A stretch of DNA of 41,872 bases. It comes from Candidatus Thorarchaeota archaeon. Its GTDB lineage: Archaea > Asgardarchaeota > Thorarchaeia > Thorarchaeales > Thorarchaeaceae. The notes beneath the pieces were generated by a model. That model saw only the letters and a program-made list of their open reading frames with translations, had not been told where the DNA came from and did not search any database. Every line of letters starts with the position of its first letter. Position 1 is the stretch's first letter. The DNA is taken from positions 1 through 41,872 of the forward strand of contig JARGGA010000002.1 in the NCBI GenBank assembly GCA_029210805.1, written 5' to 3'. This document shows positions 1 to 41,872 of the stretch, piece by piece. The position numbers and the translations under genes are program-made.

Positions 1-172
1 GTTGTAGGTCCGCCAAAGCTGAATGGTTCGTCTCCAGGGGTTGTAGGTCCGCCAAAGCTGAATGGTTCGTCTCCAGGGGTTGTAGGTCCGCCAAAGCTGA
101 ATGGTTCGTCTCCAGGGGTTGTAGGTCCGCCAAAGCTGAATGGTTCGTCTCCAGGGGTTGTAGGTCCGCCAA
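1..172. repeat. Perfect 39-nt tandem repeat: 4 full copies plus a 16-nt partial fifth, apparently continuing past the left window edge
   Basis: The unit gttgtaggtccgccaaagctgaatggttcgtctccaggg starts at 1, 40, 79 and 118 with no mismatches. The copy at 157 diverges after 16 nt. The period is 39 nt (13 codons). Confidence 0.95.
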
Positions 173-245
173 TAAGTAGTAGTCGTGGATTCAAGTTATA
201 TTTCTCCTTTGATTTTGTGTGGCCGTTGATTGTCAGAGTGGCCAT
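1..245 (-). CDS. Partial CDS (N-terminus only) of a 13-aa-repeat protein reading MATLTINGHTKSKEKYNLNPRLLLIGGPTT(PGDEPFSFGGPTT)n
   Basis: Minus-strand ATG at 245-243, with an in-frame stop just upstream at 260-258. The frame stays open to the window edge. Its codons (CCT GGA GAC GAA CCA TTC AGC TTT GGC GGA CCT ACA ACC) look more like the local genes than the plus-strand reading does. It is absent from the ORF track because no stop lies in the window. The strand and frame call is not secure (see rejected list). Confidence 0.5.
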   Translation of the reverse strand, partial: MATLTINGHTKSKEKYNLNPRLLLIGGPTTPGDEPFSFGGPTTPGDEPFSFGGPTTPGDEPFSFGGPTTPGDEPFSFGGPT

Positions 246-494
246 TCTATCTAACAATCAATCAGTATAGAAGCTAAGAAAATACTAAGAAAATGACATG
301 CTAAAATGGAAATGAGAATTGTACAATCCCTGTCAAAAAGCAGAACAATGGAGTGCGAATCTATCGTTCTTTATATAGGTCGAAACAGTATTTAGATGTT
401 AATATATGATCTTTCACATATCATGATAGCATATAATTAAACATGATTTTATGATTTTGCGATACTGGAAGAAGAATCAAAGACGTATGAAACT

Positions 495-1175
495 CTATTT
501 CAGAATTCTACTTCCATCCTCTAGTCCAATATGTACTTCATCGGTCATCCCAACAAACAAGCCAGTTTCTACGACACCTGGTATCATCTTCAAGTCAACT
601 GCAACCTTGGCTGGATCCATGATTGGTTCCGAGAACTTGAGATCGAGGATGAAGTTCCCATTGTCGGTAACCACAGGCCCCATCTTTCGCTGGGCCTCAC
701 GTACGGTGGGCGTGATTCCCATGTCTATTATCTTTCTCCGAACTACTCCTAACGAAAAAGGAAGTACCTCGATTGGTATATCATACCGAGTTGCGAGATA
801 GTCAACAAGCTTGGATTCATCTACAATAATGATTAATCTCTCTGATGCTGAAGCCACAACCTTCTCCTGAAATAGGGCTCCGCCCCCACCCTTGGTCAGA
901 TTCAGGTCCTTGTCCACCTCATCCGCGCCATCCACCGTCAACAACAATATTGGGTCGATATCCAGATTTGTGAGGGGAATCTTATACTCAACCGCCAACT
1001 GATAAGCCTGATATGAGCTTGGCACCACCCTCACGTCCACCTCACCTGCAGCGATTTGCCTGCCCAGCTCCTTAGCAAATATGGCCACAGTGGATCCACT
1101 CCCGAGACCTATAGCTCCCTTTTTTGGTATTAATGGTATTACACTCTTTGCAGCATTAAGTTTTGCATTGGACAT
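495..1175 (-). CDS. rpiA: Ribose-5-phosphate isomerase A
   Basis: Contains GLGSGSTVA, VDGADEVD, LNLTKGGGGAL, GPVVTDNGNFILD and IPGVVETGLF, collinear with archaeal RpiA. The start is trimmed from the TTG at 1226 to the ATG at 1175 (MSNAKLNAAK), giving about 226 aa. Confidence 0.9.
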   Translation of the reverse strand: MSNAKLNAAKSVIPLIPKKGAIGLGSGSTVAIFAKELGRQIAAGEVDVRVVPSSYQAYQLAVEYKIPLTNLDIDPILLLTVDGADEVDKDLNLTKGGGGALFQEKVVASASERLIIIVDESKLVDYLATRYDIPIEVLPFSLGVVRRKIIDMGITPTVREAQRKMGPVVTDNGNFILDLKFSEPIMDPAKVAVDLKMIPGVVETGLFVGMTDEVHIGLEDGSRILK

Positions 1176-1281
1176 GACAGATATCCCTCTCAAGGTAATG
1201 CTTTCAGAGAGACCAGAGTCACTCAAAAATCCTTTCTAGGAGAGCGAGGGAGGGATTGGCAGGTGTAGGGGTGCGGAAGGC

Positions 1282-1494
1282 CTATGCGGTAGTATATGGT
1301 ATCTCTTGTTTGGCAGGGATTTCAACCCTCGCTCTCCAATAGACGGCCCATTGTCCACTGTCCGTCTTTGATATCACAACACAGCGATCTTGTTTCAGAG
1401 TTCGAGCGAGAAGTACCGTGTCACGGCCGCTGTCAAAAACCTCTGACAGTCTGTAGAGGTGACCGCCAATGTAACGCCACTTCTTCTCGTTCAT
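1282..1494 (-). CDS. Hypothetical small protein (70 aa)
   Basis: ORF only, co-directional with and just upstream of rpiA. No motif recognised. Confidence 0.4.
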   Translation of the reverse strand: MNEKKWRYIGGHLYRLSEVFDSGRDTVLLARTLKQDRCVVISKTDSGQWAVYWRARVEIPAKQEIPYTTA

Positions 1495-1579
1495 ACTTCT
1501 ATGTCTGTATCCTCAGTATTTAACCTCAAAAAGAGAGAGTTTGACAGATTTGTATTCTGATTTTGTACAGAACTTGCAT

Positions 1580-1843
1580 TTACCAGGTCATACCCTCATT
1601 CCATGCCCTATTCGAGAACTCCATCGCCTCTATCACCAGAAAGTGGACAAAGTCGTCTGCATGACACTCCATTGTGTACATGGTGAATCCATCATAGGCA
1701 AAGAAGTACATCCGTATGACGTGATATATTGTCTGAGGATTGGCAATCTCTAGTATTCGCAGAAAGTTCTCCCGGGAGAACTTCACTCGATAGGTCCCTG
1801 CATGAGGTGGACCTTCAGATCCTGAATTTGATGTGAAATCCAT
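1580..1843 (-). CDS. Hypothetical small protein (87 aa)
   Basis: ORF only, same strand as its neighbours. No motif recognised. Confidence 0.35.
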   Translation of the reverse strand: MDFTSNSGSEGPPHAGTYRVKFSRENFLRILEIANPQTIYHVIRMYFFAYDGFTMYTMECHADDFVHFLVIEAMEFSNRAWNEGMTW

Positions 1844-1951
1844 TTCTACACAAACTCCGTTGGTATCTCATGCCCAGATACACATCAGGATTTATGGCTC
1901 TTTTGGCTTAGTAAGCTACGGCAAGTAAAAGAAATGAGAAGGGGGACTCTA

Positions 1952-2950
1952 TTAGTCCCCGCTCATAAGTGCCTTGAGTCGCTCCATCTCAGCAAGCATC
2001 TCTGACTGGAGGGAACTCTTTCCGCCTGGACTTGGTGCGCCTGCAGGGGCTCCGCCTCCTGGTGCGCTTCCACTTGGGGCTCCTCCTGGTGCGCCTCCAC
2101 CTGGGGGACCGCCTCCGGGGGCTCCACCGCTAGGGGGTCCGCCTCCTAGGGCTCCTCCGCTTGGGGTACCACCACCTGGTGGGCCGCCTCCTAGAACTCC
2201 TCCACCCGGTGCTCCACCGCCAGGGGGGCCGCCTCCTGGCGCTCCTCCACCCGGTGCGCCGCCACCTGGTGGGCCGCCTCCTGGGGGTCCTCCACCCGGT
2301 GGGCCAGCAGATTCAGTTCCGCCTGTGGGTACAGCGGATACTGGTGCACTGGTTCCAGCAGAACTAGGCATTCCAACACTGGTTGGTCCAGCTGCTTCAG
2401 TATCATCTTCAACTGCAGTTCCGGACATAGCTGCCATTTTACGTAGGTAATCAGAACGTGCCTTGTCAATCGCGGTGTCTGTTTCAACAATTTCCTTGAG
2501 TTGTTCGTCTTTTGCCATTGCAGCACGAACATTATCGAGTCGCGTTTGATATGTCCCAGCTATCTTGTCTCTCATGGACTCATCAATTTCACCCTGCTGT
2601 GCATAGTAATCAGTAGCAGAAAGAGCCTGTTGGATGGCGTTCTCTTCTATCTTCAAAAAGACAAGGGCATCACCAGGGTCTTTGATAAATTTCATCTTCT
2701 TAGAGCCAGCCATGCCTGCTGAAACATCTCCAGTAGATGCAATGATTTTCTGTACGCCTTCAGCGACATTGGCACTGCCCCCACCAGCTCGACGACCTCT
2801 GATGACCAGTCCTATGAGAATAAGTAACATAGGTCCAAATGTTAGAGCAAAGAACCATGCTAGTGGGCCAAAAGGAATTGTTGGCCAAAACATCTCATAT
2901 AGAGGGTAGAATAAATCATAGATAAAGGTAGTAATGTCGGTATATTGCAT
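1952..2950 (-). CDS. Membrane-anchored protein with a helical domain, about 18 (A/P)PGGG pentapeptide repeats and a C-terminal amphipathic helix
   Basis: N-terminal hydrophobic segment (PLAWFFALTFGPMLLILIGLVI followed by RGRR). A helical, charged middle region comes next, then GPPGGGPPGGGPPGGGAPGGG... and the tail SLQSEMLAEMERLKALMSGD. It is the longest ORF at this locus. The antisense ORFs 1974-2450 and 2161-2367 are by-products of the repeat. Confidence 0.7.
   Translation of the reverse strand: MQYTDITTFIYDLFYPLYEMFWPTIPFGPLAWFFALTFGPMLLILIGLVIRGRRAGGGSANVAEGVQKIIASTGDVSAGMAGSKKMKFIKDPGDALVFLKIEENAIQQALSATDYYAQQGEIDESMRDKIAGTYQTRLDNVRAAMAKDEQLKEIVETDTAIDKARSDYLRKMAAMSGTAVEDDTEAAGPTSVGMPSSAGTSAPVSAVPTGGTESAGPPGGGPPGGGPPGGGAPGGGAPGGGPPGGGAPGGGVLGGGPPGGGTPSGGALGGGPPSGGAPGGGPPGGGAPGGAPSGSAPGGGAPAGAPSPGGKSSLQSEMLAEMERLKALMSGD
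2029..2314. repeat. Imperfect 15-nt-period GC-rich coding repeat encoding XPGGG units
   Basis: Runs of ggtgcgcc/ggggctcc/ccgcctcc... with a 15-nt period. It forms a visibly GC-rich island in an AT-rich window. Confidence 0.85.
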
Positions 2951-3189
2951 CTTGTATCACCTACTGGAACGTCATCTTGGTCTACTGGTGGTGTTTCGTG
3001 TGCGCTACTTAATCTTTCTTGTAGGCATATGAGTTTGTATGACGTGTGTGTCATACGGGTCCTTGCCTGTGAACCAATCGACTCACCTGATTATTAAACT
3101 CAAGGCCTCTTAAACGTGTTCTCACTGCCATATTTCAATAGAGCTAGAGCCTAACTTAGCTTAAATCATTTGATGTATACCATTCACAG

Positions 3190-3741
3190 GTGAACTCTAT
3201 GACTCTATTTGACTCTTCCATTGAATATTATGTTCTACATGAAAAGGCCTGGAAATTTGGTGGTGGAGAGATATATGATTCACAAGGAAACAAAATAGGC
3301 CTTATGAAACGGAAACTCATCTCTATGCGTGCTGAAATTCGCCTAGAAGAAGTTGACGAGACCCCGGTATGCTTGATTCACAAGAAACTAGTGAGTGCTC
3401 GGCCCATCTACGATGTGAAATCTCCAGATGGCGAATTGATTGGCAGAGGCAAACGACCATTGGTTGCATTTCGCGGTTCAGTTGATATGTACGATTCCGA
3501 CGACAATATGATATACAAAGCACAAGGCGGTGTAACGAAATGGAACTTCACAATAACAGATCCCAAAGATAAGAAGAAGGTCTATGCACAGATTAAAAAA
3601 GCGGACAGATGGCGAGATGTCTTTGCTCCCGCTTTTAATTTCAAAGATCGATATGTTATTCACATTCTTGATTCTGATGCCCCACGTATGATGTTGTTAG
3701 CATATGCAATTATCATTGATAATGTCTATCATGACAAGTGA
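3190..3741 (+). CDS. LURP-one-related (DUF567) / tubby C-terminal-like fold protein
   Basis: The pattern KRKLISMRAEIRL..., IHKKLVSARPIYDV and KDRYVIHILDSDAPRMMLLAYAIIIDNV matches the LOR/scramblase-like family layout. Start is the GTG at 3190 or the ATG at 3199. Confidence 0.7.
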   Translation: MNSMTLFDSSIEYYVLHEKAWKFGGGEIYDSQGNKIGLMKRKLISMRAEIRLEEVDETPVCLIHKKLVSARPIYDVKSPDGELIGRGKRPLVAFRGSVDMYDSDDNMIYKAQGGVTKWNFTITDPKDKKKVYAQIKKADRWRDVFAPAFNFKDRYVIHILDSDAPRMMLLAYAIIIDNVYHDK

Positions 3742-3762
3742 TGGGTCATTCTAATATTTTCT

Positions 3763-3789
3763 AAAACGCGGCAATTTGTCGCGTTTTTT
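3763..3789 (+). terminator. Hairpin plus T-run after the LURP-like gene
   Basis: AAAACGCG (3763-3770) pairs with CGCGTTTT (3780-3787) and runs into T6, 22 nt after the stop codon. Confidence 0.5.
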
Positions 3790-3814
3790 CTTCATATGGC
3801 ATTCAATATTTGTT

Positions 3815-3849
3815 GAACACGTGTTCCAATAATGTATTACAAGTATTAC
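3815..3849 (+). promoter_or_regulatory. Composite element upstream of pan: GAACACGTGTTC palindrome plus TGTATTACAAGTATTAC motif
   Basis: Perfect 12-bp palindrome at 3815-3826 and the motif at 3833-3849. The same order and orientation recur upstream of iorA (18350-18393 on the minus strand), including the flanking caatatt. Confidence 0.6.
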
Positions 3850-3955
3850 TTTATTCCAGATCACGCGAATTCACCTTTTGACTAATAACAAGGTAGCTCG
3901 TTGACCACTAAGGATATGCTTAAGTAATTTGAGAAGGATGAAAGGTTGAGGTGTC

Positions 3956-5167
3956 ATGATGCCTGGAAGTACAGATACGAAGAAGAATGGTGAGGTAGAA
4001 GACGAAACTTACAGTCAGAGCTACACAAGACATCTTGAACGACGACTTCGTGCACTTGAAACTGAAAAACAAATACTCCAAGCAGAAAGAGGAAGACTCG
4101 AAAAGGAAACTCAGACTCTTCGTACCGAGCTTGAAAAGCTCAGACAGTCCCCACTAATTACTGCAACTATCTCTGAGATGCTAGAAGATGGTAGGGCGGT
4201 TGTCAAAAGCTCCACAGGTCCCAATTTTGTTGTTCATGTATCTTCTGGTATTTCCAAGGAAAAATTACAACCTGGTATGAGGGTTGCTCTGAATCAACGA
4301 AGCTTTGCCATTACACAAGAACTTCCACCCTCTAGAGACCCTATGATTAGAGCAATGGAAATCGAGGAGGCTCCCTCAATAGCATATTCGGACATTGGAG
4401 GCTTGCAGGATCAGCTCAGGGAGATTCGCGAAACTGTTGAGTTACCTCTTTCAAGTCCGGAGCTTTTCAAGCAGGTTGGCATTGAACCTCCAAAAGGAGT
4501 GTTACTTACTGGTCCTCCAGGTACTGGAAAGACGCTGAGTGCGAGAGCAGTTGCCCATGAAACAAATGCAACCTTCATCCGTGTAATTGGATCGGAACTT
4601 GTTCAGAAGTTTATAGGTGAGGGTGCTCGTCTTGTTCGAGAAATCTTCATGATGGCAAAGGAAAAAGCTCCATCTATTGTCTTTGTAGATGAGCTTGATG
4701 CAGTTGGTTCGCATCGATTAGATATTGCTACATCTGGAGACCGTGAGGTCCAACGAACTCTCATGCAATTACTCTCTGAACTTGATGGATTTGAAACTCG
4801 AGGACAGGTTGCGATTATTGGTGCAACTAATAGACCAGATATTCTCGATCCCGCCCTCCTTAGACCCGGCCGCTTCGATAGAATAATTGAATTCCCCTTC
4901 CCAGATGTTGATAGCCAAAAAGAAATCTTCAAGATTCATACTCGTGGAATGAACATTACCACAGGAATTAATTTCGAGAAACTTCTATCTAGCAACACGA
5001 AGCTTACTGGAGCCGATATCAAAGCGATATGTACTGAAGCAGGAATGTTTGCAATCCGAGATGGGCAGACATGTGTATCGCAGAATCATTTCCGAAAAGC
5101 GATTACCAAGGTCGAAGACAGAGGCAAAGGTAACGACGGTTCTGCTCCTTCTGGTATTTACTGCTAG
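3956..5167 (+). CDS. pan: Proteasome-activating nucleotidase (PAN, AAA+ ATPase)
   Basis: N-terminal coiled coil, an OB segment, Walker A GPPGTGKT, Walker [28 protein letters not shown], and a C-terminal HbYX-like IYC. A GAGGTG Shine-Dalgarno-like box sits at 3948-3953. The start is the ATG at 3956 or 3959. Confidence 0.95.
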
Positions 5168-5171
5168 CCAT

Positions 5172-5189
5172 TGTATTACAATAAATACA
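5172..5189 (+). promoter_or_regulatory. 18-bp motif copy TGTATTACAATAAATACA
   Basis: Lies 4 nt after the pan stop and 14-20 nt before the next start (GTG 5203 / ATG 5209). This position fits a core promoter for a leaderless or near-leaderless mRNA. Confidence 0.6.
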
Positions 5190-5202
5190 AAACATTTGTT
5201 GA

Positions 5203-6051
5203 GTGAGTATGCGGTATAAAGAATATCTCAGGAATGAGTTGGATAAGAATAACCCTGATAATCTTCCACTCCCGAAAGGTTATCATCTCATAGGACATGT
5301 TGCCCTACTAGTGTTGAATTTTGAAGACCGTGATTTTGCTACGAAAGTTGGTAAGTGTACACTTGGATATGATAGTAGAATTCGGTCTGTAGCAATCAGA
5401 ACTGGACCCACTTCAAGTGACATACGGAAACCGGTATACGAATTAATCGCTGGTCAATCAGATACACTTACCACACATATTGAAAACAATGTCAAATTCC
5501 GGATAGATCCTTTGAGGGTAACATTTTCAGGAGGTAATAGAAGGGAAAGGATTTCTCTTCCTCAGTTTGTTCAATCGCATGAATACGTTGTAGATATGTT
5601 TGCATGTGTAGGACAGTTTGGGCTTCATATTGCTAAGACTGCAGGCGCAAAAGTATTGGCTATCGAAATGAACCCTGAAGCTTATTCACTGCTGGAAGAA
5701 AATATCAGAATAAACCATGTTGAAAATAAGATGCAAGCAGTCTTTGGTGACTGTCGCAAGGTACATCCCAATGGTGTTGCAGATCGTATTATTATGGGAT
5801 ACCTTCCGGGTACAATAGACTTCCTTCCTTCAGCTTTGGATACTCTTTCTCAAGAGGGAGGGACGATTCATATCCATGACTCACTTCCTGAGAATGAAAT
5901 TGGGGATTATTGTAATACTATTAATACATTAGCATCGGAATGGGGATTTGCTTCAGTTGTTCTACCAAGAAAGATAAAGCATTACTCGCCAGGAATTTCA
6001 CATTATGTATTTGATGTATCAGTTCTGCCTAATGAAGCGTCTGAAGCATAA
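5203..6051 (+). CDS. Trm5/Taw2 (Met-10+) family SAM-dependent tRNA methyltransferase
   Basis: GYHLIGHVALL, SAM motif VVDMFACVGQFGLHIA and DRIIMGYLP. At about 280 aa it is closer to Taw2/TYW2 than to Trm5b in size. Confidence 0.8.
   Translation: MSMRYKEYLRNELDKNNPDNLPLPKGYHLIGHVALLVLNFEDRDFATKVGKCTLGYDSRIRSVAIRTGPTSSDIRKPVYELIAGQSDTLTTHIENNVKFRIDPLRVTFSGGNRRERISLPQFVQSHEYVVDMFACVGQFGLHIAKTAGAKVLAIEMNPEAYSLLEENIRINHVENKMQAVFGDCRKVHPNGVADRIIMGYLPGTIDFLPSALDTLSQEGGTIHIHDSLPENEIGDYCNTINTLASEWGFASVVLPRKIKHYSPGISHYVFDVSVLPNEASEA
5911..5928 (+). promoter_or_regulatory. Near-perfect motif copy TGTAATACTATTAATACA inside the Trm5/Taw2-like CDS
   Basis: Matches 17 of 18 positions of the copies at 8929 and 12055. 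It points toward nac, whose start is 168 nt downstream, and the true spacer 6052-6095 has no copy. Confidence 0.4.
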
Positions 6052-6095
6052 TCGTTTTATCGTCAATGGAGAGGTAGCAACAAGAGGAATCTTTG

Positions 6096-6479
6096 ATGGG
6101 ATTTAGAGGAATGTCACCCAAACAAATGGCGCGCATGATGAAAAAAATGGGCATATCACAAGATGATCTGAAGGGCGTAAAAGAGGTCATCATTCGTTTT
6201 GAAGATAAGGAATGGGTGATAGAAAATGCTCAGGTTGCCATTGTTAAACAAGCCGGAAGTGAGTCTTATCAGGTTTCAGGTAGTAAAATTGAGAGAGCAT
6301 TGACCACAGGTATGTCAGTTGATAGTAATGTTGAACCAGAGCCCGAGATTGAAATACCAATTGAAGATGCAGCTCTTGTTGCAGGACAGACAGGAGTAGA
6401 TATTGAAACCGCGACTCAGGCCCTAAAGGACACCAAAGGAGACTTGGCTGCCGCGATTCTAAAACTCAGACAACCCTAG
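6096..6479 (+). CDS. nac: Nascent polypeptide-associated complex protein (archaeal NAC, NAC + UBA domains)
   Basis: MGFRGMSPKQMARMMKKMGI, a NAC beta-barrel segment, and a C-terminal UBA-like EDAALVAGQTGVDIETATQALKDTKGDLAAAI. ATG at 6096 (the track begins at the TTG at 6093). Confidence 0.85.
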   Translation: MGFRGMSPKQMARMMKKMGISQDDLKGVKEVIIRFEDKEWVIENAQVAIVKQAGSESYQVSGSKIERALTTGMSVDSNVEPEPEIEIPIEDAALVAGQTGVDIETATQALKDTKGDLAAAILKLRQP

Positions 6480-7123
6480 GAAGATTGTTCCAACTGCATT
6501 CGATCGCGAATAATCTTTAGTCGTATGAAATCTTCTCTTTCGCGTTCTTCCAGAGCAAGTTTCACAAAACGAGCTGTAGCATCCAATCGGGGGATTACTA
6601 CAGTTTCCAAAGCAGATACGCGACGTTTTGTTCGTTCTATCTCCAGAGCCAAACGCTTGACGGTGGATTCAATTTCTGCAAGACGCACTAACGATTTCAA
6701 TGCTTCTCTAAACTTGATACTCATTGTATCAAGTCTTGCACTGGAATCAGGTAGTGAATATGGCAACTCTGGTACATGTTGTTCCACTGAAAGAACAGGA
6801 ACACGGACACCCATCATTGACCGGGTGGCAATGCTAATTTCTGTCTGTACATTACTGGCATATGCAAATTCGATTACTCTAGCAGGTCCCATAATCATTT
6901 TGGCTTGGGTTAAACTTGAGAATGCCTCGGCCAATGCAGATTCTACTGCCTGTCTGGCTTCCTTTATTTCTGCAATGGCATTGAAAAATTCCATAATTAG
7001 TGAATCGCGTTTTTCTTTGAGTAGATTATGACCACGTTCAGCTAGGCGCATCCTATTCTTCAATCGAAGAAGTTCCATTCGGGTTGTCTTAGTACCTGCC
7101 AATACCTTGCTCATTGTGGTCAC
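6476..7123 (-). CDS. atpD: A/V-type ATP synthase subunit D
   Basis: TRMELLRLKNRMRLAERGHNLLKEKRDSL and a long coiled-coil layout typical of AtpD/NtpD. Its stop overlaps the nac stop in the palindrome CTAG (6476-6479). Confidence 0.9.
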   Translation of the reverse strand: MTTMSKVLAGTKTTRMELLRLKNRMRLAERGHNLLKEKRDSLIMEFFNAIAEIKEARQAVESALAEAFSSLTQAKMIMGPARVIEFAYASNVQTEISIATRSMMGVRVPVLSVEQHVPELPYSLPDSSARLDTMSIKFREALKSLVRLAEIESTVKRLALEIERTKRRVSALETVVIPRLDATARFVKLALEEREREDFIRLKIIRDRMQLEQSS

Positions 7124-7198
7124 TTCACTGTTACTTTGAATCAGTCATATGTAGTGAATCACACAGTATATGATTTCCTAAAACTGTTGTGATGGATA

Positions 7199-7477
7199 TT
7201 ATGCTAGGGTGAATGTTAGCGCACTTAATACTACACCAATCAGGCATATGATTAACCACTCACGAACGTATTTCTGTACTAAGTGAGGGCTGTCACTAAT
7301 CTGTCCAGTTGCAATAAAAGTCATTATTGAAATAAATAGAAATGCAAATGGAAGGGAAGCTGTAGTGCCGTCAGTGGGAGCATCAGCAATGAATATGACA
7401 CCAACGAGAAGGCCGAATATCATAAAGCTAAGTATCATCAAAGAGTTCAAAATTCGTTGGATCCTGCTTACGTCCAT
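7199..7477 (-). CDS. Small membrane protein (about 3 TM helices)
   Basis: Three hydrophobic stretches in 92 aa. No recognised family. Confidence 0.5.
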   Translation of the reverse strand: MDVSRIQRILNSLMILSFMIFGLLVGVIFIADAPTDGTTASLPFAFLFISIMTFIATGQISDSPHLVQKYVREWLIICLIGVVLSALTFTLA

Positions 7478-7624
7478 ACTATGATTCTCCTAGTTTGCAG
7501 ATCATACTAGAATGCCTGCCCGTCAAACACACGGCTTTATTCAGTTCAAAAAGGTTGTGTATTGAACTTGGCGCGATTCGTATATTTCTCACACAATCTT
7601 TATCAGGTATATAATTGTACAAAT

Positions 7625-7651
7625 TGTATTACAATAAGTAATTGTGATACA
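7625..7651 (+). promoter_or_regulatory. Motif copy TGTATTACAATAAGTAAT plus the TGTGATACA half-site
   Basis: The 9-mer core is at 7625-7633 and a variant half-site at 7643-7651. A GAGGT box lies at 7654-7658 and the ATG at 7666. Confidence 0.6.
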
Positions 7652-7665
7652 ACGAGGTTGTAGCC

Positions 7666-8640
7666 ATGACGATTGCAATTCATGAGTCCGCGCTCATTCG
7701 ACATTTTAACACACGTAAAGAAACGCTCCGCGCGTGGGAAGAAAATATAGGTGCACGTTTTAGCCCCTTTAGGGGTTTTAAGATGCCTGATTCGCGTCTC
7801 TACTGCGAGCATCCTGATTTTCTTGATTCTATAGTTGATCTAATCATTACTAATGAGAGACATATCTTTCTTAGAGGTCCAGTTGGATCAGGGAAGAGCA
7901 CCTTGATGCTTTTGGCATTGAGAGATTTACCTACCCTTGCAGATCGAAGAGGTAACAAATTCATAACTGGATATGTAGGCATGACAGGACTTTATGAGAA
8001 ACAGATGTCAGCAGCTATTGCTGATTCATTGAGAATCAAATATCGACGTTCTTGGGAATCTAGTCAGATTATTGATGCGGTCGCTCAGGAGAGTGTACGA
8101 AGATATATCGAGGAAAAAAGTCGTACCGCCCTCTTCATTGAGGACGTTGCTGATAACCAAGAAGCTGCGTTCCATAAGCTTCGATATTTAGCTGATTTGC
8201 CAACTGAGGAAATGAAAGATGATTATAGAACGGCACTTGATGAACCAATTGTAACACTAGTCATGAGCGGAACTAAGCTTTATTGGAATGCAATGCTTTC
8301 ATTCCTTCCACAGATAGCTGATAGAACAGAGCCATTGGACGTTCCTGCACTGGGGGATAGCAAAGCAAGGGAATTTATTGGTCGTAGGATTGCGTATGCA
8401 AAAGGAACCATCGATTCTTTCGATTCTGCCAATTACGACGTTTATCCATTTCATGACGACGCGATAACAGTACTTAACACTGCCGCAAGAGGGAACCCTC
8501 GTGACCTTCGAATGTTGGCCAGAGGGTGTCAACAAGTTGCAGCTGAAAATTTCAAACGGGCTGGTAGCCCTGATGTAGACCCAGAGATAGCTCGGCTTGT
8601 ATCAGAAGCGTATGAAACTATTCTCAAGGAGGTCAGATGA
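7666..8640 (+). CDS. AAA+ ATPase of the ExeA/TniB/ORC-like (AAA_22-type) class, with no winged-helix domain
   Basis: Walker A LRGPVGSGKSTL, Walker B-like ALFIEDVAD, and a sensor-2-like ARGNPRDLRMLARGCQQVAA. At 324 aa it ends without a C-terminal DNA-binding domain. Confidence 0.75.
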   Translation: MTIAIHESALIRHFNTRKETLRAWEENIGARFSPFRGFKMPDSRLYCEHPDFLDSIVDLIITNERHIFLRGPVGSGKSTLMLLALRDLPTLADRRGNKFITGYVGMTGLYEKQMSAAIADSLRIKYRRSWESSQIIDAVAQESVRRYIEEKSRTALFIEDVADNQEAAFHKLRYLADLPTEEMKDDYRTALDEPIVTLVMSGTKLYWNAMLSFLPQIADRTEPLDVPALGDSKAREFIGRRIAYAKGTIDSFDSANYDVYPFHDDAITVLNTAARGNPRDLRMLARGCQQVAAENFKRAGSPDVDPEIARLVSEAYETILKEVR

Positions 8641-8918
8641 TCATGAGTGTATTGGGCAAATATAGAAAGGATGAAGAACGACGGGATGATGAAGACAAAA
8701 CAACTGACACTTCACCAAAAATAGATACTGTGCCAGTTGCTGTGCCAAATAAAGAAAGAAAGAGTCCAATTATGTCGTTCAGTGTCACAACAGAACTCAG
8801 ATCCTGCCTGAAAGCTGTTAGAAACGAAAAGGCAATTAACTTGAGTATGTGGGTGGAACGCACATTGAGAAATGCTTTGTCAGAAGAATTTCCGGATATT
8901 GCAGAAGCGCATCTTTAA
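8637..8918 (+). CDS. Ribbon-helix-helix (CopG/Arc-like) DNA-binding protein with a charged disordered N-terminus
   Basis: The C-terminal MSFSVTTELRSCLKAVRNEKAINLSMWVERTLRNAL fits a beta-strand/helix/helix RHH pattern. Its start overlaps the ATPase stop in ATGA (8637-8640). Confidence 0.6.
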   Translation: MIMSVLGKYRKDEERRDDEDKTTDTSPKIDTVPVAVPNKERKSPIMSFSVTTELRSCLKAVRNEKAINLSMWVERTLRNALSEEFPDIAEAHL

Positions 8919-8928
8919 AGAGTCATCT

Positions 8929-8946
8929 TGTAATACAATTAATACA
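8929..8946 (+). promoter_or_regulatory. 18-bp motif copy TGTAATACAATTAATACA at a convergent 3' junction
   Basis: Identical 18-mer to 12055-12072. It lies 10 nt after the stop of the RHH gene and 2 nt before the stop of acdA. Confidence 0.6.
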
Positions 8947-8948
8947 AG

Positions 8949-10331
8949 CTAGATTCTTCTGTTGAGCATAGTTGCATATTCTGCGGCTTTTGTCATGCAT
9001 AGAGCTGCAAGAGCCGGATCATCGTAGCAGGGTATTCTATTCATTTCCAGCAAATCCTTCCCGGGTTTTCCAACATCACCTGCAAGCCATACACCTACTA
9101 CTGGTTTATCGGTTGCCGTTATTCTAACACCTTCCAACGTCCCCGCTGCATGTTCTGCTTGAGTCATCCCCGCGAAGGTAGGAACGGCGCATACTACTAG
9201 CAACATATCCACATTGGAGTCTTTCAGAAGAAGTTCAGTCGCGACACGATACTCCCGTCTGCCTCCGCTGGCCAAAACATCGATTGGATTGTTTATGGAT
9301 GCCATTGGTGATAGGACTTGACGTAGATCGTTATATGTTTCTTTTTCGAATTGGGGGATATTGAGACCTAGTTCTGAAGCAGCATCTGTAGCAAGTACTC
9401 CTGCTCCACCTGTATTACTAATAATACCAATATTACATCCTTTAGGTATTGGTTGATAATCAAATATCTTGCAAATTTCAAGCAGAGAATCAAGAGTAGG
9501 TGCAGACACGCATCCTGCTTGTCGCACCATGCCATCGAATACTTCAGTTGATCCGGCAAGTGATCCTGTGTGACTTTGAGTGGCCCGACCACCAATCTCA
9601 CTACGACCACCTTTTAGAACAACGACTGGCTTTTTACGAGACGCACTTTGAAGCGAGTCAAAGAATCCTCTACCATTATCAACTCCTTCTACATAGACAG
9701 CAATTGCTTTAGTTCTCTGATCATCACGGAAGTAATCAAGAACTTCTACAAAACCAACATCAGCAGCATTACCTACACTTGCGAATTTACTAACACCTAT
9801 TCTCTTCGCACGTGTGGTGTAGATGATCATTCCTCCAAGAGCTCCGCTTTGAGAAAGTAGAGCAATATTTCCACGTTCAGGCATCATAGTAAATGTGGCA
9901 TTGAAAAGACGGCTATTAGAAACTCCAACACAGTTAGGTCCAATGATACGAACTCCAGCCTGATTAGCTGCATTCACGAGAGATTCTTCAAGCTTTGCAC
10001 CTTCAGAATCTACCTCACTGAATCCACCAGAAATGACAACTGCATGGCTGGCTCCAGCCCTTTTCACCTCAGCCATTAACCCTGGGCAATATTTGGCAGC
10101 CACAGCTATGACCACCAAGTCAACTGGATTAGGTAAATCACTCAGACTTGGGTATGCCTTCACACCAAGGACATATTCGCTTGATCTGCTTATTGGATAG
10201 ATATCGATTTCCGATGTAAGAAGATTCATCAGAATTGAATTACCAAGTTTTCGATAGTCTGATGATGCACCAACAAGAGCGACTGACTTTGGATTAAAGA
10301 ACAAATCAATGGATGATTCTTGTCTGTTCAT
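8949..10331 (-). CDS. acdA: ADP-forming acetyl-CoA synthetase alpha subunit / CoA-binding succinyl-CoA-synthetase-like protein
   Basis: KSVALVGAS, IIGPNCVG, ALLSQSGALG and the phosphohistidine loop ATQSHTGSLAG. The start is trimmed to the ATG at 10331 (MNRQESS); the track extension to 10403 runs through the motif at 10394. Confidence 0.85.
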   Translation of the reverse strand: MNRQESSIDLFFNPKSVALVGASSDYRKLGNSILMNLLTSEIDIYPISRSSEYVLGVKAYPSLSDLPNPVDLVVIAVAAKYCPGLMAEVKRAGASHAVVISGGFSEVDSEGAKLEESLVNAANQAGVRIIGPNCVGVSNSRLFNATFTMMPERGNIALLSQSGALGGMIIYTTRAKRIGVSKFASVGNAADVGFVEVLDYFRDDQRTKAIAVYVEGVDNGRGFFDSLQSASRKKPVVVLKGGRSEIGGRATQSHTGSLAGSTEVFDGMVRQAGCVSAPTLDSLLEICKIFDYQPIPKGCNIGIISNTGGAGVLATDAASELGLNIPQFEKETYNDLRQVLSPMASINNPIDVLASGGRREYRVATELLLKDSNVDMLLVVCAVPTFAGMTQAEHAAGTLEGVRITATDKPVVGVWLAGDVGKPGKDLLEMNRIPCYDDPALAALCMTKAAEYATMLNRRI

Positions 10332-10393
10332 AGGGTGAAACAAAAACGCATATGATTTATGTCTGCCGTGTTGTACAATTTCTTCCTGATAAT

Positions 10394-10411
10394 TGTAATA
10401 CAAGTATTAAT
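10394..10411 (+). promoter_or_regulatory. Motif copy TGTAATACAAGTATTAAT
   Basis: Exact 9-mer core at 10394-10402, in the 75-nt spacer between the stop of the 10407-11660 gene and the acdA start. Confidence 0.55.
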
Positions 10412-11660
10412 AGGATTTCCAGTTCTCTCTGTAAAACCGCCGCAATGCTGAAGAATTCTTACAGTCTGATGATAGAGTATTCTCTACTATGGCACGAGTT
10501 TCGGGACATCTATATTTTATATTCTTTAGTGATACAAGTGCGGATTCGCGAACCTTTGCAATTCGTGTTGTACAAATGGTATTGATTAGTACGTTTACAA
10601 TTGAAGAGTGATAGTAATTACCAAGTGCTCCAATAGCAGGAGTCACTATCCGAGGATTTTTTTCGTAAGTCATTTCATCCAGTATAATTGCTGATTCAAG
10701 CATGCGGATTGATATATGATCTCTGATTGATGATAGTAACGCACGATACGATTGACTGGATTCGGTAGCTTTGTATTCATCAATCGCACTACGTAGCAAA
10801 TGGTTCAATGTAGGCACTGAGTGTTTGCTGCCAAGTGTACGTAGACCTTCTGTGTTATGATTGATGATGAAGTCAAGTAAGTCTGCATAATGAGGGCTCA
10901 ATGAAGGTTTATCGAATGGATTATTACTCGTTATATCCTTCTTGGACCTCTGCAGCTTATCCTTAATTGTTGGTGATACTTGTATTACTGATAATACCAA
11001 TTCGTACTGTTCCGAGGATATTGTTCGACCAAGAACTCCCAGATTGGCCAGGGCTATACGACCAAGTTCGGTATACCAGAGATCTTCGATTAAAAGTGAA
11101 TTGCGTTGTCGTACCACATCGACTAGAGTAATTATCTGGGTTTGAGCCATTTCTATTGCTATTGCTAAGTTGGTTGGAATTCTATGACCAGAGTTGTATA
11201 CATCGAAAAACAATGTATCTCCATTTGCAACTTGATTTTCAGCAGATTCTGTAACTGTATCCAGAAGGAGTCGTATTGCATCAACACTTGAATCAGCAGA
11301 TATTGTGCCCAAAAGAAGTTCTTCTGTAGGTTCGGGAATCGGTTCTAATCCTGAACAACCAAGAAGTTCGAATACGACCTCTCTGAATTTCAAGGGTTCC
11401 ACCATAACTCGAGGATGAGCATATCCTATAGGAACGGAATATTGTGTTCGGCTGGCACTGATTAGATATTCAATTACTGTTGACCATCCGTCAGTTAATT
11501 CCACATTGGTAGTTATATCACTCAAGTCTTTGATTCGCCTATCACCTATTGCATTAGCAATTTCTTGAATTACAGTTTCTTCTTCTATTTCCTTGATTTT
11601 CTGTTTGCTTGCTTTCATTATTCGATGTAGTGGGTTATCATCACCATTCAATACTATCAC
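10407..11660 (-). CDS. Hypothetical all-alpha (HEAT/ARM-like repeat) protein
   Basis: Long helical ORF with a C-terminal part (PAIGALGNYY...RIAKVRESALVSLKNI) that resembles HEAT repeats. The start is uncertain: GTG at 11660 or ATG at 11618. Confidence 0.55.
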   Translation of the reverse strand: MIVLNGDDNPLHRIMKASKQKIKEIEEETVIQEIANAIGDRRIKDLSDITTNVELTDGWSTVIEYLISASRTQYSVPIGYAHPRVMVEPLKFREVVFELLGCSGLEPIPEPTEELLLGTISADSSVDAIRLLLDTVTESAENQVANGDTLFFDVYNSGHRIPTNLAIAIEMAQTQIITLVDVVRQRNSLLIEDLWYTELGRIALANLGVLGRTISSEQYELVLSVIQVSPTIKDKLQRSKKDITSNNPFDKPSLSPHYADLLDFIINHNTEGLRTLGSKHSVPTLNHLLRSAIDEYKATESSQSYRALLSSIRDHISIRMLESAIILDEMTYEKNPRIVTPAIGALGNYYHSSIVNVLINTICTTRIAKVRESALVSLKNIKYRCPETRAIVENTLSSDCKNSSALRRFYRENWKSY

Positions 11661-11702
11661 AAACTTGCTGTACAGCCAGTTACAGGAAATCGAATAAGAT
11701 TT

Positions 11703-11741
11703 TGTAATTGTATACAGATATTACTTGTATTACAATGTATA
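11703..11741. promoter_or_regulatory. Motif cluster TGTAATTGTATACA...ATATTACTTGTATTACAATGTATAAA
   Basis: Exact 9-mer core at 11726-11734 plus flanking half-sites, just upstream of the 10407-11660 gene. Read on the plus strand it also points into the long spacer. Confidence 0.55.
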
Positions 11742-12029
11742 AACCACAGAAAAAGGGGGAAAAAAGCCGGTTCTAGGATTAGAACTATGTACAATTGTGA
11801 TTGATTATAGTATGAGTGTGTCGTATCAATAGTAAGCGATTGGCTGTGGGATAGGCTTCACATACAACCACAATCGATCACTGTTGCTATCTCTATCTCC
11901 TCAAATGCAATAAACTAGTAGATACAATGGTGATGCAAAGCGGTTGGAAACCAATCCGTGTTGACCGCGATTCGTGTTTGAATGCGACACATTCGTGCTG
12001 CTTTTTAGTTCCTTTTTCTGGAAGCTAGT

Positions 12030-12053
12030 TTCACAATAATGCACTATTCACAA
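12030..12053 (+). promoter_or_regulatory. Bipartite TTCACAATAATG-N4-ATTCACAA element
   Basis: The same bipartite element recurs at 22783-22807 and, in variant form, at 22408-22430. Confidence 0.5.
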
Positions 12054-12054
12054 A

Positions 12055-12072
12055 TGTAATACAATTAATACA
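12055..12072 (+). promoter_or_regulatory. 18-bp motif copy TGTAATACAATTAATACA
   Basis: Identical 18-mer to 8929-8946. It ends 1 nt before the stop codon (12074-12076) of the minus-strand gene. Confidence 0.6.
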
Positions 12073-12073
12073 T

Positions 12074-12631
12074 TTATTCAGATTCGGAATTTGTTCGTTT
12101 TTTTGAGATCTCTGATTTTAGAATCAAGGGAGAAGCCAGTTCATTTAGAGCTTCGTTAATCGATCGCTCTGCCGTTCTATAGCTCTCGATCTCCTCATTG
12201 CTTAGCTCCTCTCTGCCTGCAAGAACCTCTCTAATTCTACGATAGTCACCTATCTTCGATGCAATTTCTTCAAAAGGTCTGAAAACAGCGAAATCGAATA
12301 GGTCAAGATATGCCAGTAGCAGCATAGTATACATACATCGAGTTACATTCCGTCGCGATTGACGTAGAGTTCGATTAAATGAACCTCGAGACACGCCTCT
12401 TGTTCTGCTGGTAGATTTGCTACGAATTGTAGCCTTGTCCTCGTAGGGAACGTGATTACCAAGTTGATCTTCTACCACCAGGTCAATCAGTAGTGTTTCC
12501 AACTGTGCTTTTGTGAGTAATGATTGCTCTAGTAGAATTTTCATAATCGGTTCGTTCATGACTCTGCGTGCCCGTCTTCCTATACTTTTCATATCTCGTG
12601 GGTGCTCTGATTCTTGTAAATCCTCATTCAT
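12074..12631 (-). CDS. Putative DNA-binding protein with a sigma-70 region 4 / DUF134-like helix-turn-helix
   Basis: LTKAQLETLLIDL...RGVSRGSFNRTLRQSRRNV resembles the LT.EE.E..RL...GVSR.T..R.L..AR.K HTH pattern. The rest of the protein is helical. Confidence 0.5.
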   Translation of the reverse strand: MNEDLQESEHPRDMKSIGRRARRVMNEPIMKILLEQSLLTKAQLETLLIDLVVEDQLGNHVPYEDKATIRSKSTSRTRGVSRGSFNRTLRQSRRNVTRCMYTMLLLAYLDLFDFAVFRPFEEIASKIGDYRRIREVLAGREELSNEEIESYRTAERSINEALNELASPLILKSEISKKRTNSESE

Positions 12632-12771
12632 CTATTGTTAACCTCTATAATAGTAATAATGCCCAGAGAGCAACTAGAACGGCTTTTAACACACGTCTTA
12701 CTGGGGTGTCTGGATGGATACACATTTGTATACGAATGAAACAGACGCTTATAGATATAACTTAACGAAAT

Positions 12772-12789
12772 TGTGATACTTGTAGTACA
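12772..12789 (-). promoter_or_regulatory. Degenerate motif copy (plus strand TGTGATACTTGTAGTACA)
   Basis: Two half-sites with the family spacing, 141 nt upstream of the 12631 start and oriented toward it. Confidence 0.4.
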
Positions 12790-12794
12790 TTTCT

Positions 12795-13208
12795 CTAGCT
12801 TGGGAGCGTCCATTCAGCTTCCGGAGATACTTCAACAAATCCAAGAATGAGGTTTCCTCGAATCTCATCAAACTTGTAGACACCGAAAACATATCGTTCT
12901 CGTCCAAGATCCCATTCGAATCTTCCCCTGGCGAGAGTGTGTTGGAAAACATTCCGGCATTGTTTTCGTACTGATGCAAAGAGATTCTTGAATCTCCTAC
13001 GTTGCGAAGGACGAATACCCCAACGTTCGAGAATGAATCTGTTAGCAAGACTATTACTTGAAATCAGTATTGCTCTCTTTTTTCGATTGCTGGCACGTGA
13101 AGAGTCTCTCAGTACATTACGTAAGCAATCGGGTAAATTTGCTAGAATGGAAGGAGTGGTTTCAGGTTCACGAATGAGATAACCCTTGTTTTCTGAAGAC
13201 GGCTGCAA
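12795..13208 (-). CDS. Hypothetical basic protein (137 aa, TTG start)
   Basis: Longest of three overlapping ORFs at this locus. Arg-rich N-half and a beta-rich C-half (RYVFGVYKFDEIRGNLILGFVEV). No family recognised. Confidence 0.4.
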   Translation of the reverse strand: MQPSSENKGYLIREPETTPSILANLPDCLRNVLRDSSRASNRKKRAILISSNSLANRFILERWGIRPSQRRRFKNLFASVRKQCRNVFQHTLARGRFEWDLGRERYVFGVYKFDEIRGNLILGFVEVSPEAEWTLPS

Positions 13209-13260
13209 CTTTAATCATACTTTGATACTGCTGATACCTTAAGAGCACCTACAAATACTT

Positions 13261-13286
13261 TGTAATACACGTACTATATGTGATAC
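13261..13286 (+). promoter_or_regulatory. Motif copy TGTAATACA...TGTGATAC
   Basis: Exact 9-mer at 13261-13269 plus a half-site at 13279-13286, in the divergent spacer upstream of hypF. Confidence 0.55.
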
Positions 13287-13358
13287 GCCGAGATTATGTT
13301 GTCATTTCATTTGATTTAATACCAGCTAGTATTCCGATGCGGTTAGAGGTTCCACTAA

Positions 13359-15725
13359 TTGCAAAAGAGAGCTTCAATTCATGTGAAGGGTATTGTACAA
13401 GGAGTCGGATTCAGGCCTTTTGTATACAGAAAAGCAAAGGAACTCTCTTTGTTAGGTTACGTACTGAACTTGGGAGATGCTGGAGTAAGAATCGTAGTTG
13501 AAGGCGAAGAGAGTCATATTGAAATGTTAATCAATGAAATTCACACTGATCCCCCATCTATATCCAGGATAGATACATTCACACTAGATTGGCAGGAAAC
13601 GCAAGGAGATTTCCAAGAATTCTTAATAACAAAATCATCTACTAAGAGGAGCGAGAATTCGGAACCAGTTATACCTCCCGATATCGCAATGTGTGATGAT
13701 TGCTTACCGGACCTAATGAATCCCAATTCGTGCTGGTATCTCTACCCCTTCACATCATGTGCTGCATGTGGACCACGTTTCTCAACAATCACTGATCTTC
13801 CATATGATAGGCCTAACACTACAATGGCCGATTTTCCTCTATGTGATACGTGTAATACAGGTTATACGAATCCTTTAGATCGCAGATATCACGCCCAAAC
13901 CACTGCGTGTGAAAACTGTGGACCAATCTACAGACTATATGATGCTCACAGAAACGAATTAATTTCCTCGGATACTGTTCAAGAGATTTCCAAGTTGCTT
14001 GAGAAAGGATCAGTAGTAGCTATGCAAGGCATAGCTGGAACCCATCTTGTAACAATCACTTCTGACCCTAGACCTATACGTAAACTCAGAAAGAGAAAGA
14101 AGAGATCTCAACGGCCTTTTGCAATAATGGTACGGTCCTTAGAAGTTGCAAAGGAGTTGTTTGATATTACTCCTGCAGAACTTGCAATGATGAACACTTG
14201 GAGAAGGCCTATTGTACTTGTAAAAAAGAAGAAACTCGATTGTACCAATTTGAGTGTATTAGGTGTAATACCGAAAGAGTCATTGGAAGAAATAGCACCA
14301 GGTTTGGATTCATTGGGTGTCATGCTTCCTTATGCGCCAATACATCATATGCTCTTTCAGTGTCTTGATGAGGCCTCACTGGTAATGACTAGTGCAAATC
14401 CTTCTGGTGTACCCATGTATATTACTTCAGAGAAGATACTATCCTCATTGAACGATATCGCAGATCACTTTCTCCTTCATAATAGAAGAATCCATCAACG
14501 CGCAGACGATTCAGTTGTGAAATTTACTACTGATGACAATCCTGTTTTTATTAGAAGAGCAAGGGGCTATGTACCAGAACCAATACCAACAAATGGGGTT
14601 TCAAAATCAGTCAGACTCCTTGCGGTGGGTCCAGAAGAAAAGTCAACTGTTTCTATTCTGAAATCAGGGATGATTTATCCGTCGCAACATATTGGTGACA
14701 CAAACAACATAGAGAGTATTGAATTTCTTGAGAATGCATACCGTCACTTAATGCGTCTTGTTGGACTCAACGATATTGATGGTATAGCAAGTGACTTACA
14801 TCCTGAATTTCTGAGTACACTTCATGCGGAAACTATTTCCCAAGAAAAGCAGATTCCACTCTTTCGTATTCAGCATCATCATGCTCACCTTGCTTCGATG
14901 CTAGTTGATCATAAAGTGCCACTTGATACAAGTATTGTTTGTATTACAACTGATGGTTTTGGTTATGGACAAGACAAAACTGCATGGGGGGGTGAAGTTT
15001 TAGCTGGGAATGCAAAAGAGTACTTGAACTTAGGAGGATTAGAATCTTATTTACTTCCCGGAGGTGATTTGACTGCTGTCTATGCGGCCAGATCATTAGT
15101 GGGTATGTTGCATAATGATACTGATGAGAAGACCATTCTCAGAATTACCGAAGGTATGCCTGTATCGCACAACGAAGTCATCTCATCAAGTACGCTCAAT
15201 ATGATAAGAGGTGCAATCGATCAGGAGGTCAATGTTGTAAGAAGTTCAAGTGCTGGAAGATTCTTGGATGCATCTGCGGCATTGTTAGGGATTTGTAATG
15301 AGAATACGTATGATGGCGAATGCCCTATGAAACTTGAAGCTGTTGCCAAGAAAGGAACATTGAGTTTGGCAACTAAGATTTTTAGTGATGGAAAGAAACA
15401 GATTCTTGACACATCTGGTATGTTGCATGACTTGGCAAACCTTCACAAGGCAGGTGCACGTAGATCCGAACTGGCCTATGCTGCCCAGTGGTATTTAGGT
15501 GATGCACTGGCACATATTGCAATTAGTATTGCTGAAGAGAGGGACGTAAAGCGGATTGGGTTCTCGGGAGGTGTTGCTCTGAACACTATTATCTCAAAAG
15601 CCATAGTAGAGAGAGTTGAAGTTAATGGAATGAAGCCACTACTGCATAGGACCGTTCCGCCTGGAGACGGAGGCATATCAATCGGTCAGATTGCGGTTGG
15701 AACGGCTTCGATCACTGATATATAA
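13359..15725 (+). CDS. hypF: [NiFe]-hydrogenase maturation carbamoyltransferase HypF
   Basis: Acylphosphatase-like VQGVGFRPFVYR, two zinc-finger pairs (CDDC...CAACGPRF and CDTC...CENCGP), a YrdC-like middle region, and a Kae1-like C-terminus with GGVALN and PPGDGGISIGQ. TTG start with a GAGGT box 9 nt upstream. Confidence 0.93.
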   Translation: MQKRASIHVKGIVQGVGFRPFVYRKAKELSLLGYVLNLGDAGVRIVVEGEESHIEMLINEIHTDPPSISRIDTFTLDWQETQGDFQEFLITKSSTKRSENSEPVIPPDIAMCDDCLPDLMNPNSCWYLYPFTSCAACGPRFSTITDLPYDRPNTTMADFPLCDTCNTGYTNPLDRRYHAQTTACENCGPIYRLYDAHRNELISSDTVQEISKLLEKGSVVAMQGIAGTHLVTITSDPRPIRKLRKRKKRSQRPFAIMVRSLEVAKELFDITPAELAMMNTWRRPIVLVKKKKLDCTNLSVLGVIPKESLEEIAPGLDSLGVMLPYAPIHHMLFQCLDEASLVMTSANPSGVPMYITSEKILSSLNDIADHFLLHNRRIHQRADDSVVKFTTDDNPVFIRRARGYVPEPIPTNGVSKSVRLLAVGPEEKSTVSILKSGMIYPSQHIGDTNNIESIEFLENAYRHLMRLVGLNDIDGIASDLHPEFLSTLHAETISQEKQIPLFRIQHHHAHLASMLVDHKVPLDTSIVCITTDGFGYGQDKTAWGGEVLAGNAKEYLNLGGLESYLLPGGDLTAVYAARSLVGMLHNDTDEKTILRITEGMPVSHNEVISSSTLNMIRGAIDQEVNVVRSSSAGRFLDASAALLGICNENTYDGECPMKLEAVAKKGTLSLATKIFSDGKKQILDTSGMLHDLANLHKAGARRSELAYAAQWYLGDALAHIAISIAEERDVKRIGFSGGVALNTIISKAIVERVEVNGMKPLLHRTVPPGDGGISIGQIAVGTASITDI

Positions 15726-15726
15726 T

Positions 15727-15744
15727 TGTATTAACTGTAATACA
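15727..15744 (-). promoter_or_regulatory. 18-bp motif copy (plus strand TGTATTAACTGTAATACA) at a convergent 3' junction
   Basis: Begins 1 nt after the hypF stop and ends 4 nt before the iorB stop. Confidence 0.6.
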
Positions 15745-15748
15745 TTTA

Positions 15749-16375
15749 CTATTCCTTCATAAACTGGGTAATCATTGCAAAACCAGCTTCAAAGGCACTC
15801 ACATTGATCTCCTCAAATCTGCTTGGAAATGCTTCTCGAACAACCTGTATAGCGGATTCCTTGCGAATAGGCGTGATTTTACTTCCGATTATAGCTCCGA
15901 ACATTACAATATTCATGGATCTACTACTACCAGCTTCTTTTGCAACCTTCATAGCATCGAATTCATGTATGGAGTTAGTAAATTTCCTGATAGCATTTCT
16001 AATCTCATCTTCCGATGGATATTCTGCTTTGCCCATTGATACGGCTACAGGATACTGTACATGTGAGTTCATAATGGCGATACCATCTTTTCTGATGAGG
16101 TGTATCTCTCTGAGAGTTTCAACTGGTTCGAATCCTATAACTAAATGAGCTGTACCTGAATCCACAATGGGACCTTTTGCTTTCTCGCCAATCCGTACAG
16201 TGCATACTACATGGCCACCTCGTTGTGCCATACCATGAATTTCCCCAACACGAACATTGTGTGAATCAAGCAAAGCAGCTTTAGCCAAAATCTCTGCAAG
16301 AGTTAGAACTCCTTGTCCTCCTACTCCAGCAATTGCAATGTTAATGACATCCGTATTATTTGTAATACCAACCAT
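15749..16375 (-). CDS. iorB: Indolepyruvate:ferredoxin oxidoreductase beta subunit
   Basis: IAGVGGQGVLT and EIHGMAQRGG, about 200 aa, placed immediately after iorA. Confidence 0.9.
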   Translation of the reverse strand: MVGITNNTDVINIAIAGVGGQGVLTLAEILAKAALLDSHNVRVGEIHGMAQRGGHVVCTVRIGEKAKGPIVDSGTAHLVIGFEPVETLREIHLIRKDGIAIMNSHVQYPVAVSMGKAEYPSEDEIRNAIRKFTNSIHEFDAMKVAKEAGSSRSMNIVMFGAIIGSKITPIRKESAIQVVREAFPSRFEEINVSAFEAGFAMITQFMKE

Positions 16376-18268
16376 TTACTTCTCCTCCTGTTTGATTGCA
16401 CCTTGTGGACAGACGGAAACACACGTTCCACAGAAGTTACAGAGTGTTTCGTCTATTACAGCTTGTTCAGTTTCAGTGTCTTGATACATTGCAGGACAAG
16501 ACAATCGATTAAGACAACGTTTGCAGGAGTTACATACTTCGGTATCAACATAGTACTTTGGAGGGTATTCACCGCTTTTTCGCCGATCAGCGGCTGTAAG
16601 GAGAGCACATGGATCCCTTGATACAAGAACTGCAGGAGATTTATTCTCGCGAGTCCACTTGACCATCTCACGTACTTCCTTAACAAGTCCGGCCATAGAT
16701 TCGAAGGTGGTGATAGTCTTTACATACTTGATACCTAGTCCCTTGGAGACCTCTTCGATATCGAGTGGCGGAACTTCCTCTCGCATACCAGTGATCCCAG
16801 TTCCAGGATGAGGTTGATGGCCAGTCATGGCTGTTGTTCGATTATCAAGAACAACTAGACTTACTGGGTGTTTATTGTAAACGGCATTTACTAAGCCAGG
16901 GAGTGCGGAAGCAAAGAATGTACTATCCCCAACCGATGCCACAATATCTTGACCTGTTACCTGGGCAAGACCACAAGCAGTTGTAATTGATGACCCCATG
17001 TCAAAGAGAATGTCTGCTGTTTCCAGAGGGGGGGATATACTAAGAGTGTAGCATCCAATATCTGAAGGATAAATTGCCTTGCCTCTGGTTGCGGTACGAA
17101 TAGCAAAATATGATGCCCGGTGAGGACAGCCTGCGCATAGTAATGGGGGCCGAGGAGGCATCTCCGGGATTTGTTCAGATTGTTTGTCAATATCCTTCCA
17201 GTTAATACGTGTATTACGATTACTAATCTTGCCTAATGATTCTATTACGATTCGGGGGCTATATTCGCCCACTCGGGAGAAGTACCCTTGTTCTTTTCCA
17301 AGGATTTCTACACTAACTTCATTTAGTTGAGCAAGTCGTCTTGCGTGTGTTTCCAGGAATGGTTCCAGTTCTTCAACAACTACAACACGTTTGTGACGTT
17401 TAAGAAATTCAACCATGCTCTTTTCGGGAACGGGGTGAGTAATTCCAAGTTTGTAAATCTCGGTTTCTAGTTCTAAATGATCAAGTGCCTCAACTACGTA
17501 GTTGTAAGCCACTCCACTAGTAAGTATTCCGAGGTCACCATTGCCTTCAAAGAAATTGAGTGGACTGTTCTCAGCTATTTCTTTTGCTTTCTCAATCTTT
17601 GCTAGTAACTTAGGGTGCATCTTACGAGCAACCGAAGGGATAGGAACAAGTCGAAATGGGTCTTTCTCAAACTCGACAGTTTTCGGTCGTTCCTTGATAA
17701 TATCTAATACAACAGGTGCACGGGTGTGATTTACACGAGTTGTTGTTCTTAGTAGAACAGGAAGTTCTAGTTTTTCCGAGAGTTCAAAGGCATCATGAAC
17801 CATATCCTTTGCCTCAGCAGGATCTGCAGGTTCTACCATTGGCATGTTACCCATAAGTGCATAGTAACGACTATCGTTCTCATTCTGTGAGCTCCACATA
17901 CTCGGATCATCTGCAACCACAATGACCATGCCTGCACGAACTCCTATGTAGGCCAAAGAAAAGAATGGATCAGCTGCAACATTCAATCCAGGACCTTTAC
18001 ATATCATCATGGATCTTACACCAGCAACTGCCGCAGCTCCTGATACTTCAAGGGCTACTTTTTCATTAGTGCTGAATTCAAAGTAAAAGTTAGGAATGTG
18101 AGGTGCCATGAATGTTAGATTGTTTCCAATCTCACTACTCGGGGTGCCAGGATACAGTGCTACAAGTCGAACACCAGCCTCTAACACTCCTCGAGCTATT
18201 GCCTCATTAGCTAGAAGAAGCACTTTCTTCCCAGGAGTGTTTTCAAGTAGATCCTTGGGTTTGGTCAT
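16376..18268 (-). CDS. iorA: Indolepyruvate:ferredoxin oxidoreductase alpha subunit
   Basis: GNEAIARG, YPGTPSSE, a TPP-binding GDSTFFASALPGL, and a C-terminal 2x[4Fe-4S] region (CNSCKRC...CP and CNFCGTCVSVCP). The start is trimmed to the ATG at 18268, with GGAGG 5 nt upstream. The track extension to 18418 runs through the regulatory motifs. Confidence 0.92.
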   Translation of the reverse strand: MTKPKDLLENTPGKKVLLLANEAIARGVLEAGVRLVALYPGTPSSEIGNNLTFMAPHIPNFYFEFSTNEKVALEVSGAAAVAGVRSMMICKGPGLNVAADPFFSLAYIGVRAGMVIVVADDPSMWSSQNENDSRYYALMGNMPMVEPADPAEAKDMVHDAFELSEKLELPVLLRTTTRVNHTRAPVVLDIIKERPKTVEFEKDPFRLVPIPSVARKMHPKLLAKIEKAKEIAENSPLNFFEGNGDLGILTSGVAYNYVVEALDHLELETEIYKLGITHPVPEKSMVEFLKRHKRVVVVEELEPFLETHARRLAQLNEVSVEILGKEQGYFSRVGEYSPRIVIESLGKISNRNTRINWKDIDKQSEQIPEMPPRPPLLCAGCPHRASYFAIRTATRGKAIYPSDIGCYTLSISPPLETADILFDMGSSITTACGLAQVTGQDIVASVGDSTFFASALPGLVNAVYNKHPVSLVVLDNRTTAMTGHQPHPGTGITGMREEVPPLDIEEVSKGLGIKYVKTITTFESMAGLVKEVREMVKWTRENKSPAVLVSRDPCALLTAADRRKSGEYPPKYYVDTEVCNSCKRCLNRLSCPAMYQDTETEQAVIDETLCNFCGTCVSVCPQGAIKQEEK

Positions 18269-18349
18269 TTGGGGGTCCTCCGTTATCCCGTCTTGGACAG
18301 ACTGCCCGGAACTATTACAGTGTATCAATATTGTGGTAATATACATTGT

Positions 18350-18393
18350 TGTATTAATTGTAATACAAGGAAATATGTTGGAACACGTGTTCC
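18350..18393 (-). promoter_or_regulatory. Composite element upstream of iorA: 18-bp motif plus the perfect 14-bp palindrome GGAACACGTGTTCC
   Basis: Motif at 18350-18367 (plus strand TGTATTAATTGTAATACA) and palindrome at 18380-18393. Further half-sites lie at 18311-18349. The reverse complement aligns with 3805-3849 upstream of pan. Confidence 0.65.
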
Positions 18394-18415
18394 AGTTAAT
18401 ATTGCCCAGCCAATA

Positions 18416-18439
18416 CACCCCTCTATTTCCACTGGAGAA
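18416..18439 (-). other. ORB-like origin recognition box with G-string (ORB-a)
   Basis: The reverse complement reads TTCTCCAGTGGAAATAGAGGGGTG. It matches the archaeal ORB core (TCCAGTGGAAA) and the downstream GGGG element. Confidence 0.6.
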
Positions 18440-18557
18440 TGAAAAATGGAGAGATTTGAGGCGGGTATTATAATAATAATGAAAAATACAGATGAATACA
18501 GACCCTTAATTACATATTTATACTTTTGTATTTTTGATCTGTGTGAATCTTAATTAT
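18440..18557. other. AT-rich core (candidate DNA unwinding element) between inverted ORB-like boxes
   Basis: A 118-bp stretch visibly richer in A/T than its flanks (ataataataatgaaaaata..., atatttatacttttgtatttttga...). No credible ORF. Confidence 0.5.
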
Positions 18558-18579
18558 TTCGAGTGGAAACAAGGGGGTT
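18557..18579 (+). other. ORB-like origin recognition box with G-string (ORB-b)
   Basis: Reads TTTCGAGTGGAAACAAGGGGGTT. It is inverted relative to ORB-a, and both G-strings are distal to the AT-rich core. Confidence 0.6.
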
Positions 18580-18590
18580 GCAATGGTCTT

Positions 18591-18604
18591 GGAACACGTG
18601 GTCG
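18591..18604. promoter_or_regulatory. Degenerate copy of the GGAACACGTGTTCC palindrome (GGAACACGTGGTCG)
   Basis: Mirrors the perfect copy at 18380-18393 on the other side of the ORB pair. Confidence 0.5.
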
Positions 18605-18613
18605 CATTTTCCA

Positions 18614-18904
18614 TTATTTTACCTCCGCAGCTACTTCATAGATTCTGAGATCTAAAATATCCGAATACTCGTCGAATAGCATATCGAACACTCCCCGGTG
18701 TTCACCAGGGACCAGAATTGCAGAATCAGCAACTGCTTTGGAACCAAGACACTCCTCGATTAGTCCAACCTTCCGTTTCTCTTTCACACCCGACTTCGTC
18801 TTCCAAGAATACGTAAACCCATAGAGCTCCTTAGTAAAAGAAACCCGTTTTGCATTTGATTGACGTGCCTGCTTACAATCATAGAGATACAGATACTCTG
18901 GCAT
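18614..18904 (-). CDS. Hypothetical small protein (96 aa)
   Basis: Trimmed to the ATG at 18904 (MPEYLYLYDCKQ...), because the track extension to 19081 crosses the divergent promoter region. The beta-alpha start (YLYLYD...AKRVSFTKELYG) vaguely recalls Cas2/VapD-like ferredoxin folds, but I would not assign it. It contains an internal GAACAC-N6-GTGTTC at 18686-18703. Confidence 0.45.
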   Translation of the reverse strand: MPEYLYLYDCKQARQSNAKRVSFTKELYGFTYSWKTKSGVKEKRKVGLIEECLGSKAVADSAILVPGEHRGVFDMLFDEYSDILDLRIYEVAAEVK

Positions 18905-18922
18905 CTTCAAACCCCTATGACT

Positions 18923-18958
18923 AGAACACATGTTCTGAATTTTATTATGTGTAATACA
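18923..18958 (+). promoter_or_regulatory. Composite element in a divergent spacer: AGAACACATGTTCT plus TGTAATACA
   Basis: AGAACA-N2-TGTTCT at 18923-18936, 19 nt from the 18904 start. The 9-mer core lies at 18950-18958, 78 nt upstream of the 19036 start. Confidence 0.55.
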
Positions 18959-19035
18959 ACGTAGTAAAGGAAAGGTTAAAGCGTAGGTATTTTCGCAGAC
19001 CCTTTGCCCACAATCTATACTTTGGAGGAGTTCTG

Positions 19036-20340
19036 GTGAATAAGATTGGTCTACGAAAGGAAGAGAAAGCCTTTGAAACACGAGTAGCTATTGTTCCAGA
19101 ACATGCAGCTCTTCTGCATGAGGAACATGGAATTCAGTTTATTCTTGAGCCGAGTAACGAGCGTGCTTTCCATCCTGACGAGTATGCAGCGGCCTATGCA
19201 GATTATAGTCCTCTCAAAGGGAGTTCTGCTAGCATTATTTTAGGGATTAAGGAAATGCCACTTGAATTCTTTGAACCAAATAAGGTATACATCTTCTTTA
19301 GTCACACAATAAAGTGTCAGGACTACAATATGGACATGCTTAAACACATCATGGAAACCGGTGCAACTCTCATTGACTATGAGAAAGTTGTCGACGCAAA
19401 CGGTCGCCGACTCATCTATTTTGGAAACTGGGCCGGCCTTGCCGGGATGTCTGACACACTTCGCGCACTTGGCGAACGACTCATGTATGAAGGCTTAACT
19501 CCCAATCCATTTGCAGGGATGAAACCAACTTTGGAATTGAAATCACTTTCAGATTTGAAAGATGAATTCAGGGCATTAGGCAAACGAATCGAAGAAGAAG
19601 GACTCCCTAGTAAAATAACGCCATTTGTTGTGGGATTTGCAGGATATGGAAACGTATCACGTGGTGCACAGGAACTATTCGATATTCTTCCACACAAAGC
19701 AATTGAACCCACGCAGCTCGAAAGTATACCTCCTAGTGATAGATCTCTCTACAAATGCGTCTTCAAGGAAGAACACATGGTTGCTCCATTTGATTCTAAT
19801 TCCGTTTTCGAATTGCAGGATTATTACGAGAATGGTGCTGCAAAGTATAAAGGAGACTTTCACAAATACTTGCCATACTTGACGGTTCTGATGAATTGCA
19901 TTTACTGGACTGATAAGTACCCTCGTCTCATTACTAAGGAATTCATCCGCAATCACTGGAACAATGATAATCGTAGGTTTCGAATTGTTGGTGATATCTC
20001 ATGTGATGTAGAGGGGGCAATTGAATTCACTATGAAATGTACGAAACCTGATAAGCCCGCATTTACATATATTATTGAAGAAGATCGTGCAGAGCTGGGT
20101 GTCAATGGGAATGGTCCTGTTGTGATGTCTGTAGACAATCTCCCATGCGAACTACCTCGTGAGGCATCAACCTCATTTAGTGAAACACTCCATAGTTTTG
20201 TTCCTGCATTAGCGAAGGCTGATTTTAGTGTTCCATTTGGAGAACTTGAATTGCCGCGCGAACTCCTTGATGCGATTATTGTATATCAAGGAAATCTAAC
20301 CAAGAACTTCGAATATTTAGAAGACTGTTTACCAAAATAG
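19036..20340 (+). CDS. Lysine-ketoglutarate reductase-like / saccharopine dehydrogenase (L-lysine-forming), AlaDH/PNT-fold
   Basis: The N-terminal IGLRKEEKAFETRVAIVPEH is typical of LKR/Lys1-type enzymes, and the size of about 430 aa fits. GTG start with GGAGG 7 nt upstream. Confidence 0.75.
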   Translation: MNKIGLRKEEKAFETRVAIVPEHAALLHEEHGIQFILEPSNERAFHPDEYAAAYADYSPLKGSSASIILGIKEMPLEFFEPNKVYIFFSHTIKCQDYNMDMLKHIMETGATLIDYEKVVDANGRRLIYFGNWAGLAGMSDTLRALGERLMYEGLTPNPFAGMKPTLELKSLSDLKDEFRALGKRIEEEGLPSKITPFVVGFAGYGNVSRGAQELFDILPHKAIEPTQLESIPPSDRSLYKCVFKEEHMVAPFDSNSVFELQDYYENGAAKYKGDFHKYLPYLTVLMNCIYWTDKYPRLITKEFIRNHWNNDNRRFRIVGDISCDVEGAIEFTMKCTKPDKPAFTYIIEEDRAELGVNGNGPVVMSVDNLPCELPREASTSFSETLHSFVPALAKADFSVPFGELELPRELLDAIIVYQGNLTKNFEYLEDCLPK

Positions 20341-20352
20341 GTGAATCGAAAC

Positions 20353-21669
20353 ATGAAGAAAGTACTCTGTCTGGGTGCAGGTCTTGTTGCCCGCCCCTAT
20401 ATCCAGTATCTATGTAAACATGGATTTCATGTAACTGTAGCTAGCAGAACCAAAGAAAAGGCTGAACGTTTAATCCAAGGCTGTGATAATGCAACAGCTG
20501 TTGCATTCAATATTGCTAAGGATGACGAGCTTCTTGATAACCTAACATCCAAGGCCGACCTAATCTGTTCCCTTCTGCCTTACACCTTTCATGTAAAAGC
20601 TGCCAAAGTGGCCATTCAGCATAAGAAACACTTCTGCACAACATCGTATATCTCTCCAGAGATGCAAGCACTTGATGATAACGCAAAGAATGCCGGAGTC
20701 CTCATTCTGAACGAATGCGGTGTTGATCCAGGCATTGATCATATGAGCGCAATGAAGATAATTGATAAAATTCACAATGGAGGAGGTAAAGTTGCAAGCT
20801 TCACTTCGTTCACCGGAGGGCTACCAGCACCTGATGCTAACAATAACCCCTTTGGTTACAAACTTTCTTGGAGTCCAAGAGGTGTACTGCTTGCTGGCAG
20901 GAATGACGCACAATTCCTGAAAGATGGCAAAGAAGTTACTATACCCGGTAAAGACCTCTTTGATAATTATGAAATAATGGAGGTTCCGGGCATGGGTCAA
21001 TTCGAAGGCTATCCCAACCGTGACAGTCTTTCATATATCGACATATACAGCATCTCCGAAACAAAGACAATGCTACGTGGAACGTTTCGCAATCTAGGTT
21101 GGTGTGCAACTCTGAAGAAGATTGCCGATTTGGGTCTTCTGGATATAGAAGAACGAGATTTTGCTAATGTTAGCTATGCAGAAATGACAAAACAGTTAGC
21201 TTTGTCTGATGAAAGTGATGTAGCGATAGCGGTAGCAAAGCGACTGGGTCTTGAAAAGAGTGATCCAATTATTAATCGTTTCGAGTGGCTAGGTCTATTT
21301 GATAACAACCCAATTCCCGACGGCATCAATACATATTTGGATGCATTATGTCATCTATTCGAAGGAAAGCTTCAGTACGCTCCCGGAGAACGAGATATGA
21401 TTGTTATGCATCATGACTTCATTGCAGAATATGCCAATCGTCGAGAACGAATCACCTCAACCCTGATTGACTATGGCATTCCTAATGGTGACAGTTCAAT
21501 GTCTCGTACTGTTGCACTCCCAGTAGCAATCGCAAGTCGATTAATCCTAGAAGAGAAAATGGACGTGATAGGCGTACATCGACCAATCATACCTGAAATC
21601 TACGATCTAATCTTGGAAGAGCTTGAAACTCTCGATATTAGTCTGGAAGAGAATACGACTCTACTATGA
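20353..21669 (+). CDS. Saccharopine dehydrogenase (L-glutamate-forming, Lys9/SDH-type)
   Basis: Rossmann KKVLCLGAGLVARP, GVDPGIDHM and FGYKLSWSPRGVLLAG. The ATG at 20353 is preferred. A GTG at 20341 directly abuts the upstream stop. Confidence 0.85.
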   Translation: MKKVLCLGAGLVARPYIQYLCKHGFHVTVASRTKEKAERLIQGCDNATAVAFNIAKDDELLDNLTSKADLICSLLPYTFHVKAAKVAIQHKKHFCTTSYISPEMQALDDNAKNAGVLILNECGVDPGIDHMSAMKIIDKIHNGGGKVASFTSFTGGLPAPDANNNPFGYKLSWSPRGVLLAGRNDAQFLKDGKEVTIPGKDLFDNYEIMEVPGMGQFEGYPNRDSLSYIDIYSISETKTMLRGTFRNLGWCATLKKIADLGLLDIEERDFANVSYAEMTKQLALSDESDVAIAVAKRLGLEKSDPIINRFEWLGLFDNNPIPDGINTYLDALCHLFEGKLQYAPGERDMIVMHHDFIAEYANRRERITSTLIDYGIPNGDSSMSRTVALPVAIASRLILEEKMDVIGVHRPIIPEIYDLILEELETLDISLEENTTLL

Positions 21670-21724
21670 AAACAGGATGAGGGCATTTGACTGCCAAGGT
21701 ACTTGGTTCTCAAGCCCCATTCGG

Positions 21725-22357
21725 TTATTTTCCAATTCGAATTTGAACAGCAGCGAGTATTACTTCAGCTCGCTCTATCTCCTTTTGAACTTCATCGCTT
21801 TCCGTCTTTAGACGATAAGTATACCCTGACCTATTGCCAATCCGTTCCAAGTGGCCTTTTCCACTATTCCACATTCGAGCGAGGTATGTCGAAGCCGTAC
21901 TCTTGGGCAAATCTTCCTCCCCGAACGTATCCTTGTAAATTTCTGTCACGTCCATAGAGGAGAACTTACCATGTTTGAATGAAGCATAGATAATCATCTG
22001 GAGTTTCTCATAATTGCTCATTGACTCGTAATCGGTGTCCCTTAGGTCCTGTTCGACAAGATCGGCTTCACCAACCACGAAAGTATACCCAGTACTCGCC
22101 TCTAAAAAGACCCTAAATTTCTCAAACATCTCCTCAAGTCCACTACCCTTGACCTGGAAACTCGATTCCTCACCTGTGGATTCATCAGAAATATCAATTC
22201 TAAAATCGAATGGTGATGGTGCTAGTGCCAGCATTTTCTGAAAACGTTTGAGTGCTTCATCAGGTTGCACAAACTTACACTGGAAAATCTCCTTGGTTCC
22301 AGGAGCCGCATTGTATGTGAAGACGTACAAATAATTCGTTCTTTCATTTCCAGGCAA
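21725..22357 (-). CDS. Hypothetical protein with a C-terminal winged-helix-like domain
   Basis: STASTYLARMWNSGKGHLERIGNRSGYTYRL fits a wHTH recognition helix plus wing. TTG start with GGTGAG 6 nt upstream. Confidence 0.55.
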   Translation of the reverse strand: MPGNERTNYLYVFTYNAAPGTKEIFQCKFVQPDEALKRFQKMLALAPSPFDFRIDISDESTGEESSFQVKGSGLEEMFEKFRVFLEASTGYTFVVGEADLVEQDLRDTDYESMSNYEKLQMIIYASFKHGKFSSMDVTEIYKDTFGEEDLPKSTASTYLARMWNSGKGHLERIGNRSGYTYRLKTESDEVQKEIERAEVILAAVQIRIGK

Positions 22358-22407
22358 CTAGCTCTCACCATTTAGATTTTTTATCATAGGATACAACACT
22401 AATCTTG

Positions 22408-22822
22408 TTCACAATAATCTTTGTTCACACTTCAAATAAGTGTGAGTATGTGAATCATGTATATCCGGGTAAGTGGAAGATAATCCCTACATAGCTATTC
22501 AAGACTCATATCAGCTGTACATCATGTGTTCGCACCTTGTACGGAAGATATCGTCAAAAATAAGGTCTATGGGCGCTTATTTTTCAAATTAAAACCATTT
22601 TTCCTTTTACTTCAATATTCACTAAACTATGACGATTGTGAATGAATAATTTAAGATATCATAACTCTAATTGCTTGGTTCCAGTGGAAACGGAGGGGTG
22701 GCTTTATTCACAATGCTTATCGGGATTATGCTGGCTTCTTTTACATATTAGAGGTATTCTTTCAACTCTTTTTGTATGTTCATTCACAATAATGGCGCCA
22801 TTCACAACATTTCACTGTGAAT
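22408..22822. repeat. Cluster of about 10 TTCACAA/TTGTGAA repeats (iteron-like) in a 490-bp spacer
   Basis: Copies start at 22408, 22424, 22449(-), 22617, 22635(-), 22706, 22782 and 22800, with the palindrome TTCACTGTGAA at 22811-22821. Two bipartite units TTCACAATAAT-N5-TTCACA lie at 22408-22430 and 22783-22807. Confidence 0.7.
22679..22698 (+). other. ORB-like origin recognition box with G-string (ORB-c)
   Basis: Reads TTCCAGTGGAAACGGAGGGG, the best match of the three to the canonical ORB core. An AT-rich stretch lies immediately to its left (about 22575-22675). Confidence 0.55.
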
Positions 22823-22847
22823 CCTGTTAATTCGTTTTCATCTAGAA

Positions 22848-23852
22848 TTATGTAGAACATGGCAACAAGTAATCTGTACTGCTTTCTCCTAAAATAAGTT
22901 GTAGCCAGCTTCGTCCATCACGATGGTTTACTCTCTCGAGTGTCCCTCTTGTTTTTACGCACATCCCTTTGCCTACATGTTCAGTATACCGTCCTCGATA
23001 ACTTACCAGACTCACAAGATCAGGAACTCCCCGGCATTCAACTTGGTATTCACAGGGTGTGAATATTGCTTGTGAATCATCCAATATATCGCATGTTAGA
23101 ACACGTGTTCCCAGAGATTCGAATGAAAGGTCCTCATACACGAATTCCATTTCATCTGAAGTCTTTACTATTCGAATGAAAAATTCCTTATTATCGAAAA
23201 TTCCTTGAAGCAACTTGTTACTTTCAATTGAGCTGAGCGTTTTCAGATGCTGATTATTGAGCCCCCATCTAAACTGTGTATGTTGTAGTAAATGCTTCCC
23301 CGTGTACCGTTCCAACCCCGCAATCGTTTCATCGTTTTTTTTCAGACCTTGATGCAGTGTTCTACCAGCTTTTTCACCGTATACTACTAAATCAATATCA
23401 GAGCTCTCTGTTGCAAGACCAACAAGCTGTGATCCGGTAACACCAATTGCATTCCATGGAATCCCAAACGCATCAACTAACGACTCGGCCAATTCAAGGG
23501 TTGCACGTTGTAAATCACTTAGATGTCTACCCCGATCCCTAATCCTACCAAGCGCATCGATGGGACTTAGTACGAAATCTATTGAATCGAATGGTATTAC
23601 TTGTAATACACGATTATGTCTATCGTCAAACCTGAGATAGTGAGGGTAGTTCTCTCTAAGGTAGACTTCTCGGTCCTTCAATGGGTAGATCTTTTTGTAT
23701 GCTACACCGTCTTCCGAATTTCTATCCCCAGATGTATCAAATACATACCGAAGATACGCTATGTATTGATATTCTGGATGTAAATTACCTTTAATCTCAA
23801 AAATCAAACCTTCGTTTGTTATGAGGAAGTAGCCTTCGATTGGATTATCCAT
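22848..23852 (-). CDS. Pol-beta-superfamily nucleotidyltransferase (archaeal predicted NTase with a C-terminal beta-rich domain)
   Basis: Carries the NTase signature GVTGSQLVGLATESSDIDLVVYG. The start is trimmed to the ATG at 23852 (MDNPIEGYF). Confidence 0.65.
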   Translation of the reverse strand: MDNPIEGYFLITNEGLIFEIKGNLHPEYQYIAYLRYVFDTSGDRNSEDGVAYKKIYPLKDREVYLRENYPHYLRFDDRHNRVLQVIPFDSIDFVLSPIDALGRIRDRGRHLSDLQRATLELAESLVDAFGIPWNAIGVTGSQLVGLATESSDIDLVVYGEKAGRTLHQGLKKNDETIAGLERYTGKHLLQHTQFRWGLNNQHLKTLSSIESNKLLQGIFDNKEFFIRIVKTSDEMEFVYEDLSFESLGTRVLTCDILDDSQAIFTPCEYQVECRGVPDLVSLVSYRGRYTEHVGKGMCVKTRGTLERVNHRDGRSWLQLILGESSTDYLLPCST

Positions 23853-23920
23853 TAAGATTATTTTGTACACCATCACAATTAAAGGCCGTTGTTTACTTCT
23901 CAAAGTCCGTAGTGAAGACT

Positions 23921-25123
23921 ATGGAACTTCGTGTTGATTTTGCAATACTTGAGAATAATCCCGAGCTAGTATATTTTGATTCCGCAAGCACAACACTAGT
24001 GCCTAAGATTGCAGTGAATGCAGTTAATGATTTTTTAACTCACACAGTTGCATCTGCAAGGCGCGGTGCACACAGTATGGCAACAAGAGGTGCTACTGCG
24101 GTCGAGAACGCAAGGAAAACTATGGCAAACTTCCTAAATTCTGATACATCCCAAGTTTCATTCCAAAAGTCAATCCCATCTGCAATAGCATCATTTGCCT
24201 TTGGATACAATTGGCATTACAATAACAAAGATACTATAGTCATTGCAGAAAATGAAGAACATTCCGTCTTGGTCGCTTTGCAGAGAGTTGCACAGATTTT
24301 AAACTTGAAAATTAAAATAATCCCAATCAATGAAAACGGAACACTCGAAATTGAAACCCTCGCTGATTTGATTGATAAAAAAACAGGTATTGTAGCAGTT
24401 GGCACAACAACTGTAGGATGGGGTATCAATAATCCTGTTCACGTTATATCAAAAATAGCTCATGAGTATGAGGCGGTGGTCCTATCTGATATCAGTCGCT
24501 CTATAGCATTCAGTACGAAATCGCCTGAGCAAGAAGGAGTAGATATCGCCGTATTTTCTGGCAATGTTGGACTTATGGGACCTCCTGGATTGGCCGTTCA
24601 GTGGATTGAACGTACTCTTGGAACCTATCACATACCTGGAATCTTAGGAGGTTCAAGTGTAGCAAATGTTCAATCTACTGAATTCGAGTTGGCATTATTG
24701 CCTGATAAATTCGAATCAGGTATAATCAACGTTCCAGCGATTGTTGGACTTGATGCTGCCTTAAACTACCTTGAAGAGTTATATGCCAAATCTATGCAAA
24801 CTCATATGAAGAATATCTCGACCCACTTGCGAAAACGTCTATCTGCAATACCTGAAGTTGTGATGCTTAACAATACCAATGAAGAAACAACAATCTTTGG
24901 TTTCTATTTGGGAAGTGATGACGAAATTAGCTGTCACGATATCGCATTGTTCCTAGACGAATCTGGTATCGCTGTACGAAGTGGTTTACTATGTGCTCAT
25001 CCACTTGTGAAAAAAGTAGCATCCGAGGGAATAATCCAAATTTCGCTGCATGCCTACAACACTCTAGAAGAGATTGATCGCATTACCGATAGTTTGGAGA
25101 TTATTGCAAAAGATCTTGTTTGA
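23921..25123 (+). CDS. Class V aminotransferase, SufS/CsdA-like cysteine desulfurase homolog lacking the PLP lysine
   Basis: Collinear with SufS (YFDSASTT, ARRGAHS, RSGLLCAHP with the catalytic Cys). The SGHK motif reads SGNV. The start is trimmed to the ATG at 23921. Confidence 0.8.
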   Translation: MELRVDFAILENNPELVYFDSASTTLVPKIAVNAVNDFLTHTVASARRGAHSMATRGATAVENARKTMANFLNSDTSQVSFQKSIPSAIASFAFGYNWHYNNKDTIVIAENEEHSVLVALQRVAQILNLKIKIIPINENGTLEIETLADLIDKKTGIVAVGTTTVGWGINNPVHVISKIAHEYEAVVLSDISRSIAFSTKSPEQEGVDIAVFSGNVGLMGPPGLAVQWIERTLGTYHIPGILGGSSVANVQSTEFELALLPDKFESGIINVPAIVGLDAALNYLEELYAKSMQTHMKNISTHLRKRLSAIPEVVMLNNTNEETTIFGFYLGSDDEISCHDIALFLDESGIAVRSGLLCAHPLVKKVASEGIIQISLHAYNTLEEIDRITDSLEIIAKDLV

Positions 25124-25135
25124 TTGTTCGCTCCA

Positions 25136-25405
25136 CTATAGAATGAACGCTGGAGGATATGTTACGAAATACTGTATAACAATAGCAAGCATTATACCAC
25201 TAAAAACAAGACCTTTCCCTCGCTTAGAATTCACCTCAGTGAACCATAAGATTGCACCGACCAACACTACAATTACTGCTGAAATTCTGCCTATGAATAT
25301 TAGAAATTCCCATATTTCTGCAAAATATCCCGCAATGAGGTTAGCGAAATCGGTTAATGGTGTTTGAAGTATGTAGAACATTGGTTTCACACAATGAAAT
25401 ATCAC
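25136..25405 (-). CDS. Small two-TM membrane protein (VirB2/TrbC-like layout)
   Basis: Two hydrophobic helices (ISAVIVVLVGAILWF and LVFSGIMLAIVIQYFV) separated by the basic loop TEVNSKRGKG. The resemblance to conjugative pilins is by pattern only. Confidence 0.45.
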   Translation of the reverse strand: MIFHCVKPMFYILQTPLTDFANLIAGYFAEIWEFLIFIGRISAVIVVLVGAILWFTEVNSKRGKGLVFSGIMLAIVIQYFVTYPPAFIL

Positions 25406-25426
25406 TCGATAGACAATATAAGCCCC

Positions 25427-27250
25427 TCATAGTACAGTTACGGATTTTGCCAAGTTTCGAGGTTTATCGGGATCATACCCTTTCCGGGTAGCCATATAGT
25501 AACTGAATAACTGTAATGGGACAATGTATGGCATGATAGAGAATTCTGGTTCAACACCATGTGGAATCGAAAAGAGCTCATTGGAAAGAAACTCCAATTC
25601 GGTGTCTTCTTCTTCAATAACCGATATTATTGAGGCACCTCTTGCTTTCATCTCCATTATATTACCTATCAATCTAGAACGAGTATTATCGTTGGGAGCT
25701 ACAAATATGACCGGATAACCATCTTCTACCAATGCGATAGGTCCATGTTTTGATTCACCAGCGGAGTAGCCCTCCGCATGATTGTAAGCGATCTCTTTAA
25801 GCTTCAGAGCACCCTCATAAGCCGTTGCCATGGAAATACCTCGTCCTAAAAACAACATACTAGGATGCATATAGTACTCTCCGGCTATGCGTCTTGCATT
25901 TGCCTCTTGAGTAGCAATTACACTCGAAACTATATCAGGCAGTCTACCAAGTGATTCCCTTTTTCGCGATATTATCTCACTATCAATAAATGAACTACGA
26001 TGTCCAGCAGCTAGAGCGATTTGAGCAAGAGAGGCTAGCTGAACCATGAAAGTTTTGGTGGCTGCTACACCTATCTCAGGACCCGCCTGCGTAATTATTG
26101 TATGATCTGCCAGTCGTGTAATCGAGCTACCTACAACGTTTGTAATGGCCAATATTTTGGAGCCCAGTTTTTTCGCATACTTGGCAGCAACTATGGTATC
26201 AGTAGTTTCACCCGATTGAGTGATTGCGACCACAAGATCAGTGTCATTGATTGCGCCATATACAGTATCCTGAAACTCACTTGCCAGTTCAAGCGAAGGA
26301 AGGATGCCACTTAGAGAGGCGAACATATGCCGCCCAGCCAATGCTGCATGACCCGAGGTTCCCATTGCAAGAAAGTAAGTCTTGTCAGCATTCAGTATCA
26401 ATTCTGCAGCCTTGTCAATTGCCTCTTGTGGCAATCTCAATGTATTAGCAATAGCTTCTGGCTGTTCGTGAATTTCCTTCAGCATAAAATGAGGAAATCC
26501 ACCTTTTTGCGCTTGATCAGCTGTCCAGCTAATCTTGATGGTTTTGCGATTTACTTGTGAACCATCAGAGAGCTTCTCAAACTCGATGCCATCAAGTGTC
26601 AGTGTTGCAATCTCTCCATCGAGCAATAACATCATATTATTAGTCATGGGTAAAAATGCGGGGATATCAGACGACACATAGGAAGTTGACCCCTTTCGTC
26701 CGATGACAAGGGGATTCCCATCTCGAGTGACAACTATTTTGTCAGGTTCGTTAATACACATTGCCACTACAGCATACGTGCCCTCAATCCGCTTTGTAAC
26801 ATACTTCACCGCTTCTTTCAGCGACATTCCGTCAGCGATACAATCTTCAATTAGATGAGGAATAACTTCTGTATCAGTTTCCGAATCAAATTTATGTCCC
26901 TTAGATAGAAGCTCTTCTCTAAGCGCAAGAAAGTTATCAATCACACCATTATGTACTACCGCCACCTCATTATTACAATCAAAGTGAGGGTGTGAATTGA
27001 ATAGTGATGGAATCCCATGAGTCGCCCATCTTGTATGTCCAATACCTATTCGGCCAGGTAAATCATCAAGATTGAGTTTCCTATGAACATCATCTATCTT
27101 ACCTTTATCTTTCTTTGAGTATAGTCTATCCATATCTATGGTGGTTACTCCTACAGAATCATACCCTCTGTACTCGAGTCTCTTCAATGCCTGATGAATG
27201 AAAGGTGCTACTTCTCCTTTCTCTTGTATGACTCCGATAATGCCACACAT
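25427..27250 (-). CDS. glmS: Glutamine--fructose-6-phosphate aminotransferase (isomerizing)
   Basis: Begins MCGIIG, so the Ntn catalytic Cys requires the ATG at 27250. Two SIS domains follow, with a C-terminal NLAKSVTV. GGTGAG lies 9 nt upstream. Confidence 0.95.
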   Translation of the reverse strand: MCGIIGVIQEKGEVAPFIHQALKRLEYRGYDSVGVTTIDMDRLYSKKDKGKIDDVHRKLNLDDLPGRIGIGHTRWATHGIPSLFNSHPHFDCNNEVAVVHNGVIDNFLALREELLSKGHKFDSETDTEVIPHLIEDCIADGMSLKEAVKYVTKRIEGTYAVVAMCINEPDKIVVTRDGNPLVIGRKGSTSYVSSDIPAFLPMTNNMMLLLDGEIATLTLDGIEFEKLSDGSQVNRKTIKISWTADQAQKGGFPHFMLKEIHEQPEAIANTLRLPQEAIDKAAELILNADKTYFLAMGTSGHAALAGRHMFASLSGILPSLELASEFQDTVYGAINDTDLVVAITQSGETTDTIVAAKYAKKLGSKILAITNVVGSSITRLADHTIITQAGPEIGVAATKTFMVQLASLAQIALAAGHRSSFIDSEIISRKRESLGRLPDIVSSVIATQEANARRIAGEYYMHPSMLFLGRGISMATAYEGALKLKEIAYNHAEGYSAGESKHGPIALVEDGYPVIFVAPNDNTRSRLIGNIMEMKARGASIISVIEEEDTELEFLSNELFSIPHGVEPEFSIMPYIVPLQLFSYYMATRKGYDPDKPRNLAKSVTVL

Positions 27251-27341
27251 ACTCTTCAACTCACCTTTTATGGAATGGCATTATTACCAATACTACATCT
27301 CTAGAAAGAGTTTGTGTTAGGCTAATGAGTGTGAAAATGGT

Positions 27342-27653
27342 TTATCGAGTCAACTCAATCTCGATATAGACTGAATCAGGAATTCTAACACGCATAATTT
27401 GTCGAATTGCTCTCTCATCAGCATCGATATCAATAAGTCGTTTATGAACCCTCATTTCCCACTTATCCCAAGACTCAGATCCCTGTCCACAAGGTGTCTT
27501 TCGCGTGGGAATGACCATTCTACGGGTAGGTAGCGGAATAGGACCTGACATACGTACGCCTGTTTTACGAGTAATTCTTCTAATTTGATTACAAACACCA
27601 TCAAGGTGTTCTGTACTCGTGCTGGATAGTCTAATTCTTGCTCTTTGGGTCAT
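27342..27653 (-). CDS. rps10: 30S ribosomal protein S10 (uS10)
   Basis: [24 protein letters not shown]...GPIPLPT...HKRLIDI. The start is trimmed to the ATG at 27653. Confidence 0.9.
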
Positions 27654-27784
27654 TTTGGATCCCGCTCCGCTTCGGCAGGCGTTCAACCCAACGGAATGAG
27701 GTTAGGATAAAAACCTTGTCTTATGTGTTCGATTTTATTGATGAAGAGCAATCTCCATAAGCAGTATCCCTTATTTTCTATTCC

Positions 27785-28588
27785 GTGAGTCAATTGAACG
27801 AATTTGTTCTGGTGAAGCTTGGAGGCTCAGTAATCACAAAGAAAGATGTGATTCCTCCAGCAATCAATATTCCTGAAGTCATTCGAATTGCGAAGGAAAT
27901 TCAAGCATCAACAAAACCTTTGGTAATTGTACTGGGCGGTGGGGCATATGGACATCAAGCGGCTCACAAATATGGATTTGGAATCGCGGACACACCTGCA
28001 TCTAGACTACTTTCAGGCATTCCATCAATTAGACATAACATGAGCCTTCTATCAGGCGGGATTGAAACTATATTACAATCAGAAGGCGTTTCATCAGTTG
28101 TAATTCCTCCATTTCCTATAGTAACTCTTATCGACGGTGAGATAGAACGATTTCCTCTAGAAGTAATAACAAAGACACTAAATTCAGGCCACACCGTTAT
28201 TACTCATGGAGACGTTTGTTACGATAGCACCAGAGGAGCATCTATTCTGAGTGGAGATACTATAGTAGCGTATCTTGCAAATCAACTCAATACAAGCAGT
28301 GTTTTTGTTGGAACCAACGTTGATGGTGTCTTAGATGCAAATCCAAATGAAAATCCTAATGCACAGATTATTCCCACTATTAGTGAGCACAACAAGGAAC
28401 AAGTCATCCGAGTAGCTGGTCCATCAAGTTCTACAGACGTAACAGGAGGAATGGCGAAGAAGATACATGATCTTTTCCTAATATCACAAAAAGGAATCGA
28501 GGTTGCAATCTTCAATCTGTCTGTTCCAGGACGTCTTGAGGGTCTTCTGAAAGGTGATCAAGTTATCTGCACTCGGATTTTGGCTTAG
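27785..28588 (+). CDS. Isopentenyl phosphate kinase (amino-acid kinase fold)
   Basis: VKLGGSVITKK, LGGGAYGHQ and TDVTGGMAKKI. GTG start. Confidence 0.85.
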   Translation: MSQLNEFVLVKLGGSVITKKDVIPPAINIPEVIRIAKEIQASTKPLVIVLGGGAYGHQAAHKYGFGIADTPASRLLSGIPSIRHNMSLLSGGIETILQSEGVSSVVIPPFPIVTLIDGEIERFPLEVITKTLNSGHTVITHGDVCYDSTRGASILSGDTIVAYLANQLNTSSVFVGTNVDGVLDANPNENPNAQIIPTISEHNKEQVIRVAGPSSSTDVTGGMAKKIHDLFLISQKGIEVAIFNLSVPGRLEGLLKGDQVICTRILA

Positions 28589-31500
28589 ATAATAATCGAA
28601 GCCAAACCATCATCCATAGTCCTCATGATCAAGTTTGAAGGCGTGACAACACTATCATCAAGATACTCTGATGCAGTAAGAATACAAACCATCTCAGTAG
28701 ACTCACAAGTTCTGCATGCAATCTCACTATGAAGCCTCAGCAAAGTATTCAATTCCTGCTGTGTTGGAAAAACTGCATATGATTTCTTATCTGCACAAAG
28801 GTCATAGTAACCATGCCCCTGATGAACAACCATTGTTCGCTTTTTGAGTTCCTTCGTAAGTTCATGGATAGCTTGTTCTTTCAGATCTCTCAATACTGCG
28901 GTATTTACAATCCATAGCCCTTCCTCAATATCAACAAGTCGCTTATCCGTTCCCATTCTTACAGCTACTAACATTTCATCAGCTAACAACTCAGTGAGCG
29001 CTCTCCTGCCCTCTTCAGAATTCATGGGGGCCGCTCTTCCTTTTTTGGACTGTAACGCAGTTGTTTCAATGAATTCCAATAATGCTTCCCAGACAACTCG
29101 TCCTTTCGAAATATCAACAAAATCCTGGATTAACCCAAACCAAAGCCGCATCTGCACTGCACGACTAGTCGCTGGTCCCACATCATGTACTGCCTCTATT
29201 AAATCAATTCTAGTAGAATCAGGATCATTATCAGACAAATCAAGAAGATCTTTCTCGAGAGTATATGACTCCCCTATCAAGTCCATAATCAATTTGTCAA
29301 GAGAACTTGGAAACGCAGACACGACCGAAACGGCATCGAACTCTTCAGACTTATCTAAAATCTCTCTTAGTTTAGCTGCTGCTACACTACCTCGAATAAT
29401 CACGACAAGCTCCTTCACACCATTTCGGAGATTTCCCATATGATGACGAATTACCTCTACAACAGAATCGAAAGAAGATGCCCTCAGATGCTCTGGAATT
29501 ATTATTATTGCGGAATCATCAATTAAGATATCTGGGCCATCTTGGCCTTGATCATTGAGTTGGCAGCTTTCTCCTAGCCTGTCCAAAAGATAATTGGCAA
29601 TAACCTTCTTGACCGCAGAAAGCCCCTTTCCTGAAGCTGAATATACAAAGCCCCCGGATACAAGAGGGATTGCTTCGCGCTGGATTGTTGACAATGAAAC
29701 AAGGTCTCTGAGGATCTCTGTGACATCAGCATCTGACATCTTTGAATCAAGGGATTTCAGAAAACCTAGAATGTCATCTTGAGTTGTAATTTCTTGCGAT
29801 GCAAGAAGTGCTATAACATGGCTTGCAATTCCTCCAATTCTATCAAATACCTCTGATCTCTCACTCTCTTCTTGCACTGAATGCAACTTGCTTTCACTAG
29901 TTAGAACGGATACTGGTTCAAGAACCTCAATATCTTCGCTTTCCTCTGATGAGTGACGAACTGTTTCTTCAATGGAATCGATGTAATCATAGATTGTGAA
30001 TGGATCTGTTTCGATTTCGAATACATTACAGTGTGGCATCAGGATAAGAGCTCGTCCTCGTTGCATAGTTCTGAGATATTGCTCTTGATCTGGTTCTATT
30101 GACATAAAGCGTCCGCCAACTTGACTATCATAAGGAAGTCTGAAAGTAATTTTAGTTGACGTGTTTGCTAGAATATTAGTGGAAATGTTAGGACGTGTCG
30201 ATACAACAACGACCCCTTGTCCAGTAGCTCGCTGAAGCATAACCATTGATTCACCAGTAGTCACATCAGCGGCTGAATTTCTTGTGTAACTTTCAGGTAC
30301 AAGATTGCTTGCCTCCTCAAGTACAACTACATGGTGAAGCCCTGAAATAATACCTCTTTTCATTGCCGAATCAAAAATTCTCTTTGCTACAAGATTGTAG
30401 AGCAATCTTACCGAATCCATTCCACCCACCCGAGAAACATAGCGCAAATCAAATACAACACGTCTATTCATCAAGTTAGATATGCTGAATGCATTCGAGC
30501 CTCCTCTAAGTATCGACCCTAATGGTTCTCTAGTCAATATCTCCAATCTATTTAGTAGTGCATCTCTGGTCATCTGCCCTGTTCGGTCATTATTTGCAAT
30601 GGTATTTACCTTCTTTATGAGAAACTCCAAAGAATTGCCATTTGTTTCATGCAGAGCGGTTGCTGTAACCGCTTCACGGAGTAATTTCTCCATAGCTGGT
30701 GACAGCTCGGTAGAGCTATTCTCACGAAGTAACTCTCGTAGAAGAACGAATGTAGAATGAGCTTGATGAGAATCATTTTCAACATCGAAAAGGTCAATCA
30801 CAAACGCCGGGTCAAGTCCTGGCCGTAGAATGACAACATCATTCAATTTTGCCAAATCGGAATACTCCGAACCCTTGACATCAAAAATCCACCATGGGAC
30901 ATTTGTCTTGGTTGAAAGCTCGGTCATTAGTTTTTTCACAAGTGTAGTCTTTCCTGTTCCTGTTGCCCCAAGAATGGCAATATGTTCACGCAACCATTCA
31001 ATTTGCAAACCAACGGAGCCAAGTCGCTTTTCCCCATATATCGCCCAACCTATTGGAAGATCATTTTCAACATAATCACTAGATGGTATTTGGAAGAGTG
31101 GTATTTCGGCAGAAGCAATAACGGGCAGCTGTTGAACCGGTGTATTGACATATGCAGCCAAAGTATTAGCATGCAATCTCTGCTGTTTGACATGCCGTCG
31201 CATAAGCAGTCTGTATGACAATCTTTGACTTACCGACTTCTCATGTATTGATATTGAATCATCTCCTCCCCATATTGAGAGAAAAAGACCTCTTACTCCC
31301 TCAACATTCGACTTTAGCTCTGCAGGACTTTCCCCTCTAACAATAAGATAGAGCGATGAATCAAACCAACCAGAATTCTCATTAATCTCCTCATACCGCC
31401 CAAGTAATGCTCTCTTTTCCGCTTGATCAGCTAGAGAATCATCATTCGTCTTCTCCTTAGCTTTAATACTTCTCCATTTTCGTTCCATTGCCCTTCGTTC

Positions 31501-32433
31501 TCTACCCGGCTTTGCTTTGGAAAAAACAGATGTTAACGATAATGAGTAACCTTGTCTAAGTGCTGTTGAGATGAAAGTACCTATCTGTGAAGTTCTCTCT
31601 GTTGGAAACACTTTTGGATTGCCCTTTACTATTAGCATCTCTTCTTCTTCAGAATCACTCGATGTCTTCTTAAAACCATCAATTAACGATGCACCTGTAG
31701 AAGACTGGATTACCTTTGCTAATTCATCATTTTTGGCAAGATTGATTTCCACTCTCTCAAGCGATGCAAGAAGAATCGCTTCAGTTCTAGTTGCTTCTCT
31801 TCTAAGGATGTCCTTGATTTCATCCGCGTTATTTGCTGAGGTTGTTATGAAAATGCGAAGAAATGGTCTTCCAGACATCACTCCAACCTCATAGGCGAAG
31901 CTAGTCCTTCTATCCATGCCTGCACGTAGCGCAAGCAGCATCGCTGTGTTATACATCGGTTTTTCCCCGTAATTAATAACAGATCCCGCAGCTGTAGCTA
32001 GATTTAGGCATACTAAACCCAATGTCCGATCATAGACCTTGAGAAGTAAAAACTCATCATCCAGTACAATATCAATTCCTGTTTGAGATACACTATGCTT
32101 TGTAATCACACTACCAATGAGAAGTGGCAACAGACACAGAAATGTCTCGACAAATAATCTATTTGGAATCAAGACCGAATATGTGGCACCAAATAGAGGC
32201 ATCAGATATACAATCAATAGATAGACACCACTACCTATCATACATATAATCCAGCCAAGTCTGATTAGACTCATATGACGGTTACTTACAGTGAAATAAC
32301 CTGATTTACCCGGCTCAGGTCTAATGCGAATCATATCAAGATACCACGTATGGTTGCACTGGAATGCTATGCTATAGTATACCATAACACACTGCAGGAA
32401 TTTGTGTCCCACTATCCCATATGAACTACCCAC
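28585..32433 (-). CDS. Giant membrane-anchored HerA/FtsK/VirB4-superfamily (DUF87-type) ATPase with a C-terminal extension of about 500 aa
   Basis: Two N-terminal TM helices, Walker A ILGATGTGKTTL, FDVKGSEY, Walker B HHVVVLEEASNL and VVVVSTRPNIS...TKITFRL. The long acidic/helical C-terminus has winged-helix-like segments. The start is uncertain: GTG 32433, ATG 32385 or ATG 32334. Confidence 0.8.
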   Translation of the reverse strand: MGSSYGIVGHKFLQCVMVYYSIAFQCNHTWYLDMIRIRPEPGKSGYFTVSNRHMSLIRLGWIICMIGSGVYLLIVYLMPLFGATYSVLIPNRLFVETFLCLLPLLIGSVITKHSVSQTGIDIVLDDEFLLLKVYDRTLGLVCLNLATAAGSVINYGEKPMYNTAMLLALRAGMDRRTSFAYEVGVMSGRPFLRIFITTSANNADEIKDILRREATRTEAILLASLERVEINLAKNDELAKVIQSSTGASLIDGFKKTSSDSEEEEMLIVKGNPKVFPTERTSQIGTFISTALRQGYSLSLTSVFSKAKPGRERRAMERKWRSIKAKEKTNDDSLADQAEKRALLGRYEEINENSGWFDSSLYLIVRGESPAELKSNVEGVRGLFLSIWGGDDSISIHEKSVSQRLSYRLLMRRHVKQQRLHANTLAAYVNTPVQQLPVIASAEIPLFQIPSSDYVENDLPIGWAIYGEKRLGSVGLQIEWLREHIAILGATGTGKTTLVKKLMTELSTKTNVPWWIFDVKGSEYSDLAKLNDVVILRPGLDPAFVIDLFDVENDSHQAHSTFVLLRELLRENSSTELSPAMEKLLREAVTATALHETNGNSLEFLIKKVNTIANNDRTGQMTRDALLNRLEILTREPLGSILRGGSNAFSISNLMNRRVVFDLRYVSRVGGMDSVRLLYNLVAKRIFDSAMKRGIISGLHHVVVLEEASNLVPESYTRNSAADVTTGESMVMLQRATGQGVVVVSTRPNISTNILANTSTKITFRLPYDSQVGGRFMSIEPDQEQYLRTMQRGRALILMPHCNVFEIETDPFTIYDYIDSIEETVRHSSEESEDIEVLEPVSVLTSESKLHSVQEESERSEVFDRIGGIASHVIALLASQEITTQDDILGFLKSLDSKMSDADVTEILRDLVSLSTIQREAIPLVSGGFVYSASGKGLSAVKKVIANYLLDRLGESCQLNDQGQDGPDILIDDSAIIIIPEHLRASSFDSVVEVIRHHMGNLRNGVKELVVIIRGSVAAAKLREILDKSEEFDAVSVVSAFPSSLDKLIMDLIGESYTLEKDLLDLSDNDPDSTRIDLIEAVHDVGPATSRAVQMRLWFGLIQDFVDISKGRVVWEALLEFIETTALQSKKGRAAPMNSEEGRRALTELLADEMLVAVRMGTDKRLVDIEEGLWIVNTAVLRDLKEQAIHELTKELKKRTMVVHQGHGYYDLCADKKSYAVFPTQQELNTLLRLHSEIACRTCESTEMVCILTASEYLDDSVVTPSNLIMRTMDDGLASIII

Positions 32434-32563
32434 AGTTTTGTAATGGTTTCTAATCTGGCTCTATAGGAGATTAAAAGGAATTCAGGTTGACTCAGATAGG
32501 AAACAGATAGTTTACTTCAGTTTCGCTTGAGCATGGGGTCAGCCTTCCCCAAACAATAATCAC

Positions 32564-34540
32564 ATGGTGAAATCACCCATGAAAACAATCAGATGTGTAA
32601 CAATCCTAACCATTGGACTCATTTTCCTAATTGGAATTAATGCACATCCGGTATTCGCTGAAGAAATGACAGTCGTATCCCGCGGAGAACTTTTCACTCT
32701 TACAGCTACACTTTTCTCAAATGGCACCTCTGGAACTCTTCTGCCCAATCAAGTTGTTTACTTCTTTGACCAATCGTACGATGAATTAATGTCATCAGCA
32801 ATCACAGATGGTGATGGAGTCGCTTCTATTGACTACTCTTTTGATCATAGTCATCCTCTTGGACCCACACTTATCAATATCACATTTATTGGAAATGAAT
32901 CAATAGCACTAGCACCCTCATGCCAATGGCTGACACTGATGGTTACTTCGTTGACCACAATTTCCATCACAGCATCAAACGCAGAATACGCTCCTAATGA
33001 CCATTTGAAGTTCTCATCCATATTATATGATGATTCAGGAAATCCTGTCAATAATGCAGAATTATCAATTCTAAGTGATTCCGAATTCATTACATCCGAT
33101 TTAACAAATACAACAGGACATGTTATTTTTGACGTAATTCTTGATTTCACCAATTTTAGCTTGGGACAACATACTATCGATGTCGTCTACGGCGGCGACC
33201 AAAGCAGATTTTATAGAGGATCCACTATTAGCTTTCAGATAACAATTGATCAACTGTCCACTACCATAGAACTAAATGACATAACCAACAATCTAATAAT
33301 GCTCAACCAAACATGGACCGCATCTATACAGCTACTGACTGAAGAAAGTTCACTGGCTTATAGTCCAATAGATCTTCATCTAGATGGTACCTATTTGTAT
33401 ACGCTAAATACAGATGCATTAGGGAGTGCTGAAATACGCCTCCACATAAATCAAACTTTTGAAATCGGCGAACATGTCCTCGTATTCGAGTATCCTGGAA
33501 GTTATCGATATCTTTCATCGGCGACAGATGTGATAATCAATGTAGGAAGTCCAATCTATCTCAATATGACTCCATTGAACTTGGCGGAGATTGGAGGTTT
33601 CTTGAAACTTAGAATTACTGCATACGATCTATACTCTCGGCCATTATCGCATGGTGCTGTCCAAGTTTCAGACAATCTATCAAGTAGCAATGTCACGGCC
33701 ACAATTTCAAATACACCAACGATTGAAGTTCTGTTTCCAGTTCAAGGTGAGATAGGAATTCGAACATTCAAGGCGCAGATTACGAATGGTGTATTATTGA
33801 CTAACAATACCAATTTTCTAATTATTGATATTTTTTCAAGACCTCATATCGAAATATCAGATACCAATATTCTTGGATATGCTTATCCTTCTCAAACATG
33901 GGTTCTATCGGTTCACCTACACGATTATCGCGGCAATCTTAGCAATCGGTTTCTAGAATATTACTTCTCGGGAGTTTCTCAGAGATTAACAGCTATAACT
34001 GGAATTGATGGGATGATTACTATAGAGGTGATTTGCCCTGATTTAGAAGGGGATTATTTCTTACACGTAACATACGAAGGCAACACATCTGAATACGAAC
34101 TGCCTTGTAATCAAACACTTGCTTTTACGGTCAGTCAAAAGATTCCAATCGTAGTATCGCTTGAAAAGTATGAAATAATCACACCATTGAACACAATTGA
34201 AGTCACTCTACGTCTTCAAAGTTTGAATGGGACGTACCCAAAGGATGTAGTAGTCATTTACCAATGGTTGTCCATTGACAGCTCGAAATCTTCTGGTCTG
34301 GATGGATATCTTGACATCCAGCTCCCAATACCGTCCAATTCCGGTGTGCACTCGTTAATGTATGAAATAGCACCTACCAACGGAATATTATCACATTCTG
34401 GCATTATTTACATCATCATTACTTCTACAGACGCAAATGCATCAGAAGGAATTGGGCTATATGGCATCATCATTGGGTTCGTAGGATCTGTGTGCATTTT
34501 TTCCATTCCACTCGTTAGACGTCGACTTATTGTTCACTAA
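32564..34540 (+). CDS. Secreted multi-Ig-like-domain surface protein with a C-terminal TM anchor
   Basis: Signal peptide (TILTIGLIFLIGINAHPVFA). Recurring roughly 100-aa units end in TD..G.a motifs (TDGDGVASIDY, TNTTGHVIFDV, TDALGSAEIRL, TGIDGMITIEV). Many N-x-S/T sequons. The C-terminus is GLYGIIIGFVGSVCIFSIPLV followed by RRRL. Confidence 0.75.
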   Translation: MVKSPMKTIRCVTILTIGLIFLIGINAHPVFAEEMTVVSRGELFTLTATLFSNGTSGTLLPNQVVYFFDQSYDELMSSAITDGDGVASIDYSFDHSHPLGPTLINITFIGNESIALAPSCQWLTLMVTSLTTISITASNAEYAPNDHLKFSSILYDDSGNPVNNAELSILSDSEFITSDLTNTTGHVIFDVILDFTNFSLGQHTIDVVYGGDQSRFYRGSTISFQITIDQLSTTIELNDITNNLIMLNQTWTASIQLLTEESSLAYSPIDLHLDGTYLYTLNTDALGSAEIRLHINQTFEIGEHVLVFEYPGSYRYLSSATDVIINVGSPIYLNMTPLNLAEIGGFLKLRITAYDLYSRPLSHGAVQVSDNLSSSNVTATISNTPTIEVLFPVQGEIGIRTFKAQITNGVLLTNNTNFLIIDIFSRPHIEISDTNILGYAYPSQTWVLSVHLHDYRGNLSNRFLEYYFSGVSQRLTAITGIDGMITIEVICPDLEGDYFLHVTYEGNTSEYELPCNQTLAFTVSQKIPIVVSLEKYEIITPLNTIEVTLRLQSLNGTYPKDVVVIYQWLSIDSSKSSGLDGYLDIQLPIPSNSGVHSLMYEIAPTNGILSHSGIIYIIITSTDANASEGIGLYGIIIGFVGSVCIFSIPLVRRRLIVH

Positions 34541-34550
34541 GAAGGAGAAT

Positions 34551-34628
34551 TGGTGCTCCGGCCGGGATTCGAACCCGGGTCGGGGAATCGAGAACCCCCC
34601 ATGCTTGGCCGGACTACACTACCGGAGC
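34551..34628 (-). tRNA. tRNA-Glu (anticodon CUC), CCA encoded
   Basis: The reverse complement is GCTCCGGTAGTGTAGTCCGGCCAAGCATGGGGGGTTCTCGATTCCCCGACCCGGGTTCGAATCCCGGCCGGAGCACCA. It folds as a cloverleaf with a 7-bp acceptor stem, the anticodon loop TTCTCGA and the T-loop TTCGAAT. It closely resembles archaeal tRNA-Glu. Confidence 0.93.
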
Positions 34629-34747
34629 AAGAAAGTATCCAGCCAGAATATCTCAGAACCGCTAGACTGGATAAATAAGGATTTCCCCAAGATACATACG
34701 TCGATAAAAATTTCAGATATGAATAGTGTACCTATTGATTAAGACAA

Positions 34748-34951
34748 CTAGGGCAAGAGATTCGTTAGACCGTTCCAACTATCCTGAAGCAGTTGTAGTA
34801 GCCCTGATATTGCTTCTTGGGCCCATCCGGTAGCTTGAAGGATTACTGCAATAACGATAGATATTGTGATAACAGCGAGTCCAAGAAGAAGGCTTTCTTC
34901 CACCAAAGGTCCACCGCTTTCATCATCTATAAACGAGGAAGGAACAGTCAT
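34748..34951 (-). CDS. Small Flp/class-III-signal-like pilin candidate (67 aa)
   Basis: A polar leader ends in ESGG. It is followed by PLVEES and about 22 hydrophobic residues (LLLGLAVITISIVIAVIL), resembling the G/xxxxE(Y) prepilin layout. Confidence 0.45.
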   Translation of the reverse strand: MTVPSSFIDDESGGPLVEESLLLGLAVITISIVIAVILQATGWAQEAISGLLQLLQDSWNGLTNLLP

Positions 34952-35032
34952 AGTACTACACCTTACACTAAGATTCTCTAATTGCTATTTAAGCCCCACA
35001 AATGGTTTTTACAACTGGAAAACGCTCTAGTA

Positions 35033-36778
35033 TCATTTTCGAGATGTTTTTGATGTCAATGGATGAGAATTTGACCAGAGCATGTTTCCAATATTTGATA
35101 GATCATTGCTTCCGTCAACAAGTTTCTTCTGAAGGACTTTTACAATAGCATCATATACAACATGATGATTTCCAATCCCCTTTGCATTTGCGGAGTGGTG
35201 AAATGCTCCTTCCTTTGACCAAGAATCACTTACAACGGGGTTTTGTTTGTCATAGATTAAATTCAAACCCTTGAAATCTATAATGCCTCGATTTTCACTT
35301 CGTTTAACTTCTGCTATCTCCTTCACATAACGAAATGATTCACCTGGTCGAGGACGTTCAAGTGTCACAATTATATCCATTAATGCAATACTTGATTCAT
35401 CGATGTTGTGGTTTTTTGTCCAGCGTGTAATGAGACTGAATGCCGAAGAGCTATGACAGGTTTGGATTGAGCACAATCCGGCAGCAATTGAATGGAACAA
35501 AGCATGACTGTGTTGCGCAGTCTGAATTTCTCCTAGTATCAAATAATCCGGAGACCTATGCAAGCTTTTTACGATTTCTGTAGATTTATCAAATGTACCC
35601 CCTGTTTCATCTACAGGATCAACTCTAATTCTAACTTGGTGATGATCTTCATACAGACGACTTTCAATTGCATCTTCTATGTAGATTTTGCGCCATATCT
35701 GTGGTGTTGTTTTATCTAGTGCATTCATTAGAGTAGTTTTACCTACTCCCGGACCTCCAGTAATTGTGACATTCATTCTAGAGTTAATTGCAAGTATAAG
35801 TAGAGCAGCTGCTTCAACACTCAATGTACCGTTTCTTATTAAATCCAATATTGAGTATGGTTCGGAGCGAGCACGCCTAATTTCGAGATGCATTCCTTCC
35901 GCCGCAAGCGGGGGAAGGCTTGCAGATATTCGAAGGGGCACATTGTAGATAGTGATATCCGTCTTCAATGAAGGATTTCTTCTATCTAAGTGCAGATTGC
36001 TTTCTGCCCGTAAGAAAGTCACCAATCGTACAATATCCTCCTCCTTGGGTTTCCAAGATATCAAAATCCGTCCCAATCTGCGGTGGTCAAAATATACCCG
36101 ACTGCCTGGACGATCGAGGTATATCTCTTCAACTTCGTCATCCAAAATAAGTGGGAATAGAAACCTAAGAATCGTGGAATTATGTGCTATTATCTCTGAA
36201 ATGGTGTTTCGTGTAGTGGAATTAATCTCAGGCAATGAGGATTCAATCTTTGTCATTACATCTGCAGACATATCTTGTAGTTTCTGCTGAAGTTTCACTC
36301 TAGTTGATTTCGGTTTTACTGAATAACTTGAAACTTGAGCCAACTCATGTACCAACGAATATTCCAGAGAAGTTCTGGTGCGCGGAACCGCGTGATGCCA
36401 AGCACGGTTAGTTGTTTTATCCTGAAAGAAAAGAGAAACGTATGGACCAACAATGTAAGCATCAACAAGATGTCGTAGATTATCAAATAGGATATTTATA
36501 GAATCCATATAGATTGTTTCCCAACTATTCCCATACCATGGTGGTTCAGTGGGTGATGGTGTACCTTGAACAGGCAAATGAATAAGATTCCTATTGGGTT
36601 CAATGAGAAGAAGTTTCTGCGTTTCAGAAAACTCAGAGGCAACCAGTTCACAACTATGTGAAGCAATACGATGCACACATCCTTCACAACGTGTATCCGG
36701 ACATGTGATTAACTGCATTTCACTCATATACATCCAGGCCTCACACCTGCTACTCCCACGACAACAGAGCGTTTCCAC
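35033..36778 (-). CDS. Type II/IV secretion-family ATPase (VirB11/ArlI(FlaI)/TadA-like) with an N-terminal Cys-rich segment
   Basis: DDEVEEIYLDRPGSRVYFDH, ISASLPP, Walker A ITGGPGVGKTTL, Walker B PDYLILGEIQ and a His-box-like IQTCHSSSA. The N-terminus has CPDTRCEGCVHRIASHSC. The true start may be one of the ATGs 45-60 nt inside the ORF. Confidence 0.85.
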   Translation of the reverse strand: METLCCRGSSRCEAWMYMSEMQLITCPDTRCEGCVHRIASHSCELVASEFSETQKLLLIEPNRNLIHLPVQGTPSPTEPPWYGNSWETIYMDSINILFDNLRHLVDAYIVGPYVSLFFQDKTTNRAWHHAVPRTRTSLEYSLVHELAQVSSYSVKPKSTRVKLQQKLQDMSADVMTKIESSLPEINSTTRNTISEIIAHNSTILRFLFPLILDDEVEEIYLDRPGSRVYFDHRRLGRILISWKPKEEDIVRLVTFLRAESNLHLDRRNPSLKTDITIYNVPLRISASLPPLAAEGMHLEIRRARSEPYSILDLIRNGTLSVEAAALLILAINSRMNVTITGGPGVGKTTLMNALDKTTPQIWRKIYIEDAIESRLYEDHHQVRIRVDPVDETGGTFDKSTEIVKSLHRSPDYLILGEIQTAQHSHALFHSIAAGLCSIQTCHSSSAFSLITRWTKNHNIDESSIALMDIIVTLERPRPGESFRYVKEIAEVKRSENRGIIDFKGLNLIYDKQNPVVSDSWSKEGAFHHSANAKGIGNHHVVYDAIVKVLQKKLVDGSNDLSNIGNMLWSNSHPLTSKTSRK

Positions 36779-37819
36779 TTACACGGCTGAAGACTCTTTC
36801 GCTTCAACAATGCTCTTTATCATACCAAAATGATCACGGATACTGTACTCAGCAACTTCTGTCGCTTGGGATGCAAGCTTCTGAGTTAATACGCAACGTT
36901 TTCCATGTTCAGATGCTAACAAACGATCACTCGCGTACGTAGCAGATACTGTGAATATGAACGGGTTACGACCTCCGCGCTTTGAAGAAGGAACAAGATC
37001 TAAGACAAGGAGTACCTTCGCTCGTAGAAGATTTTCGTAATCGCGAGAAGTCCAACCGCGTGATTCGATTTTGCCTTTTACTTTCGAGTCGTTGATTAAC
37101 ATAGATAAGACTCGTGGAACATAATCTTCTGGCCTCCTAATCTTAGGAGAGTGACCTGTAAGAGACCGTATTTTTAGAGCTTCTCTAACAATTGCCCGTA
37201 CATTTACTCGATGCCCACATTTCTCAAATGTATCTGCAATTTCCTCCAGCGTAATTGGAGCTCCCTCTTTGAATTCGCGAACAGACATCAATAAGCAGAC
37301 TGCTATCAGTAGAATATTATTAGTCACCTTTTCAGGTGACTCGTCTATAATTTTTTTGTAGAGATATGCTGTTCGATCCCGAACCTGCTCGTTAAGCATA
37401 AGAAGTTTAGACACATGATTTAGAGTTCTGAGAGCTCGATATTTAGCCTCATTCTTCCCTATTCGAACCCTCGTACTGTAAACGCTCTTCAATCTCTTGT
37501 ATTTTTTCTGCATAGAACCAGGAAGAGACTGTCCATTGGCATCACGAAAGTACACATCTTTATGAAAACCAATATAGCTTCCAAGCCCATCAACAATATG
37601 CATTCTATTTCCCAAGGAGCCATATACACTGGCATCCGGAGTTCCTGCCTTCTGTTGTTCTCCCATTTGATATGTAGGACTAACATACTCTTTAGAAACT
37701 ACTATACCACAATCAGAACAAACAACAAAACCTCTGTTGATCACGAAAGTGCCAGCGCAGTCTGGGCATACCCCAGAAGAAACATTTGTTTTAATTGATA
37801 CATCGACCAATGACCACAC
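36779..37819 (-). CDS. tfb: Transcription initiation factor IIB (TFB) paralog
   Basis: Zn-ribbon CPDC...CSDCG plus two cyclin-like repeats (ILLIAVCLLMSVREFKEGAPITLEEIADTF and GGRNPFIFTVSATYASDRL...TQKLASQATEVAEYSIRDHF). Divergent from canonical TFB sequences. Its stop directly abuts the secretion ATPase ORF. Confidence 0.85.
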   Translation of the reverse strand: MWSLVDVSIKTNVSSGVCPDCAGTFVINRGFVVCSDCGIVVSKEYVSPTYQMGEQQKAGTPDASVYGSLGNRMHIVDGLGSYIGFHKDVYFRDANGQSLPGSMQKKYKRLKSVYSTRVRIGKNEAKYRALRTLNHVSKLLMLNEQVRDRTAYLYKKIIDESPEKVTNNILLIAVCLLMSVREFKEGAPITLEEIADTFEKCGHRVNVRAIVREALKIRSLTGHSPKIRRPEDYVPRVLSMLINDSKVKGKIESRGWTSRDYENLLRAKVLLVLDLVPSSKRGGRNPFIFTVSATYASDRLLASEHGKRCVLTQKLASQATEVAEYSIRDHFGMIKSIVEAKESSAV

Positions 37820-37992
37820 CCATATTGGTCATTGTATTTGTTTCCTAACTAGATTTCAGAAGGTCATTGTCGGTTCTTCCTACTAATTTGTCCATTTTAT
37901 CGACTACAGAACAACATTGATGGAACATCCAAGGCATGGTGAGAAAGTGAGATGGCCGAAAGTATTTGCCGAAAAGAGATGTGGTCAATAAT

Positions 37993-38367
37993 TCAATTCA
38001 AAGCTAGGAAAATCTTTTCAGAATCGAAAGCCTTTCTTTGTGTAGGCTTTGGAGATGGCATTTCAAACTCCATACGAAGTCCTCCAATTGTTACAACCAC
38101 TTCGAAGTTTTCCGCTTCATTGACTTTGAAAACAGTTCCTTCCGCATAGAGCTTGGCTTTCTCTCCTCGTGGAATTGGTTCGGAGCTAATGGTAACAGCA
38201 ACAAGGTCCTTGACATTAAAAGGATCACAAAGCGCATCAGGAATCTCAAGTGTCAATGTTGCATTCTCCAATTTTGATGTAATCTTTAGCATCTTTAGCT
38301 TCTTTGTTTCTGCATCTTCAATTGAGATGATTGTAGCATCCTTAATTCGGACAGACATTATTTCCAA
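37993..38367 (-). CDS. Rpb8/Rpo8 (RpoG)-like RNA polymerase subunit (OB fold)
   Basis: LTLEIPDALCDPFNVKDLVAVTIS...LYAEGTVFKVNE...VVVTIGGLRMEF...KIFLAL parallels the Rpb8 pattern (LDIN.E.YP...GD...yvMyGkVy...SFGGLLM...yLL). Pattern match only. Confidence 0.5.
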   Translation of the reverse strand: MEIMSVRIKDATIISIEDAETKKLKMLKITSKLENATLTLEIPDALCDPFNVKDLVAVTISSEPIPRGEKAKLYAEGTVFKVNEAENFEVVVTIGGLRMEFEMPSPKPTQRKAFDSEKIFLALN

Positions 38368-38480
38368 GTCTCCAAGTACCTTGTTCTGACATGCTTTCAG
38401 ATGTTAGCGCTGAATTAAACCTGTCGATAAAGTCATGGGGTGTTTTTTAGGCAACATAACGACAACTATCTGGTGATTAC

Positions 38481-41123
38481 TTGCGCCCATATCTATCTGT
38501 CATAATATCACTTGCAACGGTGATAACCTTCTGTTTTGTAGTTCCAGTGTCGGCTCTATATCTCGACTTCGAGTATTTTGAAACTGACCAAATGACCTAC
38601 GAAGTAGGCGAAACAATCAATATGGTTACGAAAATGACTGCGAATTATGATGAAGGTGGCTGGTGTTATATTTCATTTGCAGTAGTTACCGACCAAGGAC
38701 CTGTTTTTGATGACACCTACTCTGTTGACTCATCTCCAGATATCCGATATTTCACTTCATCTTACACAATTATGCCTCAAGATACATCTCCATTTCCCGA
38801 TCCAATAGTCGCGTATGTAATTTTCAATGTTGAAATCTTTGATAAGTATTCACAAGGAGTGAGTGAAAACATTGAAGTCAATATAACAAGAGGACGCGTT
38901 CAAGTCCGACCTCTTACTTCACTATCAATTGAAGCAAACAGTAACGCTTCCCTTTCACTGAGTATGGCAAGTCGATATAATGAAAGTGTGCCATACTCGA
39001 ATCAGGCAGTGTCAGTTGAAATCTACAACATTGAATCCTCACTTGTATTTGAAAATATAACAACTACAGATATACATGGCCATATCCAACTCGAATGGGA
39101 TTCTCTGCCATTTCCTCCAGGAACGTATACAATCCAAGTTAGTGGAAATGACACATCATCATTCCATTCCTTTTCCGATTCACTATATATGAATGTAGAA
39201 CCTGAGATTTCAAGTATCAATATAATTACAGCCACTGAAAGCGTGTATTGTCAAACGCCAAGCGGAATGGATTTCGAATCAGCTAACATTATTGTTGAGC
39301 ATGTGGACAAGAATGCCAATCCGATAGAGAGCTCCAATATTACATGGGAAACTGATTTTTCCAATGGCACATTGATTTCTCTAGGTAATGGAATATACAA
39401 CACAAGCATACCATTTGTAACATCACCAGGTACTTATCTGGTGAACATTAGTGCTTTCAATTCTCAATATCAAAATGCAAGTAACTACGTTTCAGTAGAT
39501 GTCCTTCCTCGAAATATTACAGTTATAATAACAAATCACCAAATTCTCGCTACTCAAAATGTCGAAATCGCTGTCGCACTCATAGATTGGCAGTCTGGAG
39601 AACAAATAGAATCACTTTATGTTGAAATTAGTCTAGTTCTAGGGCTTTGGAATCATAGTGCATCAGAAGTATCTAACTCATCAGGGATAGCGTTATTCAC
39701 AGTAAGCATACCAAGTTCCGAATGGGGCATTGCAGAACTAACCGTGAACGTGACAACATCACTCTATTATAATGAAGTACAGAAAACAACAAACATCGAT
39801 GTTCTCTATATCCCCCAAATAACTAGCGAGATTGTAATATCGCCAGCTCGAAATGAATCTGCACTTGTGAGGCTAATAGTCTTAGATCCTTTAGACTTCC
39901 CTTCTACTGGGATAGAAATTTCTCTCTTAGACACTCAAGGTACTTCGGTAGTGTCTGGATTTACCGATTTGGATGGAATAGCTACTCTGAGCTGGTTGAT
40001 TCCATTTGATGCTCCATTAGGACCTTACAATTACACTATTCTCATTGAAGCAAATTCACAATATGTGCAAACAATTTCGACTCCATTGGAGACTGCAATT
40101 CATTACCCTCTATGGTTGTCATCCACAAATACAACATGGAGTTTTGTTAGAGGGGGCAATACAGAAGTAGAATTTCTTTTGAAATCAGAAGACGGTTTGA
40201 CACAATCTGTTGCCCTTCTCTTAAATGACAGTCTGGGGGAATTTAATGAATACATATTGATACCACTCGGAGTACTCACAAACATATCGATTAACATAGA
40301 GTCCTTCATAACAATAGGACCTCGGTTAATTGAAATCAAGATTTTAGATTCCGACTTTTTACTAATGGGCAATCAATCAATTGACACAATTATTCTTACA
40401 ACAATTACATCGACAATCGATAATATCACAGTATTTCAAGGCGAAAACATGGAATTTGATTTGCTCACATTAGATGACAATATGCAAGAATTGGAATTCA
40501 TAAATGTGAATGTTTACCAGAATGGGAATGACACTCCGTTTGCAACTTTGGAGAATGTAAACACGAACATACGCCAAATCATACCACTCCCTCAGTGGAT
40601 TCTTCCTGGCTCTCAACAGATTATAATAGAGATATTCGGAAACAGCTCGATTCATGAACATAAGTGCCTATCAATTGTGGTAATGATACGAACGTCAATT
40701 ACAATTTCCATTGTTACAGAATATGGAGGGACCATGATTCCGCAAACAGAGTCAATATCATACATTCCTCTGCATCAAGAAACTGCAGTGATAATCTCTT
40801 CAGGCGTAATAAGCAACCCGCCTCCAATCTTGTTCAATGCAACAACTTCTACAGAGGATTTCACAACCCGTGAAATTTCCCCTATCAATTGTCCAAGATT
40901 CAGCTCAGGAACAAGTAATTTCTCTACCGTTTTCGAGAATGATTTCAACTCAGCATCGGGAAATGGCCAAAGAGTTCGTAGTCTAATAGATCTAAAGGAT
41001 GAGTTACTTTCAATCATTGCTTCATCAACGGATCTTGAAGTGCTGCCGAAGGAAACCACGCCCCATTCCGCCTTTTCTGGACCTGAAACGACAACATCTG
41101 AAATAAAATCCTTCTTTGTTTGA
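38481..41123 (+). CDS. Secreted multi-Ig-like-domain surface protein (paralog of 32564-34540), no C-terminal anchor
   Basis: TTG start with GGTGAT 4 nt upstream, and a signal-like VIISLATVITFCFVVPVSA. Repeated TD..G.a motifs (TDIHGHIQLEW, SNSSGIALFTV, TDLDGIATLSW) and many N-x-S/T sequons. The last roughly 115 codons are antisense to korA. Confidence 0.65.
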   Translation: MRPYLSVIISLATVITFCFVVPVSALYLDFEYFETDQMTYEVGETINMVTKMTANYDEGGWCYISFAVVTDQGPVFDDTYSVDSSPDIRYFTSSYTIMPQDTSPFPDPIVAYVIFNVEIFDKYSQGVSENIEVNITRGRVQVRPLTSLSIEANSNASLSLSMASRYNESVPYSNQAVSVEIYNIESSLVFENITTTDIHGHIQLEWDSLPFPPGTYTIQVSGNDTSSFHSFSDSLYMNVEPEISSINIITATESVYCQTPSGMDFESANIIVEHVDKNANPIESSNITWETDFSNGTLISLGNGIYNTSIPFVTSPGTYLVNISAFNSQYQNASNYVSVDVLPRNITVIITNHQILATQNVEIAVALIDWQSGEQIESLYVEISLVLGLWNHSASEVSNSSGIALFTVSIPSSEWGIAELTVNVTTSLYYNEVQKTTNIDVLYIPQITSEIVISPARNESALVRLIVLDPLDFPSTGIEISLLDTQGTSVVSGFTDLDGIATLSWLIPFDAPLGPYNYTILIEANSQYVQTISTPLETAIHYPLWLSSTNTTWSFVRGGNTEVEFLLKSEDGLTQSVALLLNDSLGEFNEYILIPLGVLTNISINIESFITIGPRLIEIKILDSDFLLMGNQSIDTIILTTITSTIDNITVFQGENMEFDLLTLDDNMQELEFINVNVYQNGNDTPFATLENVNTNIRQIIPLPQWILPGSQQIIIEIFGNSSIHEHKCLSIVVMIRTSITISIVTEYGGTMIPQTESISYIPLHQETAVIISSGVISNPPPILFNATTSTEDFTTREISPINCPRFSSGTSNFSTVFENDFNSASGNGQRVRSLIDLKDELLSIIASSTDLEVLPKETTPHSAFSGPETTTSEIKSFFV

Positions 41124-41872
41124 ATTTTCTGTTTCAGCCTACGGACTAGGGTATCATGAGTTATAGCATCTGCAGTCTTTCTGAAACCCCTATTATCATG
41201 TGTGGAGCCTGTCACCAGTAAGTTGTGGCCATCTCCGAATCTTGGCATCAAAGCATGGCCATCGACTGATTCACCACCATAATGTGGATCCGTTAATGAA
41301 ATCAGTTTTCTTTGGACTAATGGATTCGTTATGTCACTCACAGTAACTCTTTCACGTGAATGTGCTACTATCTCATCAGATAGAAGTATTACTGGATGTC
41401 TCAGCATTTCTGATAGGGCAAATGCTTTGATTGTTAACTCATAGGATTCCTGTGCTGAATTAGGTGAAAGAACAATGCTTTCATGATCACCATGTGTTCC
41501 CCACCGCGTCTGCATTACATCTCCCTGGGCCACTTTTGTAGCCTGACCCGTACTTGGTCCCGAACGTTGAACATTGACTATGACACAAGGAGTTTCAGTC
41601 ATCGTCGCATATCCAATGCTTTCTTGCATTAAACTGAAACCAGGTCCTGATGTGGCAGTCATCGAAAGAAAGCCCCCCCAAGATGCGCCAATTACTGCTG
41701 AAATAGCAGCAATTTCATCCTCCATTTGTAGGTAAGTTCCACTGATTTTTGGAAGACGGTGTGACATAACCTCGGCGATTTCTGATGCAGGTGTTATTGG
41801 ATATCCTGCAAAAAACCTGCAACCGGCAGCAAGAGCTCCTTCTGCACAAGCTTGGTTGCCCTGCCAAAAATG
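40775..41872 (-). CDS. korA: 2-oxoacid:ferredoxin oxidoreductase alpha subunit (KorA/PorA-like), N-terminus cut by the window edge
   Basis: The frame is open to 41872 and reads ...GNQACAEGALAAGCRFFAGYPITPASEIAEVMSHRL... ahead of the track's Met at 41767. It also has SGPGFSLM and GPSTGQATK. Confidence 0.9.
   Translation of the reverse strand, partial: HFWQGNQACAEGALAAGCRFFAGYPITPASEIAEVMSHRLPKISGTYLQMEDEIAAISAVIGASWGGFLSMTATSGPGFSLMQESIGYATMTETPCVIVNVQRSGPSTGQATKVAQGDVMQTRWGTHGDHESIVLSPNSAQESYELTIKAFALSEMLRHPVILLSDEIVAHSRERVTVSDITNPLVQRKLISLTDPHYGGESVDGHALMPRFGDGHNLLVTGSTHDNRGFRKTADAITHDTLVRRLKQKIQTKKDFISDVVVSGPEKAEWGVVSFGSTSRSVDEAMIESNSSFRSIRLRTLWPFPDAELKSFSKTVEKLLVPELNLGQLIGEISRVVKSSVEVVALNKIGGGLLITPEEIITAVS

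Follow-up and report, generated by a model that had tools for sequence, protein, structure and literature searches.

The analysed window, a 41,872-nt stretch from a Candidatus Thorarchaeota archaeon, contains a ~15-kb domain, reaching from the PAN gene to iorA and an adjoining origin-like locus, in which short palindromic repeats are interspersed among the genes. At the centre of this domain lies a two-gene operon that encodes an AAA+ ATPase of 324 residues belonging to the Orc1/Cdc6-like initiator clade (7666..8640, plus strand; Walker A motif GPVGSGKS) and a 91-aa protein (8643..8918, plus strand). In the latter, the N-terminus (MSVLGKYRK) is conserved and is followed by a variable, charged linker and, at the C-terminus, by a strand-helix-helix segment. 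In the origin-like core (18417..18578), two ORB boxes in inverted orientation, one on the minus strand (18417-18437) and one on the plus strand (18558-18578), enclose 120 bp of AT-rich DNA; GAACACGTGTTC (18381-18392) lies to the left of the core and GAACACGTGGTC (18592-18603) to its right. The core forms the boundary of the domain and lies outside the repeat family; neither the core nor any of the arrays described below is assigned a strand. The GC skew turns near 18-22 kb, and no cdc6 gene was found in the window. Judged by its sequence, the locus beside the 15-kb domain is likely to be a replication origin.

The 324-aa ATPase is 75-96% identical across Thorarchaeota. Its AF2 model (mean pLDDT 85) is predicted to be structurally closest to archaeal Orc1/Cdc6: the top Foldseek matches were 1w5t, 1fnn and 2qby (E values of 5e-9 to 4e-8), followed by TnsC. 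It shares with archaeal Orc1/Cdc6 the initiator-clade AAA+ fold and lid as well as a GNPRDLR sensor-2-like motif, but differs in the absence of a winged-helix domain; DNA reading would fall to a separate ribbon-helix-helix (RHH) subunit. The 91-aa protein is probably such an RHH protein, an assignment that lies below every curated threshold and is based on its strand-helix-helix topology, an in-register alignment with the aCcr1 homologue SIRV2 gp21 (hhalign probability only 3%) and sub-threshold matches of distant family members to Pfam RHH_1. One of seven family members matched Pfam RHH_3 with an E value of 0.012; searches of the PDB and with Foldseek gave no match for the 91-aa protein.

The 9-mer TGTAWTACA occurs 14 times in the window, compared with 0.47 ± 0.70 copies (maximum 3) in dinucleotide shuffles. 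This bears out a preliminary description of the sequence, which had counted at least 14 copies against a rough chance expectation of about one or fewer per 42 kb; a single coordinate changes, from 14941 to 14940. Thirteen of the copies fall within 15,117 bp, and equally tight clustering is seen in 0.038% of random placements. The same description had proposed an 18-bp element, which indeed yields 17 matches at ≤3 mismatches in the window (0.08 expected), among them perfect ones at 8929, 12055 and 18350 (reverse complement) and ones with a single mismatch at 5172, 5911 and 15727 (reverse complement). The true unit, however, is a 9-bp palindrome, WGTAWTACW, with the core GTAWTAC, organized in tandem arrays of two to four units in strict 9-bp phase, and the 18-mer is its two-unit case. 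This repeat is unrelated to ORB. Core-to-core distances of 9, 18, 27 and 36 bp were found 81, 26, 7 and 8 times, respectively, and any other distance 0-5 times. The domain holds ~20 arrays in 15 kb to one side of the origin-like locus, roughly one per 0.8 kb, situated in promoters, gaps between convergent genes and gene interiors. No hairpin or U-tract was found at the arrays.

At the left end of the domain, a two-unit array, TGTATTACA AGTATTACT (3833..3850), lies 106 nt upstream of PAN and is preceded at 6 nt by the palindrome GAACACGTGTTC (3815-3826); the array is absent in the relatives examined. The array TGTATTACA ATAAATACA (5172..5189), of which L212 has an orthologous copy, is located 5 nt past the PAN stop codon and 14 nt ahead of the Trm5 start, and two further units lie within the Trm5 gene (5911..5928). 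A four-unit array, TGTACAAAT TGTATTACA ATAAGTAAT TGTGATACA (7616..7651), stands downstream of a TATA-like GTATATAAT and ahead of the ATG that opens the AAA+/RHH operon, and is likely the operon's autoregulatory operator. All relatives, the distant L213 among them, have an array at this promoter. The 30-bp gap between the convergent RHH gene and ACD, the gene for an ADP-forming acyl-CoA synthetase, contains a perfect two-unit array (8929..8946); arrays occupy this position in L034, L212, L216 and L219, and one lies 3' of the RHH gene in L218. Within ACD, a three-unit array (9411..9437) is encoded by identical codons in five of five species, and two units (10394..10411) mark the point where the ACD 5' end meets the stop of a 417-aa gene. 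This gene carries three units in its interior (10972..10998; position kept in 5/5 species) and three upstream (11717..11743), which form an inverted pair with a perfect two-unit array (12055..12072) ending 2 nt ahead of the stop codon of a 185-aa gene.

Between the 185-aa gene and a 137-aa gene lies a degenerate two-unit array, TGTGATACT TGTAGTACA (12772..12789), and the divergent spacer of the 137-aa gene and hypF contains TGTAATACA CGTACTATA TGTGATACG (13261..13287). Three arrays lie within hypF: three units in the zinc-finger region (13842..13868) and two units each at 14255..14272 and 14931..14948, the first and last of which are kept in position in 5/5 species. Two-unit arrays follow where the convergent hypF and iorB genes leave a gap of 23 bp (15727..15744; also in L216), at the iorB 5' end adjoining the iorA stop (16352..16369; position kept in 5/5 species) and within iorA (17201..17218). 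The origin-like locus is flanked on the left by a perfect two-unit array (18350..18367), 82 nt upstream of the iorA start (18268) and kept in L074, L212, L216, L219/L220 and L213, and on the right by its inverted partner, TTTATTATG TGTAATACA (18941..18958); arrays thus stand on both sides of the ORB pair. Outside the domain, the window contains only one exact copy, which belongs to an isolated two-unit array within a nucleotidyltransferase-like gene (23593..23610). Besides this array at 23593, isolated arrays outside the domain occur at 1126 and at L222:4363.

Of the 13 real spacers between 3.7 and 19.1 kb, 11 contain a copy if the degenerate one at 12772-12789 is counted, and no spacer elsewhere has one, as the preliminary description had maintained. 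The near-copies it had placed inside genes, at 5911, 9411, 10974, 14255, 16354 and 17201, all proved to be two- or three-unit arrays. One correction concerns the copies at 10394, 18359 and 18950, which are intergenic when realistic gene starts are used.

The array-bearing domain, from PAN to iorA plus the origin, is also present, with arrays, in four other Thorarchaeota species. In the five species taken together, the domains contain 47 exact copies over 73.8 kb and the flanking DNA 3 over 92 kb (p = 1e-13), a density ratio of ~20 between the two. None of the ~17 out-of-domain spacers in the window contains the motif, nor do the spacers in ~65 kb of DNA flanking the domain in relatives. Among 185,579 species genomes scanned, the exact 18-mer has only two matches in relatives (L074 and L034), each a single copy per genome and both within the syntenic domain. 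Arrays in the convergent gaps RHH/ACD, NAC/AtpD and hypF/iorB, which are not promoters, are kept across species. Intragenic arrays are 2-3 times commoner than in synonymous-codon shuffles, and at columns with an invariant residue the five species use identical codons in 14 of 24 cases within arrays vs 96 of 1487 elsewhere (p = 5.6e-11). The intragenic copies are therefore under selection at the DNA level.

Arrays track the AAA+/RHH operon in three lineages, two of them more distant and with other neighbours. Every Thorarchaeota locus has arrays in the spacers on both sides of the operon. In the distant L213, exact copies are limited to the operon promoter and the origin, where one lies in the AT-rich core between the ORB boxes, and the Cdc6 and PolD genes adjoin the corresponding cluster. 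The neighbourhood differs in L224, where seven arrays lie within 3 kb of the operon, five of them in a 1.1-kb spacer adjoining the RHH gene; the spacers inspected around this operon showed no clear ORB box.

The closest known counterpart of the unit is the aCcr1-box (or ccr-2 box) of Sulfolobales and their viruses. The box, a 9-bp palindrome reading A(T/G)G(A)TA(G)A(T/G)TACN, binds 58-aa RHH proteins; the RHH cell-cycle regulators of this group are aCcr1, aCcr2 and aCcr3, and some sites are intragenic (PMC9976878, PMC9976892, PMC13199686). Its consensus, AGTAATACN / TGTATTAT, equals WGTAWTACW, and a small RHH protein is the binder there and a candidate here. Sulfolobales, however, have hundreds of dispersed single or paired boxes, whereas the present units form 9-bp-phased tandem arrays packed ~20-fold into 15 kb of an Asgard archaeon, not a member of the Thermoproteota. 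The candidate binder also differs from aCcr1 in its 91 residues, its conserved N-terminal peptide and linker, and its co-transcription with an AAA+ ATPase; its homology to aCcr1 is not established at the sequence level.

The gene order, an ATPase gene followed by a small RHH gene whose product has a flexible N-terminal tail, resembles SegAB and the type Ib ParA/ParG or delta/omega cassettes. The ATPase, however, is Orc1/Cdc6-like and not of the ParA/MinD Walker type, so that none of the known partition mechanisms can be transferred to it directly. Like the domain repeats, omega heptads and ParG boxes are arrays of short units. In partition cassettes, too, repeated sites lie beside the operon, the best ones nearest and others within genes (PMC12284271, PMC8682754); SegB sites cluster near segAB and are mostly intragenic (PMC12284271), but their motif, TCTAGASTCTAGA, is unlike WGTAWTACW. 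Bacterial parS sites are likewise palindromic, origin-sided, often intragenic and, as proposed here, nucleation points. Unlike in parS/ParB systems, no ParB (HTH/CTPase) gene was found, the units measure 9 and not 16 bp, and the arrays are far denser over a much smaller span.

We give a probability of about 0.4 to the reading in which the RHH protein occupies the arrays in a cooperative manner, acts as repressor of the operon that encodes it and, with the ATPase, assembles a nucleoprotein domain close to the origin; the identity of the binder, cooperativity, ATPase coupling and cellular role are what we infer. The arrays would be sites for RHH dimers, most likely of the 91-aa protein (8643-8918), with one dimer per 9-bp unit and cooperative binding of neighbours as in arrays of MetJ, omega or ParG. 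The binder could instead be an aCcr-like RHH protein from an unlinked locus, or the conserved protein of 185 aa, which has a weak DUF134/HTH match. In view of the position of the 7616-7651 array, downstream of the TATA-like box and before the start codon, we propose that binding there shuts the operon off. The ~20 arrays beside the ORB/AT-rich locus would nucleate a higher-order nucleoprotein domain, and the N-terminal peptide MSVLGKYRK would engage the co-transcribed ATPase. Since the repeats look like docking sites for a protein encoded mid-domain beside an ATPase, the packed repeats beside a likely Thorarchaeota origin, with ATPase and small adaptor, may form a centromere-like or origin-organising cassette. 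An origin-proximal array of this kind was among the preliminary suggestions and is the one we favour, in view of the adjoining ORB boxes, the conserved domain and the operon at its centre.

Alternatively, the arrays could be purely transcriptional operators through which an aCcr-like RHH regulator (the 91-aa protein or else a paralogue from an unlinked locus) would repress local genes or set the timing of their expression, as aCcr1, aCcr2 and aCcr3 do for Sulfolobales cell-cycle genes, with no structural role. We consider this rather unlikely. A local-regulon operator, also suggested earlier, agrees with the aCcr1-box consensus (PMC9976878), the autorepressor-like position of 7616-7651, several arrays 14-50 nt ahead of start codons (Trm5, the AAA+ operon and a 99-aa gene), sporadic arrays outside the domain and intragenic aCcr2 and aCcr3 ChIP peaks (PMC13199686); a genome-wide regulon of ~100 sporadic sites may exist, the ~92 kb sampled outside the domain all lying within ~35 kb of it. 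Operators nevertheless leave unexplained the 3'-end copies and the intragenic ones, the latter under DNA-level selection. The best and most conserved copies lie in promoter-less convergent gaps, PAN, Trm5, NAC, AtpD, ACD, HypF and IorAB share no functional theme, the five arrays of the L224 spacer are not at gene starts, and the ~20-fold density recurs in five species.

Still less probable are iteron-like replication-control sites, at which the RHH protein would tether the Orc1/Cdc6-like ATPase by oriC and help or limit initiation through loading, titration or a second replicator. The ATPase's structural closeness to Orc1/Cdc6 and lack of its own winged helix, the arrays flanking the ORB pair, and the L213 copy between ORB boxes and cluster beside Cdc6 and PolD speak for such sites; yet the arrays spread over 15 kb of genes and do not focus on an unwinding element, the canonical ORB boxes present would be enough for a canonical Orc1, and the inspected L224 spacers lack a clear one.

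A generic lineage-specific promoter/BRE-TATA element, as first considered, or an RNA-level 3'-end or protein-binding signal is very improbable: the motif is AT-rich, and some copies lie upstream of genes or just past stop codons, but its distribution contradicts the promoter reading, which we rejected, and its palindromic units in strict tandem phase occur in convergent gaps and, with respect to transcription, on both strands, with neither hairpin nor U-tract; DNA-level selection on the intragenic copies also speaks against a promoter element. The common orientation towards downstream genes claimed earlier does not hold either: a number of the best copies have no gene downstream, since they are located between convergent genes, and at 18941-18958 it is the perfect unit that lies nearer the gene, here LKR (lysine-ketoglutarate reductase-like).

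The WGTAWTACW arrays of this stretch have a defined anatomy, are conserved in relatives, are retained by selection and are linked to one operon. The window contains 14 copies of the exact 9-mer TGTAWTACA, as the preliminary description had it, compared with 0.47 copies expected from dinucleotide shuffles; all of the positions listed there were correct except 14941, which should read 14940. The 18-mer TGTAWTACAATTAATACA was found 17 times with up to three mismatches (0.08 expected), and these shuffle counts rule out a composition artefact as the source of the repeat. Thirteen of the 14 exact copies are packed into 15,117 bp, a tightness reached by 0.038% of random placements. Once realistic gene starts were used, 11 copies lay in intergenic DNA, and in the interval from 3.7 to 19.1 kb one was carried by 11 of 13 real spacers, with none in any spacer beyond it, in agreement with the earlier account. 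Its claim of a common orientation relative to the downstream gene had to be abandoned: at 18941–18958 the perfect unit is the proximal one, and no gene at all lies downstream of several of the best copies.

Alignment of the sites revealed that the 18-mer is a pair of adjoining 9-bp units and that many sites have three or four, as in the four-unit array at 7616–7651 (TGTACAAAT TGTATTACA ATAAGTAAT TGTGATACA). Spacings between GTAWTAC cores, counted with at most one mismatch in the domains of the window and four relatives, numbered 81 at 9 bp, 26 at 18 bp, 7 at 27 bp and 8 at 36 bp, and 0–5 at each of the other distances. The element is therefore a strictly phased array of 9-bp palindromic WGTAWTACW units. 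Rfam families, a Pumilio-like RNA site, a terminator and parS were each rejected as explanations of the repeat.

The window is part of a Thorarchaeota (Asgard) chromosome, its encoded proteins being 75–96% identical to those of many Thorarchaeota MAGs. From left to right, the genes of the array-rich domain encode PAN, Trm5, NAC, AtpD and a 92-aa membrane protein; a 324-aa AAA+ ATPase, a 91-aa probable ribbon-helix-helix (RHH) protein and an ADP-forming acyl-CoA synthetase (ACD); three conserved proteins without assigned function (417, 185 and 137 aa); and HypF and IorBA. A search for the exact 18-mer across 185,579 species genomes yielded 91 single matches, among which the only relatives were a Thorarchaeota MAG (L074) and an uncultured archaeon (L034). 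In both the match is located in the syntenic region, and L074 has nine exact 9-mers within 8 kb. A metagenome scan returned, among the matches listed, chance ones only. The preliminary description had proposed comparing orthologous spacers in related genomes, and in the 20 kb around the ATPase orthologue of four further species (loci L212, L216, L218 and L219; GC 39–48%) arrays are indeed kept across the syntenic domain, from the PAN/Trm5 end through to iorA and the origin. None was present in the 5–7 kb leftward of the domain in these loci. The complete Thorarchaeota genome CP070658.1 (2.58 Mb) has the domain at 1,786,933–1,807,907. Over the window and the four loci L212, L216, L218 and L219 (five species), 47 exact 9-mers fall in 73.8 kb of domain and 3 in 92 kb of flanks (p = 1e-13), these flanks including the left-flank loci L221 and L222 and all outside DNA lying within ~35 kb of the domain. 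RpiA-based sampling retrieved DNA that continues the left domain flank of the relatives; it was counted as flank and provides no far-away control.

Isolated two-unit arrays beyond the domain were seen at 1126–1143 and 23593–23610 of the window and at 4363–4380 of L222 (TGTATTACAATTGATACA, between DUF1294 and DUF5661). The binder thus probably also has a few scattered sites, and these sporadic arrays may belong to a sparse genome-wide set.

Several array positions are conserved outside any promoter context. In the convergent gap between the RHH and ACD genes, an array is found there or just past the RHH gene in all five species; the NAC/AtpD gap carries one in three species and the hypF/iorB gap in two. 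These gaps are orthologous array positions that are incapable of being promoters. Intragenic arrays occupy the same place in all five species within ACD, the 417-aa gene, hypF (two arrays) and the 5′ end of iorB. Within domain genes, the core is 2–3 times commoner than after synonymous-codon shuffling, the observed count being matched by 6 of 300 shuffles for the window, 5 of 200 for L212 and none of 200 for each of the other three species. The same shuffling revealed no consistent core excess in genes outside the domain. Among alignment columns with an invariant residue, the codon was identical across the five species in 14 of 24 columns within arrays, versus 96 of 1487 elsewhere (odds ratio 20, p = 5.6e-11). 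Taken together, codon identity and core excess over shuffles indicate that the intragenic copies are retained at the DNA level.

The arrays accompany the operon formed by the ATPase gene (7666–8640, + strand) and the 91-aa gene (8643–8918, + strand), which starts 2 nt past the ATPase stop (8640 to 8643). This gene pair is kept in all Thorarchaeota loci and in both distant lineages examined, and both spacers flanking the operon bear arrays in every Thorarchaeota locus. In the distant lineage L213 (GC 31%, ATPase 66% identical) only two exact copies are left, at the promoter of the operon and within the origin core. In L224 (GC 31%), which has a 113-aa RHH protein and different neighbours except hypF, seven arrays of 2–3 units lie no more than 3 kb from the operon, with five in the 1.1-kb spacer past the RHH gene; few are found elsewhere in 20 kb.

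The predicted structure of the ATPase (mean pLDDT 85) was matched best by the archaeal Orc1/Cdc6 proteins 1w5t, 1fnn and 2qby (E values of 5e-9 to 4e-8) and then by TnsC. Since both are AAA+ proteins, we rejected a ParA/MinD deviant-Walker type. The Pfam matches, AAA_22 and AAA_16, are both weak. The AAA+ module and lid fit Orc1/Cdc6; the chain ends after the lid helices at residue 324, so a winged helix is missing. No match to the Cdc6 winged helix was obtained, and the protein does not show the two-module architecture of Orc1/Cdc6. The ATPase is unusually conserved, with 75–96% amino-acid identity across Thorarchaeota and a mean column identity of 82%, compared with only 66–73% DNA identity for its neighbouring genes. 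This contrast suggests a core function.

The 91-aa protein consists of an invariant N-terminal MSxLxKYR (conserved peptide MSVLGKYRK), a variable charged linker and a conserved C-terminal strand-helix-turn-helix (PIVSFSV, followed by TELRSCLKAVRNEK, AIN and LSMWVERTLRNAL). Judged by this layout, it is probably an RHH protein. A profile search of 1.84 billion representatives yielded only 12 relatives, of which the distant ones match Pfam RHH_1 or RHH_3 just under threshold and in the right register; their RHH_1 E values of 0.0014–0.047 fall below the cut-off, compared with 5.8e-6 for the RHH_1 protein SIRV2 gp21 itself. The hhalign alignment of the 91-aa protein with gp21 is in register and weak (pairwise E = 0.014, 3% probability). 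Nothing significant emerged from single-sequence and profile searches of the PDB or from Foldseek comparisons with the PDB and viral models; hhalign with CopG, ParG and Arc gave out-of-register, non-significant alignments, and tblastn against phage and archaeal-virus genomes gave chance matches only. An alternative candidate binder is the conserved 185-aa protein (12074–12631, − strand), encoded between long array-rich spacers, which has a weak match to DUF134 (HTH-like; E = 0.024).

At the right end of the domain, two inverted origin boxes (ORBs), at 18417–18437 (− strand) and 18558–18578 (+ strand), enclose a 120-bp AT-rich stretch. On each flank of the pair a palindrome comes first (GAACACGTGTTC at 18381 and GAACACGTGGTC at 18592), with a TGTAWTACA array beyond it (18350–18367 and 18941–18958). 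This layout of ORBs, AT-rich stretch, palindrome and array upstream of iorA is also seen in L212, L220, L074 and the distant L213, and the cumulative GC skew turns at ~18–22 kb. On these sequence features, 18417–18578 is a candidate oriC. The ORB pair belongs to this neighbouring locus, and the 9-bp array unit is of a different kind from an ORB. Cdc6 domains were found in none of the 33 window ORFs scanned (most of those >80 aa), and hence no adjacent cdc6 among them; Cdc6 and PolD (the small-subunit gene in L213) adjoin the gene cluster only in the distant L213 and L214. A third, perfect ORB lies at 22679–22699 in a 490-bp spacer (22358–22847) that is full of TTCACAAT/ATTGTGAA repeats and adjoins the gene for a protein of 210 aa whose C-terminus resembles a winged helix. 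The corresponding L213 spacer sits between cdc6 and the orthologue of that gene.

A second conserved palindrome, GAACAYRTGTTC, occurs at 3815–3826, 18381–18392, 18592–18603, 18924–18935 and 23099–23110 of the window, and also in L212, L216, L074 and L213. Its copies lie on both sides of the ORB pair, bracket a 99-aa gene, precede PAN and fall inside a nucleotidyltransferase-like gene. The palindrome tracks the origin and not the AAA+/RHH operon, as those L224 spacers that were inspected contain none. The small conserved protein of ~99 aa (18614–18913, − strand; motif RVSFTKELYGFTYSWKTKSG) has its gene directly next to the ORB pair, and so it does in all the relatives, L213 among them. No family was matched, and the protein might act as a factor associated with the origin.

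In Sulfolobales, the target of the RHH regulators aCcr1, aCcr2 and aCcr3 is a palindrome of 9 bp, the aCcr1-box A(T/G)G(A)TA(G)A(T/G)TACN; other reports give it as AGTATTA, and in its older form it is the ccr-2 box TGTATTAT (PMC9976878, PMC9976892, PMC13199686). aCcr1 itself is an RHH_1 protein of ~58 aa. The consensus of this box equals the WGTAWTACW unit of the window. An RHH dimer is thus able to read GTA-W-TAC, which makes an RHH protein the natural candidate for the binder. SegB, which is the RHH protein working with ParA-type SegA, reads a different palindrome, but its sites, 84% of them inside genes, gather near segAB (PMC12284271) and so are distributed much as the arrays are. As in partition cassettes of the ParA/SegA type, a small candidate DNA-binding protein is encoded downstream in the same operon, and repeats adjoin the operon in all loci. 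What differs from the aCcr and SegAB systems is the tandem 9-bp phasing and the ~20-fold packing in one origin-side domain; relative to SegAB, an AAA+ initiator-type ATPase takes the place of ParA. Our literature search found no description of this motif or cassette in Asgard archaea, full-text searches for the motif string gave only primers and unrelated sequences, and no earlier description of Asgard or Thorarchaeota origins was found.

The reading we favour, with a probability of roughly 40%, is an origin-proximal nucleoprotein domain; here both the binding protein and the cellular role are inferred. RHH dimers would occupy the phased 9-bp units cooperatively; binding at 7616–7651 would repress the AAA+/RHH operon itself; and RHH protein and Orc/Cdc6-like ATPase would jointly build the domain, with a centromere-like or organising function. 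Somewhat less probable is a purely transcriptional regulon of the aCcr type, which would share the box consensus and agree with the arrays before the AAA+ operon, Trm5 and the 99-aa gene, but about half of the arrays lie instead in convergent gaps or inside genes. Iteron-like replication control is improbable. A generic BRE/TATA promoter or an RNA signal is rejected, since spacers of the window beyond the domain have no copies, the distance to the start codon is not fixed (from 14 to >100 nt), and copies also occur inside genes and in convergent gaps.

The nucleoprotein-domain reading extends, more doubtfully, to an undescribed Thorarchaeota chromosome-handling machine in which an RHH adaptor would target an Orc1/Cdc6-derived AAA+ protein without winged helix to aCcr-box-like arrays over the origin-proximal 15 kb. 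If true, Asgard archaea would have their first candidate for a centromere or an origin-organising domain, with a motor of the initiator rather than the ParA type. A partition-like or origin-organising cassette would then have taken over an ATPase of the initiator family, the RHH recognition code GTA-W-TAC would be common to Sulfolobales cell-cycle regulators and Asgard archaea, and the locus would bear on how ORC-type proteins gained separate DNA-targeting subunits. Asgard archaea are the closest prokaryotic relatives of eukaryotes and hard to grow; for the study of their chromosome organisation, replication and segregation, the locus offers a system testable in vitro that combines a defined site of 9 bp with a candidate binder of 91 aa, a strongly conserved ATPase partner of the Orc/Cdc6-like kind and an adjacent ORB-type origin. 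Even a merely local regulon would be the first Thorarchaeota regulatory motif defined through phylogenetic footprinting.

Between the 417-aa and 185-aa genes, inverted TGTAWTACA arrays on both sides enclose a structured non-coding element (11747–12020, + strand; minimum free energy −93 kcal/mol, z = −5.3). Its conserved blocks GTTCTAAGATTAGAAC, GAGTGTGTC...GACACACTC and TCTATCTCCTCA are common to L216, L219 and L074. The element, which L212 lacks and for which Rfam gave no match, may represent a new small RNA.

In the relatives (L212, L216 and L219, with L221 and L222), ~15 kb separates PAN from the LOR-RpiA block and encodes an HTH_3 protein, TFE-alpha, DUF2110, S4/FtsJ, GatDE and PGK. The window (3742–3955) lacks this ~15-kb segment, so that PAN and LOR are direct neighbours there. 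Compared with the same five loci, only the window has the array and palindrome that precede PAN (3815–3850). Finally, a 332-aa ORF at 1952–2950 (− strand) contains a long Gly/Pro-rich low-complexity repeat (GGGPPGGGAPGGG...), which plausibly accounts for the over-represented words GGAGGCGG and GGTCCGCC and for the GC bump at 1–3 kb.

Follow-up and report, generated by a model that had tools for sequence, protein, structure and literature searches.

Known partition cassettes, such as SegAB, ParF-ParG, and ParM-ParR, consist of an NTPase gene followed by the gene of a small DNA-binding protein in the same operon. In the ParG, ParR, and SegB types, this small protein combines an N-terminal region that interacts with the NTPase and an RHH-type motif, and tandem repeats are found 5' of the operon. 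The NTPase belongs to one of three types, ParA/Walker, actin (ParM), or tubulin (TubZ), and we know of no AAA+ ATPase acting in partition. In Sulfolobus, the segS sites comprise three repeats upstream of the segAB operon and additional sites elsewhere on the chromosome, and SegB is restricted to the Sulfolobales plus a few euryarchaeal transfers (PMC12139799). We describe here a locus of a Thorarchaeota (Asgard) archaeon that shares part of this layout, in a stretch of 41,872 nt (hereafter, the window) that holds both a gene pair and a set of repeats. To our knowledge, the organization and segregation of Asgard chromosomes have not been worked out, and we know of no cultured Thorarchaeota.

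The two genes encode an ATPase and a small, putatively DNA-binding protein (Table 1). Our verification of the open reading frames recovered both as first described in an earlier note on this DNA, including the ATGA overlap that joins them (positions 8637-8640, within 'gtcagATGAtcatg'). The same note had placed one copy of a motif 24 nt 5' of the operon and another 10 nt past the stop codon of the second gene. The latter is found as described (TGTAATACAATTAATACA from 8929). The former is also present, but the gap between the end of its 18-mer (7642) and the ATG is 23 nt. As in a partition cassette, an NTPase gene and a second gene form one operon, tandem repeats precede it, and arrays adjoin it. 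The small protein is putatively comparable to ParG, ParR, and SegB in its arrangement. In contrast with these cassettes, the NTPase is not of the ParA, ParM, or TubZ type, being an AAA+ protein of the ExeA/ORC branch, and neither protein of the pair shows sequence homology to SegA or SegB. The earlier note knew of no described system with such an AAA+/RHH pairing, and our search of the literature found none. In the window, the neighbors of the pair are PAN, Trm5, NAC, AtpD, and ACS, and a small membrane protein gene, TM92, is transcribed divergently from it and is syntenic in 72 loci. Metatranscriptome contigs match the ATPase gene at 99% identity or more.

Table 1. Coordinates of the gene pair, its putative signals, and the surrounding arrays in the window
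Feature	Position	Strand	Remarks
TATA-like element, inferred promoter of the AAA+/RHH operon	7596..7604	+	'ttttata' consensus, 65 loci
Three-unit 9-bp-phased array TGTATTACA / ATAAGTAAT / TGTGATACA	7625..7651	+	Putative operator, located where transcription is predicted to begin
Shine-Dalgarno-like GAGGT	7654..7658	+	Seen 5' of the ATG in most loci; function inferred
AAA+ ATPase, 324 aa	7666..8640	+	ExeA/AAA_22 branch, ORC/Cdc6- and TnsC-like; without DNA-binding domain
Small partner protein, 93 aa	8637..8918	+	RHH-like C-terminal domain (putative)
Two-unit array TGTAATACA ATTAATACA	8929..8946	.	Occupies the whole gap separating the convergent RHH and acetyl-CoA synthetase genes
u185, 185 aa, conserved	12074..12631	-	Sigma-r4/Tfx/DUF134-like HTH signature GVSRGAFNRTLxQARRNV
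Three-unit array in the HypF coding sequence	13842..13868	+	At zinc-finger CxxC codons; synonymous-site conservation
Array domain	3833..23610	.	21 arrays with 23/25 exact GTAWTAC sites of the window
Array starts	3833, 5172, 5911, 7625, 8929, 9411, 10394		Domain, arrays 1-7
Array starts	10972, 11717, 12055, 13261, 13842, 14255, 14922		Domain, arrays 8-14
Array starts	15727, 16352, 17201, 18350, 18941, 21756, 23593		Domain, arrays 15-21

The ATPase has the elements expected of the AAA+ superfamily: a Walker A (GPVGSGKST, residues 71-79), a Walker B acidic pair (E159-D160), arginines in box VII (R220) and sensor 2 (R279, in GNPRDLRML), all of these being invariant or nearly so, and a helical lid, with C-terminal helices predicted at 231-323. 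Since Walker B reads 'ED' instead of the usual 'DE', the ATPase activity may be atypical. In agreement with the earlier note, there is a sensor-2 segment and no C-terminal DNA-binding domain: the protein ends around 45 residues past sensor 2, and there is therefore no room for a winged helix. We also found no transmembrane (TM) segment or peptidoglycan-binding domain in it. Its best relatives of solved structure in profile searches are Cdc6 (2qby_A, 9e-8), ORC1 (3e-7), and VchTnsC (1.5e-6). Foldseek matched the AF2 model to A. pernix ORC2 (E 3e-5), which is only a hint because the model is poor (pLDDT 57, from a shallow alignment). This low-confidence predicted model also has a pair of helices between beta2 and beta3 that resembles an initiator-specific motif. 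The likeness to Orc1/Cdc6 is confined to the AAA+ core and does not extend to a match at the level of the family (TIGR02928, E 0.08, 11.8 bits; cut-off, 181). The protein of the window scores 22.5 bits with AAA_22, below the Pfam gathering threshold of 27, and some of its orthologs carry a precomputed PF13401 match. The profile also recovered more distant proteins, among them a true ExeA that carries PG_binding_1. Taken together, the profile comparisons place the ATPase in a divergent and very narrow branch of ExeA/AAA_22, near ORC/Cdc6 and TnsC. This assignment is not new, since the protein is an ExeA/AAA_22 member and is already labeled COG3267-like at JGI. The family is tiny, with 27 matches among 1.84 billion representative proteins.

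The 93-aa protein starts with a conserved, basic N-terminal peptide (MSLLGKYRKEEE), followed by an acidic disordered linker. The RHH-like C-terminal domain covers residues ~43-82, and the sequence closes with an EFPDIA tail. In the AF2 model (pLDDT 76-87), an extended segment precedes three helices (50-63, 67-82, and 84-90), and most residues of the putative strand, P44-I45-M46-S47-F48-S49, are invariant. The earlier note saw a clean RHH fold in this protein, which proved too strong a statement: no Pfam or PDB sequence match reached the threshold, and the Arc repressor, which is among the top Foldseek matches together with StnY, has E > 4. The HMM matches are all sub-threshold (RHH_1, 0.008; YlcI/YnfO, 0.013; Arc-like, 0.042; HicB-like, 0.055; CcdA, 0.06), and hhalign of the protein's profile with approximate single sequences of Arc and CopG gave no significant score and was uninformative. 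The HMM matches and the presence of Arc in the Foldseek list are concordant though weak hints, and they weakly support an RHH fold.

The supposition that the two genes belong together stood up well. They are adjacent in all of the 73 informative Thorarchaeota loci, i.e., the species loci with room for both genes, and overlap or abut in most Thorarchaeota loci. This goes beyond simple synteny, as the pair is also adjacent in the rearranged locus L072, in a sister lineage with 43% identity (L077/L078), and in an Odinarchaeia relative with 20% identity. It was present in every Thorarchaeota locus retrieved, and in the complete Thorarchaeota chromosome CP070658.1 (2.58 Mb), it lies at about 1.797 Mb. 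Among 14 syntenic genes, that of the ATPase ranks first in conservation, with a median identity of 83% across 75 species loci (81% for PAN). We detected no TM92 homolog beside the pair in L072, L077, or L079. A small ORF that follows the pair in L072 was considered as a TM92 homolog, and the comparison gave no confirmation. As an operon, the pair is chromosomal and single-copy, and it is particular to the Thorarchaeia and their close relatives among the Asgard archaea. The similarity of the ATPase profile to TnsC/TniB, together with the frequency of RHH proteins among antitoxins, could have suggested a cassette of a mobile element, a toxin-antitoxin system, or a defense system, made of a TniB-like ATPase or of an AAA+ effector with an RHH antitoxin. 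Yet, the pair is single-copy and lies in an identical housekeeping neighborhood in around 70 species, the identity of the ATPase is high, there is no transposase nearby, and there are no meaningful PADLOC or PHROG matches (only a PADLOC P-loop match with E 0.027). This possibility is effectively refuted, and with it the one raised in the earlier note, that the ATPase might turn out to be a transposon TniB.

The repeats are built from a palindromic 7-bp unit, GTAWTAC, which recurs with a period of exactly 9 bp, each array having 2-4 units. A unit with no more than one mismatch is found at +9 for 425 of the 1080 exact sites and at +18 for 131, and other offsets are almost empty. The 9-mer TGTAWTACA occurs 14 times in the window for 0.47 expected, a number reached by none of 100 shuffles. 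The array upstream of the operon has the family consensus TGTATTACA agAAgTACt TGTGATAC. A 'ttttata' is found at -29..-23 from its start in 65 loci, and its distance to the ATG ranges between 29 and 64 nt, i.e., the position of the array is tied to the TATA-like element and not to the start codon. As the earlier note had anticipated, the pair and the motif occur together: the gap between TM92 and the AAA+ gene has the 9-mer in 68 of 71 loci and the 7-mer in all 71, which makes it the best-conserved motif site of the syntenic block. In the orthologous gap between the RHH and acetyl-CoA synthetase genes, the 9-mer is found in 29/71 loci and GTAWTAC in 61/71. Arrays also lie within genes. The HypF gene has the 9-mer in 48 of 55 loci, and its third-codon positions have 1.28 bits within the array against 0.61 elsewhere, with synonymous sites conserved in the cores of the motif and not at the spacer positions. 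The arrays are selected at the DNA level, even within genes. We considered that they might be restriction sites and discarded this idea.

The arrays are concentrated in a domain that begins approximately 4 kb 5' of the operon and reaches 11 kb or more on its 3' side (+16 kb in the window, where alone the right boundary was seen). Across approximately 75 loci, the density of intergenic sites is 3.58 per kb in the domain against 0.32 in the left flank (around 11-fold), and that of coding sites is 0.64 against 0.20. Hence, the motif domain proposed in the earlier note is real and is kept across species. It coincides with a conserved syntenic block, and the conservation of the sites and synteny are confounded. 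The drop in density outside the domain, around 11-fold, led us to reject a genome-wide repeat akin to HIP1 or uptake sequences. A general Thorarchaeota BRE/TATA promoter was also rejected, as the arrays are found in convergent gaps and in genes, have no consistent TATA nearby, and are confined to one domain. The polarity of the arrays switches at around 13.5 kb in the window, and other genomes reproduce this switch only in part. A scan of metagenomes with a 17-mer returned mostly chance matches in unrelated metagenomes; L108 alone looked related.

Many arrays are found 0-30 nt past stop codons, including in convergent gaps, and those of the operon itself would fall in its 5' and 3' untranslated regions (UTRs). 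This raises the question of whether the arrays could act on transcripts or as boundaries, for example as insulators, as roadblock terminators, or as signals in UTRs, in which case their nearness to the pair would be incidental. However, palindromic units phased at exactly 9 bp are the signature of dimeric binders of double-stranded DNA, the orientation of the arrays is unbiased relative to the upstream gene, the putative operator keeps a constant distance from the TATA-like element and not from the start codon, and the arrays are confined to one domain instead of marking gene ends in general. We find this explanation very improbable.

The association between the pair and the arrays can be followed in other lineages. 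The sister lineage has an array of 4 units between the two genes, and directly past its RHH gene, an AT-rich, non-coding stretch of ~1.1 kb is filled with arrays of 6, 3, 4, 4, 1, and 3 units (the 6-unit array, in L077, is the longest). In the Odinarchaeia relative, pairs of GAATAY at exactly 10 bp occur in 3/3 gaps around the pair. In L072, the pair is retained (65% and 36% identity) and arrays are nearly absent from the 21 kb examined. A second DNA-binding candidate, u185, co-localizes with the pair in four lineages; it is a conserved third partner of the pair and a candidate reader of the arrays.

These observations bear on a more modest account, in which the operon is simply autoregulated, with the small protein repressing no promoter but its own, the ATPase has no role on DNA, acting instead on proteins or an envelope complex, possibly with TM92, and the other arrays are read by, e.g., u185. 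The named relatives of the ATPase are assembly ATPases of the ExeA/GspA type, a kinship echoed by its COG3267 label, TM92 is divergently transcribed and syntenic, u185 travels with the pair, and L072 has a pair almost without arrays in the 21 kb examined. On the other hand, two divergent lineages have clusters of arrays surrounding the pair and a third has tandem units on either side of it, and a 7-bp palindrome every 9 bp is more readily explained by a beta-ribbon dimer than by an HTH dimer. Moreover, the ATPase lacks the TM segment and peptidoglycan-binding domain, and the pair is found without an adjacent TM92 homolog in the three loci mentioned above. On balance, we regard this account as somewhat unlikely.

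The proximity of the ATPase core to Cdc6/ORC1, and its Foldseek match to A. pernix ORC2, could also fit a split replication initiator, in which an ORC/Cdc6-like AAA+ protein devoid of winged helix would be targeted by the RHH protein, and perhaps by the HTH protein, to iteron-like arrays in a lineage-specific origin or origin-control region. The AT-rich stretch packed with arrays that adjoins the genes in the sister lineage is in line with this, as are the inverted arrays that flank a 320-nt spacer in the window (11709-12080). However, we found no evidence of a replication origin at the origin-like locus that the earlier note had placed at ~10 kb from the pair, and the window has neither an Orc1/Cdc6 gene nor an AT-rich unwinding element. 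The arrays are spread over ~20 kb, coding DNA included, which does not resemble known archaeal origins. The TIGR02928 match falls well short of its cut-off, and the GC skew over 42 kb is uninformative. This makes an initiator quite improbable.

We favor a reading in which the locus encodes an autoregulated module of sites, adaptor, and ATPase that organizes a chromosomal domain in a partition-complex-like or organizing-center structure, and we tentatively give it a probability of about 0.45. The 93-aa protein would dimerize via its RHH-type domain, and we infer that it binds the motif, with one dimer per palindromic GTAWTAC unit and cooperation between neighboring dimers along the 9-bp-phased arrays. 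Because the first array begins at the predicted transcription start of the operon, the 93-aa protein would repress its own expression from there, and the remaining arrays in the ~20-kb domain would nucleate the same complex. The basic N-terminal peptide, carried on the acidic flexible linker, may recruit or regulate the AAA+ ATPase. The latter, which has no DNA-binding domain of its own, could assemble on adjacent DNA in an ATP-dependent manner, like its ORC/Cdc6 and TnsC relatives, and form with the small protein a nucleoprotein structure over the domain. We consider rather unlikely the bolder proposal that, in Thorarchaeia and relatives, the AAA+ protein (in place of a ParA, actin, or tubulin homolog) and its RHH adaptor, perhaps with the Tfx-like HTH protein, build a centromere-like or origin-organizing complex on the ~20-kb domain or make up a split ORC-like initiator that delegates DNA recognition to a separate protein. 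In the former case, the archaea closest to eukaryotes would have a new class of machinery for chromosome partition or organization.

The locus offers a concrete candidate for further work: a lineage-specific ATPase conserved like the proteasomal ATPase, a putative DNA-binding partner, and exactly phased cis sites. If the link between RHH protein, arrays, and ATPase is true, it extends the logic of NTPase, RHH protein, and repeats to the ORC/ExeA branch of AAA+ proteins and would be the first role on DNA ascribed to ExeA-like proteins of archaea. Whatever its role, the array domain is an unusual genomic feature, with selection at synonymous sites and maintenance in around 70 species.

Compared with known systems, the ATPase has in common with ExeA/GspA (COG3267, AAA_22) an N-terminal '...PF' motif, an AAA_22-type core, and a G-x-P-R sensor-2 segment. 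It differs from them by the lack of a membrane anchor, of a peptidoglycan-binding domain, and of a type II secretion context, by the 'ED' of its Walker B, and by its pairing with an RHH-like protein; the named ExeA relatives act in secretin assembly and not on DNA. Unlike Orc1/Cdc6, it has no winged-helix domain. The combination of an ATPase with a separate protein providing DNA specificity resembles TnsC with TniQ/TnsD, although, in contrast to TnsC/TniB, the locus is fixed and syntenic, with no transposase or TniQ. Unlike in SegAB and the par systems, approximately 20 arrays are spread across ~20 kb, coding DNA included. Finally, the arrays recall the short phased repeats read by RHH dimers in MetJ met-boxes, omega heptads, and ParR iterons, where head-to-tail units in exact phase each bind one dimer and neighboring dimers cooperate. 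What is new with respect to these systems is the sequence GTAWTAC and its period of 9 bp, and the arrays are found in genes and across a 20-kb domain instead of in a single operator.

Homologs of the ATPase and the small protein were found almost exclusively in Candidatus Thorarchaeota MAGs. A scan of species-representative genomes gave 76 loci with the ATPase, and the small gene lies directly 3' of it in 73; the remaining three stop at a contig edge. Adjacency within Thorarchaeota alone proves little, because the whole block, PAN-Trm5-NAC-AtpD-TM92-AAA-RHH-ACS-u417-u185-u137-HypF-PORg-IOR, is syntenic (TM92, a 92-aa membrane protein; ACS, acetyl-CoA synthetase; u417, u185 and u137, uncharacterised proteins). 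The two genes also occur together outside this block: in a rearranged lineage (L072; identities of 65% and 36% for the two proteins), in a sister lineage (L077 and L078; 43% identity, the partner retaining the KYRKDE head and EFPDIA tail), and in Odinarchaeia (L079), where an ORF of 110 aa, beta-alpha-alpha-like, follows an ExeA-like protein of 20% identity. The ATPase tops conservation among 14 syntenic proteins (median identity 83%, vs 81% for PAN and 79% for AtpD), and metatranscriptome contigs are at least 99% identical across its gene. The earlier note had described an AAA+ gene overlapping the small gene by an ATGA, with flanking motif copies; ORFs, overlap (8637-8640) and motif positions were all confirmed, while its "clean RHH fold" overstates the evidence. 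TM92 had no family match, and no homolog of it was detected adjoining the pair in L072, L077 or L079.

Features of the locus and its surroundings (window coordinates)
Feature	Position	Strand	Remarks
TM92, predicted membrane protein	7199-7477	-	92 aa, hydrophobic by eye; divergent from operon; syntenic in 72 loci
Upstream motif copy TGTATTACA	start 7625		41 nt 5' of ATPase ATG
AAA+ ATPase ORF	7666-8640	+	324 aa
Small RHH-like protein ORF	8637-8918	+	93 aa
Downstream motif copy TGTAATACAATTAATACA	start 8929		10 nt past small-gene stop
u185	12074-12631	-	185 aa; homologs near pair in four Asgard lineages
Arrays inside HypF	13842-13868, 14255-14272, 14922-14948		one spans zinc-finger CxxC codons
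HerA/FtsK-like ATPase	28585-32433	-	1282 aa; outside array domain
tRNA-Glu	34551-34628		outside array domain
T2SSE-type secretion/pilus ATPase and adjoining TFIIB-like protein	35033-36778, 36779-37819	-	outside array domain

The ATPase has a GPVGSGKST Walker A, the box VII arginine R220 and the sensor-2 segment GNPRDLRML, and it ends about 45 residues past sensor 2, which therefore leaves no room for a winged helix. Pfam matches (AAA_22, AAA_16, NB-ARC) were all sub-threshold. HMMER, run exhaustively against 1.84 billion representatives, returned only 27 proteins with E <= 1e-3; the more remote of them are AAA_22/ExeA proteins, one being a true ExeA with a peptidoglycan-binding domain. Among solved structures, the family profile matched archaeal Cdc6 (2qby_A, 9e-8), human ORC1 (3e-7) and VchTnsC (1.5e-6), and A. 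pernix ORC2 was the first structural match of a poor AF2 model (pLDDT 57). By these matches, the ATPase is a divergent ExeA-type AAA+ protein of the ORC/Cdc6-TnsC neighbourhood, and it lacks a DNA-binding domain. Its Walker B acidic pair, E159-D160 (window ~8140-8145), is inverted to ED for DE; ED is common to Thorarchaeota, the sister lineage and the relative P0254, with DE in more distant relatives, and may point to a slow, switch-like ATPase. The ORC-like matches would also suit a rival reading, a split ORC-like initiator. An origin about 10 kb from the pair, as the earlier note had proposed, finds no support, the 41,872 nt of the window having no Orc1/Cdc6 gene, AT-rich unwinding region or informative skew. 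A mobile or defence cassette is effectively excluded: the ATPase has no transposon location and no match to defence or phage families.

The small protein is tripartite: an invariant N-terminal peptide (S2, L4, K6, Y7, R8) is followed by an acidic linker that varies and by 45 conserved residues at the C-terminus. AF2 on 65 sequences predicted an extended segment followed by helices at 50-63, 67-82 and 84-90 (pLDDT 76-87). Foldseek placed StnY and the Arc repressor on top, but at E > 4; a gapless alignment of the C-terminal segment with Arc, made by eye, is a lead only. Several independent HMM matches below threshold agree on RHH families (RHH_1 0.008, YlcI/YnfO 0.013, Arc-like 0.042, HicB-like 0.055, CcdA 0.06). 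An RHH fold is likely, if unproven.

The window contains 14 copies of the 9-mer TGTAWTACA, where 0.47 would be expected. All Thorarchaeota lineages examined show an 11-15-fold enrichment of its palindromic core, GTAWTAC, as does L077; L072 does not. The period of the units is exactly 9 bp: of 1080 exact sites, 425 are accompanied at +9, and 131 at +18, by a unit with no more than one mismatch, and other offsets are practically empty. Arrays hold two to three units, rarely four, and up to six in L077; a 1.3-kb metagenomic contig (L108, Ga0172379_10213020) carries two inverted 4-unit arrays of 9-bp period, about 50 nt apart, at 296-400. A 7-bp palindrome recurring head-to-tail with a fixed short period is what RHH dimer arrays read, MetJ, omega and ParR among them, and it suits HTH dimers poorly.

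Sites are under selection. In the TM92-AAA gap, 68 of 71 loci have the 9-mer and all 71 the 7-mer, the highest counts among gaps; the corresponding counts for the RHH-ACS gap are 29 and 61. Anchored on the array, the alignment of 65 loci has 26 consecutive conserved positions, TGTATTACA agAAgTACt TGTGATAC. A TATA-like ttttata lies at -29 to -23 from the array start, and this fixed position puts the array start at about the predicted transcription start; the ATG follows 29 to 64 nt from the array. A repressor at the transcription start, blocking polymerase recruitment, is in the classical archaeal position. Under one rival reading, the RHH protein would be purely autoregulatory and the ATPase would have no DNA role. 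HypF carries arrays within its coding sequence in 48 of 55 species, with third-codon information of 1.28 bits inside the array vs 0.61 outside; synonymous sites are conserved where they fall in motif cores (1.1-1.8 bits), and not at spacer positions (0.6-0.8). By this pattern of conservation, the arrays are functional sequence elements and not coding by-products. An unlikely rival reading has them as transcript-level elements.

The arrays are confined to one domain and are not genome-wide. Across about 75 loci, site density is ~0.5-1.9/kb between -3 and +11 kb relative to the start of the ATPase gene, that gene itself excepted; between -9 and -4 kb it is 0.16-0.24/kb. Inside vs outside the domain, there are 3.58 vs 0.32 intergenic and 0.64 vs 0.20 coding sites/kb. 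Of the window's 25 exact sites, 23 fall at 3.8-23.6 kb and a single one in the final 18 kb. L077 has eight arrays within 3 kb of the pair, including a 4-unit array between the two genes and arrays of 6, 3, 4, 4, 1 and 3 units in an AT-rich non-coding stretch of ~1.1 kb right after the RHH gene. The Odinarchaeal locus has a different unit, GAATAY; pairs of it, spaced exactly 10 bp apart, occur in each of the three gaps surrounding the homologous trio of genes (L079 612/622, 767/777, 2211/2221, 3011/3021; single orientation; 14 forward copies vs 5.8 expected).

Within window positions 3833-23610, almost all arrays as far as 13.3 kb have the perfect unit on the left, and those from 13.8 kb have it on the right, a mirror-like polarity that only partly recurs in other genomes. 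A second palindrome, GAACACGTGTTC (window 3815, 18381, 18592, 18924, 23099; between +10 and +11 kb in ~55 related loci), is conserved upstream of IOR/POR genes across Thorarchaeota. In the window it often adjoins a GTAWTAC array, and it probably serves a separate transcription factor. Inverted arrays at 11709-11734 and 12055-12080 flank the 413-nt u417-u185 gap (11661-12073), inside which lies an inverted repeat (11747-11767 with 12000-12020). The gap is not rich in AT, and Rfam gave no match for it.

Homologs of u185 lie directly upstream of the Odinarchaeal pair (L079 29-604, E 4e-25), past the array cluster in L077 (3368-3871, E 2e-15) and, in L072, in the vicinity of the pair (6971-7441). 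Its conserved GVSRGAFNRTLxQARRNV segment and weak DUF134 matches suggest a sigma-r4/Tfx-like HTH protein, which may be a third module component or the protein that actually reads the arrays.

Most economically, the RHH-like protein would bind the arrays with one dimer per unit and autorepress from the +1 array. Its N-terminal tail, the conserved peptide, would couple it to the ATPase, which would assemble on DNA, and a partition-complex-like structure would form on the array domain. The data show the conservation, the array architecture, the confinement to one domain and the selection; binding, the contact of tail and ATPase, and the cellular role are inferred. A tentative reading, to which we give roughly one chance in five, is that Asgard archaea have here a new class of machinery for partitioning or organising the chromosome. 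Our literature search turned up nothing relevant on the pairing, the motif or Asgard ExeA, and to our knowledge the AAA+ NTPase class of this pair has never been seen in a partition role. We classify pair and repeats as a variant of the NTPase, RHH and repeat cassette. SegB has an N-terminal SegA-binding region and an RHH motif, and segS repeats lie upstream of its operon and at further chromosomal sites (PMC12139799). The AAA+/RHH pair with its repeats would follow the same logic as SegAB, and likewise that of ParF-ParG and ParM-ParR, but differs from all three in its class of NTPase.

Follow-up and report, generated by a model that had tools for sequence, protein, structure and literature searches.

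The window analysed here is an entire contig of 41.9 kb from a Thorarchaeota (Asgard) genome. Between iorA and a small open reading frame, orf96, it carries two inverted ORB words whose G-strings point outward, separated by an AT-rich spacer and flanked by palindromes, and a second, motif-rich module lies farther along the contig (Table 1). The preliminary description of this DNA had proposed a replication origin around the inverted pair. Both ORB words could be read directly from the sequence, as could the two flanking palindromes, one perfect and the other with a single mismatch, whereas the spacer, given there as 118 bp, is actually 117 bp. The inventory of ORBs was right about the pair but overlooked a third ORB with a perfect core on the plus strand of the distal module.

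Table 1 Features of the candidate origin locus and its surroundings (window coordinates).
Feature	Position	Strand	Description
iorA (then iorB)	16376-18268	-	Flank on the ORB-R side; not an initiator gene
Palindrome, iorA side	18380-18393		GGAACACGTGTTCC; 25 nt outside the ORB-R G-string; inversion breakpoint
ORB-R	18416-18439	-	TTCTCCAGTGGAAATAGAGGGGTG; predicted Orc1/Cdc6 binding site
AT-rich spacer	18440-18556		117 bp; predicted duplex unwinding element
Spacer inner block	18441-18454		GAAAAATGGAGAGA; conserved
Spacer inner block	18460-18466		GGCGGGT; conserved
Spacer inner block	18483-18493		AAAATACAGAT; the window's variant of ATCTCCATTTT, reverse complement
Spacer inner block	18514-18526		ATATTTATACTTT; BRE/TATA-like, conserved
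ORB-L	18557-18579	+	TTTCGAGTGGAAACAAGGGGGTT; inverted counterpart of ORB-R, likewise a predicted site for Orc1/Cdc6
Palindrome, fixed-distance copy	18591-18604		GGAACACGTGGTCG, one mismatch; 14 nt outside the ORB-L G-string; inversion breakpoint
orf96	18614-18904	-	Small Thorarchaeota-only protein with a Cas2-like ferredoxin fold; between two palindromes
Third conserved palindrome	18923-18936		AGAACACATGTTCT; divergent orf96 / AlaDH-like promoter region
orf210	21725-22357	-	N-terminal ferredoxin-like domain and C-terminal winged helix
Distal origin module	22358-22847		Motif-rich intergenic region; ATTCACA boxes and invariant blocks
ATTCACA boxes, distal module	22449, 22637, 22706, 22782, 22800, 22816
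ORB-c composite	22677-22712	+	GGTTCCAGTGGAAACGGAGGGGTG, 5 nt, ATTCACA (perfect-core ORB 22677-22701)

The ORB recognition consensus consists of the dyad core TCCAGTGGAAA plus a G-string. The exact core AGTGGAAAYNNNGGGG occurs three times in the window, against 0.00 expected copies. The ORB pair is kept at the same place in 39 related genomes, with iorA identities of 71-94%, and the positions TC.A..GGAAA....GGGGT are invariant across all 39. In the Thorarchaeota sequence CP070658.1, the pair is located at about 1,807,500. The Thorarchaeota consensus core, TTCCAGTGGAAATGAA, which most of the relatives carry, equals that of the Pyrococcus furiosus ORB1, bound by Cdc6 in vitro; the ORB-R copy in the window matches it at 13 of 16 bases. 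The preliminary description had asked whether the word is scattered through the genome, and it is not: allowing up to two mismatches, it was found almost only at three syntenic sites, i.e., the pair and one further site, in 744,186 bp of Thorarchaeota sequence; elsewhere in these genomes, other ORB clusters, e.g., beside orc1, may exist. A few additional two-mismatch matches lay beside the pair. Among 120 metagenome loci containing the ORB word, 30 had it adjoining a Pfam-verified or HMM-detected orc1/cdc6.

The inverted words might instead form an RNA stem or a DNA hairpin, since their arms constitute a 20-nt inverted repeat with 80% complementarity. However, the two arms of a genome disagree on average at 8.2 of 27 positions and compensatory change is absent. 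Both arms share their invariant positions, and the variable ones change independently, with the observed identity close to that expected, indicating that the words are protein sites and not a stem; we give a hairpin practically no credence. No Rfam family was found at the locus, and the sole match in the window was a tRNA (34554-34628).

The AT-rich core described between the inverted ORBs was borne out: no 100-bp duplex on the contig is less stable than the one in the spacer (18465-18564). Taken from one ORB core pattern to the other, the spacer has a length of 125 ± 2 bp and a mean AT content of 70% in the 39 genomes. Its inner blocks, with the conserved ATCTCCATTTT and AAAGTATAAATAG among them, are collinear in all genomes after orienting. 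The constant length of ~125 bp and the stability minimum fit an unwinding element.

The extra layer of palindromes, singled out in the preliminary description as unusual, proved to be real and conserved. GAACAC-N0-8-GTGTTC occurs four times in the window (0.01 expected), and almost every Thorarchaeota locus has the iorA-side palindrome in the corresponding position, with one mismatch or none. As to the further GAACAC repeats that had been listed, the copy at 18923-18936 is conserved, whereas the GAACAC-N6-GTGTTC at 18686-18703 falls within orf96 and none of the 40 related loci has it, placing it outside the module. The two sides of the cassette are not generally related by one helical turn in spacing: 35 of 39 genomes keep one gap at 13-14 nt, and the other ranges between 10 and 79 nt. 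Palindromes, each near a TGTAWTACA, are also found upstream of iorA, the AlaDH-like gene and a proteasome ATPase gene.

Among close relatives, the segment between the palindromes is inverted, with the breakpoints inside the palindromes, and at least four such flips of the cassette against the adjoining genes have left all of its elements in place. Such tolerance of either orientation is what a bidirectional origin, unlike a gene-specific operator, should show. An alternative is an inverton, in which a recombinase flips a promoter-bearing cassette and switches the expression of iorAB or orf96. Such elements are recognised by a promoter-carrying segment with inverted repeats at its ends, by a recombinase that is linked or dedicated to it and by the co-occurrence of the two orientations in one population. 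Here, the palindrome-bounded segment is inverted between close relatives, the flips are repeated and a BRE/TATA-like block lies inside; the inverton features observed are inverted-repeat boundaries and both orientations among species. On the other hand, no recombinase gene is linked within the conserved 20 kb, and the inverted segment is more diverged than its flanks (80% versus 90% identity), indicating that the flip is no fast phase switch. An inverton would also leave the canonical ORBs with their G-strings, the homology to orc1-linked origins and the skew switch (see below) unexplained, while inversion is compatible with origin function. We therefore consider an inverton extremely unlikely. 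A mobile-element origin of the cassette was rejected as well, as the palindrome-ORB composite had zero matches in viral contigs.

The AlphaFold model of orf96 is of high confidence (pLDDT 90.6), with Cas2 as the best fold match (E 0.019); a UBP-like or classical DNA-binding role for this protein was unsupported, as the fold search returned Cas2 and no UBP. The orf210 product is homologous to that of an ORF abutting orc1-linked origins in Bathyarchaeia (hhalign probability 97.5%, E 7.6e-12). As a WhiP/Cdt1 candidate, orf210 yielded a model of moderate confidence (pLDDT 64.6), which resembled the winged helices of PadR, LmrR, RTP and ORC only weakly (E >0.05 throughout). All 29 Thorarchaeota loci that extend to its place carry the ORB-c composite, which also occurs in Bathyarchaeial orc1-adjacent origins, and the distal module includes 22576-22675, which ranks third among the least stable 100-bp windows on the contig. 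This module, 4.1 kb from the ORB pair in Thorarchaeota, corresponds to the distal module of the Bathyarchaeial orc1-linked origins. Synteny over the 20 kb around the locus is exceptionally conserved; in Sulfolobus and Thermococcales genomes, high synteny is typical of origin-proximal rather than terminus regions. Scans for sigma-70 promoters and intrinsic terminators are uninformative for archaea.

The earlier remark that no orc1/cdc6 gene is adjacent holds more widely than proposed. No Cdc6 domain was detected on the 41.9-kb contig, which extends 18 kb to one side and 23 kb to the other, and no ORF matched the Orc1 HMM in the window or within ±10 kb of the 40 Thorarchaeota loci. Archaeal origins typically, but not by strict definition, adjoin an initiator gene (orc1/cdc6 or whiP), and the missing neighbour counts against an origin. 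A P-loop protein (7666-8640) together with a 93-aa ORF was considered as a split or divergent Orc1/Cdc6 and rejected: a PDB profile search matched P-loops only, and hhalign against the Orc1 profile gave a probability of 26.7%, in the Walker A region only. The haloarchaeal OapABC proteins were rejected as counterparts because they belong to unrelated families (GTPase, DUF2073, DUF2072).

The unlinked initiator gene would also suit an inactive site, either a conserved Orc1-family operator or a dormant origin, at which ORBs and palindromes regulate iorAB, orf96 and the AlaDH-like operon. The palindromes that accompany TGTAWTACA in the three upstream regions named above resemble transcription-factor sites, and the BRE/TATA-like block in the spacer is consistent with this possibility. 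According to published accounts, Sulfolobales Orc1 paralogues serve as transcription regulators and haloarchaea have dormant origins. However, a gene-specific operator or promoter should not tolerate four or more flips without loss of an element, and the constant 125-bp spacer with its duplex-stability minimum fits an unwinding element. In addition, a purely regulatory site would leave unexplained a switch in strand composition at the exact boundary in 29 of 30 genomes. An inactive site thus appears unlikely.

This switch was detected in the GC skew at third codon positions (GC3), corrected for gene strand. The side coefficient in the window was -0.133 ± 0.020, compared with a gene-strand coefficient of 0.028 ± 0.020. 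The GC3 skew is negative for all 16 genes to the right of the ORB pair, and the top strand is G-rich to the left and C-rich to the right. A skew test had been suggested in the preliminary description, and the window and 29 of 30 related genomes do show a change of sign exactly at the ORB pair, with the pooled change point at the orf96|iorA boundary. Gene blocks that are inverted in three loci (L038, L028 and L031) retain the positional sign, indicating that the skew is positional and not intrinsic to the genes. Read by the bacterial convention, its polarity is that of a terminus, which counts against an origin; inverted polarity is documented at verified haloarchaeal origins. Since the sign is of this inverted haloarchaeal type, the skew marks a replication landmark only and does not distinguish an origin from a terminus. 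Gene orientation shows no bias, with 49% of coding bases co-oriented with departing forks, and this likewise counts against an origin. Three Bathyarchaeial orc1 control loci had no clear skew switch, leaving the method uncalibrated on a close outgroup, and the metagenome ORB-locus controls were mixed, with flanks too short.

The landmark might accordingly be a terminus or fork-convergence zone, with the switch as the meeting point of forks and the palindromes as dif-like or fork-arrest sites. The sign of the GC3 skew is that expected under the bacterial and thermophilic-archaeal convention, and the palindromes are recombination breakpoints. However, canonical ORBs inverted about the least stable duplex define the anatomy of an origin rather than of a terminus, both modules adjoin orc1 in Bathyarchaeia, and the exceptional synteny over 20 kb also argues against a terminus. 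Xer/dif sites are 28 bp long, with two ~11-bp arms and a 6-bp spacer, in single copy near the terminus. The palindromes span 12-16 bp with far shorter arms and no asymmetric spacer, are present here in three to four copies and occur in promoters elsewhere, and were rejected as Xer/dif sites. A terminus is therefore very unlikely.

Taken together, of the checks proposed in the preliminary description, all that could be run favoured its origin reading, and we put at roughly 80% the probability that the segment 18380-18604 forms the core of a chromosomal origin of the ORB (oriC1-like) type in this Thorarchaeota genome. Orc1 binding and origin firing at this site are predictions from sequence. The inverted ORBs would take up two Orc1/Cdc6 monomers with opposite polarity, judging from their match to experimentally bound ORBs. 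The ~125-bp spacer between them, the most easily melted DNA of the contig, would recruit MCM by analogy with Sulfolobus oriC1. Forks departing bidirectionally would account for the switch in strand composition located precisely at the ORB pair, and the leading strands would be rich in C, like those of haloarchaea. The GAACACGTGTTC palindromes flanking the cassette are presumably bound by a dimeric factor, the distal module beside the winged-helix gene probably has an auxiliary or regulatory role, and the initiator gene, sited elsewhere, would have to act in trans. A fuller model, which we advance only tentatively, combines an origin uncoupled from its initiator gene, an inverting cassette with a dimeric GAACACGTGTTC factor, an orf210-family protein on the TTCACA boxes and a C-rich leading strand. 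In such a model, the accessory system would have been acquired specifically in this lineage, the dimeric factor would adjoin Orc1 at 13-14 nt from the G-string and set the ends of the cassette, and the orf210 family, common to Bathyarchaeia, would bind the TTCACA boxes of the second ORB module.

No known prokaryotes are more closely related to eukaryotes than the Asgard archaea, whose replication proteins have been studied in detail. We found no description of Asgard origin DNA in the literature; in the papers examined, Asgard origins were guessed from cumulative GC skew only, and a survey of the Asgard replisome is silent on ORBs. Thorarchaeota thus gain a concrete, phylum-wide origin candidate with defined predicted protein-binding sites, and as an origin, the locus would show that an origin is separable from its initiator gene. 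It also offers new accessory candidates, namely a palindrome-binding factor and the orf210 winged-helix family common to Bathyarchaeia. If the locus is an origin, its skew polarity is inverted and Asgard origin calls from skew minima may be wrong; with a C-rich leading strand, calls at the cumulative GC-skew minimum would point at termini.

Among known origins, oriC1 of Sulfolobus/Saccharolobus has the order ORB3-DUE-ORB2, with Orc1-1 and ucm/UBP, and both DUE-flanking ORBs are essential. The Thorarchaeota candidate is similar in its inverted ORBs around a predicted AT-rich DUE, in a third ORB further out and in an additional short motif. In Sulfolobus, the region of the two ORBs and the DUE measures ~130 bp, each ORB takes one Orc1 monomer of defined polarity, and the short motif, which an accessory protein recognises, is required for origin activity. 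However, the Sulfolobus origin lies directly upstream of orc1-1, whereas the Thorarchaeota candidate has no linked initiator gene. The ucm motif is within the DUE and monomer-bound, whereas the Thorarchaeota motif is a palindrome of 12-14 bp that lies beyond the ORBs, at 13-14 nt from one G-string, and the fold of orf96 does not match UBP. Cassette inversion, seen in Thorarchaeota, has not been reported for Sulfolobus.

In the Pyrococcus/Thermococcales oriC, with ORB1 and ORB2 inverted and an ORB3 cluster in dp1, the core TTCCAGTGGAAATGAA is identical to the Thorarchaeota consensus, and two ORB clusters likewise lie within ~5 kb; those of Thermococcales are bound by Cdc6/Orc1 in vivo, and their layout is conserved order-wide. 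Between the clusters is cdc6/orc1 in Thermococcales, but orf96, the AlaDH-like gene, a saccharopine-dehydrogenase-like gene and orf210 in Thorarchaeota. The Pyrococcus G-string is 6 nt farther from the core, and the many mini-ORBs of Pyrococcus/Thermococcales have no evident counterparts at the Thorarchaeota locus. Haloarchaeal oriC1/orc-linked origins share inverted ORBs ending in a G-string, the inverted GC-skew polarity with a C-rich leading strand at verified origins, accessory repeats beside the ORBs, which enhance firing there, and a distal ORB cluster, which regulates the origin there. In contrast to the Thorarchaeota candidate, all mapped haloarchaeal origins adjoin cdc6/orc1, and their accessory repeats differ from the palindromes in sequence and position.

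The orc1-linked origin of Bathyarchaeia was reconstructed in the present analysis from L083, which is Bathyarchaeial, and L197-L199. Here too, the ORBs of an inverted pair point outward on either side of an AT-rich spacer, and TTCACA stands 6 nt behind a third ORB. TTCACA boxes occur in clusters, an orf210 homologue is arranged divergently, and a homologue of orf185 is close by. The modules are ~270 bp apart in Bathyarchaeia and 4.1 kb apart in Thorarchaeota, and the Bathyarchaeial ones abut orc1 and then the PolD small-subunit gene, whereas orc1 is absent at the Thorarchaeota locus. The GAACACGTGTTC palindromes and a clear skew switch are missing from the Bathyarchaeial origins and present in Thorarchaeota. 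The origin candidate is thus probably of the ORB type already known, with the uncoupled initiator, the palindrome layer and the inverting cassette as its new features.

With a probability of about 0.8, we regard an ORB-type replication origin as the best explanation for the region between iorA and orf96. The inverted words of ~23 nt reported in the preliminary description, predicted Orc1/Cdc6-binding sites (ORB-R and ORB-L), were read there with their G-strings facing outward, although the gap between them is 117 bp instead of 118 bp, and a third copy, ORB-c, had been overlooked. The exact core AGTGGAAAYNNNGGGG occurs three times in 41.9 kb (0.00 expected) and GAACAC-N0-8-GTGTTC four times in the window (0.01 expected), indicating that these words are not due to chance. 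At such an origin, Orc1 would bind the ORBs, MCM would be loaded, and the ORB pair would fire bidirectionally; we infer roles for the palindromes, ORB-c and orf210 as well.

Coordinates of the origin-like locus, associated elements and homologous genes
Feature	Position	Strand	Remark
iorA	16376-18268	-	flanks the ORB pair on one side
orf96 (96 aa)	18614-18904	-	flanks the ORB pair on the other side
Palindrome	18380-18393		GGAACACGTGTTCC
Palindrome, one mismatch	18591-18604		
ORB-R	18416-18439	-	reverse complement is TTCTCCAGTGGAAATAGAGGGGTG
ORB-L	18557-18579	+	reads TTTCGAGTGGAAACAAGGGGGTT
ORB-c	22677-22701	+	third ORB copy, within 490-bp intergenic region
TGTAWTACA	3833, 5172, 7625, 8929, 10394, 11726, 12055, 13261, 13851, 14940, 15736, 18359, 18950, 23602		
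orf210 homologues	L197 8771-9196, L198 8752-9180, L199 8768-9196, L083 4571-4993	-	Bathyarchaeial loci
orf185	12074-12631	-	
orf185 homologues	L083 2773-3426, L197 4525-4971		Bathyarchaeial loci

The window is one complete contig of 41,872 bp with archaeal gene content (proteasome-activating ATPase, A/V-type ATPase subunit D, TFB, ribosomal protein S10 and HypF), and its iorA relatives place it in the Thorarchaeota, with a top match of 94% identity and ~38 more genomes at 71-81%. The gene order over ~20 kb around the ORB pair is kept in nearly all of these genomes. Across 744,186 bp from Thorarchaeota, copies of the ORB word (at most two mismatches) were few and clustered, as anticipated, rather than scattered: they were almost confined to three syntenic places. 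Two form the inverted pair upstream of iorA and the third lies ~4.1 kb off, between orf210 and a nucleotidyltransferase-like gene; the few 2-mismatch hits beyond them lie beside the pair. The reported lack of an adjacent orc1/cdc6 gene also held, since a domain search found no Orc1/Cdc6 domain on the 41.9-kb contig and an HMM made from ten Pfam-verified proteins gave no ORF match, either in the window or across 40 Thorarchaeota loci. A highly conserved 324-aa P-loop protein (7666-8640, +), with weak AAA_22 / AAA_16 matches and a GNPRDIRML sensor-like motif, was ruled out as Orc1; this protein and a 93-aa ORF overlapping its gene (8637-8918, +) share 80-97% identity across Thorarchaeota, exceeding the conservation of iorA. 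The G+C content of 2001-3000 is 54% vs ~41% in the rest of the window, and the 332-aa ORF at 1952-2950 (-) had no Pfam or NCBIfam match.

The cassette between the flanking palindromes has a fixed architecture. Each of the 39 genomes carrying both ORBs has a core-to-core ORB distance of 125 +/- 2 bp (mean AT 70%), and the inner motifs are collinear in 39/39 cassettes once each is oriented by those motifs: palindrome, 13-14 nt, ORB-L, ~35 nt, the BRE/TATA-like AAAGTATAAATAG, GTTT..AGCTG, TTATCTCCATTTTT, an AT-rich stretch, CCCGCTG, CTCCATTTT, ORB-R, 10-79 nt, and the second palindrome. The two arms within one genome differ at a mean of 8.2/27 positions; these variable positions change independently, whereas TC.A..GGAAA....GGGGT is invariant in both, indicating two protein-binding sites and not a hairpin. 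An RNA encoded by the inverted arms is therefore less likely than an origin, and an Rfam search found no RNA family at the ORB pair. One relative (L008) has a 442-aa gene inserted between orf96 and the cassette (8189-9517), with a C-terminus that appears methyltransferase-like from a sequence motif.

Both palindromes described outside the ORBs, one perfect and one degenerate, were read. Among the further GAACAC repeats proposed, that at 18923-18936 was borne out as a third palindrome copy, in the orf96 / AlaDH-like promoter region; orf96 is bracketed by two origin palindromes. The repeat at 18686-18703 was not conserved. Within the Thorarchaeota loci, 123/129 copies of GAACACGTGTTC (at most one mismatch) fall within 850 bp upstream of iorA, a 430-fold enriched density. 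In 35/39 genomes one palindrome lies 13-14 nt from the ORB-L G-string; the distance on the opposite side varies. L028 and L031 are close relatives that differ by an inversion of exactly the segment between the flanking palindromes, and mapping on the iorA tree showed that the cassette orientation has switched at least four times. Such recurrent inversion might suggest an inverton, which we consider less likely than an origin. A perfect GAACACGTGTTC also occurs at 3815-3826, ~130 nt upstream of the gene for the proteasome-activating ATPase, and another, common to L001, at 23099-23110 inside the nucleotidyltransferase-like ORF. The palindrome is often followed by the 9-bp palindrome TGTAWTACA, present in 14 copies in the window (0.47 expected), mostly intergenic, all within 3.8-23.6 kb and three of them separated from a GAACACGTGTTC box by 6-14 nt; TGTAWTACA might serve as a promoter element or as the target of an abundant DNA-binding protein. 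A putative dimeric protein presumably binds the larger palindrome; it may work together with Orc1 or serve as an origin insulator, and may have a further role at some promoters. Promoter-proximal copies would be compatible with a site that is dormant or serves regulation only, which is less likely than an origin.

The least stable 100-bp duplex of the entire contig (18465-18564) lies within the spacer between the ORBs, and the third least stable adjoins ORB-c. A regression of third-codon-position GC skew against gene strand and side relative to the ORB pair gave, for the window, a side effect of -0.133 +/- 0.020 and a strand effect of 0.028 +/- 0.020. To the right, C exceeds G on the plus strand in 16/16 genes; to the left, G exceeds C in 11/17. 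The skew switch suggested as a check thus sits at the ORB pair, the same contrast appears in 29/30 related genomes, and pooling places the change point at the boundary of orf96 and iorA, i.e. at the ORB pair and not ORB-c. Inverted gene blocks in L038, L028 and L031 carry the sign of their position, indicating an asymmetry set by position instead of by the genes themselves. The switch marks a replication landmark; a terminus would also be such a landmark, but the ORB anatomy argues for an origin, making the terminus less likely. Forks departing from the ORB pair would have C-rich leading strands, opposite to the bacterial rule, a polarity documented at experimentally verified haloarchaeal origins. 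Among control loci examined for polarity, metagenome ORB contigs with short flanks gave mixed signs and three Bathyarchaeial orc1 loci lacked a clear switch. In a low-GC metagenome contig (L099), a canonical ORB at 3946 adjoins orc1 (4226-5488), and GC3 skew is +0.19 left and -0.15 right (z = -4.5), 'inverted' as in Thorarchaeota, over flanks of only 3.5 kb.

Beyond ORB-c, the distal module (22358-22847) contains the invariant Thorarchaeota blocks AAATAAGTGTGAGTATGTGAAT (~22434-22455) and ATTCACAAnAAnGGCGCCATTCACA-N9-TGTGAAT (22782-22822), and 9/26 window copies of ATTCACA lie within 22449-23077. The adjoining orf210 (21725-22357, -) has a winged-helix domain, without a Pfam family, homologous to a 140-142-aa ORF abutting the Bathyarchaeial origin (hhalign probability 97.5%, E 7.6e-12), and TTCACA boxes and an ORB lie upstream of both genes. 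The orf210 type is a candidate for an origin-associated family of DNA-binding proteins, and orf210 the better candidate as a TTCACA-box binder. The orf185 family (phmmer E 3e-27 in a 17-sequence set; tblastn 43% identity), with DUF134 as its single weak domain match, lies at most a few kb away from the ORB origin in both lineages. In contrast, orf96 is limited to Thorarchaeota (139 homologues, all unnamed); a high-confidence model predicts a Cas2-like ferredoxin fold.

Our literature search found no description of origin DNA elements in Asgard archaea, where published origin calls are based on GC skew. Scanning metagenomes with the Thorarchaeota ORB word yielded at least 120 loci; 30 of those listed share their fragment, often a short one, with orc1/cdc6, which was close to the word in every case checked. 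The Bathyarchaeial origins (L083, L197-L199) share the Thorarchaeota layout, an outward ORB pair around an AT-rich spacer, beside orc1. They have ORB, 6 nt, TTCACA ~270 bp from the pair, with TTCACA clusters of 5-6 copies (0.6-0.8 expected); the Thorarchaeota counterpart at ORB-c, TCCAnnGGAAACGAAGGGGTG, 5 nt, ATTCACA, is present in the window and in 29/29 loci reaching the site. These matching modules and the orf210 homologue indicate, at the sequence level, that Thorarchaeota retain both modules of an orc1-linked origin and its neighbouring winged-helix gene, but with the modules 4.1 kb apart and orc1 gone. In Sulfolobus oriC1, a 130-bp ORB3-DUE-ORB2 unit, both ORBs are essential and UBP binds an accessory motif. 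The P. furiosus ORB1, bound by Cdc6, is identical to the Thorarchaeota consensus core TTCCAGTGGAAATGAA, and Thermococcales likewise carry two ORB clusters within ~5 kb.
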